IMG/VR virus record: IMGVR_UViG_3300034117_001294
Location: 1-64,000 of that record
Reading direction: 5' to 3' (one strand)
Length of the DNA stretch: 64,000 nucleotides
Of this stretch, positions 1 through 64,000 are shown in pieces (position 1 is the stretch's first letter; the number at the start of each line of letters is the position of its first letter). The notes below the pieces were generated by a model. It searched no databases, had not been told where the DNA came from, and saw nothing but the letters and a program-made list of their open reading frames with translations. The translations under genes and the position numbers were made by a program.

Positions 1-1
1 T

Positions 2-379
2 GTAGGTGATGCTAATCTAGCATATGGACTAGGTGTTGATGCTGACCGTACCATGCGATTTGGTAATGCCGACGGATCAAGTCCATGGAGTATACAAAAT
101 CCAGGCAACAATGCTGATTGGGCATATCTAACAGCAACTAACTATTACTTAAACGGTACTGTTATTCCAGGAGCAGGGAATTTAGTCACAGGTTGGAATA
201 TACTAGGAGCCGCCAGAACCAATCAATCATGGGGATCTACTCCTTATGTATGGGGGAAAGGTTACATCAGTAGAGGATTCAAAGGCAAACTTGCTGTTAT
301 CCTACTTTACAATAGAGTGCTAACTGAAGCAGAACAACTACAGAACTATGCGGCTCTACGGGCAAGGTTCGGACTATGA
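2..379 (+). CDS. C-terminal part of LamG/concanavalin A-like virion protein (5' truncated by window)
   Basis: Frame is open from nt 2; ends ...KGKLAVILLYNRVLTEAEQLQNY, a typical LamG-like tail-protein C-terminus. Confidence 0.6.
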   Translation, partial: VGDANLAYGLGVDADRTMRFGNADGSSPWSIQNPGNNADWAYLTATNYYLNGTVIPGAGNLVTGWNILGAARTNQSWGSTPYVWGKGYISRGFKGKLAVILLYNRVLTEAEQLQNYAALRARFGL

Positions 380-384
380 TAGGG

Positions 385-390
385 TAAATA
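385..390 (+). promoter_or_regulatory. T4-like late promoter core TAAATA (first of more than 20 copies in window)
   Basis: TAAATA 6 nt before ATG 397; same motif at 5037, 6244, 6624, 11719, 12077, 12570 (full TATAAATA 12568-12575), 14632, 19052, 21147, 29090, 31226, 31452, 36550, 43128, 47805, 60739, and on - strand at 4988, 10667, 11292, 11635, 17110, 19014, 35156, 43116. Confidence 0.7.
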
Positions 391-396
391 CACATT

Positions 397-1539
397 ATGA
401 CAGCAATAACATTTCCAACAACTGCCACAGTGGGCCAAAGTTATGTGGCTACCAACGCGGTAACCTATGTATGGACCGGCAATCGTTGGTCTTCTAGTCA
501 GGCAATCACTAACAATCAAGCAAAATACTATGTAGAAGGTGGCGATTCATCTTTTTCATATAACGAAAACCTTGATGGTTTGTTAGACGGTGGCTTTTCC
601 GACGGTGGAATGGGAGTTTTGTTAACTATAGTATCATCTTTCTTAACCATAGGCGGCTACGGTAATAACGACGGAACTGTTACATACAATATTGACAGCA
701 CTGGGGCAACGGCAGCAGGCATTATTATTAATGGAATAACTGTAAATCATACACAGACAATTACCGGAACTTTTGCCCAAGGCAACAACACAGTAAGTTG
801 GAGTGGCTACGATATAGATAATCCACTATGGGGACAGATGGCATCTGTCACAGCCTATGTTGTGGACAGCAATGGCTATACATTCTACGCACTAGTTGAA
901 GACCTGTGGGATATTCCATATGGTCCATGTCTAATAGCAGGCACAATGATGTCCTTGGCCAACGGCACACAAAAGAAAATTGAAGACATTACCTATGATG
1001 ATGTATTAACAGTATGGAACTTTGATCTCGGTGAACTATCAGAAGCACGACCACTATGGGTCAAGCGTAAGCAAACATCATCAGCATATACTTTATTAAA
1101 GTTCAGCGACGGTACAGAATTACGTACTGTTGGACATCACATATTCAACAAACAAGCAGGCCAGTTTACCAAGATTATCACAGATGACACACCAGTGGGC
1201 ACAGTCACAGTCAACGAGCAAGGTCAAGAGATTACCATAGTCAGCAAAGAACTGGTAAAAGATGTTGTGGACTATTACAACATTTGGACACAGTATCACT
1301 TGAATGCCTATGCCAACGGAGTATTAACTGGTAACAGATACTGTAACATCTACCCTGTGGTAGATATGAAGTATGTAAAGGATGATAGAGCACTGCGTTC
1401 TGTAGAAGAATTTGCGGGCATTGACAGCAAGTATATCTCGGGTATGAGATTACAAGAACAGGTATTCGATCTAGCGTTTATACAAACAATGGTAGATAGA
1501 ATAGAAACATTAGACAGCCATGCTGTCACAACAGCATAA
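397..1539 (+). CDS. Tail-fibre-like virion protein with C-terminal Hint (intein-like) domain
   Basis: N-terminal FP...G..Y...N..TY.W.G.RW module; Hint motifs CLIAGTMMSLANG (928) and YYNIWTQYHLNAYANGVLTGN (to 1335). Confidence 0.7.
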   Translation: MTAITFPTTATVGQSYVATNAVTYVWTGNRWSSSQAITNNQAKYYVEGGDSSFSYNENLDGLLDGGFSDGGMGVLLTIVSSFLTIGGYGNNDGTVTYNIDSTGATAAGIIINGITVNHTQTITGTFAQGNNTVSWSGYDIDNPLWGQMASVTAYVVDSNGYTFYALVEDLWDIPYGPCLIAGTMMSLANGTQKKIEDITYDDVLTVWNFDLGELSEARPLWVKRKQTSSAYTLLKFSDGTELRTVGHHIFNKQAGQFTKIITDDTPVGTVTVNEQGQEITIVSKELVKDVVDYYNIWTQYHLNAYANGVLTGNRYCNIYPVVDMKYVKDDRALRSVEEFAGIDSKYISGMRLQEQVFDLAFIQTMVDRIETLDSHAVTTA

Positions 1540-1552
1540 TCGGAGCAGATAA

Positions 1553-3949
1553 ATGACAACAAGAATCAAACTACGTAGAGATACAGCCGCTAATTGGACT
1601 ACTAACGATCCAGTATTGGCCTTGGGTGAAGCAGGCTATGACACTACCAATAATGAACTGAGAGTAGGTGACGGTACTACGGTATGGAGCGGATTAGAAT
1701 CTATTGGCGGCACTGGTGATAAAATAACAGCAGAGAAAACTTATTCAGACAATTACAATGACGGTAGTGAACACACTTTCGCCTATACCACTGGATCTAT
1801 TGCTGTACAGATGGGGAATGATAACGGACTGTATCTCAATGATCTGTTGTCAAGATGGGTGGAGTATTTTGATGGCAATCTTGCCTTTCCCTATAATTAC
1901 AGCAACATCAACCTAGTGATAAATCCCGGCACTGATGATCTCGCATCAACAGTGACCAATGTAATCTCTAGTGGTAATCCACCATTGTACACCATAACAC
2001 TGGGCACAGCACACCCAGAGCCTATAACAATAGATGACATTGATTTTAATTACACCTACGTTAACACCATTGGGTTGGACATAGTTAACGGTGATGGTGA
2101 AAGTAACAGTTACTTTGGCATGGCTACCGGTGACGATGATATAACTATTCGTTCAGGAAGAGATATTACGTTAGACGCCGCAGACGATGTTTACATATCA
2201 GGAGGCAATGAATTTCAGTTAACACTTGTAAACCAAGATGACATGAGTGCCAGTAGCGGAATTGATATTCGCACAGAGACCACATCAACTGACTACACAT
2301 GGACATTTAGGTTTGATGGCAGTCTAGAACTACCGGAAGGCTTGACTCTGCCAACTAAAAATAACAAGGGCTATGATGTCACTACCAACCTTAACGCACC
2401 AACACTACAGTTAAGCAACGACAGTCAAAACCAAGTTATCGTCACAGGACCAACAGCTACAGAAAACAACACCAATGCTCAACGTATTGTGATCCAAGGC
2501 CAGCGTGGCTACGGCTCAACCAGCACCACAGGTGAAGGCGGCGATGTTTATATCTGGGGAGGAGTTGGCGGTGAAACCAACAGTAACAGTAATGGATGGG
2601 GCCAAGGTGGCGGCAGTGGTGGTGATATTAAACTACGCGGTGGCGAAGGCCTTAACGACACAGGTGGTTATGTTAGGATTGAAGGTGGCAATGTTGCTCA
2701 CTTTAACACTTCTACCACAGGCAATCCTGGATTTGTGGAAATCACCGGCGGTGATGTAGTCATTGAGAATGCCGCAGGCAGTAGTTATGGTGGCGATGTT
2801 AGAATCACAGGCGGTCGTGCTTACACAGCAACCACACAGTCTGGAGTTGTACAGGTAATCACAGGCGGCTACGCCAATGGTGATGTTCTTGGTGCCAATA
2901 CTTGGACGTTTGCTAACGATGGTACTCTAACAGTACCGGGCGATATCCTTGACAGTGAAGGCGTTAGTGTATATATCGACACAGCGGATAGTCAATGGAT
3001 TGTCGACCCAACTAATACGGGCACATACACCGCTGATGGCAGTTTACACAAACCTTTCAAAACTATCGCGTCGGCATTGGCCTATATTGAAGCAAGGATT
3101 GCTGATACTAGTTTAGTAATTGACATAAACGGTTCTATCGTTGATAACCCACAGTTTATTTTCCTAATGAGTTCTATCACAGAGGATGTGGCGTTGACTC
3201 GTGGAAATATTTTTATCCGTAGCGAAACTCCCGATGCTGGCCATGTACCTATTTGGATTGAGGGACATGTTACTATTACTCCGGCAAACACCGGCACAAA
3301 CGCTATAAACGTTAATAGATTTGGCCTATTTAATATTGCCGTACGTACAACCAGTTCGAATCACGGTATCGAGTTAACTGGATCTAATCCAGCAAAACTT
3401 TACCTAGACGATGTATACTGTTATCAAAACGATGCCACCAAGAGTTGTGTTTATGCGGATAACACTGGCACAGGTAGCAGAGTGGAAATGAATGATTGTC
3501 ACATGGCTAGAGCCGGTGGCTCTGTATATCTAATAGATATCCAACGTGGATTTTGTATTATAAACAATCTCGAAACTAACGGTACGGGACAAGTACTTAA
3601 CCAAGCAAACGATTCATTAGGAACTATGCTGAGAAGTTCATTGGATGCCAACACTGGCTCCGTTATTACCCTAAGTGGTTCAGTACAATGGGGTATGGGT
3701 GAAGTTATTCTTAACAACACTGGAGCAGGGGCCGATACTCACGGTGTTACTATGAGTGACTCGGCAACCATGCAGTTTGGTGTGTGTACATTTAACATAC
3801 CAGTTGGAGATGGTTCAAATCGTGCTATCAACGGTACTGGTACAAACACGGTACTGTATGCTGATCCAATATTCCAATATGGTTCAACTAACAAGATATC
3901 AACTGAGATTACATTAGTTCCGTTGACTAAAACGTTTACAGCGGTATAA
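1553..3949 (+). CDS. Tail fibre / receptor-binding protein with Mtd_N-like N-terminus
   Basis: N-terminus RIKLRRDTAANWTTNDPVLALGEAGYDTTNNELRVGDG; Gly-rich middle; beta-helix-like C-terminus. Confidence 0.75.
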   Translation: MTTRIKLRRDTAANWTTNDPVLALGEAGYDTTNNELRVGDGTTVWSGLESIGGTGDKITAEKTYSDNYNDGSEHTFAYTTGSIAVQMGNDNGLYLNDLLSRWVEYFDGNLAFPYNYSNINLVINPGTDDLASTVTNVISSGNPPLYTITLGTAHPEPITIDDIDFNYTYVNTIGLDIVNGDGESNSYFGMATGDDDITIRSGRDITLDAADDVYISGGNEFQLTLVNQDDMSASSGIDIRTETTSTDYTWTFRFDGSLELPEGLTLPTKNNKGYDVTTNLNAPTLQLSNDSQNQVIVTGPTATENNTNAQRIVIQGQRGYGSTSTTGEGGDVYIWGGVGGETNSNSNGWGQGGGSGGDIKLRGGEGLNDTGGYVRIEGGNVAHFNTSTTGNPGFVEITGGDVVIENAAGSSYGGDVRITGGRAYTATTQSGVVQVITGGYANGDVLGANTWTFANDGTLTVPGDILDSEGVSVYIDTADSQWIVDPTNTGTYTADGSLHKPFKTIASALAYIEARIADTSLVIDINGSIVDNPQFIFLMSSITEDVALTRGNIFIRSETPDAGHVPIWIEGHVTITPANTGTNAINVNRFGLFNIAVRTTSSNHGIELTGSNPAKLYLDDVYCYQNDATKSCVYADNTGTGSRVEMNDCHMARAGGSVYLIDIQRGFCIINNLETNGTGQVLNQANDSLGTMLRSSLDANTGSVITLSGSVQWGMGEVILNNTGAGADTHGVTMSDSATMQFGVCTFNIPVGDGSNRAINGTGTNTVLYADPIFQYGSTNKISTEITLVPLTKTFTAV

Positions 3950-3951
3950 GT

Positions 3952-4542
3952 TTAACGTATACCCTGCTCACGCAGTTTCACACAAGTATCGCACTTTCCA
4001 CAAGGTGCGATATTTTTTTCACTATACACTGGACGCCGGCACGACCAAAACATGTTACGCAAACCTTCTGGTAACATATCATATATCTCACGCTTGGTCA
4101 TTTCAAGCACAGGATATATTTTCTCCACAGGAGTAAATGCCGCAAGTATAGCATTGGCCCGTTTGCGACGGTCTTCTAATGCGTGGTTATGATCATTGGC
4201 CTGCATACCCATGGCGACTCGTACAATGCGGGGATTAACACTGCAAATATAGCCAGCAAAGAAGTTGATGCTGTCTGTGTCATACATGAACTGCCCATTG
4301 TAGGGCTGTGAACCTATTTCGCTTTCACTGTAGATAAAACTGTGGCCCATGCTTTCTAATTCTTTAAGCACACGATCAACAACTACGGCTTCGGCACGAT
4401 CTCTGTGTTCTACATTGTGATGGTGTATGTGATGTATGTGTAGCACATAGTCTTTATACTCAGGATCTGTGAGTAACTTATATATCATACCCAGGCTGTC
4501 TAGGCCACCTGAATACATGGCTAGGATTATCGGTTGTTCCAT
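3952..4542 (-). CDS. queC: QueC-like (7-cyano-7-deazaguanine synthase family) PP-loop ATPase
   Basis: SGGLDS PP-loop and C-terminal WSC...PCGKCDTC Zn site. Confidence 0.65.
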   Translation of the reverse strand: MEQPIILAMYSGGLDSLGMIYKLLTDPEYKDYVLHIHHIHHHNVEHRDRAEAVVVDRVLKELESMGHSFIYSESEIGSQPYNGQFMYDTDSINFFAGYICSVNPRIVRVAMGMQANDHNHALEDRRKRANAILAAFTPVEKIYPVLEMTKREIYDMLPEGLRNMFWSCRRPVYSEKNIAPCGKCDTCVKLREQGIR

Positions 4543-4982
4543 ATGTAAAATGTATAAACTTTGTTGATGGGGTGTTCTTGTGGAACAGGTGTTAGTTCGT
4601 GTGCTCTAGGGAAATATTGAGCATACTTCGTGGGCCAGTTGGGATTAAGAAAACTACGAGCGATAAAACGATCACAATTTGGTAAAACTTTTGATATCAA
4701 TTGGGCACAAGTTTCTTTATCAAATATAGTTAACCCGCCATCTATGATGACAGTATCCCAATGCTGATCTAGCGTAAACCAATCTCTGGACTGGATTTTA
4801 GGGTCATCATATACTGGATTTACATCCCACGCTTCTGTACACAACGGCAATAGTAACTTAGTGCTACCCAACAGTAATACACGGCCCGTACAATAGTTAG
4901 AAAATACAGAATAATCGTCTTGATTTGGTGCCGCCGGCCACGTTAATCCAGTCCAATATTCTTTATCTGCGTGTATATTCAT
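4527..4982 (-). CDS. Hypothetical protein, possibly degenerate methyltransferase fold
   Basis: 151 aa ORF overlapping the queC-like start; own TAAATA at 4988-4993; VLLLG..., EAWDVNP and TVIIDGG segments. Confidence 0.4.
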   Translation of the reverse strand: MNIHADKEYWTGLTWPAAPNQDDYSVFSNYCTGRVLLLGSTKLLLPLCTEAWDVNPVYDDPKIQSRDWFTLDQHWDTVIIDGGLTIFDKETCAQLISKVLPNCDRFIARSFLNPNWPTKYAQYFPRAHELTPVPQEHPINKVYTFYIWNNR

Positions 4983-5064
4983 GTGAATATTTAACAGCCC
5001 ACAGCCGATTGAGAAATAATTCTGTTTGAGTTAAGGTAAATATAGCTAAACAGGATATTTCACT

Positions 5065-6246
5065 ATGGCTTTAAGTTTTCCACCAGATCCAGAACCGGGC
5101 GACACTTATGTAGCACCTAACGGCTACACCTACACCTGGGACGGCACCAAATGGTACGTCAGCAGCAGCGGCACGAGTGCCGGCGGCACAAGCCCTATTA
5201 CCATTAAAGACGAAGGAGTAGCAGTCAACACACAGACTACTACCATTAACTTTATCGGTGCTGCTATCACAGCAACTACTACTGGTAGCCAAGTTAACAT
5301 CACTGTTTCTGCACAAGAATTAACCACTGCTACAACTAGTACATTGGGCGGAGTTAAGATTGGTTCAGGAATTAATATTACCAGTAGCGGAACTATCAGT
5401 GTTCGTGAAGGACTACAATATTGGACAGAAAGTAAAACTGTAGTAGACAGCAGTCAAACAGCAGTGGTCAGCCTAATTGTAACCGGTACACAGACCAACA
5501 TTGATGCAGTGCTAAAAGCACAGGGATTAGGTGCTGTTGCCAACGATGATGCAGGAAATAAGCGTGGTGAATACGCAGTTGACTGGCAACGAATTAGAAG
5601 TACTACAGATCAAGTAGCCAGTGGTAACTACTCTGTTATCGCGGGTGGCAGCTTTAATCAGGCCACGGGATTACACAGTGTAGTTACTGGAGGTAATAAT
5701 AACACTGCTGATGCAGACTATGCATTGGTATTAGGTGGTGTTAACGGTAATGCTAGAGGCATCAAAGGTGCTGTGATTGTTCCGCATTATGCCACAGGTG
5801 GACAGAGCAATTCAAGTGGCAAAATTCAAACAGGGCATTACCTACTAGGTGGTGATACTGTACTCAGTGCTAGTCCTGTGGATTTGACCACAGACAGTTC
5901 GGGTAACATAGATGCAACTAATCAGATTACTTTAGTTGACAATTCGGCAATTTACTTTTCAGGCACAGTTATTGCAAAAGAACTGTATCCTACAGCAAAT
6001 CCAGAAATTGTAGTTTGGGACCTAAAAGGCACAGTGTATAGAAATACAGGTAACAGCACTACTAACTTACTGTCAATTGTGAACCCAACAATTATTAGTG
6101 GCAATACTTCAACTACTTGGCAACTCAGTGTGTCCACTGAAAACAATATTGGATGCCTACTGGTACAGGTACAAGGCCCTAGCGATAAACAAATTCGTTG
6201 GGTAGCTAAGATAGAAACTATTGAAGTAGCCGACTCAGGGATGTAA
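5065..6246 (+). CDS. Tail fibre-like protein
   Basis: Same N-terminal module as 397 ORF, ATTSTLGGVKIGSG motif, short S-V-x-x-GG-x-x-N beta-roll repeats. Confidence 0.65.
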   Translation: MALSFPPDPEPGDTYVAPNGYTYTWDGTKWYVSSSGTSAGGTSPITIKDEGVAVNTQTTTINFIGAAITATTTGSQVNITVSAQELTTATTSTLGGVKIGSGINITSSGTISVREGLQYWTESKTVVDSSQTAVVSLIVTGTQTNIDAVLKAQGLGAVANDDAGNKRGEYAVDWQRIRSTTDQVASGNYSVIAGGSFNQATGLHSVVTGGNNNTADADYALVLGGVNGNARGIKGAVIVPHYATGGQSNSSGKIQTGHYLLGGDTVLSASPVDLTTDSSGNIDATNQITLVDNSAIYFSGTVIAKELYPTANPEIVVWDLKGTVYRNTGNSTTNLLSIVNPTIISGNTSTTWQLSVSTENNIGCLLVQVQGPSDKQIRWVAKIETIEVADSGM

Positions 6247-6254
6247 ATAACGTT

Positions 6255-6626
6255 ATGGAATTCTTAAAATCTCTAACTAAAAAACCTGTTAAGGAAAGTA
6301 TCAGCTATGAAGATGCTCTGCTAGCACGTTTGGAAAAAGAAGCTGATCGTGCAGCCAACATAGACAAAATTGACACTGTGACTTTAGATGTTCCTTTGTT
6401 AATCCGTGTGTTTGAACTAGTGCGAGAAGATGTAAAAACAGATATGGATCTACATAATCTTGTTGAACGTATGCTCAGTATCAAAGACAAAGGTGTGTTG
6501 ACCATGGACGATTATGAAACTATCAGTTCAGCACAGGCCAGTGCAGATACTGGACAGCAGCCCAAACCTACAGATGAAAATATAGATGTTAGCATGATTC
6601 GTATGCTAGCAGGACTAAAGAAATAA
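6255..6626 (+). CDS. Hypothetical late protein
   Basis: ORF directly after TAAATA; contains TVTLDVPLLIRVFE. Confidence 0.6.
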   Translation: MEFLKSLTKKPVKESISYEDALLARLEKEADRAANIDKIDTVTLDVPLLIRVFELVREDVKTDMDLHNLVERMLSIKDKGVLTMDDYETISSAQASADTGQQPKPTDENIDVSMIRMLAGLKK

Positions 6627-6669
6627 ATACCAAGTCTAAGAACAATACAGGTCTTAGCAAAAGGAAAAT

Positions 6670-6978
6670 ATGTTATCAAAACCAACCGGAAACACAGGGT
6701 TATATCCCCTAACAACAAGCACAGGAACTGTTAATGTTGCTACATTATTATCAGGACCAGAATACACATCGGCTAAATTGCCAGCAACTAAAGTACGTGT
6801 AGCAGTAACACAACCAGCAGTAATTAATTTTGGAACTAATGTAGCTGATAACAACAGCGATATTCTAGTACCAGCAGGACACGTAGAACATTTCGCTATG
6901 CAGGCAACTACTACAGTAACTTATGTTCTGTTATCTGGAGCTAGTGCAGGTTATATTTCAATTACTCCAGTCGCATAA
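6670..6978 (+). CDS. Small putative virion protein
   Basis: Thr/Val/Ala-rich 102 aa ORF with AGGA RBS. Confidence 0.55.
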   Translation: MLSKPTGNTGLYPLTTSTGTVNVATLLSGPEYTSAKLPATKVRVAVTQPAVINFGTNVADNNSDILVPAGHVEHFAMQATTTVTYVLLSGASAGYISITPVA

Positions 6979-6989
6979 GGAACAACAAC

Positions 6990-7292
6990 ATGAAAGCAAG
7001 TGAAATTTTAAGAGGTCTAGCTGATCTTATTGACAAGGCCAGTGCTACAAGTACTGATCAAACTAGTTCCCAAATCATGCCTATTCAAGAGCCAACTACT
7101 GCTGGGCAAACACCTACAATGGTTCCTCCACTACAGGCCAAATTAGAAATTCTAAAGAAAAGTGTGGGACTAGATAATCATTACGATAATGAGTGCGGTG
7201 AGCCAGACGAAGTAGAGCAACTAAAGAAACACGCAGGTATCAACATTGTAGCACAGCAAGAAGCTGGTGAAGACAACGATTTCTTAGGATAA
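6990..7292 (+). CDS. Hypothetical protein
   Basis: AAGGA RBS; N-terminus MKASEIL. Confidence 0.6.
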   Translation: MKASEILRGLADLIDKASATSTDQTSSQIMPIQEPTTAGQTPTMVPPLQAKLEILKKSVGLDNHYDNECGEPDEVEQLKKHAGINIVAQQEAGEDNDFLG

Positions 7293-7296
7293 GCAG

Positions 7297-8847
7297 ATGG
7301 CTATCTATGATTTCTTCCTAAGCCGCAACAATGGTCCCACAGTTGCCAACTATGTTGGTCATGCTGGCAAATTGTTCTATGACTCTTCTGAACGAGTATT
7401 GAGAATTAGCGATGGCACTACTACTGGCGGTGAAGTGCTTAATGGGCTAATCACTGTTAACACAGTTGAACCTACTAATAACTTTCAAGGACAAGTTTGG
7501 CTTAATCCGCAAACATTTGAACTAAGCATTTATCACAGCGGCAACTTTATCCCTACAATTGACACAGCTACATCAACTAAAATAGGTGGTGTTAAACTAG
7601 GGCCAGGCGTTACTACTAACGAAAGCGGCCAGATTATTATTGACAGCACTGGATTAGATTTCTCGTTTGGCGACCTTGCTTCTACAATAGAAACTTACAC
7701 TGATAATAATGATTACGCTGTTCTACAAACAATCAATCTTAATGAAGATTTAATTCTAGCTTCAAATGGCACAGGCGGCATACACGTTGTTGGTGAGTTT
7801 AGAGTCCACGCAACTAACGGAGCACTTCTAGAAACATTAGAAAGTATTCCAGCGTTTGAAATCAAAGCAGACGGACAGGTTAAGATGTTGGTGCCAACGA
7901 TTGACAGCCAAGAAGGTGCTGTGAGTATTGTAGGTAGTTCAACTGGCGAATTTATCTCGCCTGTTAACACAGGTATTATGCTACATGTCACAGGACAGTA
8001 TGCTGTACCAGGTATCCCATCAAGAATATATAATGACGCACAGGGATCATTTGCGGCATTTGTCGCTCGCCGATACAACGGCACAGTGGCAAGTCCCACA
8101 GCAGTATTGGCCAATGAAGAGATCATGCGTCTCAGCGGCACAGCACACAACGGCACGTCAATTCCAGCCGCAGCCAATCAGCGTATTATCTATGTGGCCC
8201 GAGGCAATCAAACAACCAGCAACCAAGGTGGTGCTATAGAGTTTTGGGCTACGCCTATAAACACTACTACCATTGCTAAAGTGGCTAGTGTAGACAGCAC
8301 AGGTATCGCACTTGAATCTGGCAAGGTGTTGACAGGCAATGTTACTGGCAATGTCACAGGCAATGTTACAGGTGATGTCACTGGTAACGCTGGATCAGTA
8401 GCAGCCGCTAACATCACAGGTACAACACTAGCCGCAACCGTGGTCACAAGCAGTTTGACTAGTGTGGGCACATTGGGTAGCCTCTCAGTCACAAACCTAG
8501 TCACTGCTAAAAACTATAGTGGGCAGGTTCGCAACCTTGGAACTATCACTGCCGGTGCTGGTACGGAGATTACCATAGACTTTGCCACTGACCATATGGT
8601 TCGCTTTAACTATACCACTGAACCAGTACAGGTAGCATTTACCAACTATTCAGCAGGCAAGACAGTGACTTTGATTGCTGTTAATACCAATGCGGCCAAT
8701 CGTCAACTTGAAATAGGTATCGCAGCCGCAAACGCACAAGGAGTATCAACATTAGATGTTGATGGTAACGAAACTGCTATCGTGACTTACTACTGTACAG
8801 GTGCCACTGTTAACGATGTATTTGCCAGCACGGTATATACTATATAA
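7297..8847 (+). CDS. Tail fibre-like protein
   Basis: TGNV repeats, ATSTKIGGVKLGPG motif, Thr/Gly-rich composition. Confidence 0.7.
   Translation: MAIYDFFLSRNNGPTVANYVGHAGKLFYDSSERVLRISDGTTTGGEVLNGLITVNTVEPTNNFQGQVWLNPQTFELSIYHSGNFIPTIDTATSTKIGGVKLGPGVTTNESGQIIIDSTGLDFSFGDLASTIETYTDNNDYAVLQTINLNEDLILASNGTGGIHVVGEFRVHATNGALLETLESIPAFEIKADGQVKMLVPTIDSQEGAVSIVGSSTGEFISPVNTGIMLHVTGQYAVPGIPSRIYNDAQGSFAAFVARRYNGTVASPTAVLANEEIMRLSGTAHNGTSIPAAANQRIIYVARGNQTTSNQGGAIEFWATPINTTTIAKVASVDSTGIALESGKVLTGNVTGNVTGNVTGDVTGNAGSVAAANITGTTLAATVVTSSLTSVGTLGSLSVTNLVTAKNYSGQVRNLGTITAGAGTEITIDFATDHMVRFNYTTEPVQVAFTNYSAGKTVTLIAVNTNAANRQLEIGIAAANAQGVSTLDVDGNETAIVTYYCTGATVNDVFASTVYTI
8332..8390 (+). repeat. In-frame TGNV/TGDV tetrapeptide tandem repeat
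   Basis: acaggcaatgtt actggcaatgtc acaggcaatgtt acaggtgatgtc actggtaac. Confidence 0.8.
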
Positions 8848-8860
8848 GATAAGTAACATT

Positions 8861-9313
8861 ATGAAAAAACTATTATTAACCCTATTATTAGCAGCCGCAG
8901 CAGTACCTGCTCTGGCACAAAAAACACCACAAGGTGTTACCTATGACGCACAGATTCTGCGTATTACTGATGGCGACACAGTTGTTATTGCAGCACCGTT
9001 CCTACCTAAACCACTAAAACCCGAGTTGGCTATTCGTGTGTTTGGTGTAGACACTCCAGAGAAAGGCTTCCGTGCTCAATGTCCTCAAGAAGCACAGCGT
9101 GGAGAAGCAGCCTCTGCATTTACCAAAAATGCCATTGCACAGGCGGCAGCACAAGGCGGCAAGTTCCAAGTTACTATGTATGGTTGGGACAAGTTTGGCG
9201 GTCGTGTGCTAGGAGACATTCTAGTCAACGGACAGAGCCTACGTGCTGCTCTGATCGCCAACGGTTTCGCCCGTGAGTACTACGGCGAAGCTAAACAAAG
9301 CTGGTGCCAGTAA
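8861..9313 (+). CDS. Staphylococcal nuclease (thermonuclease) homolog with signal peptide
   Basis: MKKLLLTLLLAAAAVPALA signal; DGDT, IRVFGVDTPE, DKFGGRVLG, LIANGFA motifs; start reassigned from 8801 to 8861. Confidence 0.85.
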   Translation: MKKLLLTLLLAAAAVPALAQKTPQGVTYDAQILRITDGDTVVIAAPFLPKPLKPELAIRVFGVDTPEKGFRAQCPQEAQRGEAASAFTKNAIAQAAAQGGKFQVTMYGWDKFGGRVLGDILVNGQSLRAALIANGFAREYYGEAKQSWCQ

Positions 9314-9541
9314 TGAGATATTTCCTTGATTGTATGATTGAGGGACTAGCAAGATTTGGTTGTGGAATGGCTGGCCTAGCTTATCCACATGACTATGAAG
9401 AACCCACCTTAGGGCCCGTTGATCGTAACGGTTAGGAGCTTGCTCCAGGCGTCCGGATGAATAAGACTGTACCCCGTCAGTGTACGCTGGAGAAAGTAAC
9501 CAGCAATAATACTTTAATTTTGATTGTGAGATAACTACACT

Positions 9542-10285
9542 ATGTTCACATTAACTAGAAACTCACTGATAGTATTCCAAATACTAGCACATCTTTCATT
9601 CTTTGTACTGCTTTATTACGGCACACTTGCACAATGGGCCATTACCGCAGGACTGTATCTTTTCTTTGCCACTATCGGTGGTACAGTAACTTATCACAGA
9701 TTACTGACTCACAGATCCTTTAAAGCACCCAAGTGGTTTGAATATTTTGGAACCGTTGTGGGATCAATTGGTGGTGGTGGTTCTAGCCTAGGTTGGGTAG
9801 CTGTGCATAGAGAACATCACAAGTTTACTGATCTCGAGAAGGATCCCCACAGTCCCTGGTTTAAAGGTTTCTTTAGAGTACAATTTTTAAGTATGTTTGA
9901 AGTACCTAATATTCGTTACGTACCGGACCTGTTGCGTTCTAAATTTCATATGTGGATGCATCATTACTACTGGCTAGTAAATTTAATTTATATCACAATC
10001 ATCTGCCTAATCGATCCGTTTGCAATTTTCTATGCATACTTTGTTCCTACCTTATTTGTATGGCATGCCGGCAGTTTTACCAATACAGTAAATCATTCTC
10101 TAGGATATCAAAATTTTGACACCGGTGATCGTAGCACTAATAATCTAATCACAGGATATCTAATTGCCGGAGAAGGATGGCACAATAATCATCATTCTCG
10201 TGCTAGCGATCCGCAATTTGGTAAGAAGTGGTGGGAGTTTGATCTAGGTTGGCAAGTAATTAAGCTCGTGAAAAAGGACTCCTAG
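9542..10285 (+). CDS. Delta-9-type fatty acid desaturase
   Basis: His boxes HRLLTHR, HREHH, WHNNHH plus transmembrane segments. Confidence 0.9.
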   Translation: MFTLTRNSLIVFQILAHLSFFVLLYYGTLAQWAITAGLYLFFATIGGTVTYHRLLTHRSFKAPKWFEYFGTVVGSIGGGGSSLGWVAVHREHHKFTDLEKDPHSPWFKGFFRVQFLSMFEVPNIRYVPDLLRSKFHMWMHHYYWLVNLIYITIICLIDPFAIFYAYFVPTLFVWHAGSFTNTVNHSLGYQNFDTGDRSTNNLITGYLIAGEGWHNNHHSRASDPQFGKKWWEFDLGWQVIKLVKKDS

Positions 10286-10296
10286 GAGTCCTTTTT
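10271..10296. terminator. Bidirectional terminator (perfect 26-bp palindrome)
   Basis: aaaaaggactcct|aggagtccttttt between convergent genes. Confidence 0.8.
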
Positions 10297-10331
10297 ACAT
10301 CTAACAGTATTTTTGGCTATGCCTTATTATA

Positions 10332-10610
10332 TTATTTTTTATTAGATGCACCAGCATTGACAAAACTATACATTTTTTCCGCTGTCTCAAGAACCTTTTC
10401 TAGTCCTGGAAACTCTGGCATACCAACTTTGGTAACGATCTGACCAGTCTTCTCGTCACGAGTAGCAGTCATTTCCCAACCTTGGAATTTAGAATGAAAT
10501 TCTTCGCTTACTAGTCCCTTTGCCATATCTAGGATATCTGTACGGATTTCGTATCCGTTTTTATTGAATTTAACTTCTGGCAATTTTGGGGTTTCAAATT
10601 TTGTTGACAT
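10332..10610 (-). CDS. Hypothetical protein
   Basis: AAGGAG RBS; 92 aa; upstream TAAATA on - strand. Confidence 0.7.
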   Translation of the reverse strand: MSTKFETPKLPEVKFNKNGYEIRTDILDMAKGLVSEEFHSKFQGWEMTATRDEKTGQIVTKVGMPEFPGLEKVLETAEKMYSFVNAGASNKK

Positions 10611-10710
10611 ATTATTCTCCTTGTGTGTAATGTCTGTGTAAACAGCAACTAATTTTGCTGTCTAAGTATTTATTATACAGTGTTACAAACTGTGTGTAAA
10701 GCTGAATGAC

Positions 10711-11286
10711 TTATTTTTTAAACTTGTTTACTCTTTCTTTAACAAGTTTAATAACCACATCACTCAGCACAACTTCATAGTGGTTGCAGTCCACCTCCAC
10801 TAGTTCCATATCTTCGTGATGTTTCTGGCTGGCAATAGTTACTACTCCATCATTGGGCTCGTGCATAAAAGGACTTTGCCCCTTGACTGTGACAATGTTA
10901 GTCCAGGGATGTTGTATCTTAATGTTTCTGGCCTGCTTCATAACCCAACTGCTGGGACCGATGTCACGCATCAGTCTGCTGAATGGTAAGAAGTACTGTG
11001 CATAGTCTGCTACTTCAGCACCACCATATGGTGTACTCAGTGTCACAGCACCTTTAACAGCACCGGGCATTGAATTAGCCAAATGTAGGCTGTAAATGCC
11101 GCCTAGACTATGTGCAACAAACACTAGGTCCTTACGGTCCTGAAGTGTTGACTGCATGTCTATTAGGTTATTTTCAAACCCATTGCGACTGTCATAGTTA
11201 ATGTCTAGGCCAGTGCCCAGTTTACTTTTAATATAGTTGAAGCTTTCGCTGGTGGCATTGGCACCGTGTATATACACTAAGTTCAT
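10711..11286 (-). CDS. Alpha/beta hydrolase (lipase/esterase-like)
   Basis: IHGANA oxyanion motif, AHSLGG nucleophile elbow, NDGVV, NHYE. Confidence 0.85.
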   Translation of the reverse strand: MNLVYIHGANATSESFNYIKSKLGTGLDINYDSRNGFENNLIDMQSTLQDRKDLVFVAHSLGGIYSLHLANSMPGAVKGAVTLSTPYGGAEVADYAQYFLPFSRLMRDIGPSSWVMKQARNIKIQHPWTNIVTVKGQSPFMHEPNDGVVTIASQKHHEDMELVEVDCNHYEVVLSDVVIKLVKERVNKFKK

Positions 11287-11297
11287 GCCAATATTTA

Positions 11298-11417
11298 TTA
11301 GTTTCTATATACAGCTTTGGCTTCTTCTATACGGCCTTGACGAGCAAGAATAGATGCAGCACGGGCTTCGCCAAATGCTTCTAAAAATGACCAGATTGAG
11401 TTTAAGATTGTTTTCAT
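11298..11417 (-). CDS. Small protein, 39 aa (not in ORF track)
   Basis: MKTILNSIWSFLEAFGEARAASILARQGRIEEAKAVYRN; ATGA overlap with upstream ORF and AAGGA RBS. Confidence 0.55.
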   Translation of the reverse strand: MKTILNSIWSFLEAFGEARAASILARQGRIEEAKAVYRN

Positions 11418-11590
11418 AGATAAGTTTCCTTTTGAGAATTGAATTGTCGGATATAGTTTTCCAACTGTGCGGCATCGGTAATGCCTTTAGTACTTAGATA
11501 AGCATCTAGACTTGATTGATAACTGCTACCTGGAAACATTTCGCTTAGACGTTCCATAATAGCTAGCATTTTTTCTGATATGTATTTCAT
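11414..11590 (-). CDS. Small protein, 58 aa, loosely DUF3563-like (not in ORF track)
   Basis: MKYISEKMLAIMERLSEMFPGSSYQSSLDAYLSTKGITDAAQLENYIRQFNSQKETYL; CAGGA RBS. Confidence 0.55.
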   Translation of the reverse strand: MKYISEKMLAIMERLSEMFPGSSYQSSLDAYLSTKGITDAAQLENYIRQFNSQKETYL

Positions 11591-11743
11591 ATTTTCCTGT
11601 GTGTTAATGTGTAGTACTCATGGTTTCTACTGAGTATTTAGCTAGTATATGCTGCGACCGCACAAATTACAAGGTTTTAATATACCAATAAGTGTGCTAT
11701 ACTTGTTAACACTTACGCTAAATATTAAAAAGGATTTACCACT

Positions 11744-12040
11744 GTGAAGAGAAATACTCGTAGTCTACTAGAAGAACTAAACGATATTGCAGTTAAAAAA
11801 GACACTGAAGCAGTTATCGAAAGTCGTGCCACACATGTGATAGACAGTGCTATCAATTTGATTCAGTCTATCAAAGAAAACTTTGATCCTGAAACTGCAT
11901 ACGAACTAGAGCGTAGACTATTAAACAGTATCAAAGCAGCAGATCCTTCCAAATTTACACGCGGTATACGCAAATTACGTGACAGCAAAGAAACAGCCAA
12001 GACTCTGAAGCTGGTCGAAGGCGATGTCAAAGATGACTGA
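11744..12040 (+). CDS. Hypothetical protein
   Basis: GTG start with AAGGA RBS after TAAATA. Confidence 0.65.
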   Translation: MKRNTRSLLEELNDIAVKKDTEAVIESRATHVIDSAINLIQSIKENFDPETAYELERRLLNSIKAADPSKFTRGIRKLRDSKETAKTLKLVEGDVKDD

Positions 12041-12133
12041 TTTTTGGGCATATCAGGCGTTTTTTTTAAATCGGACTAAATAAAATTACAATGCTCCGGA
12101 GCGGGGCTTGGCATTACGATTAAGGAGATTATT

Positions 12134-12517
12134 ATGCCTGGTATTAATAGAATTCACGGTGGAGTTACAGCAGAATTTTTGCTAAGTGCTTACCAACAAA
12201 CTTTCATCAAGATCACTGGTACTAACATTGGTACAGCTGACTCTGTAAACGGTACAACTGGTGCTATCACTGACGGTAACTTTTCTAAGTCCATCCGTGC
12301 TATCCAAACTATCGCTACAACTAGCTACATTGGTCCACGTCACAATGATGGTTTCATCATTATGGTTGACGGTGCTACTGCACAACCAACTGGCCCAGCT
12401 TATGACACAGATGCAACACCAACATTTGCTGAACGTCTAGCAGCAGTGCTAGATGCAGCTACTGGCGTAACAACTACTGTTGCTGTTCCAAGTATGTTAG
12501 CAGCTAACGTATCTTAA
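12134..12517 (+). CDS. Putative abundant virion protein
   Basis: Strong TAAGGAG RBS, late motif at 12077, apparently biased codons (act/gct/ggt), own terminator. Confidence 0.6.
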   Translation: MPGINRIHGGVTAEFLLSAYQQTFIKITGTNIGTADSVNGTTGAITDGNFSKSIRAIQTIATTSYIGPRHNDGFIIMVDGATAQPTGPAYDTDATPTFAERLAAVLDAATGVTTTVAVPSMLAANVS

Positions 12518-12537
12518 TTCGTTAAGTTACACAGGAC

Positions 12538-12564
12538 AAGGGAGTTTTTACTCCCTTTTCTTTT
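12538..12564 (+). terminator. Intrinsic terminator
   Basis: aagggag-ttttta-ctccctt-ttctttt. Confidence 0.8.
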
Positions 12565-12596
12565 GACTATAAATATCTACATAAAGTAGGTACATA

Positions 12597-13019
12597 ATGC
12601 AAGTAATTGAAATAAAAACTCTAATCGATATCACAGATACAGGAGTACGCAGACCTAGTCAAGGAACACAGCAACAGCTTGATCAATTTAAAAATTGGAT
12701 CACATTAAAACAGTGTGTGGAACTACGCAGTGTGGTAGAGTATGATTATGCCCCCACTGTTGACAGTGTGGACATCAAGGGACTAGGGTTTGGCAGAGTA
12801 TATAAAGGCAAGCATTCTGTATGGACATGGAGACTACGCCCGGACCGTGACGGCATTTATGCAGATTCAACTGGACCAATTAGCAGCTTGCTTGGTGATA
12901 TTGATCAGGTTCCGATTATTCAAAAGTTAACTGAAACTATAAATATAGACAAGCCGGTTTTTGATTTAACAGATCCGGAGTTTAAAAATACAACTATCAA
13001 ATTGCTAGGTAGTGATTAA
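12597..13019 (+). CDS. Hypothetical protein
   Basis: ORF after TATAAATA. Confidence 0.6.
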   Translation: MQVIEIKTLIDITDTGVRRPSQGTQQQLDQFKNWITLKQCVELRSVVEYDYAPTVDSVDIKGLGFGRVYKGKHSVWTWRLRPDRDGIYADSTGPISSLLGDIDQVPIIQKLTETINIDKPVFDLTDPEFKNTTIKLLGSD

Positions 13020-13045
13020 AAACAATTTAGATAGGATAAACTAAT

Positions 13046-13423
13046 ATGGGGAAAGTTATTAAGATGCCTACTCAAGCAGAACGACTGGGTATAGTCGAAA
13101 CCAAAGTAGAAAATTTAGACAGCAAGATCGATGATCTAAAATCAGATGTCAAAGAAATGCACGATTGTCTAGACAAAACACGTGACCTGCTAGCAGACAA
13201 GCTAGAAAAAATGCAAGAAGAATATCGTGCTAACAGCGGCAAGTTCTTCGATCATGCTGAAAAACTACATGCAGAAGATGTTGAATCACATGGCAAATTG
13301 TCTAATCGCATTGGCGAGCTAGAACAACTTAAAAATAAATGGATATTTATGATCTTAGGCGGTACAGCAGTACTGGGCTGGGTCACAGGACATATTGACC
13401 TAATTGCGGGCTTTCTAAAATGA
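13046..13423 (+). CDS. Coiled-coil protein with C-terminal transmembrane helix
   Basis: Heptad-rich N-terminus; KWIFMILGGTAVLGWVTG. Confidence 0.6.
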   Translation: MGKVIKMPTQAERLGIVETKVENLDSKIDDLKSDVKEMHDCLDKTRDLLADKLEKMQEEYRANSGKFFDHAEKLHAEDVESHGKLSNRIGELEQLKNKWIFMILGGTAVLGWVTGHIDLIAGFLK

Positions 13424-13986
13424 GAGCCAGAGAATTCCTACTCAGAGAAGCAGAGCCCACATTGGCAGACGCACTAAGAGCAGCCGCTGCACAACAGCAG
13501 GCAGCACAACAGCCTAAAATAGGTCAGCCTACAGATCCTAATGCTGTTAAACAAGGAGTAGGAGCACAAGCTGCACAGGGTTCTGCTAGCCCTACTCAGG
13601 TCACACCAGGCGGAACACAACCTGCTGCAAAGAAACCAATGGGTATCGGACAGTCATTTATTTCTGGACTGACCAAAGGCAAAGCTGATAGTCTAGGCGG
13701 AATGGCCGGCATGGCCAAGCAGGGTATTAAAAATATGGCTGCAAACCAGTTAGGTATGCAGAACACTGTTTCTGCAATGGGAGGTAAGCCAGTTGATGCA
13801 CCCTTACAAAAACCAGAAGACATAGGAATGGCATTAAAGCCTGGTCAAACTATTGATCTTCCTAATGTGGGCAAAATCAAAGTAACTAAAAGTGGTCCTC
13901 AGGGTATTGAATTAGATACTAGTCAAGCAGCTAGTATTGGAGTACCTAAGCTAACATTGAATCCCAAGGATCTATTGCAAAAATGA
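13420..13986 (+). CDS. Ala/Gln/Gly-rich putative internal virion protein
   Basis: MRAREFLLRE N-terminus; low complexity; ATGA overlap. Confidence 0.55.
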   Translation: MRAREFLLREAEPTLADALRAAAAQQQAAQQPKIGQPTDPNAVKQGVGAQAAQGSASPTQVTPGGTQPAAKKPMGIGQSFISGLTKGKADSLGGMAGMAKQGIKNMAANQLGMQNTVSAMGGKPVDAPLQKPEDIGMALKPGQTIDLPNVGKIKVTKSGPQGIELDTSQAASIGVPKLTLNPKDLLQK

Positions 13987-14189
13987 AAATAGTCCAATTA
14001 TTAGATGTTGCTATGCCGCTCACTAACGAAGAACACAATTTCTTCAAACATCATACAGGCAAAATTAGAATTACCGGTCTAACAGAACGTGATCAAGTCG
14101 TTGCCAGAAACCTAGTGCGTAAAGGAATTTACGAAATAAGTAACGATAATGAACACATTTTCAAAACGACAAATGAAAAAAATTCCTGA
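13983..14189 (+). CDS. Hypothetical protein
   Basis: ATGA-coupled ORF. Confidence 0.55.
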   Translation: MKIVQLLDVAMPLTNEEHNFFKHHTGKIRITGLTERDQVVARNLVRKGIYEISNDNEHIFKTTNEKNS

Positions 14190-14634
14190 TAGAGTATTCA
14201 GCAAATTTGAAACTCTGGCCAAACGTGTACTACACGATCTCAAAGCCAAAGGACATATTATACCAATACAACAGGCTGACGGCTCTATTAAATTTGAAAA
14301 ATTTCTTGTTACTAAAAACGCAGACGGTCTGTATTCTGTATCTGGCAGTAGTATTGTTTACAGAGAAAATCTTAATCTTCCGCAATCTGCCGCACTGATC
14401 GCTAACGATCTAGCATTAGGTAGAATACAGGATACAAAGATTATAGAACTAGACAGAGATTACGGATTTAAACTGTTTGAAGAACAGCTATACCTACAGG
14501 CCAGCAAACGTAAAAAGAATACACTAGATCAGTCAATTTTTTACGAAACTCGATGCAGTATTGCAAAAACACAAAAAGATGCACTAAAAACCCGCATCTT
14601 AAGATCCTTTAAGAAATTAATTGATATCACATAA
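14173..14634 (+). CDS. Hypothetical protein
   Basis: Start reassigned to MKKIPDRV. Confidence 0.55.
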   Translation: MKKIPDRVFSKFETLAKRVLHDLKAKGHIIPIQQADGSIKFEKFLVTKNADGLYSVSGSSIVYRENLNLPQSAALIANDLALGRIQDTKIIELDRDYGFKLFEEQLYLQASKRKKNTLDQSIFYETRCSIAKTQKDALKTRILRSFKKLIDIT

Positions 14635-14663
14635 ATAATAGATATAACTTTTTTGGAAATGCC

Positions 14664-16214
14664 ATGAAGACAACCGATTTTAATCAACACACCAGTTCTC
14701 ATAAATTGAATGAGAACCTATACAAGAAGTTTGGCGTAAAAGTCGACTTTAACAAGTATAGCAGAGAGCAGCTAGAAGATGCTCGTAACAAAATTCGCAC
14801 TGAAATTCATCAGGTAGAAGCTAGAAGCAATTTTAATGATCTTCTGACTAATGAAACTTATCAGAAGAACAAACAACTAGTGGGACTGCTAAACACTCGT
14901 ATCAAAGAAATGCTAGGCGAGAGTATCGCTGTTATGGAACGTAAGTTGTCTGAAGCTGAAAAGAAAACAAACGGCTTTGACCCATTGAAGCATGTTAAGA
15001 ATCCTACCAAAGGTGAGAAGACTGCGGCCAAAGACGTTAAGCGTGGTAGCTATGCAGATCGTGCAGCCATGTTGAAATCAGCAGAAGCTGACGGCAGATT
15101 AAAAGAAGGCGAAAAAACTGAAGGCAATGCTTTTGGTGCAGCAGTTCGTAAAGCCAAGTCAGACGGTATCCAAAAAGGTGAAAAAGTTAAAGTGGGCGGA
15201 AAAGAATACGCAGTTAAAGAAGCCGACAAACAAACAATGAGTCGTGCAGCCAAGGGTCATGAAAAATATGGCAAAGCTGGTATGCAGGCATTGGCCAAAG
15301 CAGGTAAGGACGGCAAGGACCTTGATCCTATTAGAAAAAAATACGACAAGTATGACGAGACAGTTGAAGAAGGTTTCCCTACAGTAGCCGATGCTAAAGC
15401 TCGTGCAGAAAAAGAAAAGACTACTGGCAAGTTTGACAAGAAAGAAATTAAACCAGGTGTAACACAATACACACGCAAATCTAATACATTTACCGACGGC
15501 GGCGATGACAGCGATGTAAAGAAAGCTAAAAAGACTGCAAAGGTCAAAGAAGCTACTAAGAACCTTCCAGGTAATCAAGAAAAGATTGATGCTGATCATG
15601 ACGGTAAGATCGAAAAGAGTGATTTTGCAAAACTACGTGCAGGAAAGAAAAAGATGAAAGAAAGTCAACATAGAAAAAATGTCAAGTTAGTTAACGAAAG
15701 TATTCGTAGATTAATGAACGAAGACGAAGAAGGCAAGGCCAAATCCATTACTGCCGGTACAGACATGGTCAACGACTTCACTAGCTGGATGACTCGTGTT
15801 GGGCAATATCAAACAAAGAGTATGATCGAACTAGCAGATGCTATCCGTGCTAACTTTGGTCAAGAGCAAGCTGAAACATTTAAAGGTGCAGTTGCTCCTG
15901 CATTAGAAACAGCCCTAAACACATTAACACAAGCACGTGAGCAGTTGAGCAACGCTGTTGCTGTGTTAGCAGGTGAATCAAGCCCAATGGATACAATGGG
16001 TGCTGATATGGGTGCTGATATGGGTGGAGCAGAAGCAGGCATGGATAGTATGAATGCCGGTAACGAAGAAGTTCCGATGGATGACGAATTCGGTGCAGCA
16101 GATGCAGCCGCAGGCGGTGCAGAAATGGCCGGACGTGAAATGCGTGAAAGCCGTAAATTATTTTCCGCTAAACTAAACGAAGCTCATAGCATTATCGCAA
16201 GACTATCTAAATGA
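14664..16214 (+). CDS. Large charged putative prohead core/internal protein
   Basis: Lys/Glu-rich modules, EF-hand-like DADHDGKIEKSD, MGADMGADMGG repeat. Confidence 0.55.
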   Translation: MKTTDFNQHTSSHKLNENLYKKFGVKVDFNKYSREQLEDARNKIRTEIHQVEARSNFNDLLTNETYQKNKQLVGLLNTRIKEMLGESIAVMERKLSEAEKKTNGFDPLKHVKNPTKGEKTAAKDVKRGSYADRAAMLKSAEADGRLKEGEKTEGNAFGAAVRKAKSDGIQKGEKVKVGGKEYAVKEADKQTMSRAAKGHEKYGKAGMQALAKAGKDGKDLDPIRKKYDKYDETVEEGFPTVADAKARAEKEKTTGKFDKKEIKPGVTQYTRKSNTFTDGGDDSDVKKAKKTAKVKEATKNLPGNQEKIDADHDGKIEKSDFAKLRAGKKKMKESQHRKNVKLVNESIRRLMNEDEEGKAKSITAGTDMVNDFTSWMTRVGQYQTKSMIELADAIRANFGQEQAETFKGAVAPALETALNTLTQAREQLSNAVAVLAGESSPMDTMGADMGADMGGAEAGMDSMNAGNEEVPMDDEFGAADAAAGGAEMAGREMRESRKLFSAKLNEAHSIIARLSK

Positions 16215-16573
16215 GATTGTTTGAAGTCGCAGACTCGTTTCCTGCTGATCTAGAAATGGTCTTAAGGAATCAAATGGGGCGTAGTAATTCAAAGAATTCT
16301 ACGTTGAAACTTACTTGGCCTGCTCTATCAAACATGATGAAGAATATGGGCTACGGTGCTATTGATTCAAAAGGATTCCAAAAAATGTTTGACGGTAATC
16401 CTTCACTACAGGCCATTGTTCGCAACTTTGATGAAAAGGGAATTATCGTATCAACTGAAGTTGACGACCCTGATAAAGAAGCCTCTGGTGCAGCCCCTGC
16501 ACCTGGCGGCCAATCAGTTGATCAAATGGCTGGCTCGGCTGCTGACCAGTTCCTTAACAGTCCGCTTTCTTAA
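16211..16573 (+). CDS. Hypothetical protein
   Basis: MRLFEV N-terminus; ATGA overlap. Confidence 0.55.
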   Translation: MRLFEVADSFPADLEMVLRNQMGRSNSKNSTLKLTWPALSNMMKNMGYGAIDSKGFQKMFDGNPSLQAIVRNFDEKGIIVSTEVDDPDKEASGAAPAPGGQSVDQMAGSAADQFLNSPLS

Positions 16574-17102
16574 TCAACAAACTGTCTAACACAGTTTGAT
16601 AATCATGATTAAGCCATTGATAAGAAAAAAACTTTCTAATCTTTAATTTCGGTTTATGCACACTATGCGGCTTACTTACATTTAATAAGTAAGCCGTATT
16701 CTTTTCTGCACTAAATCTACATCGCTCTGTAAGTTGATCTAGATGGAATACATTTTCTCCTTGTTCTTTGATATTGCTGAGATGCTGTGTTTCGGCAGTT
16801 TCGTCAAAGAACACAGTTGACGAGTCGTCAGTTTGAAAATACCAATTTAGATTACAACCCACTCCTAGATCTGTGTGAGGTTGTAAATATCCTCTACCGA
16901 CTATTTCAGAATAGAAAACTCTGTTAGGCGGAATGCTGGATATAGGATTGTAATGCAGGCTTTTGAATAGCTCTATATCGTTAATTTGGTGAAGGAAAAT
17001 AATCACATCCGGGTAGCCGTATTGAAATACTAGCGGGCCTTTTAACTGCTCGTATTCAAATGGTTTAAGTTCGAAATCGAATTTTTGAAAATATTGTTGC
17101 AT
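16554..17102 (-). CDS. 2OG-Fe(II) oxygenase/cupin-like protein
   Basis: PHTD...LNW and LLNVSKPHSV (HxD...H); start reassigned to MQQYF, 7 nt after TAAATA. Confidence 0.5.
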   Translation of the reverse strand: MQQYFQKFDFELKPFEYEQLKGPLVFQYGYPDVIIFLHQINDIELFKSLHYNPISSIPPNRVFYSEIVGRGYLQPHTDLGVGCNLNWYFQTDDSSTVFFDETAETQHLSNIKEQGENVFHLDQLTERCRFSAEKNTAYLLNVSKPHSVHKPKLKIRKFFSYQWLNHDYQTVLDSLLIKKADC

Positions 17103-17162
17103 TGGCAAATATTTATAGTCCTTTATTTGCGTTATGATAAAAACTTTAGTATAATTATTACT

Positions 17163-17861
17163 ATGATTTATACTCCACCACCTTTTGTAGAACACATACA
17201 ATATAAGCCCTGCCAACAAATAAACGATCCCATAACTCGTAAAAGAGTTTATCTAACTCCGGACGGAGAAAAGACTCCTAGCGTTACTACCATCCTTGGC
17301 TCAACTAAAGACCAAACTCACTTAATCGAATGGCGTAAGCGAGTAGGTGAAGAAAACGCTGCACAGATAACTAAAGAAGCTTCTGGTGTCGGTACTGCAA
17401 TGCACAACAACCTAGAAAGATTCATAGCCGGACTGGAGCGTCAGCCGGGCAATAACCTAGTTCATGTGCAGGCTAACAAAATGGCCAATGTTATTATCGA
17501 GCAGGGTCTAAAGGATGTTAACGAAGTTTGGGCAATGGAGCAAAGCCTATACTTTCCCGGACTGTATTCGGGTACCACTGACCTTGTGGCAGTGTACAAA
17601 GGCAATCCCAGTGTGTGCGATTATAAACAGACTAACAAGCCTAAGAAAGCAGAATGGGTTGAAGACTACTTCTTACAGCTAATGGCTTACATACTGGCAC
17701 ATAACGAAGTGTACGGGACAGAAATTCGTGAAGGTCATGTGTTCATGTGCAGTAGAGATCTGCAATATCAACAGTTTGATCTAACTCCGGATAACTTTAA
17801 CAAGTATCAAGACATGTGGCTTGCTAAAGTTGAAGACTATTACTTGAATTATCACAAGTGA
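17163..17861 (+). CDS. PD-(D/E)XK exonuclease (RecB/Cas4/MGME1-like)
   Basis: PSVTTIL, GTAMH, EQSLY, GTTDL, DYK, QLMAY motifs. Confidence 0.8.
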   Translation: MIYTPPPFVEHIQYKPCQQINDPITRKRVYLTPDGEKTPSVTTILGSTKDQTHLIEWRKRVGEENAAQITKEASGVGTAMHNNLERFIAGLERQPGNNLVHVQANKMANVIIEQGLKDVNEVWAMEQSLYFPGLYSGTTDLVAVYKGNPSVCDYKQTNKPKKAEWVEDYFLQLMAYILAHNEVYGTEIREGHVFMCSRDLQYQQFDLTPDNFNKYQDMWLAKVEDYYLNYHK

Positions 17862-18583
17862 AAGCTGAAGACGTTATCTACACACCGTTAGATTTGCCCT
17901 GTTGTCCACAAATAGACTTAGACAAACTAACAGCGTGGATGGCCAAAGTTTACCCGCAGAAGAATCTACTGCAACAAACTGGAAACTATCTCATTGCAGG
18001 TATAAATGAAAAAGATGCATTTCCTTGGGAAGTAGTGTGGGCCAAAGCATTAGACTGGCAATCTAATTTTAATAAAGAGTTTCCAGAGTTAGTAAATTAC
18101 ATTGTCAACGATTGGGGAATACCCGAGAATGAAATAGTTGCAATAACTCTGTTGCCAAAACGTGCAAGTGCTATATCAAAAGACTTTTGGCATAGTGATC
18201 TTGACAAGCTAGGACTGCGATTCTATATAAGTTTTGAAAACAGAGAACAGGACAAGTTATTGTTTAAAAAAACATTGACTAGCGAATGTAAAGAAAACAA
18301 CTTATTTAGAACGTTTCAAACAGATACAGGACTTGAACACACTGTACACACTGCTCATATACTAGGTGATCGACAACCTTATTATTTGAATAATTATCTA
18401 GCAGCACACAATGTAAAAAATACTAGTTTAGATCGTCGTATTGCAGTGATTGTTGCAACTTCGTACGAAGTTAACCAACAGAGCAAATTAAAAGATCGAA
18501 TAGATAACCTAATAGTATCTAGTGCTCAAAAATATCATAAACAGGCTATCTTTTGGCACGATTGGTCCGACGCAATTTCTTGA
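17858..18583 (+). CDS. Hypothetical protein, possibly oxygenase-like
   Basis: WHSD and AAHNV motifs only. Confidence 0.4.
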   Translation: MKAEDVIYTPLDLPCCPQIDLDKLTAWMAKVYPQKNLLQQTGNYLIAGINEKDAFPWEVVWAKALDWQSNFNKEFPELVNYIVNDWGIPENEIVAITLLPKRASAISKDFWHSDLDKLGLRFYISFENREQDKLLFKKTLTSECKENNLFRTFQTDTGLEHTVHTAHILGDRQPYYLNNYLAAHNVKNTSLDRRIAVIVATSYEVNQQSKLKDRIDNLIVSSAQKYHKQAIFWHDWSDAIS

Positions 18584-19005
18584 CCGTCTTGCCATAATTT
18601 TTTTACCTTGATAAAGTCTAAGTCTGTGTCCACGCAGTCACGCACTCGAAGACTATCAACCTTCCAATCCATAATATCAGAACAGGTTACTAGTTGATCA
18701 GATAGTTCTCGATATTCTTTGGTACAGATAATCTTCTCTAAGAACTCGTATATGTCACTAGAGCCTACACACACAAAACCTTCTAGAGATTGGTCGTTTT
18801 CCACAAAAAACGTCATGGGAAAGACCTCGTTTTCACTAAAATTCGTCAAAATTCTATACCTAATCTGTTGACTAATCGTTAGGTAGTTGTGCAGTAAACT
18901 TTGTTCAGCAGCAGTCAACGATAGTTCTAGAAATTTCGTGGGATTCCTGAAATAACTAGAATTCACCTTGGGACTAAACTTGATTCGGCGTATAAAGTAA
19001 AACAT
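18535..19005 (-). CDS. Hypothetical protein
   Basis: AT-rich antisense ORF with own TAAATA at 19014-19019. Confidence 0.45.
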   Translation of the reverse strand: MFYFIRRIKFSPKVNSSYFRNPTKFLELSLTAAEQSLLHNYLTISQQIRYRILTNFSENEVFPMTFFVENDQSLEGFVCVGSSDIYEFLEKIICTKEYRELSDQLVTCSDIMDWKVDSLRVRDCVDTDLDFIKVKKLWQDGQEIASDQSCQKIACL

Positions 19006-19079
19006 TATCATAGTATTTATTTTCCAGGACAGTCAAACCTAAACGACATGATAAATACCCTTATACTAGGAATGTTACC

Positions 19080-20711
19080 ATGGCTGTTATTCAGATTTCA
19101 AAAATTCAATTACGTAGAGGGCAAACTGCTGATCAAGGGATGCCACAGTTAGCCAGCGGAGAAATGGGCTGGTCAGTTGATGAGCAAAGGCTGTTTATTG
19201 GCAACGGCAGTGTTGCAGAAGGTGCTCCTGCGGTGGGCAATACTGAAGTTCTTACTGAAGAAAGAATGTTTGATCTGTTGAGCACGGGCAAGTTTACAGC
19301 AACTAACTATACCTATATCGGCCACACTATTACTGCAACTATTACGGGAGTGTTAGGTGCAAACTTTCCAGTAGTGCGTACACTACAAGAAAAACTAGAC
19401 GACTCTGTTAGTATGTTTGACTTTGGCATATCAGACAACACTGATTGCACAGCCAAGTTCCAAAAAGCAATTGATGAAATCTATTTAAGATCCTTTGACA
19501 AGACATTGCCAAAGAGTCGTGTTCCTGTTAGTGTTCCTGCTGGCACTTACTACGTAACTGGTACAGTATACTTGCCACCATATGTAACTCTAGTAGGTGC
19601 AGGTATTGATAAAACTGTGATCCGTTCAATAGGCACAGGCAACACAACTATTTTTGAAACTATTGGAGGCAACAGTACTCCAAGTGTGCGAGTTACAGGA
19701 ACAAATATTGTTTCTCCTACTAATCCGAGACAAATTAAAATTTCCGGAATGACTTTGGAACACACTGGCACCATGTTGACTACCCAGACAACACCTATGA
19801 TTGTGTTAAACTATGCAGCGGACACCACAATCTCTGATATCAAGTTCTTAGGTACATATGTGTCCGGTGCTACTGCAACCACAGTTAATTCTGCAATTGA
19901 ATTAGGATACCTTAGCAGCGACCTGACTATTGAACACTGCCATTTTGAAGATTTATCCTACCCTGTTGTTTCTAATTGGAATGTGAGTGATGTTAAGATT
20001 GTGAACAATACTTTTGATACACTATATCAAGGTATTACATTGGCCAATGCGTTAACTACTTCTAGTGGAAAGAACATTGGACCAATTCGTGTAGATATTC
20101 AAGAAAACAAGTTTATCAACATCGAACGTCAAGGCATCTTTGCAGGTGCAAATACTTCGACTAACAATCAGATCAACAGTGAGAATAATCACTTTATCAA
20201 CGTTGGTAATAATGGCAACGGTGATGCTGACCCTGCACACCCAATCATTACTTTTGCCAGCCACGGCAACAGTTCAACTAATGACAATTTTGAGCGTCTG
20301 TGGTACATGCAGACCACAGTATTGGATACTCCTCAATATGAGATTATTGAGGGTACTGCCCAGGTTAGATTAAAGTTCACAGACAGACAATCTTTACCGG
20401 AAAGTACCAGTACTCAAACTTTATTGAAGATTCCTTACAACTCCACAGTTACCAGTGTGACTATCGATTACACACTGGAAAAAGCTGGATTGGCAAGAAA
20501 AGGCACATTGAGCGTAGTAGCCAGCGATGTGGGCGTTTCTTATAAAGACTCATATGCTGTAGCGGGCAGCAGTGATGGTGATGTGGTATTCTCCGCTGCC
20601 TTTTTGGATCACGGACCGGTTGATCGCAACGATACATTGACTGTACAATATACTAATCCTGTTGCTGCTGGCACAGGTACTATAATTTTTAACGTAGCGT
20701 ATTACCGATAA
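19080..20711 (+). CDS. Tail/baseplate protein with Mtd_N-like N-terminus and pectate-lyase-like beta helix
   Basis: KIQLRRG...LASGEMGWSVDEQRLFIGNG; FGISDNTDCTAKFQKAID; VPAGTYYV. Confidence 0.7.
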   Translation: MAVIQISKIQLRRGQTADQGMPQLASGEMGWSVDEQRLFIGNGSVAEGAPAVGNTEVLTEERMFDLLSTGKFTATNYTYIGHTITATITGVLGANFPVVRTLQEKLDDSVSMFDFGISDNTDCTAKFQKAIDEIYLRSFDKTLPKSRVPVSVPAGTYYVTGTVYLPPYVTLVGAGIDKTVIRSIGTGNTTIFETIGGNSTPSVRVTGTNIVSPTNPRQIKISGMTLEHTGTMLTTQTTPMIVLNYAADTTISDIKFLGTYVSGATATTVNSAIELGYLSSDLTIEHCHFEDLSYPVVSNWNVSDVKIVNNTFDTLYQGITLANALTTSSGKNIGPIRVDIQENKFINIERQGIFAGANTSTNNQINSENNHFINVGNNGNGDADPAHPIITFASHGNSSTNDNFERLWYMQTTVLDTPQYEIIEGTAQVRLKFTDRQSLPESTSTQTLLKIPYNSTVTSVTIDYTLEKAGLARKGTLSVVASDVGVSYKDSYAVAGSSDGDVVFSAAFLDHGPVDRNDTLTVQYTNPVAAGTGTIIFNVAYYR

Positions 20712-20714
20712 TTT

Positions 20715-21149
20715 ATGTTTAACCTATCTCCGGATGAGAGATTGAGTGCCTGGGCCGATCACAGGCATAGTCTCGACTCTTCTGAAAATCCTTTAGAAAC
20801 ACTAATCGAGTTTTGGGATCACCCTCCATATGTTCCATTCAACAGGAACGTAGATCCTTACAATCAAAGAAGCTGGCCTACACCTTGGGAAATCATTATT
20901 GAAAACAAATACGATGATTTTACCAAAGTATTAATGATAGCCTGGACATTAAAGTTAACTGCCACGTTTAAAGACAGTAAGGTAGAGATAAAAACATATA
21001 CAGATGCACACAGATCTAGACAATATAATCTAGTGTTCATCGATGATGAGTTTGTTATTAACTACACAGATAATGATATAAACAAACCTAGCGATATTCC
21101 TGAGTCATTTCAACTAGAAAATCTAATTGAAGTACAGAGGCCTAGGTAA
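20715..21149 (+). CDS. Hypothetical protein
   Basis: 144 aa ORF; WPTPWEII motif. Confidence 0.6.
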   Translation: MFNLSPDERLSAWADHRHSLDSSENPLETLIEFWDHPPYVPFNRNVDPYNQRSWPTPWEIIIENKYDDFTKVLMIAWTLKLTATFKDSKVEIKTYTDAHRSRQYNLVFIDDEFVINYTDNDINKPSDIPESFQLENLIEVQRPR

Positions 21150-21217
21150 ATATCACTCTAAGTAGTAAAAAGAAAAAGCGGGCTCCCGGGCCACAAAATA
21201 AAAAGAACAGGTGGACA

Positions 21218-23563
21218 ATGACTATTCAAGTAGTTAAACGTAGTGGACAACGAGTTCCACTAGATATTTCAAAAATACAAAGACAAGTAGCATTTAGCTG
21301 CCACGGAATAGACGGAGTTAGTCCGTCTATGATCGAGATCAAAGCACAGTTAGAATTTCATGATGGCATGACCACTAATACTATCGACGAATTGCTGTTA
21401 AAGGCAATGGTTGATCTAATTGACGAAGAAGAAAATCCCGAGATTAATAATGTTAACTATCAGTACGTAGCAGGCCGCCAACGTCTAAGTATGTTGCGTA
21501 AAGAAGTATACGGAGCATACGAGCCGCCTAAACTATTCAGCATTGTTAAGAAGAATGTTGAACTAGGCATGTACACTAGCGAACTGCTAGACTGGTACAC
21601 AGAAGACGAATGGAACATTATTGACCTATTCATCGATCATGCAAGAGACGAGCAATATACATTTGCTGCTATTGCACAGCTAGCAGAAAAGTATCTAGTA
21701 CAGAATCGTGCCACTAATACAATATACGAAACTCCGCAGGTACGTTATGCAGTTGCAGCCGCTACGGCATTTCATGCAGAGTCTAAAGATGCTAGACTAA
21801 AGTGGGTAAAAGAATACTACGAGTGTGCTCGAGACGGACACTTTACACTGGCCACTCCTGTTCTCGCCGGTCTAGGTACGACCACCAAACAATTTAGCAG
21901 TTGTGTGCTGATCAGCACTGACGATACACTGGACAGTATCTTTGCAAGCGGCGAAATGATGGCCAAATATGCTTCAAAACGAGCCGGTATCGGTCTAGAA
22001 ATTGGCAGAATCAGACCTTTAGGTGCCCCAATTCGTAACGGTGAGATCAAGCATACAGGAATGATTCCTTTCTTGAAGAAATGGTTCGCAGACCTCCGCA
22101 GTTGCAGCCAGGGTGGTATCCGTAATGCATCATGCACAGTAACATATCCTATTTGGCACGCTCAGTTCGAAGATCTTATTGTGCTAAAGAACAATCAAGG
22201 TACTGAAGAAAATCGTGTACGACAAATGGATTACTCAGTTGTGGTTAACAAGATGTTTTGGAATCGTTATAAGAATGGTGAAATGATGACATTGTTTGAT
22301 CCAGCAGAAGTTCCGGATCTTTACGAAGCATACTATCGCAACTCGGCAGAGTTTGAAACATTGTATTTGAAATACGAGCAAGACAAGACAAAGAAAAAGA
22401 AAGTTGTATCGGCAGATGCGATATTCAAAGCTGGAATACTTAAAGAGCGTACTGATACTGGTCGTATCTATCTTGTTAACATTGACAACGTTATCAACCA
22501 AGGCTCGTTTGATACAACAGTTGATCCAATTTATCAATCCAATCTATGCCAAGAGATACTTTTACCTACCCGTCCTTTCCAGAGAATTGAAGATCCAGAG
22601 GGACGAATTGCTCTTTGCACTCTTGGCAGCATCAACTGGGGAGCATTCCGTAACCCACAAGAGATGAAAAAAGCCTGTCGTGTGTTAGTACGTAGCCTAA
22701 GTAATTTGTTGAACTATCAAGACTTCTTAAGCATACAGAGCAAGCTGGCTAACACAGACTTTGAACCGTTAGGTGTTGGCATTACTAACTTGGCCTATTG
22801 GCATGCCCGTAAAGGATACAAGTACGGTGAAGCAGAAGCACTTGCAGAAGTTAAACGTTGGATGGAACACCAGGCATACTACCTTACCGAAACTAGTGTC
22901 GAGCTTGCCCAAGAACGTGGGCCATGCGGACGTAGTCAGCACACTTATTACGGTAAGGGAGTATTTCCTTGGGAACGCCGCAATCCCGGAGTTAACGAAC
23001 TAACAGATTTCACTCCTAGCCTAGATTGGGAACCATTGCGAGCACGTATGATCAAATACGGTATTCGTAATGCTACACTAATGGCAGTGGCACCAGTTGA
23101 GTCTAGTTCAGTAGTATTAAACAGTACTAATGGAATTGAGATGCCAATGGAATTAATTTCTGTTAAAGAATCTAAAGCTGGATCGTTTGTACAGGTAGTA
23201 CCAGAATATCGTCGCCTAAAGAATCGTTATCAGATGATGTGGGATCAGACCAACTGCGTTGATTATCTGAAGACAGCCGCAGTATTAGCAGCTTACATTG
23301 ATCAATCATTGAGTACTAACACATTCTATAATCCTGCACACTTTGCTAACGGTAAGGTACCTGCTACACTAATTGCCAAGAACTTGATGTTGGCATACAG
23401 GTGGGGCATTAAGACCATTTATTATAGCCTAATTAACAAGGTAGGTGCTAAGACTAACGTCACTGCAACTACACAGGTTAATGGTATAAACGGATTTGCA
23501 ATTAATGCGGCAGACAACGTGATCATTTATGATGACGCCGATTGCGAGGCATGTAAGTTATAA
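21218..23563 (+). CDS. nrdA: Ribonucleotide reductase class Ia alpha subunit with ATP cone
   Basis: VVKRSG ATP cone, FSSCVL, SNLCQEI, CTLGSIN, APVESSS, KTIYY, C-terminal CEAC. Confidence 0.97.
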
Positions 23564-23892
23564 TGGATCAAGTAACAATATCAGAATCGGCTGTTATTAA
23601 AATCACAGACCTACTAGCAGAGGAGAATAATCCTAAGTTAAAACTTAGGACATTTGTCCAAGGTGGCGGATGTTCTGGATTTCAGTACGGATTTACATTT
23701 GACGAAGAACAACACGAAGACGATTTTGTTGTAGAAAAACAAGGTGTAAAAATATTGATTGATGCAATGAGTATGCAGTATCTTAGTGGTGCTGTAATTG
23801 ATTACAAAGAAGATTTGCAAGGTAGTCAATTCAGTATTCAAAATCCTAATGCACAATCAACCTGTGGTTGTGGGAGCAGTTTTTCAGTATGA
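23563..23892 (+). CDS. erpA: A-type Fe-S carrier ErpA/IscA
   Basis: [11 protein letters not shown] and TCGCGSSF. Confidence 0.93.
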
Positions 23893-24437
23893 CCTATAGT
23901 TTTATTAGACATGTTCTACAAGAAGGCAAACCAGAAAAGTTGGAAATTATAAATCTACCTTATGATACCAATGACCTTGAACCTGTGATCTCAGAAGACA
24001 CCATCAATTACCATTATGGCAAATTAGCAAAAATTTATGCTGAACGGTACAACAAAAATGAAGGTGATTCAGTTTTTAATGAAGCTGGTGTATTCTTACA
24101 CAACATTTTGTTTCAGCAGTATCAAGCACCAACTAACTCCAATAAACCTATTGGTAGTATCTTAGAATTTATTATCAAACATTATAAAGACTTTGACAAA
24201 TTTAAAGAATCCTTTGCTAATGAGGCAATGGCTATTCAAGGCAGTGGTTGGGTCTATCTTGCCAAAGACGGTAAAATTAAAACTATCGTCAATCACCAAA
24301 TTAAAAAAGATATTGTGTTGTTAATTGATTGGTGGGAACATGCGTGGGCATTGGACTACAAACATGACAAAAAGAAATACTTAGATAATCAGTGGAAGAT
24401 TATCAACTGGGAGAAAATAAATGGCATACTCAGATAA
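23889..24437 (+). CDS. sod: Fe/Mn superoxide dismutase
   Basis: [30 protein letters not shown]. Confidence 0.9.
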
Positions 24438-24795
24438 AGTTGTTGATCATTACGAAAACCCACGTAATGTAGGTAAGTTTGAAATTGACGACACAGTTGG
24501 CACAGGTATGGTCGGAGCACCTGCTTGTGGAGATGTGATGAAGTTACAGATAAAGGTAGATGAAGATGGTATTATTAGAGATGCTCGTTTCAAGACATAT
24601 GGATGCGGTTCAGCAATCGCCAGTTCGTCGTTGGTTACAGAGTGGGTTAAGGGTATGCATATTGATGATGCTGTTAACCTTAAAAACTCCCAAATCGCCG
24701 AAGAACTAGCACTACCGCCTGTCAAGATACATTGCTCAATTCTAGCAGAAGATGCTATCAAAGCCGCAGTAGAAGATTATAGAAAGAAACATTAA
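24421..24795 (+). CDS. iscU: Fe-S scaffold IscU
   Basis: DHYENPRNVG, GAPACGDVM, GCGSAIASSS, LPPVKIHCS. Confidence 0.96.
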   Translation: MAYSDKVVDHYENPRNVGKFEIDDTVGTGMVGAPACGDVMKLQIKVDEDGIIRDARFKTYGCGSAIASSSLVTEWVKGMHIDDAVNLKNSQIAEELALPPVKIHCSILAEDAIKAAVEDYRKKH

Positions 24796-25445
24796 TGTTA
24801 GAAACAATCTGTGACATAATGGTAGACGCTTATAAGCGTAACTGGATTACTAGCCGAGATGGTAACGTGAGTATTCGTCATCACGACCGTGATCACTTTT
24901 ACATCACACCAAGCGGTGTACGTAAACAAACACTACAACCTGACCAGTTCAAGAAGATTGGCATTGAGAAAGGATTCTGGGATCAGCCTCCTCGACTGTA
25001 TCATGCAACTAAAGAGTTAGACTATACTGAAATTAGTGCTAACCTGAAGCCTAGTGGGGAACTACCATTGCACTTTGGTTTGCAAAAAGAAATGGGACAA
25101 CACACAGGCGACGTTCGTGTAGTTGTACACGTTCACCCAACTTATTGCATTGCGGCAATGCATGCCGGTATTGATTTGAGTACTGTGAGTGCAGCCTTTC
25201 CAGAACTCAATCGTTATACCAAGGTAGCACCTAATGTAGGCGATGTGCCTCCTATTAGCCAAGAACTTGCTGACCAGTGCCATAAGATGTTACAATTAGA
25301 CGACGCTGGAAATATTGCCTACGACATCGTGGGTATAAAAGGACATGGAGTAGTAGCTATTGATACAACACCGTGGCGTGCCTATGAGCACATAGAAAGA
25401 TTAGAACATATTTGCAAGATCGTACTTGCATCAGGAAAATATTAA
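24795..25445 (+). CDS. Class II aldolase/adducin family protein
   Basis: GNVS, ITPSG, PSGELPLH, HVHPTY, GHGVV. Confidence 0.85.
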   Translation: MLETICDIMVDAYKRNWITSRDGNVSIRHHDRDHFYITPSGVRKQTLQPDQFKKIGIEKGFWDQPPRLYHATKELDYTEISANLKPSGELPLHFGLQKEMGQHTGDVRVVVHVHPTYCIAAMHAGIDLSTVSAAFPELNRYTKVAPNVGDVPPISQELADQCHKMLQLDDAGNIAYDIVGIKGHGVVAIDTTPWRAYEHIERLEHICKIVLASGKY

Positions 25446-26545
25446 TGAGCAAAGAACAATACAACTTATCAAAACAAACAAACTATCTAAAACGTACAAT
25501 GTTTTTGGATCCTGCCGGTCCGGTAACAGTACAGCGTTTCGAAGAAGTCAAATATCCTAAGATTGCTAAGTATGAAGAACTGGCACGTGGATTCTTTTGG
25601 GTACCAGAAGAAATCAGTCTTACCAAAGACAAGATAGATCACAAGGAAGCTAGTGATGCAGTCAAGCATATCTTTACCAGCAACTTGTTAAGACAAACGG
25701 CATTGGACAGTATTCAAGGTCGTGCTCCTAATCAAGTATTCCAACCCGTAATTAGCTTGCCTGAACTCGAAGCACTTGTGAGTAACTGGAGTTTCTTTGA
25801 AACTAACATTCACAGTAAGAGCTACAGTCATATTATTAGGAACGTATATGGAGTACCTAAAGAAGAGTTTAACAAGATTCACGACACGGCTGAAATTGTT
25901 GGTATGGCTGCTAACATTGGTCGTTACTATGAGGATCTACATCAGCTTAACTGTCGTAAAGAGTTGGGAGAAGTCGTTGATACAATGCTTCACAAGCGAG
26001 CCATTTGGATGGCATTACACGCAAGCTATGCATTGGAGGCTCTACGTTTCATGGTGAGCTTTGCTACCAGTCTGGCCATGGTCGAAAACAAGATCTATAT
26101 CGGCAACGGCAATATTATCAGCTTGATCCTGCAAGACGAGTTGTTACACACAGAATGGACTGCTTGGCTTATCAACAATGTAACCAAAGATGATCCAGAC
26201 TTTGTTAAACTAGAAGAAGAATGTGCAGACGAAGTATATTCACTATACGTAGAAGTTATTCGCGAAGAAAAGGAATGGGCTGAGTTCTTATTTAAGAAAG
26301 GTGTAGTTATCGGATTGAACGCCAACATATTGAAAGACTTTGTAGATTTTACAGCGTTTACTAGACTAAAAGAAATTGGAATCAAGTACCTAGGAGAGCA
26401 TCCTAAATTTAGTCCTATCCCTTGGTTTAACAAACATGTAAACATCAACAAGAAGCAGACTGCACTACAGGAAAATGAATCAACTAACTATGTCATCGGC
26501 GTGATGTCAGACACAGTTGAGTACGAAGAACTACCTGATCTTTAA
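25445..26545 (+). CDS. nrdB: Ribonucleotide reductase beta subunit
   Basis: FFWVPEEI, LDSIQGR, ETNIHSKSY, LEALRFMVSF, DELLH, QENESTNY. Confidence 0.96.
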   Translation: MSKEQYNLSKQTNYLKRTMFLDPAGPVTVQRFEEVKYPKIAKYEELARGFFWVPEEISLTKDKIDHKEASDAVKHIFTSNLLRQTALDSIQGRAPNQVFQPVISLPELEALVSNWSFFETNIHSKSYSHIIRNVYGVPKEEFNKIHDTAEIVGMAANIGRYYEDLHQLNCRKELGEVVDTMLHKRAIWMALHASYALEALRFMVSFATSLAMVENKIYIGNGNIISLILQDELLHTEWTAWLINNVTKDDPDFVKLEEECADEVYSLYVEVIREEKEWAEFLFKKGVVIGLNANILKDFVDFTAFTRLKEIGIKYLGEHPKFSPIPWFNKHVNINKKQTALQENESTNYVIGVMSDTVEYEELPDL

Positions 26546-26560
26546 TTTCACCAAAACACA

Positions 26561-26587
26561 AAAAGGCCTTGCTATGAGGCCTTTTTT
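26561..26587 (+). terminator. Intrinsic terminator
   Basis: aaaaggcct-tgctatg-aggcctttttt. Confidence 0.8.
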
Positions 26588-26618
26588 CGTCTAAACTTAA
26601 CACAAAGGAATTATAACT

Positions 26619-26861
26619 ATGAAAGTAACCGTATGGAGTAAAACACCCTGTCCGATTTGTGATCAAGCTAAAGCTCTGTTAAAGCAGCGTGGCATTGACT
26701 ATGAAGAACGCAACATCACTGAAGGCACATGGACCAAAGAACAGCTATTAGAAGCTGTGCCCAATGCTAGAACAGTTCCACAGATTTTTATCAATGAACA
26801 ATTAGTAGGCGGATTTAATGAGCTCAGAAATCATTTCCAAAATCAAGCCAGTGGAGTATGA
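26619..26861 (+). CDS. grxC: Glutaredoxin
   Basis: CPIC, RTVPQIF, VGGF. Confidence 0.92.
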   Translation: MKVTVWSKTPCPICDQAKALLKQRGIDYEERNITEGTWTKEQLLEAVPNARTVPQIFINEQLVGGFNELRNHFQNQASGV

Positions 26862-27294
26862 GTGGAAAGAGGATGATCTAACAATGAATGTTGGATTCTC
26901 AGCACAAGAAATAGATGATCTCTTAAAAACGTCCATGTCAAGTTATACCACAGGGGCTCAAGGATCGAGTCAAAATTCTTATACTATATCTACAGGTGCT
27001 GGTGCTAACGGCTCGTGGAATTCTAGTCCCTATGTTTTTACTACTAACAATACAAACATAGGAACTATTTCAAATGCAGGACTACATGTTACTAGCGATG
27101 CGGAGTTCGATGGAGACATCAAATGGAAAGGTCGTAGTCTAGGAGACCTGCTAACTACTATTGAAAAGAGGTTAGCCATCCTAACTCCGGATCCTGCTAA
27201 GTTAGCACACTACGAGTCATTACAAAAAGCATATCAACACTACAAGACATTAGAAGCATTGTGTGAAACACCGTCAAAGAAAGAAGATAAATGA
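26818..27294 (+). CDS. Hypothetical protein
   Basis: 158 aa ORF; start uncertain, overlaps grx. Confidence 0.55.
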   Translation: MSSEIISKIKPVEYEWKEDDLTMNVGFSAQEIDDLLKTSMSSYTTGAQGSSQNSYTISTGAGANGSWNSSPYVFTTNNTNIGTISNAGLHVTSDAEFDGDIKWKGRSLGDLLTTIEKRLAILTPDPAKLAHYESLQKAYQHYKTLEALCETPSKKEDK

Positions 27295-27962
27295 AAGTTA
27301 AATTAATTTCGTCAAGCAAGCCCAGTCGCGAAATGTACGACGAAGGTCTGATGGATGCACAAGAGCTGATTGCGTTCTGTGCTCGGGTTAGTAACCCCTC
27401 TAACCAATTCAACATGGATACTGCTGACAAGCTGATCCGTTATTTGATCAAGCATAAACATTGGTCGCCACTTGAAATGGTATCAGCCTGTTTAGAAATC
27501 GAAACTACCCGTGACATTGCTCGACAGATCCTGCGTCACCGTAGTTTCAGCTTCCAGGAGTTTAGTCAACGCTATGCAGATCCAACCAAAGACCTTGACT
27601 TTGTTATCCGTGAAGCACGACTACAGGATACAAAGAATCGCCAGAACAGTGTTACCACTGATGATCATGAATTAATGGCTGAATGGAATCGCAGACAACA
27701 TCAGGTTATCAACCTTGTCAAAGAAAATTATGCATGGGCCATTGAAAACGGCATTGCTAAAGAGCAGGCCCGTGCTATTCTACCAGAAGGCAACACAGTC
27801 AGTCGCTTGTATATGAACGGCACACTACGCTCATGGATTCACTTTATTGATCTACGTAGCGGCAATGGTACCCAGCTAGAGCACATGGAAGTTGCACGTG
27901 AGTGTGCTCGAGTAATTGCTGAAATCTTTCCAATGGCTACTGAGTATGTCCAGCCCCAGTGA
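27291..27962 (+). CDS. thyX: Flavin-dependent thymidylate synthase
   Basis: HWSPLE, RHRSFSFQEFSQRY signature. Confidence 0.95.
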   Translation: MKVKLISSSKPSREMYDEGLMDAQELIAFCARVSNPSNQFNMDTADKLIRYLIKHKHWSPLEMVSACLEIETTRDIARQILRHRSFSFQEFSQRYADPTKDLDFVIREARLQDTKNRQNSVTTDDHELMAEWNRRQHQVINLVKENYAWAIENGIAKEQARAILPEGNTVSRLYMNGTLRSWIHFIDLRSGNGTQLEHMEVARECARVIAEIFPMATEYVQPQ

Positions 27963-28338
27963 TACGCTGAAAAAGTTTGCGGCTGAACACAATGTTCGAG
28001 TCATTGACTCAAATAAACGTGCCTACAAACATACTCGGGCTAATGTAAATCTATTTCATTATGAGACTGACTATAACAAGTTTCTTCAAGAGCATATAAC
28101 TTTTGAAACTGAAACTCTTTACACAGTTGAGATCAGTGAAAGTGAATTAGAACGCATTGCCGAGTTTGAAAGTCAGGTGTTCAACCATATGAAAAGTAAG
28201 GGTCATTATAATATGTTCGAAACCCTTATGGAACAAAAAGAACGTGAGCGAGCACTGCGTGATACATATCCAGCAGTTCGTAAAGCGTACGAACAATATA
28301 GTCTAATGTTAAAATTAGCTCAGTCTGGAGAACTATGA
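27946..28338 (+). CDS. Hypothetical protein
   Basis: ORF in operon; start reassigned. Confidence 0.55.
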   Translation: MSSPSDTLKKFAAEHNVRVIDSNKRAYKHTRANVNLFHYETDYNKFLQEHITFETETLYTVEISESELERIAEFESQVFNHMKSKGHYNMFETLMEQKERERALRDTYPAVRKAYEQYSLMLKLAQSGEL

Positions 28339-28805
28339 GTAATGTATCTAAGGGAAGAAATAGTTTTGATTCGACATCAACTGACATAACTATTGCTTTC
28401 ATTAATAGGAACATTACTCCGTATCCTACAGAAGCAGGTGGTCCTAAATTTGATCTTGTTCCAGTAACTAAACATAAAGATATTATGCTCAATAACGCTA
28501 GGCATTTTGCCCAGCAAGAGTATAACAGAATTATGGAATTAGTTACTGTGCTACAAAAGCAAGCAAACGAGATTAAACGAAGATTAGAAGTTACTGATGC
28601 TGTTCATGCAGCTGAATATCAGTTTCAACTAAGTATAGGTCAATGTTATTGGTTAGTGTGGGATACAAGAAAACAAAAAACACTGTTGGTTCATTTAGGA
28701 CCTACAGAATGGAGCACAGGAAAACCTGACGATTACGAATATGTAACTCAGGTCAAGTTTATGGGAGACCATACTTGGATAGAAATTAATCAAAAGGAAA
28801 CATAA
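28335..28805 (+). CDS. Hypothetical protein
   Basis: TPYPTEAGGPKF motif; ATGA overlap. Confidence 0.6.
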   Translation: MSNVSKGRNSFDSTSTDITIAFINRNITPYPTEAGGPKFDLVPVTKHKDIMLNNARHFAQQEYNRIMELVTVLQKQANEIKRRLEVTDAVHAAEYQFQLSIGQCYWLVWDTRKQKTLLVHLGPTEWSTGKPDDYEYVTQVKFMGDHTWIEINQKET

Positions 28806-29092
28806 TGTTAATCGAAAAACCAATGTCCGAAGGGGACGTAGTCAGTATCAAGTTAATCAACGGTGATGAACTAATTGCACGTTTAGAAAAAGATGACCAG
28901 CACGGTTATACCATTAATAGACCGCTTGCACTCACAATGAGTGGCGGCGGCCTAGGTATGATTCCTTGGGTATTTCTTGGTGCAAAAGAAACAATGACTT
29001 TGAAAAAAGAACATGTGTTTATTGTGATGGCAGCTAAGAAAGAAGCAGCAGATCAGTATATGCAAGGCACCACTGGCATTGCATTGATGTAA
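28805..29092 (+). CDS. Hypothetical protein (Sm-like fold possible)
   Basis: VSIKLINGDELIAR motif. Confidence 0.55.
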   Translation: MLIEKPMSEGDVVSIKLINGDELIARLEKDDQHGYTINRPLALTMSGGGLGMIPWVFLGAKETMTLKKEHVFIVMAAKKEAADQYMQGTTGIALM

Positions 29093-29113
29093 ATACTAGT
29101 TTAGGATATTATT

Positions 29114-29392
29114 ATGGAGCCAACAATCGTTTCTACAAGCACGGGAAGTATATCAATCGCATATGACTACAGTCCGTACCTTGAAAGAATTGCATCATCA
29201 TTAGAAAGAATTGCAACAGCATCTACTACCACTGGCATACGTCATGTCGGCCCGTACGATTGGGTGGCCCCTACAGAAATTTATGATTGGTATAGGCAAG
29301 ATTTAAGTTCGTTGATTTCTTCAACTGCAACTATTAATACATTATTTGCAAATATTAGTACTATAACAAATAATTTGCCTAGATTTTTATAA
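29114..29392 (+). CDS. Hypothetical late protein
   Basis: TAAATA plus AGGA upstream. Confidence 0.5.
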   Translation: MEPTIVSTSTGSISIAYDYSPYLERIASSLERIATASTTTGIRHVGPYDWVAPTEIYDWYRQDLSSLISSTATINTLFANISTITNNLPRFL

Positions 29393-29401
29393 GGAATTGA
29401 A

Positions 29402-30223
29402 ATGCCATACGTACAAGGTGCAAGAGTTCACGGAGTAGTACACATTGCTGATGTGTATCGTAGCCCCAATGTTTTTACAAATAATGTTGCAACAGCATTA
29501 TGGTTAGAAGCTGGAACCAGTGCTGGCTTTGTTGGTATTGCTATTAATGCACCGCCATCGTTAGATCCAGCAGAGGCTGCTGCGGCAGTTGACCTTACCA
29601 CTGCCTATACCAGCAATCCTGATAGTTTTTATAATCCAGCGGCTGCGACTGACGGTGTAAAAGCTAACTTTCCCGGTACTCCTGAAGATACTACTACGTC
29701 AACTGGTATTACAGATGTTGCTACTGCTTCAGGTATTGTTCCTTTCTTAGCAGCTACTCTAGAAGAAGCAGGTCGAGGTATGTGGAGAGAAAGTGGCCAG
29801 GCTGGCGGGACCAGTAATAAAAATATCTTAAAGATATGGACAGCACTGGGGTTCTCTGGCAGTCCCTGGAATACCGACCAAACTGCATGGTGTATGGGAT
29901 TTGTTAACTTTGCATTAAAATGCTCAGGTAAACAATATGTGCAAACAGCCAGTGCAAAAGCTATTAAGCAAAATCCAGAGAGATGGGGTGCTACACAAGT
30001 TACACCTGCAACAGCACAGCCGGGTGACATTGTACTTTGGAAGTATAGTCATGTGAACTTTATCTATACCTTGAATGGTGGCAAAGCTACATTTGTTGGT
30101 GGCAATCAAACTCCTACGTCCGGCAAGAATAATAACCCCAGTGACGGAGATGTTACCATCAGTTACGCTGGTGGATCGCCATTAACTAATAACAACATTG
30201 ACAGTATCTGGCGAGTAGCCTAA
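29402..30223 (+). CDS. TIGR02594/CHAP-like putative peptidoglycan hydrolase
   Basis: DQTAWCMGFVNFAL, AQPGDIVLW, HVNFI, VGGNQ. Confidence 0.7.
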   Translation: MPYVQGARVHGVVHIADVYRSPNVFTNNVATALWLEAGTSAGFVGIAINAPPSLDPAEAAAAVDLTTAYTSNPDSFYNPAAATDGVKANFPGTPEDTTTSTGITDVATASGIVPFLAATLEEAGRGMWRESGQAGGTSNKNILKIWTALGFSGSPWNTDQTAWCMGFVNFALKCSGKQYVQTASAKAIKQNPERWGATQVTPATAQPGDIVLWKYSHVNFIYTLNGGKATFVGGNQTPTSGKNNNPSDGDVTISYAGGSPLTNNNIDSIWRVA

Positions 30224-30759
30224 TGAAACAAAAATTTATCGATATGTATATGGATTGGGCAGAACGCACTGCTCAACTAAGCCACGCTCGTAGACTACAA
30301 GTCGGTGCTGTGATTGTTAAAGACGATAGTGTTATCAGCTACGGCTATAACGGCATGCCTTCTGGGTGGGACAACGATTGTGAAGACAAAGACTATATGA
30401 GTCGCGATGCGGGTGGCTGGTTAGACCCTGAAGAAATTTACGAAAGATGGCCTTTTGAAGAAACAGTAGTAGTCGCAAACGACAATGAAAGTTTTGAAAC
30501 ATCTATGCGTTATCGACTTAAAACTAAACCAGAGGTCCTTCATGCTGAATCCAATGCAATTGCTAAGTTGGCCAAGTCTATCAACAGTGGTAACGGTGCT
30601 GGTATTTTCATTACTCATGCTCCGTGTATCGATTGTGCAAAACTCATATATCAAAGCGGTATCAGTAGTGTATACTATCGCAGTAGCTATCGTGATATTT
30701 CGGGGATCGAGTTTTTAGAAAAATCCGGAGTAAAAGTAGAACAGGTTGATAATAAATAA
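30223..30759 (+). CDS. dCMP deaminase
   Basis: GYNGMP, HAESNAI, THAPCIDC. Confidence 0.93.
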   Translation: MKQKFIDMYMDWAERTAQLSHARRLQVGAVIVKDDSVISYGYNGMPSGWDNDCEDKDYMSRDAGGWLDPEEIYERWPFEETVVVANDNESFETSMRYRLKTKPEVLHAESNAIAKLAKSINSGNGAGIFITHAPCIDCAKLIYQSGISSVYYRSSYRDISGIEFLEKSGVKVEQVDNK

Positions 30760-30814
30760 TTTGCCTGTCAAGCATCTGGACATAGTCCAGTTAGACATGT
30801 TGGGCGAGGACTTC

Positions 30815-30843
30815 TTGACAGCCTCGTCAAAATGTAGTATAAT
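30815..30843 (+). promoter_or_regulatory. Consensus sigma70 promoter for tmRNA
   Basis: TTGACA-17 nt-TATAAT. Confidence 0.85.
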
Positions 30844-30850
30844 TTAAGTT

Positions 30851-31195
30851 AAGACTGTATGAAGTAGACAGAAAAGGATTCAAGACGCGGGGGCAGTGCC
30901 CGCCAGGTCCACCATAAAACACATTAGCCTGACTGAAACGGGCATCGAGTACGTGGAACGTGGAAGAAGGTTCGATTCCTTCATACTCAATTTCAGTAGT
31001 GTGTTTTATAATGGGCCTGACACAGGATCGATTGGGTCACAAGTATTGAAATGGACAGTCCGGCAATGTAGAAGCCGTTAGGATTGGGGTGACCCGGTCG
31101 CAGAAGCAAAACAAAGTAACCGCAAACGACTCACAGTTCGCATTAGCTGCCTAAACTCAGCTTAGGGTAGTTATACCTCGTAACAGAAAATAACA
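30851..31195 (+). ncRNA. ssrA: Circularly permuted (two-piece) tmRNA; acceptor piece about 30851-30914, coding piece from 31013, tag ANDSQFALAA at 31122-31154
   Basis: T-arm GCGGG-GGCAGTG-CCCGC plus CAGGTCC-A-CCA precedes the 5' strand GGGCCTG; 7-bp acceptor stem with G3.U70; tag gca aac gac tca cag ttc gca tta gct gcc taa; outer boundaries approximate. Confidence 0.92.
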
Positions 31196-31222
31196 GAAAG
31201 CACCTTCGGGTGCTTTTCTTTT
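31195..31222 (+). terminator. Intrinsic terminator after tmRNA
   Basis: gaaagcacc-ttcg-ggtgctttt-ctttt. Confidence 0.85.
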
Positions 31223-31251
31223 GACTAAATATTTGTCAGGAGGACACAACC

Positions 31252-31410
31252 ATGAAACAGAGAAAGCTAGTAGCTAAACTGTACAGGGCTTGCGTCGACC
31301 ACGATGCCGAGAAACAATACGAACTTCGTTTAAAAGAGTTCGCCAAAATCTTGAAACACAAGGCCGAAGGCAAACCGTTTACACACAAATGGACTTTGGT
31401 AAGGATTTAA
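31252..31410 (+). CDS. Small basic protein, 52 aa (not in ORF track)
   Basis: AGGAGG RBS, TAAATA at 31226; MKQRKLVAKLYRACVDHDAEKQY... Confidence 0.6.
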   Translation: MKQRKLVAKLYRACVDHDAEKQYELRLKEFAKILKHKAEGKPFTHKWTLVRI

Positions 31411-31462
31411 GATTGTAATACAACTGTAATCTTTTAAACATAATACTACGATAAATATTGCT

Positions 31463-32347
31463 ATGCAAAAAACTTATCGTAGTATTTTTGTGAGTGATGT
31501 CCATTTAGGTACAAAAGACTGTAAGGCGGAACAGCTCAATAATTTTCTCAAGCATAATAGTTGTGATACACTATATCTTGTAGGCGATATCATCGACGCT
31601 TGGAAAATACAACAAAACAAATGGCGTTGGAAACAGAGCCACACTAATGTGGTACGCAGAGTACTAGGACACGCCAAGCGTGGCACCCGTGTTGTATTCA
31701 TAGCAGGCAATCACGATGAATTCTTAAGACCAATGATACCCTATGGTTTCAACTTTGGTCTAGTAGAAATACACAATCAAATAGAACATATAGGTGCAGA
31801 CGGCAAACACTATCTAGTCACTCATGGAGATCTGTTTGACGGCATTACCCGTCTTGCACCATGGATAGCATTCCTGGGAGACAAAGCCTATGACGTTGTT
31901 CTTACACTCAACAATAAGTTTAATTGGATTCGTCGCCGTATGGGTTTTGGGTACTTTAGCCTTAGCCAGTATCTTAAGTACAAGGTTAAAAAAGCAGTAG
32001 ACTTCGTGTTCAAATTTGAAGAGAACTTGGCCAACTATTGCAAGAAGCGTGGCTTCGACGGAGTTATCTGCGGACACATACATCACGCAGAGATAAAAGA
32101 AATCAACGGTGTCACATACATGAATGACGGTGATTGGGTCGAGTCATGCACAGCACTTGTAGAACATTGGGACGGACGTTGGGAAATAGTTACTTGGACC
32201 AAGGAGAAAGATGATGTGGATAATGTTATTGTTAGCGATACATTCAAAAAATCCAAACGACATCCCGGGAAGAATAACATTAATGTTTCCGGATCAGACA
32301 TCGTGCGAATCGATCCTGAAGACAATGTCGTATCAACTAAAGTTTGA
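31463..32347 (+). CDS. plcP: PlcP-type metallophosphoesterase (LpxH-like family)
   Basis: SIFVSDVHLG, LYLVGDIID.W, GNHDEFLR, HGDLFD, CGHIHH, YMNDGDWVES; GNHD rather than LpxH GNRD. Confidence 0.75.
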   Translation: MQKTYRSIFVSDVHLGTKDCKAEQLNNFLKHNSCDTLYLVGDIIDAWKIQQNKWRWKQSHTNVVRRVLGHAKRGTRVVFIAGNHDEFLRPMIPYGFNFGLVEIHNQIEHIGADGKHYLVTHGDLFDGITRLAPWIAFLGDKAYDVVLTLNNKFNWIRRRMGFGYFSLSQYLKYKVKKAVDFVFKFEENLANYCKKRGFDGVICGHIHHAEIKEINGVTYMNDGDWVESCTALVEHWDGRWEIVTWTKEKDDVDNVIVSDTFKKSKRHPGKNNINVSGSDIVRIDPEDNVVSTKV

Positions 32348-32368
32348 AAATTTTAAGGTAGTAGGCGA

Positions 32369-33091
32369 ATGCAAGAAACAATGAAATTCAGTGATAAAAT
32401 TACTATTGTAATTCCTTGTAAGAATGAGGAAAATTACATTCCGTATCTATTAACGCACTTACGTAATCAAATGATAGGTAGTACCAGAATCATTATTGCA
32501 GATTGTTCAACGGACAACACTCGTGAAGTTATTCAAGTATCCAAGGGAAATCTCAATGTTGAAGTTATTGAAGGCGGCCCTGTTTCTACTGCCAAGAACA
32601 ACGGAGCACGGCTAGTTACTACTCCATATATTTTATTCATTGATGCTGATGTACGTTTCTTTAAGGATACGGTTATCCGGGATGCTGTTGCTGAAATAGA
32701 GTCAAAGAACTTAGATCTTATCGGACTAAACCTCAAATGCTATGATCAAGACATTCGAGCAAAGATCGGATTTACACTTTTTAACGTTATAAACAATATT
32801 CTAAAATATTTCTCACCGTTTGCTATTGGTGCATTTATGCTAACTCGTAGAGATCGTTTTGAAGAACTAGGTGGGTTTCCTGAAAAAACAGTAACATCTG
32901 AGGACTATTTTTTATCTAGGCAGTATAGCCCTAAAAAATTCAAAATATTAAATCATTATTTTGGACAAGATAGTCGAAGGTTTAAGAAGATGGGATATTT
33001 TGGAATGGGATGGTATCTCATTAAAAACTTTATCAATCGTAATAATCAAGAATATTGGGACCGGTTAGATTCGTCAAAGTACTGGAACTAA
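32369..33091 (+). CDS. Glycosyltransferase family 2
   Basis: IVIPCKNEE, DCSTDNT, FIDAD, SED, DSRRF. Confidence 0.9.
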   Translation: MQETMKFSDKITIVIPCKNEENYIPYLLTHLRNQMIGSTRIIIADCSTDNTREVIQVSKGNLNVEVIEGGPVSTAKNNGARLVTTPYILFIDADVRFFKDTVIRDAVAEIESKNLDLIGLNLKCYDQDIRAKIGFTLFNVINNILKYFSPFAIGAFMLTRRDRFEELGGFPEKTVTSEDYFLSRQYSPKKFKILNHYFGQDSRRFKKMGYFGMGWYLIKNFINRNNQEYWDRLDSSKYWN

Positions 33092-33140
33092 TAAGATACT
33101 CGCCTGCTGACGGCGTACAATGTGATAAGTAGTCAGCAGT

Positions 33141-33166
33141 AAACCCGCTTTGGCGGGTTTTCTTTT
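33141..33166 (+). terminator. Intrinsic terminator
   Basis: aaacccgc-tttg-gcgggttt-tctttt. Confidence 0.85.
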
Positions 33167-33189
33167 GGCAACATTAGACTCAGATTTAG

Positions 33190-33219
33190 TTGACATCGGT
33201 GCTAATACTGATATATAAT
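33190..33219 (+). promoter_or_regulatory. sigma70 promoter
   Basis: TTGACA-18-TATAAT. Confidence 0.65.
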
Positions 33220-33261
33220 AGTAGATGATGAATTAATCATCTATTTTAAAGGAAATTAAAA

Positions 33262-33711
33262 ATGAAGAAAATCGCAATCGCATCTCTAATCGCAATGGCA
33301 GCAATGTCTGCATCCGCATTAGAAGTTGGTGTAACAGCCGCACGTGAGTACACAGGTACAAACACAGACGGTATGGGTATTACACTAGGTCAGAAGTTTG
33401 GCAAAGTTGGTGTCACTGCTGGATTTGAGCGTTTCACTAAGGAAGTCAACGACCAAGATCGATTGAGCCTAACAGCTGGTTACGATGTTGCAAAATTTGG
33501 TCCTGTAACAGTTACTCCAAAAGTCGGGGTTGCTCATCTCAGAAACTCTGCCGCAGTTGACGGCTATGCTCTAACACTCGGTGTTGGTGCAAGTGTTCCG
33601 TTAAACAAAACTGTTGACCTCACAGTTGATGCTCGTCGCCAATACGGTCAAGACCGTGTTAACGCATTTGACGGTAACACAGTTACCGCCGGACTAAAAG
33701 TTAAGTTCTGA
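33262..33711 (+). CDS. Outer-membrane beta-barrel protein (8-strand OmpA/Ail-like)
   Basis: Signal peptide, amphipathic strands, C-terminal AGLKVKF. Confidence 0.8.
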   Translation: MKKIAIASLIAMAAMSASALEVGVTAAREYTGTNTDGMGITLGQKFGKVGVTAGFERFTKEVNDQDRLSLTAGYDVAKFGPVTVTPKVGVAHLRNSAAVDGYALTLGVGASVPLNKTVDLTVDARRQYGQDRVNAFDGNTVTAGLKVKF

Positions 33712-33728
33712 TCTTAACTTTAGTAACC

Positions 33729-33755
33729 AAAAGGCTACTCTGGTAGCCTTTTTTT
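33729..33755 (+). terminator. Intrinsic terminator
   Basis: aaaaggctac-tctg-gtagccttttttt. Confidence 0.85.
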
Positions 33756-33770
33756 ATGTTATAATATTTT

Positions 33771-34076
33771 ATGATTGGTATAGATATTACAAGAATATCT
33801 AGGTTTGAAAAAATGTCAAACTTAGAACAGTTTATCAAACGATTCAATGTGGACGGTACTACTGCTCTAGCGGCCGCAAAGACCTGGGCTTGTCTTGAAG
33901 CAGTTTACAAAGCAGAAGGCGGCAATGTTAACAGTGAGCAAATCAGAGTGCTGTTTCCAAAAAATTCTGCACCCAAGATTGTGGATGTTGATAACACCTT
34001 AAAGTATAACTACACAATGACACTTAGCCATGAAGACGATCTAGTGGTAGCAGTAGCATTCGGAACAAAGGAATAA
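33771..34076 (+). CDS. acpS: Holo-ACP synthase (phosphopantetheinyl transferase)
   Basis: GIDI..ISRF, WACLEAVYKA, TLSHEDDLVVAVA. Confidence 0.75.
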   Translation: MIGIDITRISRFEKMSNLEQFIKRFNVDGTTALAAAKTWACLEAVYKAEGGNVNSEQIRVLFPKNSAPKIVDVDNTLKYNYTMTLSHEDDLVVAVAFGTKE

Positions 34077-34077
34077 T

Positions 34078-34323
34078 ATGGGTCACGGTGGTAAGGGCGA
34101 TAGACAACGCCCTACAGATTTAAAAGCATTTAGCACAAACTATGATGCAATTTTTAGGAAGAAAGATATGCAGGTAAGAGTTAAAGAAGATGAAAGTAAA
34201 ATTGGGCAATGCGGTTGTGGTCGTAGTCCAACAGGTAAGTGCATTGGGTGGCATGGACTGAATGAAGAACAATTAAAAGCTGCACAAGAAAAATATGCAG
34301 CCGAAGGAAAAACAAATGGCTAA
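34078..34323 (+). CDS. Small protein with CDGSH-like Cys3His motif
   Basis: CGCGRSPTGKCIGWH. Confidence 0.55.
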   Translation: MGHGGKGDRQRPTDLKAFSTNYDAIFRKKDMQVRVKEDESKIGQCGCGRSPTGKCIGWHGLNEEQLKAAQEKYAAEGKTNG

Positions 34324-34477
34324 AATTCAAGAAACTATTTTTGTTATTAAACTAAGTCAATTGGTTAGAGATCGAGGTGGCGACGGCAATACATTTGCTG
34401 ACTTGCCTGCAACAATAGAACAGGTCATTCAAGAGCTAGTGCCCGGCGATGTTGTTGTTGAAGTAGAACAAGCATAA
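34316..34477 (+). CDS. Small hypothetical protein
   Basis: MAKIQETIFVIKLSQLV; AAGGA RBS. Confidence 0.55.
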   Translation: MAKIQETIFVIKLSQLVRDRGGDGNTFADLPATIEQVIQELVPGDVVVEVEQA

Positions 34478-35151
34478 TTAGGTACAGTATATTTTGTTAG
34501 TGTTTCTTCGGAAACACTAAAATTATGTTTGTAATGTGCTATCCTAAATTTTTGTTTAACGCTGAGATGCACTATTGCAACCGGATATAATCTGTCAACC
34601 AGTGGATGTCCTAATAGATATTTTTCTATAGATGCTACTAGACAGTCAGTGGGATGTACTATTTTATGTAGTAGCCAATAAGTTCTGTTTTCTTCACCGG
34701 AGTTAGTTTCGTGTGAATTAATGAGGCGGCATAAAGGAAGATAAGCAGTTATCTTAACACTCATAAAAATATCAAATACATTTAAACTTTCTCCAATCAT
34801 CACACCCAATGTTAATAATGCAACTGCACCAGTGTTCCTACTTTCGGGTATAGAATTATCAGTTGGCAGCGTTCCGGCTAGCATTAGAAATCCAAACTGA
34901 CTAGAGTTCGGAAACGAATAGATAGAAAATGAAATTAAAACATTAGTAGATAAATCTTCAACAGCCAAGACACGGTATTCTGAATTTTTATCTAACAACA
35001 TGTCTATAAGTATCCTTTCGAAATCCTCGTCAGATTTGATATTTTTAAGAGAACCTTGTATATGTGATTTGGATCGATAGATAGATAAAATACTTTCGCA
35101 GTCCAAAAGAGAACATTGAAAAGCTCGAAAGTTACCATATACTAGTTCCAT
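34429..35151 (-). CDS. Hypothetical AT-rich antisense insert
   Basis: 240 aa; own TAAATA 4 nt upstream. Confidence 0.5.
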   Translation of the reverse strand: MELVYGNFRAFQCSLLDCESILSIYRSKSHIQGSLKNIKSDEDFERILIDMLLDKNSEYRVLAVEDLSTNVLISFSIYSFPNSSQFGFLMLAGTLPTDNSIPESRNTGAVALLTLGVMIGESLNVFDIFMSVKITAYLPLCRLINSHETNSGEENRTYWLLHKIVHPTDCLVASIEKYLLGHPLVDRLYPVAIVHLSVKQKFRIAHYKHNFSVSEETLTKYTVPNYACSTSTTTSPGTSS

Positions 35152-35232
35152 AATAATATTTACTGTTTGGTAAAATCAATGGTTGCACTATTGGTTATAC
35201 CGAGTGTATACTATGTCTATAGGAGGTTCATA

Positions 35233-35562
35233 ATGAACGCTGAATACACACTTACACAATTGAAACTATGGTGCATTAACCAATCTAAAGATGAACAGAT
35301 TTGGTTTAATAAAGATACTACATATCAATGGACTAGGGGCAAAGACACTGCTACTGGATTGATTAATGGTGTAGTACGAAAGTTAGCAGGCATTGATCCT
35401 GCTGGCAAACAAATTTGGGTAGTAGCAGGATCTCTCAAAATTGCACCTAACGGTCAAGTACTGAGATTTACTGGCATTCCTAGCAAGGTCCAAAAGTCAT
35501 TTGAACCACACGCATCGAACACTGCTAATCCTATTGACTTTCCCCAAACTGAGTTAGCATAA
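35233..35562 (+). CDS. Hypothetical early protein
   Basis: TTGCAC-18-TATACT promoter (35183-35212) and AGGAGG RBS. Confidence 0.65.
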   Translation: MNAEYTLTQLKLWCINQSKDEQIWFNKDTTYQWTRGKDTATGLINGVVRKLAGIDPAGKQIWVVAGSLKIAPNGQVLRFTGIPSKVQKSFEPHASNTANPIDFPQTELA

Positions 35563-35954
35563 TGTCAATGCATCTACATCACCCTAGCCTTAGTCTCAAT
35601 GGCAAGAAGAAGGGCAAAGTTAAATTTCGTAATGCAGACGAGGCTCGTAAAGCACGTGACCTCGACGAGTCTTGGAAAGAACTTCAAAAGAAATGGGCAG
35701 TAGAAGCCGAGGACAAAAAACGTAAGCGGGCACTGTCAGCTGAACCGTTGTCCTACAAATTATCTGCACCACCGGGCAGAGAAAACACATCACGAGCCCC
35801 TAGTCGGGGTGACGGAATGGGCAGTGCAACTCTTGCACCTCCTAAAGTATATACAGGCACAAAAGTCAAGGGCATTGCAACAATGCACAAGTCTAATGCT
35901 GTTCCGGTTTTCTCAGATGAGGAAGCAGTTGCAATTTCTAACATGAGGAGATAA
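35562..35954 (+). CDS. Conserved-type T4-like phage hypothetical protein
   Basis: KVYTGTKVKGIATMHKSNAVPVFS motif. Confidence 0.65.
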   Translation: MSMHLHHPSLSLNGKKKGKVKFRNADEARKARDLDESWKELQKKWAVEAEDKKRKRALSAEPLSYKLSAPPGRENTSRAPSRGDGMGSATLAPPKVYTGTKVKGIATMHKSNAVPVFSDEEAVAISNMRR

Positions 35955-35955
35955 T

Positions 35956-36549
35956 ATGACATTTTTTGAAAAATACGGCATGCCTAGATCTAGCGAAGAA
36001 TTACGTGAAGAATATCTACTACAGAAAGAACAAGCAAGGATTAATCCCGCGGCAGAAAACGTTGATCATTACTCAGATCTAGGTTTTAAAAAAGTATGCT
36101 CAGTTAGAAGTACTCGAGTGGGCAATTACTGGGAATATACTCATATTGATGAATCAGTAATGTATGACTCACATAGAAGTTGGGTATACGTTATTACTCA
36201 ACATGGTCGTATTGTCAAGATAGGAGAAACAGGTAATCCGTTAGGAATAAAAATGTCAGATGGACAACCTAAGCTAGGCACACAGTGCCGTCTCGGTCGA
36301 TATAGGAAAGGCGGCGGCACCGATGAGGATATTCGAGATATCCTAAGGATAGAAACACAAAATAAATTTCACATTCATGCTATTGAAATATATGCTATGA
36401 AATGTCCTGAGATTGATTTTCCTATTAAGATCTGTAATGAAGAAAAAATTATCAAATCTCAAATTCACAAAGAATTAGAAAAGGCTTTGTTAGACTATTT
36501 TAAAGCTAATATAGGTAAGTATCCTGATTGTAATGCAGGACGCTGTTAA
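35956..36549 (+). CDS. Putative GIY-YIG-like protein
   Basis: WVYVI....IVKIGET motif. Confidence 0.4.
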   Translation: MTFFEKYGMPRSSEELREEYLLQKEQARINPAAENVDHYSDLGFKKVCSVRSTRVGNYWEYTHIDESVMYDSHRSWVYVITQHGRIVKIGETGNPLGIKMSDGQPKLGTQCRLGRYRKGGGTDEDIRDILRIETQNKFHIHAIEIYAMKCPEIDFPIKICNEEKIIKSQIHKELEKALLDYFKANIGKYPDCNAGRC

Positions 36550-36561
36550 TAAATATCTCTT

Positions 36562-37950
36562 ATGAAACCAACATTAAATGAAAAATTTCTCGCCTACCTA
36601 GCATTACTAAGCGGTATAACTCTTTCGATTGTAGCAGAGTACTACAGTATTCTCGGCCTGACTGCAATTTTCTCAGCCGCAGTTATCCCTGTTGTTATAA
36701 TGGGTATTGCTTTAGGCATAGGAAAAGTCACTGCTACATTATGGCTAAAACAAAATTGGAACATTGCACCCTGGAGTATTCGAACTTACTTGCTGGCTGC
36801 AATCGCAGTATTGATGCTGATCACATCAATGGGTATTTTTGGATTCTTATCTAAAGCACACTCAGATCAAAGCCTAGTATCGGGTGATGTACAAAGCAAG
36901 ATTGCTATCTATGACGAAAAGATTAAAACAGCCAAGGACAATATAGATGCGAACCGTAAGGCTCTTAAACAGATGGATGAGGCTGTGGACCAAGTCATGG
37001 CAAGAAGCAGTTCAGAAACGGGTGCCGACAAAGCTGTTGGGATTAGACGCTCACAACAAAAAGAACGTGCCCGCCTTCAGTCTGAGATCCAAGCCGAACA
37101 GAAAACTGTTGCCGCTATTAGCCAAGAACGTGCTCCAATCGCGGCAGAGGTACGAAAGGTTGAAGCCGAAGTAGGGCCAATCAAATACATTGCGGCATTT
37201 GTCTATGGCGAAACAGATGAAACAATTTTAGAAAAAGCAGTTACCTGGGTAATTGTTATTTTAATCATAGTGTTTGATCCGCTGGCTGTTATTTTATTAT
37301 TATCCAGCCAAATTAGCTTTCAAAAATTCCGTGAATATGAAGAAGGTGATTTCTTATTACACAATACAGTTCCTGCGTTTGTTGCAGATGTCAGTGAACC
37401 GCCTACTAAAGAAAAAATCAAGGACGACCTGTTTCCGACATTTGAAGAAATTACGGAGGGTGACAGCCCACCAGGACCGGTTGTTGACATAGTCTCCCCA
37501 GAATCCACTGTCACAACATCTATACTAGAACAACATCCTTATCTTAATAATGGCTTTACACATTTTGAAGGCTTAGAGCCTATGGTGTATACACCCGAGC
37601 CAGTGGTTGAAAAGCCAAAAGAATATGTTGTAGAGGCTGCATTAATTGATGCACTAGAAGGCACAGTTAATCGACTGCAACAAGAAAACGACGACTTAAA
37701 AAATCAGTTAGAAGACTTGCAAAAGGCAGACTTTGAAGCTAAACTATCTAATGCACAGAAAACTGAAATACAAAGTTTGTATAGCAAAATACATCAATTA
37801 GAAACTAAGCTAACAGGATCTAGTGAATATGTGCAGAACGAAGAACAATCTAAAAGTGGATTGTGGAGAGCTATTAATTCGAAGATCAGTGAAGAAGAAT
37901 ACATAGACAAAATACGTAAGCAGAATGATAACACTGATAACGCCGCCTGA
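36562..37950 (+). CDS. Membrane-anchored coiled-coil protein
   Basis: 3 N-terminal TM helices, long coiled coil, internal TM FDPLAV. Confidence 0.7.
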   Translation: MKPTLNEKFLAYLALLSGITLSIVAEYYSILGLTAIFSAAVIPVVIMGIALGIGKVTATLWLKQNWNIAPWSIRTYLLAAIAVLMLITSMGIFGFLSKAHSDQSLVSGDVQSKIAIYDEKIKTAKDNIDANRKALKQMDEAVDQVMARSSSETGADKAVGIRRSQQKERARLQSEIQAEQKTVAAISQERAPIAAEVRKVEAEVGPIKYIAAFVYGETDETILEKAVTWVIVILIIVFDPLAVILLLSSQISFQKFREYEEGDFLLHNTVPAFVADVSEPPTKEKIKDDLFPTFEEITEGDSPPGPVVDIVSPESTVTTSILEQHPYLNNGFTHFEGLEPMVYTPEPVVEKPKEYVVEAALIDALEGTVNRLQQENDDLKNQLEDLQKADFEAKLSNAQKTEIQSLYSKIHQLETKLTGSSEYVQNEEQSKSGLWRAINSKISEEEYIDKIRKQNDNTDNAA

Positions 37951-38305
37951 TATATTTGAAAACGAGAACGACAGTATTCTCTTTATGAATATATCAGACC
38001 AAGAGCAAGAAGATGCAAGCAAATGGTTCTCGGATCACTTGTTAGAGAAACCTATCAACCTATATTACTATCAAGGCGAGACTGATATAGGTTGGTTGTT
38101 TCATGCAATTTCAAAATCCAAAGCAGTGTACATCAACTGTAACAATGACAGCGATGTTACTAAATGGATAACTAGTTACGTACTCGGCAAGCCGCATGTT
38201 TTTTATTCGGCTGCTGATGAGAATTTCAAAGCGTTGATGAGTTATATTAACCAACAACTCGTTAACAATATTACTAAATTTCTAGAGGTTAATTTTGGCA
38301 AATAA
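37925..38305 (+). CDS. Hypothetical protein
   Basis: MITLITPPD ORF in operon. Confidence 0.55.
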   Translation: MITLITPPDIFENENDSILFMNISDQEQEDASKWFSDHLLEKPINLYYYQGETDIGWLFHAISKSKAVYINCNNDSDVTKWITSYVLGKPHVFYSAADENFKALMSYINQQLVNNITKFLEVNFGK

Positions 38306-39533
38306 AGATCACACTCCCAGTTGCAGTTTCTGCGGTAAGAGTAAAGAAGAAGTTGAAAAACTAATTGTTGGCGGTGACAACATTGCAATTTGTAATGAAT
38401 GCGTTGACCTGTGTCTTGACATTCTCAAAGACGACAAGGTTAAAAAATTCCCTACAGATTCTGCTCAGTTGCTTAATCCAGTTCGAGTTAAAGAATATCT
38501 CGATGAATACGTGATCGGACAAGCTGATGCTAAAATGGCACTGGCGGTAGCAGTATGTCAGCACTTCAAACGTATTGCTAAAAATAATCGTAACATTGAA
38601 ATTGACAAGACTAATGTGCTGATGATGGGTCCAACTGGCTGCGGCAAAACCATGCTGGTTAAAAAACTAGCCGAGTACTTAGATGTACCATTTGCAATCT
38701 GTGATGCTACTGGACTTACTGAAGCAGGATACGTTGGAGACGATGTCGAAAGTGTTCTTGTACGTCTAGTTGGCAATGCTGATGGTGATATCAAGAAAGC
38801 AGAGCACGGCATTATATATATTGATGAAATTGACAAGATTAGCCGCAAAGGTGAAAGTGCCAGTATCACTCGTGACGTATCAGGCGAAGGCGTCCAACAA
38901 GGGCTGTTGAAAATGATTGAAGGCAGTGTGGTTAGACTGCCAGCAGGTGAAAAACGCAAACATCCACGCGGTGAGATGAACGAAATTGATACTCAAAATA
39001 TTCTGTTCATTTGCGGCGGTGCATTTGTGGGACTGGATAAAATTGTAGCACGTAGAACCACTACTAGCTCAGTAGGTTTTGGCAGCAAACTAAAAGGCAA
39101 AGATGAAAAGAAAGATCTTTTCAAAGAAGTTACTACTAAAGACCTAATCAGCTTTGGATTAATCCCAGAATTTGTAGGTCGTTTTGGTACAGCTACATCA
39201 GTTGATGAGCTAACAACTGAACAATTAGTGCAAATCCTTAAAGAGCCAAAAAACAGTCTATTACAACAATATCAGTATATCTTTGAACTAGACGGAGTTG
39301 AACTTCAAATTGAAGATAGTGCATTAGGTGCAATCGCCGAACAGGCAAAGTTAATGGAGACTAACGCACGTGGTCTCAAGAATATTTTGGAAAAAATACT
39401 TTTACGTTATCAATTCGAAGCCATGGATCTTGTAGCCCGTGGTTTAACCAAAATTGTGATAAGTAAAGAAACAGTCGAAGGAAAGCCGGCTGTGCTAATT
39501 TTTGACAAAAAAGAAAATGAAAAGAAACAATAA
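38295..39533 (+). CDS. clpX: ClpX AAA+ unfoldase
   Basis: CSFCGK...ICNEC Zn domain, [40 protein letters not shown]. Confidence 0.96.
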
Positions 39534-39747
39534 TAAAGGTCTTAGTGTTGAAGTTAAGGATGACAATGTTAACGTTGCCCTTAGAAAATTCAAAAAGAAA
39601 GTAGAAGACTCTGGAAAACTAATTGATGTAGTTAAACGTCAACACTTTGAAAAACCCACCACTGAGAAGAAACGTAAAAAAGGAGCCGCTCGAGCTCGCT
39701 GGCTTAAAAAGCTCAGAGATGAAAGTCTTCCTAAAAAAATGTATTGA
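39517..39747 (+). CDS. rpsU: 30S ribosomal protein bS21
   Basis: VEVKDDNVNVALRKFKKKV...RQHFEKPTTEKKRKK.AA.AR. Confidence 0.88.
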   Translation: MKRNNNKGLSVEVKDDNVNVALRKFKKKVEDSGKLIDVVKRQHFEKPTTEKKRKKGAARARWLKKLRDESLPKKMY

Positions 39748-39772
39748 CACCTTCGTTATTATCTGCTACAAT
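39744..39772 (+). promoter_or_regulatory. sigma70 promoter (ATG only 6 nt downstream)
   Basis: TTGACA-17-TACAAT. Confidence 0.75.
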
Positions 39773-39778
39773 ATATAC

Positions 39779-40015
39779 ATGAGCAAAAAACTTGAAATCA
39801 AATTTGCCCCTGGATGTTTTGATAACTTCTCAGGATCCCAAGATGAGCTCGACGAGCTGATGGCCGAAATCCAAAAAATGGCAGAAACCGGAGAGCTTTT
39901 CGAACAATCGAAACCTTTAGATATTGATGAACTGATTGACGAGGATCCAGAATTTGCAGAAGCACTTCTGCGTCAGATCAACGATGTTCCGTCAGAACCA
40001 AGAAAGTTACAATAA
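39779..40015 (+). CDS. Acidic hypothetical protein
   Basis: MSKKLEIKFAPGCFD; start reassigned. Confidence 0.6.
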   Translation: MSKKLEIKFAPGCFDNFSGSQDELDELMAEIQKMAETGELFEQSKPLDIDELIDEDPEFAEALLRQINDVPSEPRKLQ

Positions 40016-40546
40016 ATGCCAAAACACCTAATGGTCGATATGGAGACCATGGCGGTCTCACCTAATGCAGTTGTCTTAAGTCTAGGTGCTGTACACTTTA
40101 ATCCACACGGCAATGGTTACGGTGATAAACTTTACTTTAAGATTAACTTAGATGATCAAGATGCATTGGGCAGAGAAATTGATCCTAACACCTTAGATTG
40201 GTGGTCTAAACAAGATCCAGTTATTATGGAAGAAGCGTTTAGTCCAGATAATCGAATTAGTCTAGTAGATGCAATGGACCAGTTTCATAAATTTGCTTGG
40301 GGCTGCGATGCATTTTGGTCACACGGTGCAACCTTTGACTTGGTTATTATTGAAAACTTGTATCGTTCATTGAACAAACCGTTGCCTTGGAACTTTTGGC
40401 AATTACGTGATACTCGTACACTGTTTGATCTAGGTGTAGACCCGGACATGCCTAAAGGCAGCAAGCACGATGCATTGCAAGATGCTATTCGTCAATCAGT
40501 GGGTGTGCAAAACTGCTATGCTAAACTAAAAATTCGTCCAAAATGA
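40016..40546 (+). CDS. DEDDh 3'-5' exoribonuclease
   Basis: VDMET, HGATFD, RDTRT, HDALQDA. Confidence 0.85.
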   Translation: MPKHLMVDMETMAVSPNAVVLSLGAVHFNPHGNGYGDKLYFKINLDDQDALGREIDPNTLDWWSKQDPVIMEEAFSPDNRISLVDAMDQFHKFAWGCDAFWSHGATFDLVIIENLYRSLNKPLPWNFWQLRDTRTLFDLGVDPDMPKGSKHDALQDAIRQSVGVQNCYAKLKIRPK

Positions 40547-41316
40547 ACTGCAATATTGATCGCCTGCGGGCACGTATCTTCCATGGCTTAAAAAGTCTGC
40601 TCAGTGACGGTGACACATTGCCTCCTCGATTCCTTGAAGTAGCAATTTGTGAGAGCTTTGGATTAGAACACGTAGGCGACGGTAACTTTTATGCTGACGG
40701 CGTTAAAGACAAGATGCAGGCTAGTATCAAAACTCGCATGATGAATCCTCACTTGTTAAAGCGTAAACAAGGACGAGACTTTCAAACAGACCCTGCTATG
40801 TTTCTTGGTCCTAAACAAAACAAAAAACATAAAAAGTTTTGGGCAGGATTGGAAATTGTACAGCGTCGACAAGCATTGCCGTTTAAAGATGCTACAGCGG
40901 CAGCAGTTAAAATTGGAACTGCAACTCTCGAAGCTTTTCAAACTAACATTAAAGAAAGTTTTGAAAAGTTTGATACTGATAAGAGTTATGAGATTGTAGG
41001 TGTACACGGGTATTCAATTGAAGGCGATTACATTGTCAGCCTTTACTGGCACGAATATGCTCCTATTGATCCAGCTACTATCAAGTGGACTAAAGAAGGT
41101 TACGGAGTAACTGGCTATGCAAAAGTAGGTGATCAAAGCATGGTGGTCTGTGAGCGTATTAACGGCAATGCCAAACGCGAAGCTACTTGTTATAAAGAAT
41201 ACAAAAATTTAACCAAGCTGCCTAACAGTATTCACATCAAAGTTCCATTGCCAACTCCGTGGTCTTTTAACGAGGCAGAAATTCTTAAAGAATTAAACAG
41301 TGTCAGTAATTGTTAA
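40543..41316 (+). CDS. Hypothetical protein
   Basis: 257 aa ORF; ATGA overlap. Confidence 0.55.
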   Translation: MNCNIDRLRARIFHGLKSLLSDGDTLPPRFLEVAICESFGLEHVGDGNFYADGVKDKMQASIKTRMMNPHLLKRKQGRDFQTDPAMFLGPKQNKKHKKFWAGLEIVQRRQALPFKDATAAAVKIGTATLEAFQTNIKESFEKFDTDKSYEIVGVHGYSIEGDYIVSLYWHEYAPIDPATIKWTKEGYGVTGYAKVGDQSMVVCERINGNAKREATCYKEYKNLTKLPNSIHIKVPLPTPWSFNEAEILKELNSVSNC

Positions 41317-41530
41317 AATTCATTGGTCTCGTGAATTTGAAAACGAGAAGATGTGGAACGAAGTATGTATATGGGCAATTGAGTACTTTGGTTTGCCCGG
41401 AGATCGATTTGAAACCCGGGCAAACGTCAATTACATGGAATTCATTTTTAAGAGCCGTAAAGATGCACTCCTTATGTCTCTTAGGTGGAACGCAGAGTTA
41501 CTTGAACCAGCCGACTTTGAGACCGTTTGA
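41300..41530 (+). CDS. Small protein, distant member of LRW cassette family
   Basis: W...FG..G.RF...F.F....DALLMSLRW. Confidence 0.55.
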   Translation: MSVIVKIHWSREFENEKMWNEVCIWAIEYFGLPGDRFETRANVNYMEFIFKSRKDALLMSLRWNAELLEPADFETV

Positions 41531-41917
41531 TATACGGTGTTGCCATTCTTCAACGCTGCCTGGATAACGCCAAGCCCACACAGCACACAGCATCATAAAC
41601 AATCCTGTGCCTGCTACCGCTTTCCAATTATAGGTAGTAAACCAAATAATTAGTAAGCTACAATCCATAGTAATGAACATGGCCCATTTGGCCTTAGTGG
41701 GGAACACACGCTTCTCGCCCCAGTTGCTCAAGAACGGTCCAAATAACTTGTGATTCATAATCCAGTTGTGCATACGTTCGCTTCCTCTAGCAAAACAGAA
41801 TGCGGCAATCACTGTGGGAGTCGACCACGGGATACCCGGAGTTACGATTCCGATGTAGGCAATGCCTAGGAATATAAATCCCAGTGTTACCCAAAATGCT
41901 TTTTTAATTTTATTCAT
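41498..41917 (-). CDS. ybaN: YbaN/DUF454 membrane protein
   Basis: LGIAYIGIVTPGIPWSTPTVIAAFCFARGSER.HNW...H..FGP.L.NW. Confidence 0.8.
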   Translation of the reverse strand: MNKIKKAFWVTLGFIFLGIAYIGIVTPGIPWSTPTVIAAFCFARGSERMHNWIMNHKLFGPFLSNWGEKRVFPTKAKWAMFITMDCSLLIIWFTTYNWKAVAGTGLFMMLCAVWAWRYPGSVEEWQHRISNGLKVGWFK

Positions 41918-43107
41918 AATATTTCCTTTAAACTTCGTGTTAGATAATCAATGTCTGCTTCTGTGTGATTAGGAGTTGGAGTTGCACGAAGTCGTTCTGC
42001 ACCCCAAGGTACCGTTGGATAGTTGATGGGCTGAAGATATATAGCACGTTCTTCTAATAGCCAGTCACTGATATGTTTGCATTTTCTAGCATCGCGAATC
42101 ATAATAGGAACAATGTGCGTATCACCTGGCATCACGTCGATATCGTTTGACAATAAATGTTCTTTAGTTTGTTGTGCTACATTAAAAATTCGTGTTCTAA
42201 GTTCAGGATGATCTGCAACGTACTTAACACTGGCCAATGCCCCGGCACATAGTACCGGGCTCATGGATGTGCTAAAGATAAAGCCTTGTGCATAACTGCG
42301 TACCATATCAATTAAGTCACGCCCGGCGGCAATATAGCCTCCTTGAACTCCGTAGGCTTTGGCCAGTGTTCCTTGAAACACGTCAACACCTTCTACGCAT
42401 CTCTGCTCTTCGGCAACTCCGGCACCGCGACTGCCATATAGTCCTACAGCATGTACTTCGTCAACATAAACCATTGCACCGTATAATCGAGCAATATCAC
42501 AAACATCACTAATCAGTCCTTTATCTCCGTCCATAGAATATACACCTTCCATTGTAATGATAGGTTGTGCGTCAATAGACATAGTCTGTAGTATTTCTTT
42601 TAAGTGTGCAAGATCATTGTGTCGCCAAACTGTAACAGGTGCTTGACTGCTTTTCATTCCTACAATCATACTGTTATGATTATTACTATCACTAATGTAA
42701 TGTGCTCCGGGTATCATGCGACCCATAACACTCAATGCAGCTTGATTGGCCACATATCCGCTAGTGAACAATAACGCACTGGTCTTGTCATGCAGCTTGG
42801 CTAACTCCCATTCAAGTGCTACATGATAATGTGTAGTTCCTGAAATGTTTCGTGTGCCTCCCGAACCTGCACCTGCTGTATCTAATGCTGTGTGCATTGC
42901 GTCCAATACTACTTTGTGCTGGCCCATGCCCAAGTAGTCATTTGAGCACCAGTTGGTTATGTGTTTGATATTGTATTTGCCATAGTAAACCGCTTTCGGA
43001 AATTCTCCTCGTTCACGAAGGATATCAGTGAATACTCGATAATTTCCTTCAGTCTTGAGTTTTTCCAAACTCTGTCCTATAGCGTCTTGTGTTTTTGGCT
43101 TTATCAT
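41914..43107 (-). CDS. hemA: 5-aminolevulinate synthase (Shemin/C4 pathway)
   Basis: WCSNDYLGM, GAGSGGTRNISGT, FTSGYVAN, VYSMDGD, DEVHAVGLYG, GTLAKAYG, FIFSTS, INYPTV. Confidence 0.9.
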   Translation of the reverse strand: MIKPKTQDAIGQSLEKLKTEGNYRVFTDILRERGEFPKAVYYGKYNIKHITNWCSNDYLGMGQHKVVLDAMHTALDTAGAGSGGTRNISGTTHYHVALEWELAKLHDKTSALLFTSGYVANQAALSVMGRMIPGAHYISDSNNHNSMIVGMKSSQAPVTVWRHNDLAHLKEILQTMSIDAQPIITMEGVYSMDGDKGLISDVCDIARLYGAMVYVDEVHAVGLYGSRGAGVAEEQRCVEGVDVFQGTLAKAYGVQGGYIAAGRDLIDMVRSYAQGFIFSTSMSPVLCAGALASVKYVADHPELRTRIFNVAQQTKEHLLSNDIDVMPGDTHIVPIMIRDARKCKHISDWLLEERAIYLQPINYPTVPWGAERLRATPTPNHTEADIDYLTRSLKEIL

Positions 43108-43148
43108 AATGTTAGTATTTAACCATATAAATATTCAAAAGGTAAGCA

Positions 43149-44177
43149 ATGGCTAAAACAACTGAAATTGAATTTGACGGTAAAGACATAGTGCTGTTAG
43201 ACGACGATTTAAACTACACTACGCATACAGTAGAATCTGTATTAAGTAAAGATCTGTCATTTTGGAAGGGCTGGCATTGTGCAATTGGCCTTCGATCGCT
43301 CTATATTGATTATGAAGGAAATGTAGTACGAGGAACCTGCAGGGAAGGTGGGGTAGTTGCTAACGTATACAAGAAATCCATTCCGTTAGACATTGCAATA
43401 GGTAATAAATGGACAGTTTGCGGAAAGCAGATATGTTCTTGCGGTGCAGATATGGCTGTGCCTAAGGTAAAGCATCAAGAAAGCATACTGAGATTTTTTG
43501 ATTCTAATAAAATTAGAGAATTCGATCTTAACTACAAATTGCCCAAAGTAGACGCAGAAGTTGTATATTCAACCAACTACAATTATAAAACCATAACATG
43601 GGCCATAGGCCGTAGATGTAACTTTGACTGCTGGTATTGTCCAGAAAGCGATCACAATAACTTTGAAGCACACAAAGATTACGACACTTTGATGTCTGCT
43701 TACAATATATTATCAACTCAATGGATCAAAGGTGAACCTACTAAGTTCAGTATGCTAGGCGGAGAACTGACTGTATATAAAGACTATCTGCCATTTGTTA
43801 AAACCTTAAGAAAAGACGGTCATGGATCTATCACTACAACAAACGGTAGTAGAGATGCTGCCTATTATGCAGAGCTGGCACAGGTTAGCGATCTATGCTT
43901 TAGTTTACATTTGAATTACTTAAAAACTTTAGGGATTGAAAAGTTTGTAAAAAGTATAGATGCTGCTATTCGAAATAAGGCTGAGAATTTTATTCGAATC
44001 CGCTTAATGGTAGACCCGGGTAATTTGGAATATGCTAAAGAAGTACACGAAATACTATTAGAAAAGTTTAATGGTCGTTGCCTAATCGCTATCAAACCTG
44101 TCCATGACACACAAGGTAAATTATTTCCATACGAGCCAAAAGAGATCATTTGGATACAAAACCCTATTGACAAATAG
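43149..44177 (+). CDS. Radical SAM protein with N-terminal Cys-rich SPASM/twitch-like domain
   Basis: CNFDCWYC and MLGGE in C-terminal half; GWHCAIG..IDYEGNV..C..C....CSC in N-terminal half. Confidence 0.75.
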   Translation: MAKTTEIEFDGKDIVLLDDDLNYTTHTVESVLSKDLSFWKGWHCAIGLRSLYIDYEGNVVRGTCREGGVVANVYKKSIPLDIAIGNKWTVCGKQICSCGADMAVPKVKHQESILRFFDSNKIREFDLNYKLPKVDAEVVYSTNYNYKTITWAIGRRCNFDCWYCPESDHNNFEAHKDYDTLMSAYNILSTQWIKGEPTKFSMLGGELTVYKDYLPFVKTLRKDGHGSITTTNGSRDAAYYAELAQVSDLCFSLHLNYLKTLGIEKFVKSIDAAIRNKAENFIRIRLMVDPGNLEYAKEVHEILLEKFNGRCLIAIKPVHDTQGKLFPYEPKEIIWIQNPIDK

Positions 44178-44195
44178 CATTCTTAATGCTATACT
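44167..44195 (+). promoter_or_regulatory. sigma70 promoter
   Basis: TTGACA-17-TATACT. Confidence 0.8.
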
Positions 44196-44219
44196 TGTTT
44201 ATCAACATAGGAGAATTCC

Positions 44220-44780
44220 GTGAACAGTGAAATTATGCAACGTTGGATGGAAATGGTTCAGTTTCGAATCACTGAAGGCAGTGATTACGGTTGGCAGTGT
44301 TTTGGTTATAATGCCTATACACTATCATCATGGGATGGCGATCAAGCTGGCACTAGTTTTAATATTACCTTTGACACAAAGGATCAAACAGTTTTTATGA
44401 TAGAAGCTCACGACTTCTCAAATGATCGTGCCTATCGTTGGATTGATCCTACTCATCAATCTCAGTTTACGCAAGAAGTTTCAAATCGCGGCATAACTGA
44501 TGAGGCTTGGGAAGATGTTCAATATGTAGATCTCGAAGTAGTTGACGACTGGTTTGAAAAAGCCACTGCTATATATAACGGAGAGCCGTATGATCAACGA
44601 GTCCAGATGCCAGTTGACTTTAGTGACGAAGAGTTGTTAAAGTATATGAAGCTGGCACACGAACGTGATATGACTTTCAACCAGTTTGTAGAAGAAGCTC
44701 TGCGAGCTGCCATTGAAGATTACAATCGTGACCCGGAGGGTACGAAGCAACGGGCAAAGGATTTTGTACGTGGCAAATGA
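44220..44780 (+). CDS. Hypothetical protein with C-terminal ribbon-helix-helix-like segment
   Basis: AGGAG RBS, GTG start; LMKLAHERDMTFNQFVEEALR-like end. Confidence 0.6.
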   Translation: MNSEIMQRWMEMVQFRITEGSDYGWQCFGYNAYTLSSWDGDQAGTSFNITFDTKDQTVFMIEAHDFSNDRAYRWIDPTHQSQFTQEVSNRGITDEAWEDVQYVDLEVVDDWFEKATAIYNGEPYDQRVQMPVDFSDEELLKYMKLAHERDMTFNQFVEEALRAAIEDYNRDPEGTKQRAKDFVRGK

Positions 44781-45087
44781 ACTGGCAAAATATCTAAACA
44801 GTCGCCGACGACATAAGGACGAGTCTGCTATTAAAAAACAGACCAAGATTGCTAAACAGCACAGAGTAAGCGAATACAATCCTGGTGAAGTTAAGCAACC
44901 ACATCGTTTCAATAAACGGCATGCAATGGACTGTGGTAACCCAGAATGCTTTATGTGCGGTAATCCACGCAAAACGCACAAAGACAAATTAACTACACAA
45001 GAAAAGCGTCTATTCCAAGATGTGGAAAAGACTTCCGATCGACACAGTAACGGATTGCCTCCAGATGACAAAGAAGATATACTATGA
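44770..45087 (+). CDS. Basic protein with CxxxxCxxC motif
   Basis: DCGNPECFMCGNPR; start uncertain. Confidence 0.5.
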   Translation: MANELAKYLNSRRRHKDESAIKKQTKIAKQHRVSEYNPGEVKQPHRFNKRHAMDCGNPECFMCGNPRKTHKDKLTTQEKRLFQDVEKTSDRHSNGLPPDDKEDIL

Positions 45088-45529
45088 GAAAGTTGGCCGC
45101 CGGTATATTCCAGTAGCCGAATATGATAACATGTTGCTAGACAGTTTCCCGAAAGGTGACCACCTAGTTATGTGTTACCCTGGTGGATCTAGCCGCAGAT
45201 TCAACATCGATCCACACTATGCACCTATGATTGCGGCTGGCCGTGTTGCTGAAGATGCTATCAGTAAAGCAGTGGTCAAAGCCAGCGAGATGCGTCCCCA
45301 CCGTACACCCATTACTGAGAAGCAACGTAAGGCTTGGGAATCTCTGGCCAAAGCATTTGACAATGATCGCTACTACATTGAAATCCCTAGTGCAAGAGAA
45401 ATTGCCGAAGCGGGAGTTAAAGCAATGATTGATGAAGCCGACAAACTAATGGAGCACGAAAGTGTACGCAAAGCCTACGATCATTTCCAACTAATGTGTA
45501 AATTGGTTAAAGAAAACGAACGTGAATGA
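45065..45529 (+). CDS. Hypothetical protein
   Basis: MTKKIYYEKVGRRY; start reassigned. Confidence 0.55.
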   Translation: MTKKIYYEKVGRRYIPVAEYDNMLLDSFPKGDHLVMCYPGGSSRRFNIDPHYAPMIAAGRVAEDAISKAVVKASEMRPHRTPITEKQRKAWESLAKAFDNDRYYIEIPSAREIAEAGVKAMIDEADKLMEHESVRKAYDHFQLMCKLVKENERE

Positions 45530-46302
45530 CTCGCTTTTTATTATTGATGCTAGTTTGCGGATCTGTTTGGGCTAAACCGTTACCTCAAAGTGTGTTGCTG
45601 TACAACGATACTACCGGACACCACCTAATTCAATCTAATGCAGACACTGTTCGTCCTATTGCCAGTATTACTAAACTAATGACTGCTATGGTTACGTTAG
45701 ATTATGACAAAGACCTTACCCGCACATTAAAATCTGCAGGCAAAGTCGGAGGAATACTGCCTCGAGGTACGTGGACACGAGGAGAGGTGATGCACGCCAT
45801 GTTGATTCGCAGTGACAACGATGCTGCCGAAACATTAGCAGCAGATTACCCCGGAGGTCGCAGTGCCTTTTTGGCAGCTATGAACGCTAAGGCTATATTA
45901 CTCAATATGCCTAACGCTAATTTTGGAGATCCGAGTGGACTCGATTCTAAGAATGTTACAACATTGCTCGGAGTTAAACGCTTACTGTTGGCAAGTTCAG
46001 AGTATCCTATTATCCGAGAAATTAGTGTAAAGAAACAGGCATTGTTTGATCATCGATTTAAAAAGAAAATACGTAAGATCGAATTACCAAATACCAACAA
46101 AGAATTATTATTTGAGTTTGACAATATTGTTGTGACTAAAACAGGACTAACTAATCCTGCAGGTTGGTGTTTAGGTATGGTTGTAGAACAGGGTGGACAA
46201 AAATATGTCATAGTAATTTTAGGTGCTAGAAATAAATTAGAGCGACTTAAAATTGCCAAAGAAATCATGTACAATAACATAACAGATACGGATTTGCGAT
46301 GA
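45526..46302 (+). CDS. Peptidase S11 (PBP7/DacA-like D-Ala-D-Ala peptidase) with signal peptide
   Basis: SITK (SxxK), SDN (SxN), KTG. Confidence 0.88.
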   Translation: MTRFLLLMLVCGSVWAKPLPQSVLLYNDTTGHHLIQSNADTVRPIASITKLMTAMVTLDYDKDLTRTLKSAGKVGGILPRGTWTRGEVMHAMLIRSDNDAAETLAADYPGGRSAFLAAMNAKAILLNMPNANFGDPSGLDSKNVTTLLGVKRLLLASSEYPIIREISVKKQALFDHRFKKKIRKIELPNTNKELLFEFDNIVVTKTGLTNPAGWCLGMVVEQGGQKYVIVILGARNKLERLKIAKEIMYNNITDTDLR

Positions 46303-47521
46303 TATTAGTTGATCACGAGTATCATGTTGTTGAGTTACACACATTTAAGATACCACCTGCAGAAATGTTTGAGTGGCTACAACTTAAATTCGGTCCGGGT
46401 GACGGTTACCGTTGGATGTACAAGCATCCTAAAATTTATTTTGCAGATCCAAAAGATCACATGATGTTTTTGTTGAGGTGGTCATGAATCGTACTCACTT
46501 GGATTATGAAGTATTTCTAGACTCCGGACTACACAATAAGGCAGGACGATGGTGTGCCCAACAGTTCGGACAGCGTTGGGAAGTAATAGGTTTTCAATCC
46601 GGGCGTTGGTCAATGTTTTGGGGCGGAAGAGATAGCCCGGGCAAGTATAGATTTTGTTTTGCCCATGAGCAAGACAAGCTGATGTTTATGTTGAGGTGGT
46701 CATGAATATTGAACAAAGTGTAATTAACGAAGCAGCTCGCCAAATGGCTAAAGCTATTGACGATGAGTTACTAATGACCACAATGGGGTGGCACAAACTA
46801 GAACTAAGCGAAGGTACTGTTTACGGTTCTCGATATCTAACTGTACATCCTAACAACGGCTGGCACTGGAATGAAATGATGGATTGGACAGTAAAGACAT
46901 TTGGACCCACAGCACACGACGGAGTCTGGACACCTAACATGCGTTGGTATGCTAACAATGCTAAATTTTGGTTCCGAAATGAAAAGGATCGTACAATGTT
47001 TATTCTGAGGTGGGCATAATGGCCAGTATTAATACTATTATTGGCAGTGCTGAAACAGAGCCCGAAATCCAGCCAATGCAAACTGGCAAGGCCAAAGGTT
47101 GGATTGGTGAGTATCATTGGGTTAGTCTTCCTGTTACTGATCAAAACAAATACGAAAACACAACTGAGTTAGCCACTGAATGGTGTCGAGATCAGTTTGG
47201 TAAGAGTGGTGCTCGTTGGTTTGAAAAAGAACGTAAATTCTATTTCAAAAGTGAGAAGGACATGACTATGTTTATTCTGAGGTGGTCGTGAGTGATACAG
47301 CAAGCTGGATTACATTTGGTAAAGAACGGTATTGGCAACATCCAGACATGGAACAATGGTGCCACGAACATGTAGGAACCGGTGGTTGGTCCTATCAGAC
47401 TCCTGAAACTTGGGAAGGCATGAATGGTAAGATTTGGGTCATGCATAGTATGTTTGGTAATACTACATTTGCCTTCAAGGATGCTAAACATTTAACAATG
47501 TTTTTATTAAGGTGGTTATAA
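46299..47521 (+). CDS. Tandem array of five small paralogs ending in MF(L/M/I)LRWx (46299-46487, 46484-46705, 46702-47019, 47019-47291, 47288-47521)
   Basis: Shared W..W...FG...RW...F.F...D..MF.LRW pattern; each stop overlaps the next start. Confidence 0.75.
46464..47521 (+). repeat. Five 24-nt junction repeats ATGTTTWTNYTRAGGTGGKYRTRA
   Basis: Copies at 46464, 46682, 46996, 47268, 47498. Confidence 0.8.
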
Positions 47522-47585
47522 TGGAGTTGACAAAATTAAAAAAATTTGTTAAAGTATTAGATAAACATACAGAAAGAATTTTATC

Positions 47586-47804
47586 ATGACTATGGATCAA
47601 GCAGCGACCTGGTTAGCAGGCAGTATTTTAACAATGTTAGGTTTTATTGTAGTAATTGGTGCAGTATTGGTAATCAACAATCTACTGCATAAGTATTGGA
47701 AACCAGTGCAATTCTTTAAATGGGCAGAACATCCTTCTACTCGTTTTATGACGGAAGAAGAAACTACAAAGATTGCACCAGTAATAGACCAACAGAATAA
47801 ATGA
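47586..47804 (+). CDS. Small membrane protein
   Basis: One TM helix. Confidence 0.55.
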   Translation: MTMDQAATWLAGSILTMLGFIVVIGAVLVINNLLHKYWKPVQFFKWAEHPSTRFMTEEETTKIAPVIDQQNK

Positions 47805-47814
47805 TAAATACTTG

Positions 47815-48063
47815 ATGCAGATTTCCGAATTGCTTTTTGAACTAGACTTTCAGGGTAGCCCCTGCACTAAAGATTGTAGTGGGCACAGTGCTGGATATGC
47901 ATGGTCCATGAAACACGCTAACAAAAATTGCGATTCAAAAAACGCCAGCTTTAACAATGGCTGCAACATTGCAAAAAAGCAGATTGCCAGCAAGAATATT
48001 AAAAAGCCAGTGGTGTCACAAACTACAAAACCTAGTGATCAGCCTGCAGAGGAGCCAGTATGA
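47815..48063 (+). CDS. Small Cys-containing late protein
   Basis: MQISELLFE; CTKDCSGHSAGYAW; TAAATA 4 nt upstream. Confidence 0.55.
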   Translation: MQISELLFELDFQGSPCTKDCSGHSAGYAWSMKHANKNCDSKNASFNNGCNIAKKQIASKNIKKPVVSQTTKPSDQPAEEPV

Positions 48064-48275
48064 AATTTGCAGTAATTCTTGCATTGATGCTAACAGGATG
48101 TGCTTCAAATCTAGATTTAGAAAAAAGCATCAGCAGAGATCGAACAATGGGCGATATGGCAAAAACTGCATTGATCAACGAAATGCTTAATAGTCCGGAT
48201 CCAGCAGTAAGACTAGAAGGATCAAGAATAGCCAAAGAGTTCATTGTTCCAAAAAAACGTCTATTTGATTTCTAA
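48060..48275 (+). CDS. Putative lipoprotein
   Basis: Lipobox LTGC. Confidence 0.65.
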   Translation: MKFAVILALMLTGCASNLDLEKSISRDRTMGDMAKTALINEMLNSPDPAVRLEGSRIAKEFIVPKKRLFDF

Positions 48276-48292
48276 ATTGGTAAAATAATCAC

Positions 48293-48326
48293 TTTACAAC
48301 AGGAAAGAAAACCTGTATAATAAATA
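48293..48326 (+). promoter_or_regulatory. Overlapping sigma70 and late promoters
   Basis: TTTACA-17-TATAAT with TAAATA starting at 48321. Confidence 0.65.
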
Positions 48327-48377
48327 CATACAGCAAAGAGATAGACTCGTTGCGTACATTATTCAAAGGATTTTTGA

Positions 48378-49400
48378 ATGTCAAAAAAATATGATACCCT
48401 TGTCCTCATCGGACGTTTTCAACCGCTTCACTCAGCTCACTTAGAGATTATCAAGCGAGCCACAGCACTAACTGATCAACTTGTGATCATCTGCGGTAGT
48501 GCTAAACAACCCCGAACTTATAAAAACCCATTTACATTCGATGAACGTGCTCGAATGATCAAGTCAGCAACTGCTGGACTTGCTATGCAGATCTATGTTG
48601 AGCCAAATATTGACACTATCTATAACGATCAGGCATGGGCTGTTCGTGTCCAAGGTATTGTTTCTAAATACCGTGTACTAGGTGGTGCCGGAGTGGGCAT
48701 TATCGGTCATAAAAAAGATGACAGCTCATTCTACTTGGATATGTTCCCACAGTGGGGCTATGAAGATGTTGAATTAGTAGAATTCCTCAGTGCTGTAAAC
48801 ATTCGCGATCTCTACTTCAAGCGTGATGTCAATATGAAGTTCATTAAAGGTGTAGTGCCAGAGTCTACTTTAGACTTTTTGGAGCAGTTCCGCACCACAG
48901 ATCAATACGAACAGATCATCCGCGAACGTGAGTTCATCATAGAACACAATAAACAATATGCTGGATTGAAGTATCCTCCGATCTTCTCAACTGCTGATGC
49001 TGTGGTTATCTGCTCAGGACATGTATTAATGATTCGTCGTCGTGCTGAACCCGGTAAAGGATTGTGGGCATTGCCAGGCGGCTATGTTAACGCCAATACG
49101 GATAAAAGCGTAGAGGATGCAGCCATTCGTGAACTGCGTGAAGAAACACTAATTAAAGTTCCTGCTCCGGTGTTGCGTGGTAGTATTAAACGTAGTAAGG
49201 TCTTTGATGCAGTTGACCGTAGTCCGCGAGGTCGTATTATCACTCACGCATTCCACATTGAACTGCCTGACGGCGAGCTGCCAAAGGTAAAAGGCGGCGA
49301 TGATGCTGAAAAAGCACGTTGGGTTCCTATTGCCGAAGTTCGCAGTGAAGAATGTTTCGAAGACCACTACGAAATCATACAACACTTCTTGGGAGCATAA
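48378..49400 (+). CDS. nadM: Bifunctional NMN adenylyltransferase / ADP-ribose pyrophosphatase (NadM-Nudix)
   Basis: IGRFQPLHSAH, NPFTFDER, GHKKD.SS.YL, LPGG, Nudix box AIRELREET, DDAEKA.W. Confidence 0.93.
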   Translation: MSKKYDTLVLIGRFQPLHSAHLEIIKRATALTDQLVIICGSAKQPRTYKNPFTFDERARMIKSATAGLAMQIYVEPNIDTIYNDQAWAVRVQGIVSKYRVLGGAGVGIIGHKKDDSSFYLDMFPQWGYEDVELVEFLSAVNIRDLYFKRDVNMKFIKGVVPESTLDFLEQFRTTDQYEQIIREREFIIEHNKQYAGLKYPPIFSTADAVVICSGHVLMIRRRAEPGKGLWALPGGYVNANTDKSVEDAAIRELREETLIKVPAPVLRGSIKRSKVFDAVDRSPRGRIITHAFHIELPDGELPKVKGGDDAEKARWVPIAEVRSEECFEDHYEIIQHFLGA

Positions 49401-49401
49401 T

Positions 49402-49578
49402 ATGAACGAACGAATTAAAGAACTTGCCGAACAGTGCCACCATCGGTATAGTGAACATAACATTGATTTGGAAAAGTTCGCCGAGTTGATTGTTCGGGAA
49501 TGTGCTAATGTTGCCGCTGATCATGATGCCTTGGACATTTACGAAGAGATTAGAGAACATTTTGGAGTTGAAGAATGA
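49402..49578 (+). CDS. Small NERI...EKFAELIVREC...HFGVEE cassette protein, copy 1
   Basis: Paralog of 49808 ORF. Confidence 0.7.
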   Translation: MNERIKELAEQCHHRYSEHNIDLEKFAELIVRECANVAADHDALDIYEEIREHFGVEE

Positions 49579-49811
49579 ATGGTACACCGGCAGACAAAAG
49601 CCCGGGCATAACGGGCTTTATTGAAATCTTTGAGGGCAGGCTTAACAAAATGAAGCTACACCTTAAAGAAGAATTGAGCAAGGCCAAACACGATAGAGAC
49701 CGTAAGTGGATTAAACATCAGCTGGCCGATGCTCGTAAACTCAACAAGACACTGAAAGAAATGCGTAATGCTTCAGCAAAGAAGTGTCCGCATTGTGGAG
49801 AGAAACTATGA
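49575..49811 (+). CDS. Small protein with C-terminal CPHC zinc ribbon
   Basis: KKCPHCGEKL; ATGA overlaps. Confidence 0.6.
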   Translation: MNGTPADKSPGITGFIEIFEGRLNKMKLHLKEELSKAKHDRDRKWIKHQLADARKLNKTLKEMRNASAKKCPHCGEKL

Positions 49812-50041
49812 ACGAACGAATTAGAGAACTTGCTGAACAGGCTGGAGTGGGCTTTATGTTTGATCCTGATGCAGTTGTATTAGCTTTTAAGATGGAAAAG
49901 TTCGCTGAACTGATTGTGAGAGAATGTATTAAAAAATGTAAGGACCATCCATCCATAATTTTTAAGAATGAATGGGATGCTGATGTTGTGGCTCCGGACA
50001 TTGTCAGCAGATTAGAATCACATTTCGGAGTTGAAGAATGA
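49808..50041 (+). CDS. Small NERI...EKFAELIVREC...HFGVEE cassette protein, copy 2
   Basis: Paralog of 49402 ORF. Confidence 0.7.
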   Translation: MNERIRELAEQAGVGFMFDPDAVVLAFKMEKFAELIVRECIKKCKDHPSIIFKNEWDADVVAPDIVSRLESHFGVEE

Positions 50042-50511
50042 CATTAAAACATACTAAAGGTAATCTACTCGACCTAGCAGAAGCAGGTGAGTTCGATGTT
50101 GTGGTACAAGGCTGTAATTGCTTTAACACAATGGGCGGCGGCATTGCCCGAGAGATCCGTGAACGATTTCCAATGTGTGCAGAGATCGATAATCTAACTG
50201 CCAAAGGCGATCATATGAAACTAGGTAACTGGACAGAATTTGACCAAGGTACTTTTATTATCATCAATGCCTACACTCAGTACAATATGAGTCAAGGTAC
50301 TGATGTGTTTGAGTACACTGCATTTCAATTGATACTTGAGAAATTAACATTTATGTACGGTAACAAACGTATTGGATTGCCTTACATTGGATGCGGACTT
50401 GCCGGTGGCGACCAGGAAACTATTTTGGATATGATCGAACGGTTTGCCGCCCAGATTGCTAAACGAAGTGGTCAGGTTACACTCGTTGAATTTAGCCAAA
50501 GAATTAGTTGA
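50038..50511 (+). CDS. Macro domain (ADP-ribose binding/hydrolase) protein
   Basis: KGNLLD, VVQGCNC.NTMGGGIA, IINAYTQ, PYIGCGLAGG. Confidence 0.85.
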   Translation: MTLKHTKGNLLDLAEAGEFDVVVQGCNCFNTMGGGIAREIRERFPMCAEIDNLTAKGDHMKLGNWTEFDQGTFIIINAYTQYNMSQGTDVFEYTAFQLILEKLTFMYGNKRIGLPYIGCGLAGGDQETILDMIERFAAQIAKRSGQVTLVEFSQRIS

Positions 50512-50536
50512 CGCAGAAATAGGTCTGTGTTATACT
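50508..50536 (+). promoter_or_regulatory. sigma70 promoter for NAMPT
   Basis: TTGACG-17-TATACT. Confidence 0.7.
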
Positions 50537-50589
50537 ATAAACAAGTCCAAGCGATAGACGCCTGGCATAACAAGTAAAGGAACTTTACA

Positions 50590-52029
50590 ATGAAACTCGC
50601 AAAAAATCTTATCCTGAACACAGACTCGTACAAAGTCTCGATGTTCAAACAATACCCAGCAGGAACCACAGGTGTATATTCATATATTGAATCACGCGGT
50701 GGGCGTTACGATAGAACTGTATTCTTCGGACTACAGGCTTTTATCAAGGAATACCTACTTGCACCCATCACACAAGCAGATATTGACATTGCTGAAGAAA
50801 TTCTTACCCTACACGGTGAACCCTTTAACAGAGAAGGATGGCAGTATATTCTTGACCAGCACCAAGGATTCTTGCCCGTTGTTATCCGAGCAGTCCCTGA
50901 AGGAACTATTGTCCCTGTCAAAAACGTACTCGCTACCATTGAGAATACCGATCCAAAATGTTATTGGTTGACCACTTGGTTGGAAACTGCTCTGCTTCGT
51001 GCAGTGTGGTACGGTACTACTGTGGCAACACAAAGCTGGAAAATTAAACAAGTCATTCTTGACTACTTGGAGCGTACAGGTGACCCTACTACTATTGATT
51101 TTAAACTGCACGACTTTGGTGCTCGCGGTGTATCTAGCCTCGAAAGTGCTGGGATCGGTTCTGCGGCTCACCTCGTTAACTTTATGGGAACGGATACCAT
51201 TACTGGTATTCTTTACGCTCGTGAGTATTATGGAGCTGGCATTGCTGGGTTTTCTATTCCTGCTGCCGAACATAGCACAATCACTTCTTGGGGTCGCGAC
51301 GGTGAAGTAGATGCTTACAGAAATATGCTTACTCAGTTCGCTCGTCCCGGTACTATCCTCGCTGTTGTTAGTGATAGTTACGATATCTACAACGCAGCCT
51401 CTAAGCTCTGGGGCGAAGAACTTCGCCAACAAGTTATCGATAGTGGTGCTACTGTTGTCATTCGCCCTGATAGCGGCGATCCTGTTGAAGTCAACCGTAA
51501 GCTAGTTGAGATCCTTGGATCCAAGTTCGGATACACTACTAACAGCAAAGGCTTCAAAGTCCTGAACAACGTCAGACTGATCCAAGGTGACGGTATTAAC
51601 GAACTTACTGTTCGCAGTATCCTCGGTGCGTTCATGGCCATGGGCTGGAGTGCCGATAACATTGCTTTTGGTATGGGCGGTGCTCTGTTACAGATTGTAG
51701 ATCGTGATACTCAACAATTTGCAATGAAGTGCTCTGCAATGAGCCGTACTGTTAGAGTTGAAGATGGTGATCTCGGATCTGGTTTTAAAACTGAATGGTT
51801 TGATGTGATCAAAGACCCAGTCACTGATCCTGGCAAGAAGTCTAAGGCAGGCCGTGTTACACTGTGGACTAACAGTGGTGGCGAGTTTGCATCAGGGGTA
51901 ACTGAACCTACTGGTTGGACTGATCGGGGAATCGGCGGGTGGACCAACGCACTGGTTCCAGTTTACTGGAACGGCAACCTGCACAAAGATTACACCTTTG
52001 AGGAAGTTCGAGCTAACGCTCGCAAATAA
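50590..52029 (+). CDS. nadV: Nicotinamide phosphoribosyltransferase
   Basis: TDSYKVS, FFGLQ, LHDFGARG, PAAEHS, VSDSYD, IRPDSG, IQGDG, FGMGG. Confidence 0.95.
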   Translation: MKLAKNLILNTDSYKVSMFKQYPAGTTGVYSYIESRGGRYDRTVFFGLQAFIKEYLLAPITQADIDIAEEILTLHGEPFNREGWQYILDQHQGFLPVVIRAVPEGTIVPVKNVLATIENTDPKCYWLTTWLETALLRAVWYGTTVATQSWKIKQVILDYLERTGDPTTIDFKLHDFGARGVSSLESAGIGSAAHLVNFMGTDTITGILYAREYYGAGIAGFSIPAAEHSTITSWGRDGEVDAYRNMLTQFARPGTILAVVSDSYDIYNAASKLWGEELRQQVIDSGATVVIRPDSGDPVEVNRKLVEILGSKFGYTTNSKGFKVLNNVRLIQGDGINELTVRSILGAFMAMGWSADNIAFGMGGALLQIVDRDTQQFAMKCSAMSRTVRVEDGDLGSGFKTEWFDVIKDPVTDPGKKSKAGRVTLWTNSGGEFASGVTEPTGWTDRGIGGWTNALVPVYWNGNLHKDYTFEEVRANARK

Positions 52030-52035
52030 AAATTA

Positions 52036-52073
52036 ACAAGGGGCTTTACAACCCCTTGTTTTTATTGTATAAT
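52036..52073 (+). terminator. Terminator hairpin fused to sigma70 promoter
   Basis: aacaagggg-c TTTACA a-ccccttgtt-ttt; TATAAT at 52068. Confidence 0.75.
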
Positions 52074-52107
52074 TTACACATAGCAACAAACACACTGAAA
52101 GAATGCG

Positions 52108-53199
52108 ATGTCATATTTTCTAAAGTCAGGTAATACATTCCGGGTTTCTTCAAAAGAAGCTATGGATCTTCACGATACATTACCAGCAGGTAACTACGTG
52201 GTTAAAGAGATGCCCATGGATGGTCCCCTTTACCTTGAACATATTGAATCATTTGAAATCAAAGGAAAGCGTTATGGCGACTTGGACAAGAACACTAATC
52301 GTATTCTAAATACATTCATGGATCGCTCTGCATCTACTGGTGTTATGCTGGCAGGCGAAAAAGGTTCCGGCAAATCACTGTTGGCTAAGAATTTGGCCAT
52401 CGAAGCAGCCAAGCGTTTGAGCATTCCTACTATTGTTATCAATGCACCATGGGTCGGGGACAAGTTTAATGCATTCATGCAGATGATTGAACAGCCTTGC
52501 GTAGTCTTGTTTGACGAGTTTGAAAAAGTTTATGATTCAGATGACCAAGAGAAGGCACTGACTTTGCTTGATGGTGTATTCCCAAGCAAGAAGCTGTTCA
52601 TTCTGACTTGTAACGACAAGTGGCGTATTGATCAAAACATGCGAAACCGCCCAGGCCGCCTGTACTACATGTTGGACTACAAAGGCCTTGATGCTAACTT
52701 CATTATGGAGTATTGTGCAGACAACTTGAAATCAGAGCTTCAGCATCACGCTGAAAAGCTATGTCAAATTGCCAGCTTGTTTAATCAGTTCAACTTTGAC
52801 ATGTTAAAAGCGGCTGTTGAAGAAATGAATCGATACGACGAAGAACCGCAAGATGCTCTGCGTATGTTGAACGTTAAGCCAGAATTTGACTCGGGCAACG
52901 CTTTCACTATGAAAGTTATCAAGGACGGAGAAGAAGTCAAAACATCGGACATGGAAACTTTTGAATGGAAAGGTAATCCACTTCAAGGACAGGTCAGTAT
53001 TCATGTCAAAGAGTACGAGGAAGAAAAGGACGAAGACGGCGACTTTGATTGGAATTGGAAAAGCATTAAATTTGATCCTAGCCATATTACAAAAATTGAC
53101 AGCCAATCTGGTAAGTTTGTTTTTGCCAATTCGGAAGGCGTACAGTTGGTTTTGAGCAGGATCAAAGACCGTAGCTATAACTATATGGACGCATTCTAA
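52108..53199 (+). CDS. AAA ATPase
   Basis: GEKGSGKS, LFDEFEK, NRPGR. Confidence 0.85.
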   Translation: MSYFLKSGNTFRVSSKEAMDLHDTLPAGNYVVKEMPMDGPLYLEHIESFEIKGKRYGDLDKNTNRILNTFMDRSASTGVMLAGEKGSGKSLLAKNLAIEAAKRLSIPTIVINAPWVGDKFNAFMQMIEQPCVVLFDEFEKVYDSDDQEKALTLLDGVFPSKKLFILTCNDKWRIDQNMRNRPGRLYYMLDYKGLDANFIMEYCADNLKSELQHHAEKLCQIASLFNQFNFDMLKAAVEEMNRYDEEPQDALRMLNVKPEFDSGNAFTMKVIKDGEEVKTSDMETFEWKGNPLQGQVSIHVKEYEEEKDEDGDFDWNWKSIKFDPSHITKIDSQSGKFVFANSEGVQLVLSRIKDRSYNYMDAF

Positions 53200-53221
53200 A
53201 TAGTTTTGGACTAAATTGGAC

Positions 53222-53260
53222 AAACCAGTTCTTGACAGGACTGGTTTTTCCTTGTATAAT
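53222..53260 (+). terminator. Terminator hairpin fused to sigma70 promoter
   Basis: aaaccagtt-c TTGACA g-gactggttt-tt; TATAAT at 53255. Confidence 0.75.
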
Positions 53261-53298
53261 ATATACATAGACAGCAACACACTACTGAAAGGTTCCAA

Positions 53299-55476
53299 AT
53301 GATTCTTAACAATGCTCCACAACACGAAGCCATTGTTTCTAACGTGTCAGAAATTGGCGAGTTCCGTATTCGAAACAGTGCCAAAGCATTCTCTATTTTG
53401 AGTTCGGGCTTGTATGCTAACAAGGTCCGTGCTATTATCCGTGAATTGAGTTGTAATGCGGTGGACAGCCATGCAGCCGCAGGTTGCAAAGATACTCCCT
53501 TTGATGTGCATCTTCCAAATGCCTTGGAACCGCACTTTGCTATTCGCGACTACGGAACAGGACTATCACATGAACAAGTTACACAAATCTACACCACTTA
53601 CTTCGAAAGTACCAAAACAAACTCCAACGAGTTTATCGGAGCTCTTGGATTGGGATCTAAAAGCCCGTTTAGCTACACTGACAATTTTACAGTCACCGCT
53701 ATCCAAGCCGGACGCAAAGGCATTTACTCGGCCTTTATCAACGCACAAGGGGTTCCGAGTATTGCCCTGATGATGATGGAAGTTACTGACGAGCCAGCAG
53801 GTGTTGAAGTTAAGTTCTCTGTTAATGAACGTTATGACTTTGACAAGTTCCGTCAAGAGGCTCGAGTTGTCTACAAACACTTTGCTCTGCGTCCGGTTGT
53901 TTCGGGCAGTGCTGATTTCCAGTTTGTTGATGCTGAATACGAAAGCCGCGACATTGTTCCGGGTGTGCATAGTTTCAAGAACGGCAATCACAGTGCAGCC
54001 ATTATGGGCAATATTGCTTACCCTATCGAAGTGCCTAACGCTGACAGTTCTATTCCGCCCGAGTTGAAGCAGTTGTTGGGTTGCGGTTTGGAAATGCACT
54101 TTGGTATTGGCGAACTGGACTTCCAAGCCAGCCGTGAAGGATTGAGTTACATTCCATCAACTGTTGCGGCTATCAAGGCCAAACTGGAACAGGTCAATGC
54201 GGCATTAGCAGTTGTGATTGCCAAAGAAGCAGATGCTATTGAGAACCTGTGGGACCGTGCTGTGTTTCTGTACAAGAAGAAAGAGCACCGTTTGTGGACT
54301 GCGGCTGTGAGCAAGTATGCACAGGATACCAAACTGCCTACTTACGATGAACTGCAATACAACCGTTTGAAGAAGTTCAATTTTAAAGTTGAAGACCTTG
54401 CTACAAACTGGAACATTCAGATCCGTCAACTGCAACAAGTTCGTCATAACAAGACTGTGAGCAATGGTAAGAGTGTTACTGAGTATGCAGACAATCGTGC
54501 TAAAAATGCCAACGGGCATTACATCACTTGGCAAGAATGGCAGATCCCTGTAGATGACACTTGCCACTTTGTTGTCAACGACTTGAAGACCGGTGCAGGC
54601 GAACGTGCTCGTTACCACTACAAAGAAACTGGTTGCGATGTGTACAGCCGTGCTATCTGGATCTTGGAAAAGGTAGACAAGACCAAGGCAATGAATACTC
54701 AAGCATTCTTTGCCGCAATCCAAGAACCTCCTACTGCTCGCCGCTTTGCCGCAAGTACCTTGAAGCAACGTGAGCGTGAGAACATGGGACGGAACGTTAC
54801 CATCCTCAAGTTAGAACGTCGAGGAGGCGGTGGCCATCGTCGTGATGAGCAGGATATGGTTTGGCGTGCCGCTGGTGATACTAGCAAGTTTGTTAGTACA
54901 GAGACCTACTACTATGTGCCATTGAGCGGCTTCACAATGCTGAGTGCCAAAGGCTACACTAGTGGTAAGGAATTGCACGACGATGTTAAGAGCCTGTCCG
55001 GTTTGTACCACGGTGAGATCTATGGTGTTCGTAAGAGCGACATCGAAGAGATCAAGAAGAAAGCAAACTGGAAGAACTTTGAAGACTATGTTGTGGACCA
55101 GCTGAACGCCAATGACAATTCCAAACTGTTGATGAGTTTGGTTAAGAGCGGGTTGGAAAAGGCTGATGTTATCAACGGTATCCACAATAAGGATGTTTTG
55201 GCAAAAATTGATGCCAATAGTCCTTACGCAAAACTGGTCACAGTGTTTGAAAAGGTTGACAAGTTTCAAGGAAACCGCTACAATATAGATAGACTGTTCC
55301 GTAAGTTTGCTCCTAGTGCCACCCTTAGCCCAGAATCACTTGTGATCAAGTATCAGAAAGAAGTTGACGAAGTGAACAGTCGTTATCCGTTGTTAAGTAA
55401 GTTGAGCACTTACCGCGTAGAGGCAAGCGATATTGCCGAATATGTTAATTTAATCGACCAAAAGAAAGGCATTTAA
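53299..55476 (+). CDS. rIIA: rIIA-like protein
   Basis: FSILSSGLYANK.RAIIRELSCNA.D GHKL N-terminus, RDYGTGL, STK..SN..IG.LGLGSKSPF.YT. Confidence 0.85.
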   Translation: MILNNAPQHEAIVSNVSEIGEFRIRNSAKAFSILSSGLYANKVRAIIRELSCNAVDSHAAAGCKDTPFDVHLPNALEPHFAIRDYGTGLSHEQVTQIYTTYFESTKTNSNEFIGALGLGSKSPFSYTDNFTVTAIQAGRKGIYSAFINAQGVPSIALMMMEVTDEPAGVEVKFSVNERYDFDKFRQEARVVYKHFALRPVVSGSADFQFVDAEYESRDIVPGVHSFKNGNHSAAIMGNIAYPIEVPNADSSIPPELKQLLGCGLEMHFGIGELDFQASREGLSYIPSTVAAIKAKLEQVNAALAVVIAKEADAIENLWDRAVFLYKKKEHRLWTAAVSKYAQDTKLPTYDELQYNRLKKFNFKVEDLATNWNIQIRQLQQVRHNKTVSNGKSVTEYADNRAKNANGHYITWQEWQIPVDDTCHFVVNDLKTGAGERARYHYKETGCDVYSRAIWILEKVDKTKAMNTQAFFAAIQEPPTARRFAASTLKQRERENMGRNVTILKLERRGGGGHRRDEQDMVWRAAGDTSKFVSTETYYYVPLSGFTMLSAKGYTSGKELHDDVKSLSGLYHGEIYGVRKSDIEEIKKKANWKNFEDYVVDQLNANDNSKLLMSLVKSGLEKADVINGIHNKDVLAKIDANSPYAKLVTVFEKVDKFQGNRYNIDRLFRKFAPSATLSPESLVIKYQKEVDEVNSRYPLLSKLSTYRVEASDIAEYVNLIDQKKGI

Positions 55477-55477
55477 A

Positions 55478-56566
55478 ATGAGTTATCCATTCCTGATCCA
55501 AGGATCAAACATTGTTGTTGTAATTGGAAATAAGTCACATACTGTTTCCAAAACCCATATTACCTATCAAAAGGTACTAGATGCCATTAAGGCCAGTGAC
55601 TGGGACACAGTTAAAGACATCATCGAACCTAAAAAGGTTGTGTTGAACTACGGTGCTGGCAATGTTACTATCCAGGGTGAGACTCTGTACTGGAAGGGCG
55701 AAGTGCTTAACACTGGTCTTGCTCGACGCATGATTGAAATGTTGCAGGAAGGCTTTCCAATTGAGCCAATGGTTAACTTTATGGAGAACTTGTATGCTAA
55801 CCCTAGCAAACGAGCCGTGACCGAACTGTATGGCTTCTTGGAAAAGAACAACTTGCCAATCACTCCGGATGGCCACTTCCTTGCTTACAAGAAAGTTCGC
55901 GACACATTCATGGACGTACACAGCAACACCATGTTGAACGCACCTGGTTGTGTTGTGGAAATGGAACGTAATGCAGTTGACGACAACAAGGATCAAACCT
56001 GTTCCACTGGCCTGCACTTCTGCGGTATGAGTTACCTGAGTCACTTTGGTGGCGAGCGTACTGTGATTGTTAAGATCAACCCACGCGATGTTGTCAGCAT
56101 TCCAAGTGACTACAACGATGCCAAAGGTCGTGCTTGCCGCTATGAAGTTATTGGCGAGTTGAACGTTGATCCAGACAAGGCTTTTGATCGATCAGTTCAA
56201 AGCGGTGCTAATGGTACTGCTGGTACACGCCAACCTATCTCAGCATTGACTCCGGAAAGTGTTCCTGCAATGGCTGCTCCGGACGTGCGAGTAGGCGACA
56301 GTGCCTTCAAGAAAGGTTACAGCGATGGTTTTATGAATTTGGACTATCACAATCGTCGTGTTGGCAAGGACTACAACAACTACGACAACGGCTACAATTT
56401 GGGCTGTGAAGATCGTGATGACGGTGCTCCAGAACGTTGGCGTTATCAGGCCAAGGCACCAACTGCTCCGACAGGTTGGATGTTTGCCGACGGTAAGGTA
56501 AGTCCTCCTCCAGGAACTACCTTCACTGCTCAATCCGCACAGTGGCCCTTCCCAACTAAGGACTAA
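55478..56566 (+). CDS. rIIB: rIIB-like protein
   Basis: NFMENLYANPS..AV.ELYGFL, ITPDGHFLAYK, CSTGLH, V.INPRDVVSIP.DYN..KGRACRY. Confidence 0.85.
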   Translation: MSYPFLIQGSNIVVVIGNKSHTVSKTHITYQKVLDAIKASDWDTVKDIIEPKKVVLNYGAGNVTIQGETLYWKGEVLNTGLARRMIEMLQEGFPIEPMVNFMENLYANPSKRAVTELYGFLEKNNLPITPDGHFLAYKKVRDTFMDVHSNTMLNAPGCVVEMERNAVDDNKDQTCSTGLHFCGMSYLSHFGGERTVIVKINPRDVVSIPSDYNDAKGRACRYEVIGELNVDPDKAFDRSVQSGANGTAGTRQPISALTPESVPAMAAPDVRVGDSAFKKGYSDGFMNLDYHNRRVGKDYNNYDNGYNLGCEDRDDGAPERWRYQAKAPTAPTGWMFADGKVSPPPGTTFTAQSAQWPFPTKD

Positions 56567-56568
56567 AA

Positions 56569-56745
56569 ATGATTGGAGTAATTTTACTCTTTTTGGTCCT
56601 CGCAGTGCTGATATTTTTTGGCATTCGAGGAGTCCAAAAGATGACAGGGAGTCAGGCATTGTTCTTGACGAAAGCAGGAATGTATGCTATAATTAGTGCA
56701 ACAATAGCAATGTTGCTAATGTTTGGAATTGTAATTATTTTTTAA
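56569..56745 (+). CDS. Small two-TM membrane protein, 58 aa (not in ORF track)
   Basis: MIGVILLFLVLAVLIFFG...MYAIISATIAMLLMFGIVIIF. Confidence 0.55.
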   Translation: MIGVILLFLVLAVLIFFGIRGVQKMTGSQALFLTKAGMYAIISATIAMLLMFGIVIIF

Positions 56746-56841
56746 GGACTTATATGATTAATGATGTGTTGCTTCGGCCACTTTATTTTGTTCTTGGGTT
56801 TAGTGTTTGTTTCTTTCTTTTTACTACTGGAGTTATTTAAA

Positions 56842-57645
56842 ATGAATCGTTTGATTAAATTGGGTTTTGTTATCGCCGCAGTTGCATTGACTTCTGCATG
56901 TACTCGAATTGAGACTGGTGAGGTCGGTGTTCGAGTTGGTTTCGACAAGCAGGTACAGGCAGGCGAACTGTTGCCAGGTAGCTTTAACCAAAGTCTAATT
57001 GGTACTATCTTGACGTTCCCTATCAAGGACGTCAATGTCACACTCAATGACATGACCCCTGTGGCCAAAGACAACTCAACAATGAAAGACTTTGATGCTG
57101 TGGTTGTGTATAACATCAACCCTGCTCAGGTAGCAGAGTTGTACTCAACGAAGAACAAGAGTTTCCATGCTGATTTCAAAGGCGACACTTATGTGATGTA
57201 TAACTATATTGTTCAAAATGCTCGTAATGCTATCTACAAGGCAGCACGTAAGTACGAAGCATTGGACATGGCAGACAATCGTGGTGAAATGGAAAACTTT
57301 ATCAAAGAAGAAGTTATTCGTAATTTGACAGAAGAAAAGTTGGATGGTTCTATCACCATTAGTCAAGTGCTGATTCGTAACGTAGTACCTGCTGACAGTG
57401 TTGTTGCCAGTGCTAATGAATTAGTCAAATCCAAGAACGAATTGAAGCAGAAGGAAATTGAAGTTAAGACCGCCGAAGCTGAATCGCGTCGTATGGCAGC
57501 ATTGGCTAATAACTCAACTAGTTCCATTGCGTTTATGCGGGCACAGGCTGAACTTAATATCTCCGAAGGTATTAAAAACGGCAAGGTACAGACTATTGTT
57601 GTTCCAAGCAATATGACTGCTCTAGGTAACATTAGCGGTCGCTGA
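56842..57645 (+). CDS. SPFH/band-7 (prohibitin-like) lipoprotein
   Basis: Lipobox-like TSAC, IETGEVGVRV, coiled-coil C-terminus; start reassigned. Confidence 0.8.
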   Translation: MNRLIKLGFVIAAVALTSACTRIETGEVGVRVGFDKQVQAGELLPGSFNQSLIGTILTFPIKDVNVTLNDMTPVAKDNSTMKDFDAVVVYNINPAQVAELYSTKNKSFHADFKGDTYVMYNYIVQNARNAIYKAARKYEALDMADNRGEMENFIKEEVIRNLTEEKLDGSITISQVLIRNVVPADSVVASANELVKSKNELKQKEIEVKTAEAESRRMAALANNSTSSIAFMRAQAELNISEGIKNGKVQTIVVPSNMTALGNISGR

Positions 57646-57663
57646 TTAGATAAAAAGAAGAAT

Positions 57664-57699
57664 AAGGGCCTTGACGGCCCTTTTCTTTTGTGCTACAAT
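57664..57699 (+). terminator. Terminator hairpin fused to sigma70 promoter
   Basis: aagggcc-TTGAC-ggccctt-ttctttt; TACAAT at 57694 (17-nt spacer from TTGACG). Confidence 0.75.
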
Positions 57700-57732
57700 A
57701 TATTTTCATACACTGCTTGAAAGATTTATAAA

Positions 57733-58035
57733 ATGTTTGATTGGTTTAAAAATATTGGTCGTCGTGAATATCCTACTGATAGTCGAACTGACATGGAAAA
57801 GATTGGCAACGACATGAGCAAGGTTATTCCATTTCCGGAACTAAAATCAGTACCGCTTGCACCTCCTGAGGAAGAAAAGCCTGCTGTTACATATTACCGG
57901 CTGGGAATGACCAATAACAACAGAGTTAGTTTTGCAATGGGCTATAGTGAAATTACCTTGAACGCAGGCGGCATTGATAATCTAATTAAACAATTGGAAG
58001 TATTCCGCGACCAACTGCAAGAGGAAGACGAATGA
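57733..58035 (+). CDS. Hypothetical protein
   Basis: ORF after promoter. Confidence 0.55.
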   Translation: MFDWFKNIGRREYPTDSRTDMEKIGNDMSKVIPFPELKSVPLAPPEEEKPAVTYYRLGMTNNNRVSFAMGYSEITLNAGGIDNLIKQLEVFRDQLQEEDE

Positions 58036-58340
58036 TCAGTTTAAATTTTAACATTCGAAATCCCTGGAGTAACACATTTAAGAATTTGTGGTGTACAAGT
58101 TTTGTCACTCTCTTTAAGAACAAATTTATTGAACTAGAAGTTACTAGAGATTCCACCCTAGTGTCTTTTATGTTTAATTGGACCATTAGGCAAAGTCACG
58201 CAGGCTTAGATTTAGAAGTCGGCCTGTTTGGATATAATGTACATTTTCAGTTATATGACAATCGCCACTGGAATACAGAAACAGGATGTTGGGTAATGTA
58301 TGACGAAATATCCGGAGAGTCAAATGGGCAATCAAACTGA
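58032..58340 (+). CDS. Hypothetical protein
   Basis: ATGA overlap. Confidence 0.5.
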   Translation: MISLNFNIRNPWSNTFKNLWCTSFVTLFKNKFIELEVTRDSTLVSFMFNWTIRQSHAGLDLEVGLFGYNVHFQLYDNRHWNTETGCWVMYDEISGESNGQSN

Positions 58341-58569
58341 TTACTTTAATAAAATTGGATATAAACACACTTATGACATCGGTGATCGTGTCATAGGTAA
58401 ATGGCATAAGATTCCATTTGTAGGAACTGTGGGTAACGACCGCTTGATTAATCATATTACTGGTCCAGAAGTAACTATACACTTAGATCTACCCTTTAAA
58501 TATCAAGACAAAATTTATAATTTTATCATTGTAAAGCATAAAGATATTAGGCGGCTTAAAGAGCTATGA
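58324..58569 (+). CDS. Hypothetical SH3-like small protein
   Basis: YDIGDRVIGKW..IPFVGTV. Confidence 0.5.
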   Translation: MGNQTDYFNKIGYKHTYDIGDRVIGKWHKIPFVGTVGNDRLINHITGPEVTIHLDLPFKYQDKIYNFIIVKHKDIRRLKEL

Positions 58570-59261
58570 CATATGAATGGAATGATATATTAATTGTAGG
58601 GGATAGTTTTTGTGCAGACCGCACTGAGAAAAGTGACTGGCCAAATATATTTACATCTTCCCTTACAGGTCAGCTATTTCATCCTACTCTACAAGTTAGG
58701 GGTGAAGGATTCAAGGGTGCAAGCTGGTGGTCGGCTAGGAAAAAACTATTAGTAGAACTAAAACACAGACCTGTAAAAGTTTTGGTTGTTTGTCATACAG
58801 AACCTTACAGAATTCCAAACGATCGAGGACTGGGTATTAATACATTAAGTGTCGAAACTAAGAATATAACAACTCCTCCCGGTGTTGAGAAACCTTCTGA
58901 AAATTTTATCAAAGCAGCCCTTGGGTATTACGAATATATTATATCCGAAAAATATCATCTTTGGGCATACCAACAATGGTTTAATGAAATAGATAAAATT
59001 GCCGTCGACAATAACATAGAAAAAGTTATACACTTCTTTTGTTTTCGGGGAGACTATAATAATCATACTTTTGCCAGAGGAGTTACTATAGAAACTCCGT
59101 TAATCGATCTGCAACAATATTCAGCATTGTGGAAAAAGAACGATACTAGGAATCACTTTCCACCCTTACAAAATTCAGAGTTCGGTGATAAGTTAGCAGG
59201 TATAATAAAAAACTATCCCGGAGACGGTGTAAGATTAAATATCAAGTTAATAGGAAAATGA
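58566..59261 (+). CDS. Hypothetical SGNH-like protein
   Basis: IVGDSFC N-terminus; RNHF..LQN C-terminus. Confidence 0.45.
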   Translation: MTYEWNDILIVGDSFCADRTEKSDWPNIFTSSLTGQLFHPTLQVRGEGFKGASWWSARKKLLVELKHRPVKVLVVCHTEPYRIPNDRGLGINTLSVETKNITTPPGVEKPSENFIKAALGYYEYIISEKYHLWAYQQWFNEIDKIAVDNNIEKVIHFFCFRGDYNNHTFARGVTIETPLIDLQQYSALWKKNDTRNHFPPLQNSEFGDKLAGIIKNYPGDGVRLNIKLIGK

Positions 59262-59262
59262 A

Positions 59263-59622
59263 ATGACACAACTTAAAGGACTGGTTCCAAAAGGTTGGGG
59301 CTCGGAATTTATCTGGGCCACAAACGACAAGTATTGCGGCAAGTTTATGAACTTTAACGCGGGTGCAAAGTTCAGTATGCACTTCCATAAAGACAAAGAA
59401 GAAACTTGGTATATACAAAGTGGCAAGTTTCTTGTTCGATGGATTGATACTAAGACTGCTGAATTATACGAAAAAGAATTGCGTGATGGTGCAGTATGGC
59501 ACAATACACCCTGTATGCCACATCAACTAGAGTGTATCGAAGCCGGAACTGTTATCGAAGTATCCACACCAGACAGCGTGGAAGACAACTACCGTGTAGG
59601 CAAAGGCGACAGTCAAAAATGA
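59263..59622 (+). CDS. Cupin (sugar isomerase-like)
   Basis: KGWGSEFIW, SMHFH.DKEETW, PHQL. Confidence 0.75.
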   Translation: MTQLKGLVPKGWGSEFIWATNDKYCGKFMNFNAGAKFSMHFHKDKEETWYIQSGKFLVRWIDTKTAELYEKELRDGAVWHNTPCMPHQLECIEAGTVIEVSTPDSVEDNYRVGKGDSQK

Positions 59623-60017
59623 CTCGAGTCATGGTAAATGGTACGTTTGATATTCTGCATCGCGGCCACCTCGAATTATTAAACTTTGCCAGAAGCAAAG
59701 GAGACACTCTACTAGTTGCTATTGATACTGATCGAAGAGTGAAAGAATTAAAAGGCGATGCTCGTCCCATTAACAATCAAGAAGATCGTAAATTTCATTT
59801 AGAAAATCTAAAGGCTGTTGATGGGGTAATGTTATTTGACAGCAAAGAAGAACTAATTGAGATTATGAAGGGTTGGGAGCCTGACATTTATGTAAAGGGC
59901 AGTGACTGGAAATCTAACTCTGGAACTGCACACCAATATTCAAAAGAAGTAATTTATTATGACAGAGTCGGCGAATACTCAACAACCAATATCATACAAC
60001 GTATTGCTGATCGGTGA
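59619..60017 (+). CDS. rfaE2: Cytidylyltransferase-family enzyme, RfaE domain II-like
   Basis: NGTFDILHRGH, LKG..RPIN, VKGSDW, YSTT. Confidence 0.8.
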   Translation: MTRVMVNGTFDILHRGHLELLNFARSKGDTLLVAIDTDRRVKELKGDARPINNQEDRKFHLENLKAVDGVMLFDSKEELIEIMKGWEPDIYVKGSDWKSNSGTAHQYSKEVIYYDRVGEYSTTNIIQRIADR

Positions 60018-60741
60018 TAGTTGTACTGATATCTATAATATAGGTACAGTAGATAGATTGAGCCCGGAGGCTCCTGTACCTGTTGTTAAAATTGTAGAAA
60101 CATTTTCACTGCCTGGTATGAGTGCAAATGTCCATAGTAATTTAGTACATCTAAATATTGAACCAGATTTTATACACAACGAAACTTCTATTACCAAAAC
60201 TAGATTCATAGATAAAAGGTCAGGTCAACATCTGCTTAGAGTTGACGATGAAGATGATGTTGTTCAATGGTCTGGCAGAACTACTGAGCCACTAGAGTCA
60301 TATGATGCTATTGTGATCTCAGATTACAATAAAGGATTCTTAACCTATGAGCACATTGAAAGAATTATAGGGTCGGTAAAATGTCCAGTGTTTATAGATA
60401 CAAAGAAACAAGACTTGTCAAGATTTAGGGCAGATCATTGCTATGTTAAAATTAACGAAACTGAATACAAAAATAGATTCAGTGTTCCAAAAAATTTAAT
60501 TGTTACATTAGGGGATCGCGGAGCACAATATAAAGATCAATTGTATCCAACTCAGTCAGTTGAAGTCATGGATGTGTGCGGTTGTGGGGATACATTTTTA
60601 GCCGCACTAACTGCTGAATATCTATACACAAAAGATATAGAAAAAGCTATAATATATGCAAACAAGGCGGCTAGTATTACTGTGCAACATCGCGGAAATT
60701 ATTCACCCACTTGTGAAGAAATCTCGAAAATCTCGGGATAA
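59959..60741 (+). CDS. rfaE1: PfkB-family kinase, RfaE domain I-like
   Basis: RLSPEAPVPV, KTRF, SDYNKG, DVCGCGDTF, N.AA.I.V. Confidence 0.8.
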   Translation: MTESANTQQPISYNVLLIGDSCTDIYNIGTVDRLSPEAPVPVVKIVETFSLPGMSANVHSNLVHLNIEPDFIHNETSITKTRFIDKRSGQHLLRVDDEDDVVQWSGRTTEPLESYDAIVISDYNKGFLTYEHIERIIGSVKCPVFIDTKKQDLSRFRADHCYVKINETEYKNRFSVPKNLIVTLGDRGAQYKDQLYPTQSVEVMDVCGCGDTFLAALTAEYLYTKDIEKAIIYANKAASITVQHRGNYSPTCEEISKISG

Positions 60742-60822
60742 ATAAATTTGTAGGACGCCGTTAGGGTTCTACAAATGGGGAATAGTTCCCCACAATGTTC
60801 TTGCTTATTAAGGAGAAAAACA

Positions 60823-61254
60823 ATGAACGCACTTTCACGCTTTGACACAACAGCTCTACAACATCTGAATAGAGCACTTATCGGATTCAATCGTATTTCA
60901 AACGATTTCGAAAACCGACACGTAAATTCCACAACAAACTATCCGCCTTATAATGTCATTCAACGTGACGAAAATAACTTTGAAATCGAAATCGCAGTAG
61001 CAGGTTTTGACAAAGAAGATATTACAGTTGCAGTTGACCAGGATCAATTAATCATCAAAGGTAACCGTACTAAAGATGAAGATTCGGAAAAGTACATTCA
61101 CCGCGGACTGGCTGCTCGTGATTTTGAACGGGCGTTTACGCTTGTAGATCACGTAGAAGTGGGCGATGCTGAGTTGACAAACGGCATTCTTCGTGTTAAA
61201 CTTACACGAGTAGTACCTGAAGCACTCAAGCCTCGTTTGATTGCCATCAAGTAA
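60823..61254 (+). CDS. Small heat shock protein Hsp20/IbpA
   Basis: NYPPYNV, IEIAVAGF, YIHRGLA.R.FER.F, L.NGIL.V; AAGGAG RBS. Confidence 0.92.
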   Translation: MNALSRFDTTALQHLNRALIGFNRISNDFENRHVNSTTNYPPYNVIQRDENNFEIEIAVAGFDKEDITVAVDQDQLIIKGNRTKDEDSEKYIHRGLAARDFERAFTLVDHVEVGDAELTNGILRVKLTRVVPEALKPRLIAIK

Positions 61255-61258
61255 GTTC

Positions 61259-61278
61259 AGGGGCTCCGGCCCCTTTTT
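61259..61278 (+). terminator. Intrinsic terminator
   Basis: agggg-ctccgg-cccct-tttt. Confidence 0.65.
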
Positions 61279-61289
61279 AGAAAGTCTAT

Positions 61290-61598
61290 ATGGCAAATAC
61301 CAAAACTAAAGATATTGTTGATATTGAAGAAGATTTTGACATTGTAACACCCGGCATGTACAAAGTGATTGTACTAAATGATGATCACACCCCAATGGAT
61401 TTTGTCATTGCATTATTGATGCATGTGTTTAAGCACAACGAATCTAGTGCAAAAGAAATAACAATGCGAGTACATGAACAGGGTGCAGGTGTTGCCGGTG
61501 TTTATACTTACGAAGTTGCAGAACAAAAAGGTGTAGAAAGCACAATGCTTGCTAGACAAAATGGTTGGCCACTAGCTGTTAGAATCGAAGAAGAATGA
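61290..61598 (+). CDS. clpS: N-end-rule adaptor ClpS
   Basis: YKVIVLNDDHTPMDFV, VHEQG.G, EVAEQK, PL. Confidence 0.93.
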   Translation: MANTKTKDIVDIEEDFDIVTPGMYKVIVLNDDHTPMDFVIALLMHVFKHNESSAKEITMRVHEQGAGVAGVYTYEVAEQKGVESTMLARQNGWPLAVRIEEE

Positions 61599-62821
61599 AA
61601 CAATACGCCGTTACTGGAATAGGAATCATTAATGGGCTAGGTGCAAGTGTTCAAGAAAACTGGAAAAATCTGTTAGCAGGAGAAACTGCAATTAAACAGA
61701 TCAAATGGCCTGAAGATAATCCGACAAAATTTCCAAGAACACATAAATCTTTAATTGTCTCTTCTGGAGCACCGTGTCCGTTACCTGCGTTTGAAGAAGC
61801 AGAATTTGGAGGGCATCACCAGTATTGGGATCCGTGTGTTAAAATATCAATGCACACTGCTAGAGATGCTATCAGAGACAGCAATCTTACTAGCAAAAAT
61901 GTTTCAGTAGTGTTTAGTACCACTGGTGGAAGTTTACATAGTAGAGCATACATGATGCGACAACTAGAAGATGGCCGCGAAAGAGTTTCACCAAGGCAGG
62001 TAATACAAGCAACTGCGGATTACATTAGCGGATTGATTGCTAGGATATACGAATGCAACGGTGGTTCAACTTCGATGCACTCTGCATGTTCAACTGGACT
62101 AACTGGTATTGATTATGCTATTAAGCAACTAGAATTTAATGACGATCTCGATGCTGTCATTGTGGGAGGTGCCGACGTACCCATTGAAGGCTTCCAAGTA
62201 TACTACTTTCAAAATCTCGGTGCATTAAGTTTACAACCAGCAGAAATTGCCAGTAGACCTTTTGACAAAGATAGATCAGGATTTGTAGCAGGAGAAGCTG
62301 CTGGCACACTAATTATCGAACCGTTAGATAAAGCCAAAGCACGGGGTGCAAAGATTTACGGAATAATCAAGTCTGTGGGAATTGCCACAGCTGGTAATAA
62401 TGATACTGCCCCAGATAAAAACGGTGACGCTGCAAAGTTAGCAGTAACCAGAGCAATAAAACAAGCAGGCATACAGTTAGCCGATGTCGGATATATTAAT
62501 GCACACGCTACCGGAACTAAAGTCGGAGATGACATTGAATTTTATGCCATGCGTGAGTTGTTGCCAGGCACAACAATGACGGCAAATAAAGGACAAATTG
62601 GACACACGTTGGCTGCAAGCGGAATTGTTGAAACTATCTACACTGTGTTAGCACTACGAGATCAAATATCACCCCCTACTGTAAATTTAACTAACCCAAT
62701 TGATGTAGGAATCAATATTCCTACCAAGGCCACGGTGATTGCAACTAAGTATGCAATAAAGAACAATTTTGCATTCGGCGGCAGGGCTGCTTGTGCAGTA
62801 TTAGAACGTTACGAGGATTAA
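61595..62821 (+). CDS. fabF: Beta-ketoacyl-ACP synthase II
   Basis: Cys-His-His triad SACSTG, INAHATGT, GHTLAASG; RPFDKDRSGF, NNFAFGG. Confidence 0.9.
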   Translation: MKQYAVTGIGIINGLGASVQENWKNLLAGETAIKQIKWPEDNPTKFPRTHKSLIVSSGAPCPLPAFEEAEFGGHHQYWDPCVKISMHTARDAIRDSNLTSKNVSVVFSTTGGSLHSRAYMMRQLEDGRERVSPRQVIQATADYISGLIARIYECNGGSTSMHSACSTGLTGIDYAIKQLEFNDDLDAVIVGGADVPIEGFQVYYFQNLGALSLQPAEIASRPFDKDRSGFVAGEAAGTLIIEPLDKAKARGAKIYGIIKSVGIATAGNNDTAPDKNGDAAKLAVTRAIKQAGIQLADVGYINAHATGTKVGDDIEFYAMRELLPGTTMTANKGQIGHTLAASGIVETIYTVLALRDQISPPTVNLTNPIDVGINIPTKATVIATKYAIKNNFAFGGRAACAVLERYED

Positions 62822-63373
62822 ATGAGTCTTAAAGAATTAACAGCAGAAAATCACGATCGTGCAGAACACACACCTTTTATGAAGGCAGTGTTTGCAAAGA
62901 CATTACCCAGAGAAATATGGACAGACTGGACTTTACAAAAGTCCTTATTTTACGGTGCAATCGAAGGTGCAGCCGGTGCTAACAGATTACTAGGCGACTT
63001 GCCCGATCTGCGTAGAGAATTTTATCTAAACATGGACTACAATGAGATGAACGGGCAAAATCCTCGTCACTCATATCGCCCATTGGTTATTGATTATTAC
63101 AACTATATATTAAGCATCAGTCAAGATCCTAATAAGGTTATGGCACATTTATATGTGTGGCATATGGGAGATATGTTCGGCGGACAAATGATTAAGAAGA
63201 TTGTTCCGGGTCCGCATCGCAATTTAGAATTTGAAGATGCTAACACATTAAAAACTAACATTCGTGCTAAGTTAGATGACAGCATGGGCGACGAAGCCAA
63301 TGTAGCTTTTGAATGGGCTATCAAAATTATGGAGTCATATAACAATGAGCTTGGTCTGGAACAGTCTAATTGA
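62822..63373 (+). CDS. hemO: Heme oxygenase (HemO-like)
   Basis: LKELTAENH..AE (proximal His), AHLYVWHMGDMFGGQ, EANVAF. Confidence 0.85.
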   Translation: MSLKELTAENHDRAEHTPFMKAVFAKTLPREIWTDWTLQKSLFYGAIEGAAGANRLLGDLPDLRREFYLNMDYNEMNGQNPRHSYRPLVIDYYNYILSISQDPNKVMAHLYVWHMGDMFGGQMIKKIVPGPHRNLEFEDANTLKTNIRAKLDDSMGDEANVAFEWAIKIMESYNNELGLEQSN

Positions 63374-64000
63374 TATACAAACTGAGTTTGAAAGACAATT
63401 CAATCTCAGTGGTACAGAAGTACAAGAGCCGGGCTTAGAAAGATTCAGTTGGTACAACAAAGTCTGGACCAGTAGCTTATATCGCAGAGCACACATCGAT
63501 GTAGTAGATGCTAGAGAAACCAAGGGCCTATGGATGATGCATTGCTGTGTGTTTCCGCATACTCATAATCCTGCACCTATCTTTGGATTTGATGTAGTAG
63601 CTGGCAAAAACAAAGTAACAGGTGCGTTTCACGACTTTAGTCCTGCTGGTGATCCAGAGCATCCGATGCTAGATTATTTTGCAGACGAAGCACAAAAATT
63701 AGAGTGGAACAAAGTTAGACGTTTGCCCGACTGGGCAGAGCGTATCTTTACTCCTAGCATGATCAGTGCGGGAAACGTTAACGATCCAACTGAGCTTCAA
63801 CAACTGTATTTTACTGCTATTAATAACTTAAAGCATTTCATTAACACAGTAGGCGAGACAAACGGAACTGCATTAGACACTGGTCCTGCACAGGATTACT
63901 ATTGTGAAAATCAAAGACAGAATCCCCATACTCCTAAAGTAATGACTGCATTGGGTTTGAATCCAGAAGACGTTCGTGTGTTTATACAGGACTGCCTGTT
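63345..64000 (+). CDS. pcyX: Ferredoxin-dependent bilin reductase, PcyA/PcyX-like (3' truncated by window; absent from ORF track)
   Basis: Stop-free frame from ATG 63345: YRRAH, WMMHCCVFP, PIFGFDVV, FHDFSP, LPDWA.IF, YCENQRQNPHT.KVM. Confidence 0.85.
   Translation, partial: MSLVWNSLIDIQTEFERQFNLSGTEVQEPGLERFSWYNKVWTSSLYRRAHIDVVDARETKGLWMMHCCVFPHTHNPAPIFGFDVVAGKNKVTGAFHDFSPAGDPEHPMLDYFADEAQKLEWNKVRRLPDWAERIFTPSMISAGNVNDPTELQQLYFTAINNLKHFINTVGETNGTALDTGPAQDYYCENQRQNPHTPKVMTALGLNPEDVRVFIQDCL

Follow-up and report, generated by a model that had tools for sequence, protein, structure and literature searches.

A phage cassette coupling a PlcP-like metallophosphoesterase to a GT2 glycosyltransferase, with a predicted role in phosphate-starvation lipid replacement

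The locus considered here lies in a large freshwater-type phage, in a window comprising the first 64,000 nucleotides of the IMG/VR record IMGVR_UViG_3300034117_001294 (229 kb; about 65% complete), and shows a two-gene organization. The first gene (31463-32347, + strand, 294 aa) codes for an intact metallophosphoesterase (Pfam Metallophos, E 3.8e-10), and the second (32369-33091, + strand, 240 aa), which starts 21 nt after the stop of the first, codes for a GT2 glycosyltransferase (Pfam Glycos_transf_2, E 6.4e-20). Terminator-like hairpins at 31196-31217 and 33141-33160 (+) bracket the pair, and the latter is followed by a perfect TTGACA-18-TATAAT promoter for the next gene at 33190-33219. Both genes are under strong purifying selection (dN/dS 0.03-0.09; 0.07-0.09 for the GT2). 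A small ORF of unknown function (31252-31410, +, 52 aa), which may not belong to the cassette, lies between the upstream terminator and the repeat described below; tblastn recovers it with 65-82% identity in about 20 of 80 viral loci. A megablast search with 5 kb against isolated phages found nothing, and ARAGORN found no tRNA or tmRNA in the window, although Rfam finds a permuted tmRNA.

A TAAATA motif (31452-31457, +), resembling a -10 or a T4-late promoter element, is located 11 nt before the ATG of the first gene. It lies within 30 nt upstream of 37 of the 259 ORFs in the genome, against about 0.8% expected from its genome-wide density, and is thus a real recurrent upstream element, although its assignment to late transcription, as proposed in the sequence-only reading, is not shown. 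Further upstream, at 31413-31430 (+), 33-50 nt before the ATG, is a Pho-box-like direct repeat, TTGTAAT-ACAA-CTGTAAT, with two 7-bp arms in 11-bp phase. This is the only TGTAAT-N5-TGTAAT site in the 229-kb genome (0.2 expected).

The metallophosphoesterase contains all five motifs of its superfamily, namely SDVHLG (D12, H14), VGDIID (D42), AGNHDE (N83, H84, D85), THGD (H121) and CGHIHH (H205, H207), and these metal-binding and catalytic residues are invariant across 47 family members. The core spans residues 4-247, whereas the 47-residue C-terminal tail (248-294) is variable and modeled with low confidence. The sequence-only reading had assigned this protein to PlcP rather than LpxH on the basis of GNHD, in place of the GNRD of LpxH, and of PlcP-like terminal motifs; our analysis confirms the sequence features and supports the assignment. 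The protein scores only 48.2 and 35.9 bits against the LpxH models NF003743 and TIGR01854 (cut-offs 134 and 190 bits; 47 bits in a scan of the genome), and a sequence search of the PDB recovers LpxH only weakly (E 4e-4, N-terminal half), with GNRD in the aligned LpxH chains; sequence identity to LpxH is 18-20%. The predicted fold is nonetheless LpxH-like, including the helical lid inserted in the metallophosphoesterase core: the top 25 Foldseek hits are all LpxH and the next family is four orders of magnitude weaker in E-value. Notably, genomes with a true LpxH (235-333 bits) also hold a paralog scoring 50-57 bits, while alphaproteobacteria hold only that paralog. The phage protein is 50-56% identical over its full core to these paralogs (53% to Pseudomonas orthologs with plcP-agt synteny), which compares with 46-47% identity between characterized PlcPs (PMC8528852). 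In a rapid tree with SH-aLRT support only, LpxH of four bacteria is separated from all phage and cellular PlcP-like proteins (SH-aLRT 100). Of 79 cellular loci coding for such proteins, 44 have an Agt-like GT4 directly downstream, 17 have a diacylglycerol kinase upstream and 11 have a polyphosphate kinase nearby, but they are not linked to lpx genes. Thus, the phage protein is a PlcP-like enzyme and a predicted Mn-dependent phospholipase C, with the proviso that its membership rests on agt-linked orthologs rather than on direct comparison with a characterized PlcP (the 2026 JBC Burkholderia paper provides no motif data).

The product of the second gene has a DXD motif (D92-A-D94) and a predicted GT-A fold (AlphaFold pLDDT 83), and lacks any segment reaching transmembrane level (maximum KD(19) 1.27), but has an amphipathic helix (131-149) and an aromatic, basic C-terminus. 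It is, thus, distinct from the characterized Agt, a GT-B fold GT4 of about 335-345 aa with the Glyco_transf_4 and Glycos_transf_1 domains, the difference between GT2 and GT4 being also pointed out in the sequence-only reading. No Agt ortholog was found in the rest of this incomplete genome record, only a GT4 fragment match of 25% identity at 127 kb. Besides the best-matching generic GT2 profile, the protein passes the Pfam Glyco_transf_21 threshold (30.1 bits against 21.7), but falls well below that of TIGR04283, the MftF-like/arsenosugar GT2 family (65.4 against 182 bits). Structure searches recovered only generic GT-A enzymes (TarP, TarS, WrtF, PcManGT), and the ESM Atlas only generic, mostly viral, GT2 clusters.

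In 80 viral contigs with close homologs of the esterase, the next gene is this GT2 in 54 and an Agt-like GT4, 42-47% identical to cellular plcP-adjacent Agt, in 25; none has both, none has neither, and one has no room. Conversely, all 69 GT2-bearing loci with room have the esterase upstream. The GT2 therefore occupies the slot of Agt. In the tree, the GT2- and GT4-linked esterases interleave, with that of the window being 94% identical to GT4-linked ones, and the homology break lies exactly at the glycosyltransferase ORF: DNA homology between the window and two of the compared loci, L103/L108, covers only the small ORF and the plcP core. These relatives are defined by similarity of this gene and their flanks are often unrelated. 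Cellular contexts, in contrast, give no direct support for a diacylglycerol acceptor: none of the 79 cellular plcP loci has a homolog of the GT2 alongside, and its nearest cellular homologs (30-34% identity) are instead next to genes for VTT/DedA-LssY membrane proteins.

The link to phosphate is suggested by the repeat and by its neighbors. A match of at least 10 of 12 positions occurs in 40% of 81 regions upstream of homologous viral plcP genes, against 1.3% of background windows, with conserved arms and a variable spacer. The same repeat, sometimes in the canonical form TGTCAT-N5-TGTCAC, precedes phage pstS in 9 of 10 related loci, and TAAATA is likewise conserved before plcP and pstS in relatives. 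Further, pstS is adjacent in 11-12 relatives and divergent from plcP in Pelagibacter phage Mosig, while Pho boxes precede bacterial plcP-agt operons (PMC4796936; PMC8528852). However, the copy in the window has A where the canonical Pho box has C in both arms, and lies 21 nt from TAAATA, against about 10-12 nt in many relatives. It matches the literature consensus CTGTCAT-N4-CTGTCAT at 11 of 14 positions, which alone is not above chance in this genome (19 sites at 11 of 14 or better found, 22.5 expected). Hence, the case for a Pho box rests on the uniqueness of the exact repeat, its conservation and its sharing with pstS, with the host, and accordingly its PhoB site preference, being unknown.

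Taken together, these observations lead to the proposal, which we consider the most likely explanation, that the two genes form a phage auxiliary cassette for membrane-lipid renovation under phosphate stress. By homology, the first component belongs to the PlcP family, members of which in bacteria cleave phospholipids (PE, PG, PC) to diacylglycerol and a phospho-head group. From gene order and the replacement of Agt in relatives, we infer that the GT2 transfers a sugar from a nucleotide sugar to that diacylglycerol, making a phosphorus-free glycolipid so that the membrane stays intact. The cis-element suggests that the cassette is switched on by the host PhoB when phosphate is scarce, as for the phage pstS genes in relatives, and the released phosphate is inferred to feed nucleotide synthesis for a very large phage genome (about 380 kb in the near-identical contig). 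In this interpretation, the cassette is a mobile module, whose glycosyltransferase has been exchanged repeatedly between an Agt-type GT4 and this unrelated GT2. Thus, the sequence-only proposal of phosphate liberation with preservation of the membrane gains support, although phospholipase C activity and the acceptor and sugar of the GT2 remain predictions, and its alternative of receptor alteration is not excluded.

The closest precedent is the bacterial PlcP-Agt lipid-remodeling operon (Sinorhizobium meliloti SMc00171; Phaeobacter MED193_17359; Pelagibacter HTCC7211 PB7211_983/960; Pseudomonas aeruginosa PA3219/PA3218), which has a comparable arrangement of an LpxH-like metallophosphoesterase, a glycosyltransferase immediately downstream on the same strand and an upstream Pho box, to which the direct repeat in the window may correspond. 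The version in the window differs in being phage-encoded, in its GT-A fold GT2 partner, in the C-terminal tail of the esterase and in the TGTAAT rather than TGTCAT arms; close viral relatives, however, carry the full plcP-GT4(agt) form. That the slot after plcP can be filled by different glycosyltransferase families making glycosyl-diacylglycerols has a precedent in certain bacteria, e.g. the processive Pgt of Mesorhizobium loti and "types 3 and 5" in PMC4796936. The phage enzyme is much shorter than typical GT21 or GT2 lipid glycosyltransferases and lacks TM segments. The inferred regulatory logic of boosting phosphorus supply during infection of P-starved hosts parallels that of the pstS and phoA genes of cyanophages, which are probably regulated by the host PhoB (Zeng and Chisholm 2012), but the cargo here is a membrane-lipid phosphorus-recycling pathway rather than an uptake or phosphatase gene, the hosts are probably proteobacterial, and the repeat is of the proteobacterial (TGTCAT-like) rather than the cyanobacterial type.

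Of the alternatives, one that is unlikely but survives best is that the esterase is indeed a PlcP-type phospholipase C, while the GT2 makes a polyprenyl-phosphate sugar or otherwise modifies the cell surface (LPS or O-antigen), changing receptors to block superinfection, with its pairing with plcP reflecting co-regulation rather than a shared pathway. This is suggested by a weak PHROG match to GtrB-like O-antigen conversion (E 3e-6, confined to residues 10-94), by the neighboring VTT/DedA-family proteins of its cellular homologs, which probably include polyprenyl-phosphate flippases, and by a DPMS-like mannosyltransferase having the best TM-score among the PDB hits (0.70). However, the GT2 lacks the C-terminal TM helices that GtrB, ArnC and DPMS enzymes probably possess, and its mutual exclusion with the Agt-type GT4 and its strict linkage to plcP also run counter to this view. 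Slightly less likely still is a role for the phospholipase in lysis or membrane takeover late in infection, with TAAATA marking late expression and the repeat binding a phage regulator rather than PhoB. While the shared TAAATA motif, the deviation of the repeat from the canonical Pho box and the many other lipid genes of the phage (five desaturases, an ACP-like ORF and a PPTase) are compatible with this, the repeat is unique in the genome and hence not a general phage promoter class, it sometimes takes canonical Pho-box form and precedes pstS, the archetypal Pho-regulon gene, in relatives, and the obligatory glycosyltransferase partner argues for rebuilding the membrane rather than destroying it. 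Finally, the possibility that the esterase is a phage LpxH acting in lipid A synthesis beside an LPS-core or similar transferase, although consistent with the LpxH labels of its homologs in JGI and GenBank, its best NCBIfam and PDB matches and the listing of viral lpxH under LPS biosynthesis in virome papers, is contradicted by the scores, motif, tree, paralogy and gene linkages detailed above and is very improbable.

We found no paper describing such a phage cassette, whereas the cellular PlcP-Agt pathway is already known. It is about as likely as not that an abundant group of large freshwater phages carries this mobile, PhoB-responsive module, with the 240-aa GT2 being a previously unrecognized, non-homologous family of diacylglycerol glycosyltransferases that has repeatedly displaced Agt, and the widely reported viral lpxH being a mis-annotation of this pathway; this would explain why "lpxH" keeps appearing in virome AMG lists under LPS biosynthesis. 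The family is very common, with thousands of near-identical proteins in metagenomes and more than 550 viral stretches in IMG/VR, and the GT2/GT4 alternation offers a clean natural experiment for finding a new glycolipid synthase family. Phosphorus often limits microbes in lakes and oceans, and membrane phospholipid is one of the few large internal phosphorus stores that a cell can give up. A phage bringing its own PlcP-glycosyltransferase pathway under the starvation switch of the host would add lipid renovation to the known viral phosphate strategies (pstS, phoA, phoH), and infected cells would change the glycolipid signal measured in P-poor waters.

The region under study belongs to the first 64 kb of a 228,849-bp IMG/VR virus record that CheckV rates as about 65% complete, and a contig encoding an identical GT2 in the same gene order is 380,947 bp long. 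The phage carries RIIA, NrdA, NAMPT, ThyX and a dCMP deaminase. Two same-strand ORFs, 31463-32347 (294 aa; Pfam Metallophos) and 32369-33091 (240 aa; Pfam Glycos_transf_2), are separated by 21 nt and bracketed by terminator-like hairpins at 31196-31217 and 33141-33160. The esterase has every metallophosphoesterase ligand and displays GNHD in motif III, where LpxH shows GNRD. Thus, the sequence-only reading, which had noted a GNHD-containing PlcP-like metallophosphoesterase immediately followed by a GT2 at 31452-33091, was correct in its observation.

Although public records call the homologues LpxH, the LpxH equivalog models recover the esterase with only 48 and 36 bits against cut-offs of 134 and 190, and a sequence search of the PDB finds LpxH only at E 4e-4, over the N-terminal half. 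An AlphaFold model (pLDDT 83.5) shows the metallophosphoesterase core with a helical lid at residues 127-195, and its top 25 Foldseek hits are all LpxH at 18-20% identity, i.e. the same predicted architecture but a distant family. An exhaustive profile-free search recovered 938 clusters at E<=1e-30, covering residues 4-247. The tail beyond this core (residues 248-294; 32205-32347) is variable and modelled with low confidence (pLDDT 37-53); both long (about 294 aa) and short (about 250 aa) forms occur among relatives, with either glycosyltransferase type, and homology to the closest GT4-linked genes ends where the tail begins.

The nearest cellular relatives are 50-56% identical and come from Alpha-, Beta- and Gammaproteobacteria. 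Of five such genomes, the three beta/gamma ones have a true LpxH (235-333 bits). Two of these three, Pseudomonas graminis and Roseateles agri, also showed the paralogue at 50-57 bits in the same scan, while the Chromobacterium paralogue was seen in the search for cellular relatives; the two alphaproteobacteria have only the paralogue. In 44 of 79 cellular loci the next gene on the same strand is a GT4 of about 345 aa, in 17 a diacylglycerol kinase lies upstream, and in 11 a polyphosphate kinase is nearby. This is the plcP-agt arrangement described for marine bacteria, methanotrophs and P. aeruginosa (PMC4796936, PMC9239053, PMC8528852). A maximum-likelihood tree, obtained by a quick search without bootstraps, separates four LpxH sequences from all phage and cellular PlcP-like sequences with SH-aLRT 100, and the phage group forms a well-supported clade of its own (99). 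Taken without direct comparison to a characterised PlcP sequence, these observations place the esterase with PlcP rather than LpxH.

To investigate the glycosyltransferase slot, we collected 80 IMG/VR loci whose esterase is 74-96% identical to that of the window. The gene directly after it is a window-type GT2 in 54 loci, a GT4 in 24, and a GT4 with one ATP-grasp gene in between in one (RimK-type; related locus L144, 4901-5791), while in the one remaining locus the contig ends and leaves no room; no locus has both types and none has neither. These relatives are defined by similarity of the esterase gene, and their flanks are often unrelated. The phage GT4s are 42-47% identical over their full length to the cellular plcP-adjacent GT4s; relatives therefore carry the canonical plcP-agt operon. 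In the reverse test, all 69 GT2-bearing viral loci with room upstream have the esterase there, adjacent or overlapping in 67 and 1.1 kb away in 2. GT2-linked and GT4-linked esterases interleave in the tree, with the esterase of the window being most similar (94%) to two GT4-linked ones, and between a GT2 locus and a GT4 locus with sister esterases DNA homology stops at the start of the glycosyltransferase ORF. This is non-orthologous displacement within a fixed slot, and it is the main argument for the proposal that the GT2 does the job of Agt. Both genes of the cassette have dN/dS of 0.03-0.09.

The GT2 is predicted to be a GT-A fold enzyme (pLDDT 83) with D92-x-D94. It has no transmembrane helix, an amphipathic helix at 131-149, and a C-terminus with 12 aromatic residues in 45, features that are compatible with a monotopic enzyme working at the membrane surface. 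However, structure and sequence matches do not reveal its acceptor, and its cellular homologues are distant (30-34%) and lie next to VTT/DedA-LssY membrane proteins rather than plcP; hence, diacylglycerol as the acceptor remains an inference.

Upstream of the esterase lies TTGTAATACAACTGTAAT (31413-31430), comprising two TGTAAT arms in 11-bp phase, which is the only such site in 229 kb, where 0.2 would be expected. In 81 upstream regions of homologous viral genes, 40% contain a match of at least 10 of 12 positions, as against 1.3% of background windows; there are 27 distinct versions, with conserved arms and a variable A/T-rich spacer. Notably, in ten related loci that also carry pstS the same repeat precedes pstS in nine, often as 1.5-2 boxes and in three loci in canonical form (TGTCAT-N5-TGTCAC), with TAAATA following about 10-12 nt later. 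Such tandem canonical boxes (e.g. TGTCATCGTACTGTCAC) are found among the related viral loci L095-L132, for example at L099 1530-1557, L110 164-191 and L117 2848-2875, and offer evidence that these phages wire several genes into the host Pho regulon. Pho boxes with the consensus CTGTCAT-N4-CTGTCAT precede bacterial plcP-agt operons (PMC8528852). Nevertheless, the copy in the window matches that consensus at 11 of 14 positions, which is no better than chance sites in this genome, and it lies 21 nt from TAAATA, with a weaker TAATAC at the canonical distance. TAAATA is a genuine recurrent upstream motif, present before 37 of 259 genes, although the late expression ascribed to it in the sequence-only reading remains conjectural. 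It is also found at -11 of the only sizeable minus-strand ORF in the neighbourhood (34429-35151, -; 240 aa), which has no family match and is shorter (190 aa) in the 381-kb relative.

Further context for a phosphate link comes from pstS lying beside the cassette in 11-12 relatives and being divergent from the plcP homologue in Pelagibacter phage Mosig, where the latter gene is annotated as UDP-2,3-diacylglucosamine hydrolase. The Mosig intergenic region (L001 4895-4950) contains a TTAACA-N5-TTAACA direct repeat in 11-bp phase and AAATAAATA before the ATG, which may be an analogous control site of a different sequence type in a marine pelagiphage.

Directly upstream of the cassette is a phage-encoded permuted (two-piece) tmRNA gene (30811-31197, +), which scores 101 bits with Rfam RF04321 tmRNA_permuted (gathering 47) and 70.9 bits with RF01849 alpha_tmRNA (gathering 50), but was missed by ARAGORN. 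Its tag frame reads ANDSQFALAA-stop at an estimated position of about 31118-31150, and it is bracketed by a perfect TTGACA-17-TATAAT promoter (30815-30843) and the terminator at 31196-31217. Its 3' end sequence recurs upstream of plcP or pstS in relatives. While the host is not known, this gene hints at one of alphaproteobacterial type. Downstream of the cassette, at 33190-33711 (+), a perfect sigma70 promoter (TTGACA-18-TATAAT, 33190-33219) precedes a gene for a 149-aa protein with an N-terminal hydrophobic stretch resembling a signal peptide and small outer-membrane beta-barrel or porin-like matches (Porin_4, YfaZ, OMP_b-brl). It looks like a phage-encoded outer-membrane protein, and weak homologues (34-49%) occur in three related loci.

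The phage genome additionally encodes five FA_desaturase-family genes (53-65 bits, all above the Pfam cut-off; window 9632-10243 (+) and genome record 109626-110198, 115850-116437, 119688-120314 (-), 123509-124129 (+)) and a PP-binding (acyl-carrier-protein-like) ORF (genome record 116960-117118 (-)), suggesting a wider lipid-modifying repertoire than the cassette alone. Desaturase genes also flank the cassette in 13 related loci. A short 4'-phosphopantetheinyl transferase (ACPS) homologue of 101 aa (33771-34076, +; Pfam PF01648, 29 bits), two genes downstream of the cassette, possibly serves the phage ACP-like protein.

The lipid-remodelling pathway itself is known in bacteria, and PhoB-controlled phosphate genes appear to have precedents in cyanophages. 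Full-text searches recovered no paper describing a phage-encoded PlcP or a plcP-glycosyltransferase cassette, and virome studies list viral 'lpxH' under LPS biosynthesis. What is new here is the viral carriage of the cassette, its abundance, the exchange of GT2 for GT4, and the shared Pho-type element. Based on the family assignment, the linkage and the conservation of the cis-element, we propose that under phosphate starvation host PhoB activates the cassette, whereupon the PlcP-like enzyme is predicted to cleave phospholipids to diacylglycerol and phospho-head groups. The GT2 is in turn inferred to cap diacylglycerol with a sugar, which would keep the bilayer intact while phosphorus is freed for phage DNA.

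What the first reader, a model, noticed from the sequence alone, without database searches (positions are those of the whole stretch)
41498..64000. Phage tetrapyrrole-to-bilin route: ALA synthase + YbaN, heme oxygenase + PcyX-like reductase
Seen: a bona fide 5-aminolevulinate synthase (GTRNISG, INYPTV, PLP Lys) on a late motif, ATGA-coupled to ybaN. At 62822-64000 hemO overlaps a bilin reductase that retains the His (MHCC) and Asp (HDFSP) of the PcyA/PcyX type; the ORF track missed it. Established: ALAS is the committed heme-entry step in alphaproteobacteria; phage HemO+PcyX convert heme via biliverdin to phycoerythrobilin in phages thought to infect non-cyanobacterial hosts, with unknown purpose; YbaN often lies in heme-utilisation loci. 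Inference: this phage both pushes flux into heme and drains it into a bilin, so it is making pigment rather than just scavenging iron. Possible uses are a photosensor or antenna chromophore, an antioxidant, or CO/Fe release. The hemO-pcyX pair sits directly behind clpS-fabF. I am not aware of ALAS having been linked to this cassette.
Basis: partly seen in the sequence, partly recalled or inferred. Interest (0 to 1): 0.8.

Follow-up and report, generated by a model that had tools for sequence, protein, structure and literature searches.

The report
Phage heme-making and bilin-making genes
A large, probably freshwater phage carries the enzyme that starts heme synthesis and, 20 kb away, enzymes that break heme down into coloured bilins. 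This combination was already published in 2024, and the local twist is that this phage has two different bilin reductases in a row.

Summary
The window, the first 64 kb of a 229-kb IMG/VR phage contig, encodes four relevant genes:
- a 5-aminolevulinate synthase (41914-43107, minus strand) that scores above the curated ALAS cut-off;
- a DUF454/YbaN membrane protein overlapping it by ATGA;
- a heme oxygenase (62822-63373);
- an overlapping PcyX-type bilin reductase that runs off the window end.

One detail is wrong. The catalytic Asp lies in GFD (D83), not in HDFSP.

Wegner et al. 2024 (Nat Commun, PMC11480375) described phage valaS together with hemO and pcyA/X, including this "broken cassette" layout. 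They also showed that a close homologue (phage CB_2) makes ALA.

Three things the paper's text does not mention:
1. A second reductase paralogue lies just past the window end. It carries Glu where PcyX has Asp, so PCB is predicted alongside PEB. Tandem pairs occur on only 7 contigs.
2. Hsp20-ClpS sits directly upstream of hemO-FDBR in 87 of 126 module variants. FabF is a clade-specific insertion.
3. ALAS-DUF454 pairing recurs across two phage backbones but in none of the 80 nearest cellular ALAS loci.

The purpose, pigment or signal versus iron release, remains open. I rate this a new member of a known kind, of moderate interest.

The parts
41914..43107 (-). Viral 5-aminolevulinate synthase (vAlaS), 397 aa
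   Evidence: TIGR01821 at 532.9 bits, above the 338.55 cut-off. PDB 2BWN and 7X98 at E about 1e-123, with the PLP Lys and GTRNISG loop aligned. R. capsulatus His342 is Lys here, and there is no Cys in the C-terminal 50 residues. Close to the experimentally active CB_2 vAlaS. dN/dS 0.04.
41498..41917 (-). DUF454/YbaN-family small membrane protein, 139 aa, overlapping the ALAS stop by ATGA
   Evidence: PF04304 at 99.5 bits. Overlap read. It carries the family signature AAxCFAxSSxRxH shared with E. coli YbaN. It is adjacent to ALAS in 21 of 28 ALAS-anchored loci, and in 23 of the 80 best DUF454-anchored loci. dN/dS 0.04-0.05.
43116..43121 (-). TAAATA core motif 14 nt upstream of the ALAS start; a possible phage late-type promoter or initiation signal
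   Evidence: Heptamers containing this core are 13-19 fold enriched in the 60 nt upstream of genes. Position read. Its function is inferred only.
60775..61254 (+). Hsp20 small heat-shock protein, first gene of the conserved Hsp20-ClpS-HemO-FDBR module
   Evidence: PF00011 at 69.6 bits. Directly upstream of ClpS-HemO-FDBR in 87 of 126 unique module variants. GATAAATAA lies 36 nt upstream.
61260..61278 (+). GC-rich hairpin (GGGGC-TCCG-GCCCC) followed by TTTTT, between Hsp20 and ClpS
   Evidence: Read directly from the sequence printed. The terminator scan did not report it. Its function is inferred.
61290..61598 (+). ClpS, the N-degron adaptor of ClpAP
   Evidence: PF02617 at 94.8 bits. Aligns with Caulobacter ClpS 3DNJ, with the LNDDxTPMxFV and VHxxG pocket motifs present. 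Immediately upstream of hemO in most relatives.
61595..62821 (+). FabF-like beta-ketoacyl-ACP synthase II, inserted between ClpS and hemO
   Evidence: PF00109 and PF02801. TIGR03150 at 281 bits, below its 493.75 cut-off. Present at this position only in the window's clade: L029, L030, L031, L032 and L062.
62822..63373 (+). Heme oxygenase (HemO), 183 aa
   Evidence: PF01126 at 61.3 bits. His11 and GDMFGGQ align with HmuO His20 and the distal helix. dN/dS 0.06.
63345..64000 (+). FDBR1, a PcyX-type ferredoxin-dependent bilin reductase. 218 of its 226 codons are in the window and it ends at contig position 64025. The paralogue FDBR2 follows at contig 64022-64690, outside the window.
   Evidence: PDB 5OWG PcyX at 215 bits against 54 for PcyA. 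D52/H66/D83 match PcyX D55/H69/D86. The full ORF and FDBR2 were read in L029. Independent gene calls on at least 23 contigs show both PF05996 genes in tandem.

Best explanation
This is a member of the already described class of aquatic phages that carry auxiliary genes for both ends of tetrapyrrole metabolism.

The ALAS end. [quoted passage not shown] It lacks the His342/Cys400 heme-feedback site of the Rhodobacter enzyme, so it should keep the host's own hemB-H pathway supplied during infection. It is co-transcribed, and probably translationally coupled, with a small DUF454 membrane protein whose role is unknown.

The bilin end. About 20 kb away on the other strand lies a tightly packed ClpS-FabF-HemO-FDBR1-FDBR2 string behind Hsp20.
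- HemO opens heme to biliverdin IX-alpha, releasing Fe and CO.
- FDBR1 has the PcyX Asp-His-Asp triad. Using host ferredoxin, it should reduce biliverdin to phycoerythrobilin.
- FDBR2 has Glu-His-Asp, the PcyA-type triad. It should reduce the 18-vinyl group and give phycocyanobilin.

Shown here: gene identities, catalytic residues, synteny, purifying selection and recurrence in many contigs.

Shown by others on homologues: vAlaS activity, HemO activity, PEB synthesis by PcyX, and PCB synthesis by a Glu-type phage FDBR.

Inferred: the products of these particular enzymes, the coupling between the two loci, and the reading that the bilins themselves are the selected product. That reading rests on two product-specific reductases both being maintained.
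For: - ALAS membership and similarity to the assayed CB_2 enzyme.
- Loss of the heme-regulatory His342 and Cys400, as reported for vAlaS in general.
- HemO catalytic motifs.
- FDBR1 is PcyX-like with D52/H66/D83.
- FDBR2 is 42% identical to FDBR1 and has E/H/D. Glu at this position is conserved in 116 of the 120 nearest cluster representatives.
- The literature holds that Glu76 is required for PcyA 18-vinyl reduction, that PcyX has Asp there and makes PEB, and that the Glu-type CB_2 FDBR makes PCB.
- dN/dS is 0.04-0.08 for ALAS, DUF454, HemO, FDBR1, FDBR2, ClpS and FabF.
- The tandem pair was assembled independently on at least 23 contigs.
- ALAS and HemO-FDBR co-occur on the same contig in at least 15 of the ALAS contigs.
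Against: - No enzyme from this phage has been assayed.
- FDBR2 sits in a PcyX-like scaffold (155 bits to PcyX against 50 to PcyA), so Glu alone may not determine the product.
- No ferredoxin, bilin lyase, GAF/phytochrome, globin-like bilin binder or other hem gene was found in the window or in the 10 kb downstream.
- HemO-FDBR modules mostly occur without ALAS within 10 kb: 117 of 126 variants. DUF454 mostly occurs without ALAS: 57 of 80 loci. The parts are therefore separable.
- In E. coli, co-expression of phage HemO and FDBR did not reduce the porphyrin build-up caused by vAlaS.
Confidence: 0.6

Rival explanations
1. Iron and heme economy rather than pigment. ALAS keeps respiratory and other heme proteins supplied. 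HemO is there to liberate iron from heme for the phage's iron enzymes: class Ia RNR, Fe-S assembly and radical SAM. The FDBRs merely pull the reaction by removing biliverdin, which inhibits heme oxygenase.
For: - The same window encodes IscA-like, IscU-like and Fe/Mn-SOD genes wedged between nrdA and nrdB, and a radical-SAM enzyme next to ALAS.
- HemO-FDBR occurs in most relatives without ALAS.
- Wegner et al. also discuss an iron-supply role.
Against: - If only biliverdin removal mattered, there would be no reason to conserve the product-determining residue. Asp is kept in all 58 FDBR1-like unique sequences and Glu in 116 of 120 FDBR2 relatives.
- Nor would there be reason to keep two paralogues with different residues under purifying selection.
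Confidence: 0.25
2. The two loci are functionally independent auxiliary genes that merely share a genome. ALAS-DUF454 serves cofactor supply, and Hsp20-ClpS-HemO-FDBR is a separate stress and proteostasis module. There is no designed 'push and drain' route.
For: - The loci are on opposite strands, 19.7 kb apart. The distance varies from 2 to 32 kb in relatives.
- Each module is frequently found without the other.
- ALAS sits in a minus-strand slot where relatives carry DUF454 alone.
Against: - In FDBR-anchored loci, ALAS within 10 kb is found only with Glu-type or tandem modules: 5 of 39 against 0 of 75, Fisher p = 0.004. DUF454 shows the same bias: 13 of 39 against 0 of 75. Phage lineage confounds both comparisons.
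- Marine relatives have a contiguous hemO-pcyX-valaS cassette.
Confidence: 0.3
3. FDBR1 and FDBR2 are not alternative four-electron enzymes. They divide the work like PebA and PebB, each performing one two-electron step of a single route.
For: - The genes are adjacent and overlap by 4 nt, as cyanobacterial pebA-pebB pairs do. That comparison rests on my own knowledge.
- The FDBR family has switched between two- and four-electron chemistry repeatedly.
Against: - Both paralogues keep a complete acid-His-Asp triad.
- Each type occurs alone behind hemO in most phages: 75 Asp-only and 36 Glu-only variants. Each must therefore be sufficient on its own there.
Confidence: 0.12

Closest known systems
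Phage valaS / vhemO / vpcyA-X loci of Wegner et al. 2024 (Nat Commun 15:8783; CB_2 and GROS21-1 freshwater UViGs, marine Tara and JGI contigs)
   Same: - The same three enzyme families sit on one phage contig, in a 'broken cassette' layout with hemO-FDBR together and valaS apart.
- The vAlaS lacks the heme-feedback residues.
- GC of about 41% matches the Lake Grosse Fuchskuhle UViGs.
- The C-terminal block of the vAlaS is 46/47 identical to GROS21-1_SAMEA9560623_UViG_0005.
   Different: - The window's IMG sample ids are not in their tables.
- Here two FDBR paralogues stand in tandem, one Asp-type and one Glu-type.
- The paper's text and held supplements mention neither DUF454/YbaN, nor ClpS, nor tandem reductases.
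PhiHemO-PhiPcyX mini-cassette of uncultured marine phages (Ledermann et al. 2016, 2018; PDB 5OWG) and Pelagibacter phage Mosig
   Same: - hemO is directly followed by an overlapping PcyX-type reductase.
- FDBR1 shares D55/H69/D86.
- Mosig has the same hemO-pcyX pair at 48% identity.
   Different: - Mosig lacks ALAS, DUF454, Hsp20-ClpS and the second reductase at that locus.
- This phage is not a T4-like pelagiphage by its rIIA and ClpS. Their best cultured matches are PA5oct-like jumbo phages at 29% and 44% identity.
Bradyrhizobium sp. ORS278 island hemO-pcyA-alaS-bphP
   Same: It is the only cellular case cited with an ALAS next to hemO and an AX-clade Glu-type PcyA.
   Different: - A phytochrome that uses the PCB is adjacent there. 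No bilin-binding protein was found here.
- There is a single reductase there and no DUF454.
Cyanophage ho1 with pebS or pcyA
   Same: A phage-encoded heme oxygenase plus a four-electron bilin reductase, acting as auxiliary metabolic genes.
   Different: - The FDBR lineage differs: cyanobacterial PcyA at 24-31% identity, or PebS.
- The host there has phycobiliproteins that use the product. This phage carries Gram-negative porin and CsgG-type genes and shows no sign of a cyanobacterial host.

Membership tests
5-aminolevulinate synthase (EC 2.3.1.37, TIGR01821) | Scores above the curated equivalog cut-off, and better than on the sister alpha-oxoamine synthases | tested here: met
   532.9 bits against a cut-off of 338.55. 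The bioF, kbl and SPT models are all below their own cut-offs.
5-aminolevulinate synthase (EC 2.3.1.37, TIGR01821) | PLP-binding lysine and the glycine-rich GTRNISG loop that recognises succinyl-CoA | tested here: met
   Aligned residue by residue with R. capsulatus ALAS 2BWN (K248 in GTLAKAYGV; GAGSGGTRNISGTT identical).
5-aminolevulinate synthase (EC 2.3.1.37, TIGR01821) | [quoted passage not shown] | not testable with these tools
   Only a homologue (CB_2 vAlaS) has been assayed, by Wegner et al.. It is 51/59 and about 30/46 identical in the two alignment blocks seen.
Phage valaS-hemO-pcyA/X set (Wegner et al. 2024) | All three genes on one phage contig, with hemO and the FDBR adjacent | tested here: met
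   The window equals IMGVR_UViG_3300034117_001294. ALAS is at 41914-43107 and hemO-FDBR at 62822 to 64025. Phage hallmarks are rIIA, rIIB, a tail fibre and a virion protein.
Phage valaS-hemO-pcyA/X set (Wegner et al. 2024) | vAlaS lacks the heme-feedback residues His342 and Cys400 (R. capsulatus numbering) | tested here: met
   His342 aligns with Lys. The protein ends before position 400 and has no Cys in its last 50 residues.
Canonical heme oxygenase (PF01126) | Proximal heme-ligand His and the distal-helix GDxxGGQ motif | tested here: met
   His11 and GDMFGGQ align with HmuO His20 and GDLSGGQ.
Canonical heme oxygenase (PF01126) | Full-length match to the family profile | tested here: inconclusive
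   Only profile positions 6-141 of 204 are matched. The C-terminal roughly 54 residues are diverged, though relatives have the same length and dN/dS is 0.06.
PcyX (AX-clade FDBR, PEB synthase): FDBR1 | Closest to PcyX, with Asp at the PcyA-Glu76 position plus the His and Asp of the triad | tested here: met
   5OWG at 215 bits against 54 bits for PcyA. D52/H66/D83 match D55/H69/D86. All 58 FDBR1-like unique sequences are D-H-D.
PcyX (AX-clade FDBR, PEB synthase): FDBR1 | Converts biliverdin to phycoerythrobilin | not testable with these tools
   Requires an enzyme assay with HPLC.
PcyA-type (PCB-forming) FDBR: FDBR2, just outside the window | Glu76/His88/Asp105 catalytic triad | tested here: met
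   E-H-D in the alignment. Glu is present in 116 of 120 nearest relatives. The triad's role is taken from the literature.
PcyA-type (PCB-forming) FDBR: FDBR2, just outside the window | Belongs to the cyanobacterial PcyA lineage | tested here: not met
   155 bits to PcyX 5OWG against 50 bits to Synechocystis PcyA. It forms a distinct viral clade with 100/99 support. It is therefore at most an AX-clade, PcyA-like enzyme.
DUF454 / YbaN (PF04304) | Profile match above cut-off and the family signature | tested here: met
   99.5 bits against a cut-off of 35.1. It shares AAxCFAxSSxRxH, FG, W and P positions with E. coli YbaN. The family's function is unknown.
ClpS N-degron adaptor (PF02617) | Profile match and the substrate-pocket motifs | tested here: met
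   94.8 bits. LNDDHTPMDFV and VHEQG align with Caulobacter ClpS 3DNJ.

The most novel reading that the evidence does not exclude
A subset of large freshwater phages runs a self-contained, two-product bilin branch.
- A feedback-insensitive ALAS works with a dedicated DUF454 membrane partner, which may handle ALA or porphyrin, or may bind heme through its conserved Cys/His pair.
- It feeds a HemO that supplies two specialised reductases: a PcyX-type enzyme giving PEB and a Glu-type enzyme giving PCB.
- The near-universal ClpS-Hsp20 neighbours tie this to remodelling of host proteolysis.

None of these three couplings is described in the published account.
Probability: 0.25. Interest if true: 0.6.

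Novelty: new member of a known kind. Interest (0 to 1): 0.38.

Why it matters
The open question for phage hemO-pcyX genes in non-cyanobacterial hosts is what the bilin is for.

This phage does not answer that, but it sharpens the question. Two reductases with different product-determining residues are kept side by side under purifying selection. That is hard to reconcile with a pure iron-release role and suggests that product identity matters.

The recurrent ALAS-DUF454 pair gives the orphan YbaN family its first consistent metabolic partner. The conserved ClpS-hemO junction is a testable lead linking N-degron proteolysis to heme turnover.

All three leads are cheap to test in E. coli with existing assays.

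Tried and rejected
1. Glu-type FDBRs exclusive to ALAS phages. My first synteny table suggested this. An FDBR2-anchored scan showed it was sampling bias: many Glu-type modules have no ALAS within 10 kb. Only a weaker, lineage-confounded enrichment remains.
2. Radical-SAM gene 43149-44177 as a HemN/HemW-type tetrapyrrole enzyme. Rejected. It gives only weak generic radical-SAM, viperin and MoaA hits and belongs to viral clusters of unknown function. It neighbours ALAS only in the closest relatives.
3. orf562, downstream of FDBR2, as a bilin-binding protein. No Pfam domain, a PHROG of unknown function, and only viral hypothetical look-alikes.
4. ALAS-DUF454 inherited from a cellular operon. Rejected: 0 of 80 nearest cellular ALAS loci have it, all Alphaproteobacteria-type at 48-55% identity.
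5. DUF454 adjacency as a mere insertion-site accident. Partly rejected. DUF454 does sit alone in the same slot in relatives. However, the pair recurs in a second backbone whose ALAS is only 55-59% identical.
6. Canonical T4 late promoter. TATAAATA is not enriched and faces the other gene.
7. Ferredoxin or other Fe-S motifs in small ORFs. None found.
8. Near-identical GenBank phage. None found. No GenBank phage record carries a true ALAS.
10. DUF454 function from the protein atlas. It returned only DUF454 clusters and no structure.

Full report
**What the window is.** The ALAS gene matches IMGVR_UViG_3300034117_001294 (228,849 bp) at 100% and at the same coordinates. The window is therefore the first 64 kb of that viral contig, and a second contig is identical over the region. 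The window has rIIA, rIIB, NrdA/B, NAMPT, a NadR-like enzyme, a tail fibre and a virion protein. Nothing in GenBank phages is similar at the DNA level. rIIA and ClpS find PA5oct-like Pseudomonas jumbo phages as the best cultured matches, at only 29% and 44% identity. I therefore call it a large myovirus-like phage rather than a T4-like pelagiphage. Porin, OMP and CsgG/CsgF-type genes point to a diderm host. A GC content of about 41% and near-identity of vAlaS segments to Lake Grosse Fuchskuhle UViGs suggest fresh water. Both the host and the habitat are inferences.

**Checking the observation.**
- The 397-aa minus-strand ORF 41914-43107 is an ALAS by the curated equivalog model: 532.9 bits against a cut-off of 338.55. 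The BioF, Kbl and serine palmitoyltransferase models fall below their own cut-offs.
- It aligns end to end with R. capsulatus ALAS, with the PLP lysine and the GTRNISG loop in place.
- The regulatory His342 is Lys and the C-terminal Cys400 is absent. This matches what Wegner et al. report for viral ALAS.
- DUF454/YbaN (41498-41917) overlaps the ALAS stop by ATGA.
- HemO (62822-63373) has the proximal His and the distal GDxxGGQ motif.
- The reductase begins at 63345, 29 nt inside hemO, and leaves the window after 218 of its 226 codons.
- It is far closer to phage PcyX (5OWG, 215 bits) than to PcyA (54 bits), and it carries D52/H66/D83, equivalent to PcyX D55/H69/D86.
- The 'late motif' is a TAAATA core 14 nt before the ALAS start. 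That core is strongly enriched upstream of genes. The canonical TATAAATA in the same 41-nt spacer faces the divergent radical-SAM gene and is not enriched in the window.

**Already known.** Wegner et al. 2024 (PMC11480375) report valaS in marine and freshwater phage contigs. They found it alone, as a three-gene cassette with hemO and pcyA/X, or as a 'broken cassette' with hemO and pcyA/X together and valaS nearby. [quoted passage not shown] The CB_2 HemO is active, and the CB_2 FDBR, which lacks the PcyX Asp55, makes PCB. The window's ALAS belongs to the same freshwater clade. The window's sample ids do not appear in their tables, so this is a further member of the class.

**A second reductase.** Reading past the window end in L029 shows a second PF05996 gene overlapping FDBR1 by 4 nt, at contig 64022-64690 (222 aa).
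- It is 42% identical to FDBR1 and still nearer to PcyX (155 bits) than to PcyA (50 bits).
- At the PcyA-Glu76 / PcyX-Asp55 position it has Glu, with the His and Asp retained.
- The literature treats this position as the determinant. Glu76 is required for 18-vinyl reduction and is specific to PCB-forming PcyA. PcyX has Asp there and makes PEB.
- Glu is conserved in 116 of the 120 nearest cluster representatives of a family of 1,079 metagenomic proteins. The viral Glu-type sequences form a supported clade.
- The exact FDBR2 protein, with FDBR1 in front of it, was assembled on at least 23 contigs from several ENA and NCBI samples. The tandem is therefore not an assembly artefact.
- Tandem Asp+Glu pairs are rare: 5 of 126 unique module variants, on 7 contigs.
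- ALAS is confirmed on five of those contigs. On the other two, its expected position is off the contig end, or on another contig of the same sample.
- dN/dS is 0.05 for FDBR1 and 0.07 for FDBR2.
- An FDBR2-like sequence is present in Wegner's supplement (GROS21-1_SAMEA9560623), but I found no mention there of tandem reductases.

**The neighbourhood of hemO.** Across 126 unique HemO variants from about 190 IMG/VR loci, 87 have Hsp20 and ClpS directly upstream, usually with ClpS abutting or overlapping hemO. FabF between ClpS and hemO is confined to the window's clade. The ClpS keeps the N-degron pocket motifs. I found no paper linking ClpS to phage hemO. Mosig, the only cultured phage with PcyX, lacks this arrangement.

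**ALAS and DUF454.**
- From the ALAS side, 21 of 28 loci have DUF454 immediately downstream on the same strand, and two have it upstream.
- From the DUF454 side, 23 of the best 80 loci (out of 483) have ALAS immediately upstream.
- These include a second phage backbone whose ALAS is only 55-59% identical and which shares none of the other neighbours.
- DUF454 also sits alone in the same minus-strand slot in relatives that lack ALAS.
- None of the 80 nearest cellular ALAS loci has DUF454 within 5 kb.
- The pair is thus phage-specific and recurrent, but DUF454 does not depend on ALAS.
- All viral copies share with E. coli YbaN a signature AAxCFAxSSxRxH, which has a conserved Cys and His.
- The family's function is unknown. 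The literature offers only iron-starvation induction in one bacterium.

**What is not there.** No ferredoxin-type cysteine motif was found in any called gene. Pfam scans of essentially all window genes, and of the 10 kb downstream, found no GAF, phytochrome, globin, lyase or further hem gene. The radical-SAM neighbour of ALAS and the conserved 562-aa ORF after FDBR2 belong to viral families of unknown function. The phage must therefore rely on the host for hemB-H and for ferredoxin, at least as far as the 74 kb I could read.

**Interpretation.** The enzymatic route is well supported by homology to assayed proteins: ALA in, then heme to biliverdin to reduced bilins. Its purpose is not established.
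- For 'the bilin matters': strict conservation of the product-determining residue within each reductase type, and retention of two types side by side.
- For 'iron and heme economy': the IscA-SOD-IscU block inside the RNR operon, and the fact that most HemO-FDBR modules lack ALAS.
- For 'independent modules': opposite strands, variable spacing and separability.
- ALAS and DUF454 are enriched near Glu-type or tandem modules in FDBR-anchored loci (5/39 against 0/75 and 13/39 against 0/75). Phage lineage confounds this, and the marine cassettes pair ALAS with Asp-type PcyX.

**Limits.** Only 10 kb beyond the window could be read. Locus retrieval is capped at 80 per scan and depends on the anchor. 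The FDBR tree has long branches and an unsettled bootstrap. Product predictions rest on one residue. No read or transcript data could be obtained.

Noticed in passing
window 21218-26545: An iron and Fe-S block lies inside the ribonucleotide reductase operon. The order is nrdA, IscA-like (23563-23892), Fe/Mn superoxide dismutase (23868-24437), IscU-like (24421-24795), class II aldolase, nrdB.
   Followed up: partly
window 38295-39533: A full ClpX homologue (ClpX zinc finger plus AAA domain) lies 2.4 kb from ALAS and is syntenic in many ALAS loci. With ClpS and Hsp20, the phage carries three proteostasis genes. ClpX is known to activate mitochondrial ALAS (my own knowledge, not tested here).
   Followed up: partly
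L029 11353-20654 (contig 64697-73998) and L271: Downstream of the reductases lie a conserved 562-aa viral ORF of unknown function, CsgF-like and CsgG (curli-type secretion) genes, a FecR-domain protein, an F5/8 type C protein, a carbamoyltransferase, DUF6321, a GATase and a CHASE2-guanylate cyclase.
   Followed up: partly
window 397, 4527, 6255, 10711, 31463, 34429, 36562 (gene starts): The enriched TAAATA core often sits exactly 11-12 nt before the start codon. That is too close for a T4-style late promoter with a leader. It may mark leaderless transcripts or a translation signal.
   Followed up: no
window 9542-10285, 61595-62821, and an unlocated ACPS hit within 28805-59504: The window carries lipid-metabolism genes: a fatty-acid desaturase, a FabF-like ketoacyl synthase and a 4'-phosphopantetheinyl transferase family hit.
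   Followed up: no
window 43149-44177: A radical-SAM protein from a viral family of unknown function is divergently transcribed from ALAS across a 41-nt spacer, which holds a canonical TATAAATA on its strand. It is linked to ALAS only in the closest relatives.
   Followed up: partly
window 41914-43107 (residues about 341-345): All viral ALAS sequences aligned keep an invariant Cys-Lys at the site where R. capsulatus has the heme-sensing His342. The local sequence is KCKH. It might be a different regulatory site.
   Followed up: no
L320-L325, L328, L330, L342, L344, L348, L354, L356: A second group of viral contigs (GC 35-41%) carries an ALAS only 55-59% identical to the window's. It is again followed by DUF454, but without any of the window's other neighbours.
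   Followed up: partly
window 48378-52029: NadR-like cytidylyltransferase/NUDIX and nicotinamide phosphoribosyltransferase genes form an NAD salvage pair of a kind known from other large phages.
   Followed up: no
L109 (Pelagibacter phage Mosig, record 43207-43977): Mosig annotates a 'putative ferrochelatase' 2.3 kb from its hemO-pcyX pair, among four 2OG-Fe(II) oxygenases. This is another tetrapyrrole-related gene in a PcyX phage.
   Followed up: no

What the first reader, a model, noticed from the sequence alone, without database searches (positions are those of the whole stretch)
46299..47521. Five-gene LRW array in which the conserved C-terminus is the next gene's ribosome-binding site
Seen: five divergent paralogs all end ATG TTT WTN YTR AGG TGG KYR TRA. 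The Leu-Arg-Trp codons always spell (G/A)AGGTGG, a Shine-Dalgarno match, 3-8 nt before the next start, which overlaps the stop (ATGA, TAATG, GTGA). Arg is always AGG although five other codons are available. Inference: each gene is a self-coupling cassette whose 24-nt junction serves as coding sequence, RBS and recombination homology at once, allowing accordion-like gain, loss and shuffling of a diversified small-protein family, possibly anti-defence or host-binding. A sixth, distant member is at 41300.
Basis: partly seen in the sequence, partly recalled or inferred. Interest (0 to 1): 0.6.

Follow-up and report, generated by a model that had tools for sequence, protein, structure and literature searches.

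The report
Phage gene array with coding RBS
Five small related genes of an uncultured lake phage each end in Leu-Arg-Trp codons that also spell a strong ribosome-binding site for the next gene. In related phages, whole genes of this family have been gained, lost or swapped exactly at that short junction.

Summary
Five head-to-tail paralogues (46299-47521) all end MF-x-L-R-W-x-stop, Arg is always AGG, and each stop overlaps the next start.

The window is the first 64 kb of a 229-kb uncultured lake-phage record. That record holds two more members: 41300-41530, and one outside the window.

The family is large (more than 1,000 metagenomic and viral relatives) and matches no named family. It folds as a small beta-alpha-beta-beta-alpha domain whose last helix ends in L-R/K-W.

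AGG is 7% of Arg codons in this genome. The conserved internal Arg-Trp of the same genes uses CGT. In 89 homologues the terminal Arg is AGG in 60%, against 6% elsewhere in the same genes, and mostly where a start follows within 4-10 nt.

The array junctions have the strongest anti-Shine-Dalgarno pairing of 144 stop/start junctions in the genome.

Between close relatives, single family genes or blocks are present, absent or replaced, with breakpoints inside the junction motif. One close relative has at least 11 members (12 counting one seen only by its C-terminal motif) where this phage has 5.

So the motif serves three ways: protein helix end, ribosome-binding site, and recombination point. 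Each of these is a known principle; the combination in one motif is a new variant. Protein function remains unknown, and nothing was tested experimentally.

The parts
46299..46487 (+). Member 1 (62 aa). Its start overlaps the stop of the upstream Peptidase_S11 gene (ATGA). Its own upstream ribosome-binding site is weak (-3.3 kcal/mol).
   Evidence: AlphaFold2 model pLDDT 85.9, beta-alpha-beta-beta-alpha
46484..46705 (+). Member 2 (73 aa); ATG overlaps member 1's TGA.
46702..47019 (+). Member 3 (105 aa). It has orthologues in 44 viral contigs.
47019..47291 (+). Member 4 (90 aa); start in a TAATG overlap.
47288..47521 (+). Member 5 (77 aa); GTG start in a GTGA overlap. An orthologue has ATG at the matching place.
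46464..46487 (+). Junction 1: the last 8 codons of member 1. GAGGTGGTC pairs 9 bp with the 16S 3' end (-14.1 kcal/mol); AGGTGG at 46476-46481.
46682..46705 (+). Junction 2: AGGTGG at 46694-46699, -14.1 kcal/mol.
46996..47019 (+). Junction 3: AGGTGG at 47008-47013, -10.7 kcal/mol. Relative to the close relative L046, a 1.9-kb block of six genes is missing here.
47268..47291 (+). Junction 4: AGGTGG at 47280-47285, -14.1 kcal/mol. L046 has two extra genes here.
47498..47521 (+). Junction 5: AGGTGG at 47510-47515, about -10 kcal/mol. It precedes only a 22-codon ORF.
47521..47589 (+). 22-codon ORF that starts in the TAATG after member 5 and ends in an ATGA overlap with the 72-aa gene at 47586. It is either a real mini-gene or a leftover junction. 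A promoter-like site lies inside it (47527-47555).
41300..41530 (+). Member 6 (76 aa), solitary. L-R-W is internal (AGGTGG at 41483-41488) and followed by 13 residues. The next gene is on the other strand.
45526..46302 (+). Upstream neighbour: secreted-type D-Ala-D-Ala peptidase (Peptidase_S11). It holds the same position in the close relative L046, which anchors the synteny.

Best explanation
The region is a tandem array of an uncharacterised, phage-specific family of small cytoplasmic proteins. Each is one beta-alpha-beta-beta-alpha domain, sometimes with an N-terminal extension.

The last helix of the domain ends in Phe-x-Leu-Arg/Lys-Trp and is usually followed by exactly one residue. This is a protein-level constraint.

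On top of that constraint, codon choice (Leu ending in G, Arg = AGG, last codon NCA or NCG) turns these codons into (G/A)AGGUGG(UC). That sequence is a strong Shine-Dalgarno site 5-8 nt before a start codon that overlaps the stop. A ribosome finishing one gene is therefore held and restarts on the next (termination-reinitiation coupling), so the whole array is translated as a chain.

Every member carries the same 9-24-nt junction at its 3' end. Short-homology recombination between junctions can therefore delete, insert or replace whole genes while leaving the reading frame, stop/start overlap and ribosome-binding site intact. This explains the very variable arrays in related phages.

Shown here: the paralogy, the motif, the codon bias and its link to a nearby start, the predicted pairing energy, and the junction-bounded indels.

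Inferred: that the site is used by ribosomes, that translation is coupled, and that recombination (rather than selection on random events) places the breakpoints.

The proteins' function is unknown. My guess is that they are dispensable accessory or host-interaction proteins built on a conserved core with variable surfaces.
For: Paralogy and family:
- Seven members in the record.
- 1,083 relatives in the word search, all unnamed and almost all ending L-R/K-W-x.
- Model with pLDDT 85.9; the motif sits at the end of helix 51-61.

Codon layer:
- AGG is 7.1% of Arg codons genome-wide.
- Internal Arg-Trp is CGT TGG in members 1-4 and 7.
- In 89 non-redundant members the terminal Arg is AGG in 39 of 65, against 23 of 382 for other Arg codons (p = 6e-23) and 6 of 59 at internal Arg-Trp (p = 4e-9).
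- AGG is 36 of 49 with a start 4-10 nt downstream, against 3 of 16 without (p = 2e-4).
- Trp is followed by exactly one residue in 70 of 84 members.

Binding strength:
- The array junctions score -14.1, -14.1, -14.1 and -10.7 kcal/mol. They are the top of 144 stop/start junctions (median -4.7).
- Swapping AGG for CGT in silico drops the value to -3.5.
- Huber et al. (PMC6728339) count anything below -8.4 as a strong site and show that such sites often matter for reinitiation.

Cassette behaviour:
- L042, L041 and L043 have about 90% identical flanks with nothing, a 212-nt gene or an unrelated 188-nt gene between them. The breaks fall at TTGAGGTGG.
- L019 has a 218-nt gene flanked by 16-nt junction repeats that is absent in three relatives.
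- L038 and L040 have about 97% identical flanks and differ by a 204-nt gene. L040 carries a hybrid of the two L038 junctions.
- The window against L046: six genes are absent at junction 3 and two at junction 4.
- The same arrangements recur in independent contigs.
Against: - No expression, ribosome or recombination data exist; the host and its 16S tail are unknown.
- Most other overlapping gene pairs of this phage have weak sites, so a strong one is evidently not needed for coupling in this system.
- Member 6 keeps AGG without any downstream start.
- One clade of member-3 orthologues uses AGA with no binding site.
- Homologues are phylogenetically related, so the p-values overstate independence.
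- Viable indels in a tightly overlapped array would be filtered to gene boundaries by selection even without homology-guided recombination.
- The array of this phage is invariant in contigs from four lake metagenomes.
Confidence: 0.65

Rival explanations
1. Concerted evolution only. The junction is kept uniform (including AGG) because recombination between junctions keeps copying it from gene to gene. It has no role in translation.
For: - Junction-bounded indels and a hybrid junction show that exchange happens there.
- Other gene pairs in the genome manage with weak sites.
- Member 6, and member 5 (followed only by a 22-codon ORF), keep AGG without an obvious gene to serve.
Against: - The paralogues are 27-44% identical and each has its own orthologues. 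The Leu and last codons differ between junctions, so the junctions are not being homogenised wholesale.
- The favoured variants are exactly those that lengthen pairing with the 16S tail (G-ending Leu, AGG, TCA).
- The spacing to the start is fixed: one residue follows Trp in 70 of 84 members.
Confidence: 0.13
2. Protein constraint plus shared ancestry. L-R-W is conserved for folding, and the resemblance to a ribosome-binding site and the AGG codon are incidental.
For: - Trp or another aromatic residue, and a basic residue, persist with non-binding codons and in solitary members.
- The motif ends a predicted helix.
Against: - The same dipeptide inside the same genes uses CGT.
- AGG is enriched ten-fold at the terminal position only, and mainly where a start follows.
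- At 30-40% protein identity, synonymous sites should be randomised.
Confidence: 0.07
3. AGGTGG at the junction is a signal for something other than the ribosome: a site for a phage recombinase or endonuclease, or for an RNA-binding regulator.
For: - Breakpoints cluster in the motif.
- The motif is much stronger than the genome's usual ribosome-binding sites.
Against: - No recombinase or nuclease gene is linked to the arrays examined.
- No conserved RNA or DNA hairpin covers the motif.
- The sequence and its spacing to starts fit the canonical anti-Shine-Dalgarno tail.
Confidence: 0.08

Closest known systems
Termination-reinitiation coupling at ATGA/TGATG overlaps with a Shine-Dalgarno site inside the upstream gene (Huber et al. 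2019, PMC6728339; review PMC12548453)
   Same: Co-directional genes have overlapping stop and start. A strong site sits in the last codons of the upstream gene at the usual spacing. Synonymous codon choice at the 3' end is bent to serve the downstream gene.
   Different: Here the site coincides with a family-wide conserved protein motif, so it is inherited with every paralogue. It is far stronger than at the genome's other overlaps, and it is repeated at every boundary of an array.
PeSL (promoter-early stem-loop) cassettes of T4-type phages (Arbiol et al. 2010, PMC2839356; Comeau et al. 2014, PMC4122927)
   Same: A short conserved expression signal is repeated between small dispensable genes of a plastic region. 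Indels and replacements between close relatives are bounded by the signal. Exchange occurs between otherwise unrelated sequences.
   Different: PeSLs are non-coding promoter-plus-terminator units. This junction is 9-24 nt of coding sequence plus a ribosome-binding site and stop/start overlap, with no promoter or hairpin. It belongs to one protein family rather than flanking unrelated ORFans. Mini-circles were not looked for.
Integron gene cassettes (attC sites)
   Same: Arrays of small promoterless genes are gained, lost and reordered at a repeated boundary element.
   Different: There is no attC-like imperfect inverted repeat at the junction. No integrase gene was called or hit next to the arrays; an integrase was not searched for directly. 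The boundary here is coding.
Unnamed viral protein clusters (BFVD entries such as A0A6J7WGD3 from 'uncultured Caudovirales phage'; ESM Atlas clusters of 50-180 members)
   Same: Same fold and family: TM 0.75-0.82 against the model, all viral.
   Different: None of these has a name, a function or a described junction.

Membership tests
Translationally coupled overlapping gene pairs (termination-reinitiation) | Co-directional genes with a 4-nt or 1-nt stop/start overlap | tested here: met
   The overlaps are ATGA, ATGA, TAATG and GTGA, with a further TAATG after member 5.
Translationally coupled overlapping gene pairs (termination-reinitiation) | A Shine-Dalgarno motif in the 3' end of the upstream gene, within about 12 nt of the start, with strong predicted 16S pairing | tested here: met
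   Values are -10.7 to -14.1 kcal/mol against a canonical 16S tail. The threshold for 'strong' in PMC6728339 is -8.4. The host's own 16S is unknown.
Translationally coupled overlapping gene pairs (termination-reinitiation) | Downstream translation depends on translation of the upstream gene | not testable with these tools
   This needs a reporter with a premature stop. No RNA or ribosome data were found.
PeSL-type mobile regulatory cassettes | A composite sigma-70-like promoter plus a stem-loop terminator | tested here: not met
   The junction carries no promoter and no hairpin. The paired probability over the motif ranges from 0.19 to 0.83 with no pattern.
PeSL-type mobile regulatory cassettes | Indels and replacements between close relatives are bounded by the repeated motif | tested here: met
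   Alignments A4-A8 show this at the four sharply mapped boundaries (A4-A7); at A8 it is less sharp, within about 15 nt of the junction. One relative has a hybrid junction.
PeSL-type mobile regulatory cassettes | Excised mini-circles formed by exchange between neighbouring motifs | not testable with these tools
   Only assembled contigs were available.
Any named protein family (Pfam, PHROGs, PDB) | A significant profile or fold match | tested here: not met
   - Pfam and PHROGs gave nothing below E = 0.03.
- The PDB profile search gave a best E of 0.66.
- Foldseek against PDB gave no match at E <= 0.001.
- VIA-align gave a best Z of 4.6, matching generic two-layer alpha/beta folds.

The most novel reading that the evidence does not exclude
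The L-R-W junction is a coding counterpart of the PeSL element: a portable gene boundary. A protein helix end, a strong ribosome-binding site, the stop/start overlap and a recombination microhomology are one and the same 16-24 nt. Any member of the family can then be dropped into or cut out of any array, in any related phage, and be expressed at once. The family would owe its spread (more than 1,000 members, arrays of up to 14) to this self-contained junction as much as to what the proteins do.
Probability: 0.35. Interest if true: 0.7.

Novelty: new variant of a known kind. Interest (0 to 1): 0.6.

Why it matters
The finding gives a concrete, testable example of one short sequence under three constraints at once: protein structure, translation initiation and recombination.

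It also suggests how large phages keep fast-changing arrays of small accessory genes expressible. Every cassette brings the ribosome-binding site for whatever lands behind it.

It defines a large unnamed viral protein family with a recognisable signature (W-x3-F-G ... R-W ... F-x-F ... D-x3-F-x-L-R/K-W-x-stop). This could be used to find plastic regions in metagenomic phage genomes.

The junction could also serve as a compact coupling linker in synthetic operons.

The principles involved (a ribosome-binding site inside the upstream gene; shuffling at repeated signals) are already known, so this is an extension rather than a new category.

Tried and rejected
- Pfam, PHROGs and a PDB sequence profile gave no family.
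- Megablast and tblastn against 50,697 cultured-phage records found no match for the region or for member 3.
- Synechococcus phage B23, the closest cultured phage by its NMN adenylyltransferase (52% identity), has no family member.
- Foldseek against PDB, VIA-align wide, BFVD and the Atlas gave only a generic fold or unnamed viral proteins, so no functional lead.
Single proteins were used instead.
- I tested whether an RNA hairpin hides the binding site to enforce strict coupling. There is no consistent pairing, so I dropped the idea.
- I looked for an attC-like or other inverted repeat at the junction and found none.
- Reads: only Logan contigs were available. The 'joints' have sides of 22-25 nt and come from other phages that share just the junction. 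I do not count them as deletions in this phage.
- The T4 gp23 capsid family was not found in the record, but the search also failed its controls, so it says nothing about the phage type.
- I did not run the large representative protein search. Relatives are plentiful and that library carries no names.

No other genetic code was used.

Full report
**What is there**

The window is bases 1-64000 of a 228,849-bp IMG/VR virus record with 39.6% G+C. The same DNA recurs in at least 24 lake-water metagenome runs.

Between 46299 and 47521 lie five same-strand ORFs of 62, 73, 105, 90 and 77 codons. Each ends Met-Phe-(Leu/Met/Ile)-Leu-Arg-Trp-(Ser/Ala/Leu)-stop.

Each stop overlaps the next start: ATGA at 46484 and 46702, TAATG at 47019, GTGA at 47288. 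An orthologue has ATG where member 5 has GTG, which supports that start. The first member's own start overlaps the stop of a Peptidase_S11 gene.

The five are 27-44% identical. Leaving each protein out of the profile in turn still recovers it, with E from 5e-6 to 3e-15.

**The protein family**

Pfam and PHROGs give nothing. The word search returns 1,083 relatives at E <= 0.01. All are unnamed and come from metagenomes and viral contigs. Nearly all end in Phe-x-Leu-Arg/Lys-Trp plus one residue.

An AlphaFold2 model of member 1, built on a 44-sequence alignment, has mean pLDDT 85.9. It is a beta-alpha-beta-beta-alpha domain, and Leu-Arg-Trp closes the last helix, residues 51-61.

Structure searches find only unnamed viral proteins (BFVD and ESM Atlas, TM up to 0.82) or generic two-layer alpha/beta folds in the PDB (best Z 4.6). 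The function is therefore open.

The closest cultured phage by its NMN adenylyltransferase, Synechococcus phage B23, has no member. In three other large uncultured records all members sit in one region of 2-4 kb.

**Is the C-terminus a ribosome-binding site?**

With Arg = AGG, the last codons read (G/A)AGGTGG. With Ser = TCA or TCG after Trp, they read GAGGTGGTC. That sequence can pair over 9 positions (one G-U) with the canonical 16S 3' tail.

The predicted duplex energies upstream of members 2, 3 and 5 are -14.1 kcal/mol, and upstream of member 4 it is -10.7. These four are first, second, third and fifth of the 144 stop/start junctions in the whole record, whose median is -4.7. Neighbouring non-family starts score -0.9 to -8.3.

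Replacing AGG in silico by the genome's preferred CGT gives -3.5, so the site depends on that codon. Huber et al. treat values below -8.4 as strong. They found that removing such intragenic sites reduced reinitiation in four of five E. coli pairs (PMC6728339).

**Codon evidence**

AGG is 7.1% of Arg codons in the record. The family has a second conserved Arg-Trp in the middle of the domain. In members 1-4 and in member 7 it is CGT TGG every time. This rules out a general AGG-TGG codon-pair preference.

I collected 44 viral loci around orthologues of member 3. I found 143 family ORFs in them with a profile, 89 of them non-redundant. The counts are:

- The motif position is Arg in 65 members and Lys in 9.
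- Terminal Arg is AGG in 39 of 65. Other Arg codons in the same ORFs are AGG in 23 of 382 (Fisher p = 6e-23). Internal Arg-Trp is AGG in 6 of 59 (p = 4e-9).
- With a start 4-10 nt after the Arg codon, AGG is 36 of 49. Without one, it is 3 of 16 (p = 2e-4).
- The preceding Leu is TTG in 29 of 49 against 3 of 16.
- Trp is followed by exactly one residue in 70 of 84 members. This keeps the spacing to the overlapping start constant.
- Two further contigs add 18 terminal Arg codons, 15 of them AGG.

There are caveats. The sequences are related, so the p-values are too optimistic. One clade of eight member-3 orthologues uses AGA. There, AGA-TGG itself contains an ATG that may start the next gene, and no binding site is present. 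Member 6 keeps AGG with nothing to serve.

The protein layer is independent of the codon layer. Trp (or Tyr) and a basic residue remain where the codons are AGA, CGN or AAA, and in some members His, Thr or Gln replaces Arg.

**Is the junction a recombination point?**

Around the member-3 orthologue, the 44 loci carry 1-7 members drawn from 31 subfamilies, with different neighbours and order.

The contigs called 'closely related' in the comparisons below share about 90-97% identical flanking DNA, or 93% identical orthologous proteins in the case of L046. Six comparisons between such contigs map or suggest breakpoints at the junction.

(a) L042, L041 and L043 have about 90% identical flanks. Between the same two genes they carry nothing, a 212-nt family gene, or an unrelated 188-nt family gene. 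Homology stops at TTGAGGTGG and resumes at the stop/start overlap.

(b) L019 has a 218-nt family gene that is absent from L013, L022 and L024. It is flanked by 16-nt direct repeats of the junction.

(c) L038 and L040 have about 97% identical flanks and differ by a 204-nt family gene. The single junction of L040 has the left half of one L038 junction and the right half of the other. The crossover lies within the shared GGTGGTCAT.

(d) L046 is a close relative of the window's phage. Its member-4 orthologue is 93% identical and it has the same Peptidase_S11 gene upstream.
- It has at least 11 family members (12 counting one seen only by its C-terminal motif) where the window has five.
- At junction 3 the window lacks a 1.9-kb block of six genes. 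Its junction reads like the body of L046's member 3 joined to the junction of the last gene of that block.
- At junction 4 two more genes (about 680 nt) are absent. The boundary there is less sharp, within about 15 nt.

(e) L047 has 12-14 members, counting by the profile or by the C-terminal motif.

(f) Orthologues of the solitary member 7 (86-93% identical in protein) are followed by at least four different genes straight after the same junction.

Several of these arrangements are seen in two or three independent contigs. The repeats are 9-19 nt, shorter than typical assembly k-mers, so assembly chimeras are unlikely. I did not check the assemblies themselves.

Against a fast 'accordion', the five-gene array is identical in contigs from four other lake metagenomes. 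The apparent joints there are 22-25-nt matches of other phages' junctions.

**How it most likely works**

The family's fold fixes Leu-(Arg/Lys)-Trp at the very end of the protein. Selection on synonymous sites turns this into a strong ribosome-binding site wherever a gene follows with an overlapping start.

The ribosome that terminates on one gene is held by 16S pairing and reinitiates on the next. Since all members end alike, unequal or inter-genome exchange between junctions moves whole genes and always rebuilds a working boundary.

The first part is an instance of termination-reinitiation coupling (PMC6728339; review PMC12548453). The second parallels PeSL-mediated modular shuffling in T4-type phages (PMC2839356, PMC4122927). 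The difference is that here the signal is coding and translational, not a promoter-terminator unit. No promoter or conserved hairpin lies at the junctions.

A promoter-like site at 44167-44195 could drive the whole overlapped block from 44220 onwards. Another, at 47527-47555, follows the array. Both are only consensus matches.

**Rivals**

- Homogenisation by recombination without any role in translation remains possible. It does not explain why the favoured variants are those that extend 16S pairing at a fixed spacing.
- Pure protein constraint is contradicted by the internal Arg-Trp control.
- A non-ribosomal reader of AGGTGG has no support.

**Verdict**

It remains unproven experimentally, and it says nothing yet about what the proteins do. 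I rate it a new variant of known kinds, with moderate to fairly high interest.

**Housekeeping**

No genetic code other than table 11 was used. 

Noticed in passing
window 41914-43107 (- strand): A phage-encoded 5-aminolevulinate synthase: TIGR01821 at 533 bits against a cut-off of 339. A DUF454 membrane protein (41498-41917) follows on the same strand. This is an unusual haem or tetrapyrrole auxiliary metabolic gene for a phage.
   Followed up: partly
window 47521-47589: A 22-codon ORF (MELTKLKKFVKVLDKHTERILS) starts in the TAATG after the fifth junction and ends in an ATGA overlap with the 72-aa membrane-like gene at 47586. A promoter-like TTGACA-17-TAAAGT with an upstream TG lies inside it (47527-47555). 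It could be a mini-gene or a relic junction.
   Followed up: partly
record position 98283-98576 (outside the window; L001 1784-2077): This is the seventh, solitary family member. It ends Leu-Lys-Trp-Gly with AAG TGG GGA TGA, then T and the next gene's ATG. All 8 distinct orthologues use AAG (genome baseline 34%). At least four different genes follow the same junction in relatives 86-93% identical in protein.
   Followed up: partly
window 45526-46302: A D-Ala-D-Ala endopeptidase/carboxypeptidase (Peptidase_S11) with an N-terminal signal-like segment, encoded by the phage directly upstream of the array. It is conserved at that place in the relative L046.
   Followed up: partly
window 43149-44177 and 48378-49400: A radical SAM protein with only weak similarity to viperin and MoaA models, and a bifunctional NMN adenylyltransferase/Nudix enzyme 52% identical to that of Synechococcus phages B3 and B23.
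   Followed up: partly
L013, L016, L019, L024, L029 (orthologues of member 6, about 2590-2790): Orthologues of the solitary sixth member have decayed C-termini (Leu-Arg-Cys-Gly, Leu-Thr-Cys-Gly, Leu-Ala-Arg-Gly, Leu-Thr-Arg-Gly) and mostly non-AGG codons. The motif appears to be relaxed where no gene is coupled behind it.
   Followed up: no
L013, L017, L022-L027 (end of the member-3 orthologue, about 3300-3330): In the clade ending Leu-Arg-Trp-Gln, the Arg codon is AGA, so AGA-TGG contains an ATG. The downstream gene may start there (Met-Ala-Met-Ile-Tyr...), an 11-nt overlap with no ribosome-binding site. This is a different dual use of the same two codons.
   Followed up: partly
whole record (genome-wide): Ribosome-binding sites are generally weak in this phage. 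The median is -4.7 kcal/mol at 144 stop/start junctions, against -3.3 at random in-gene positions. This hints at a host that relies little on Shine-Dalgarno pairing.
   Followed up: partly
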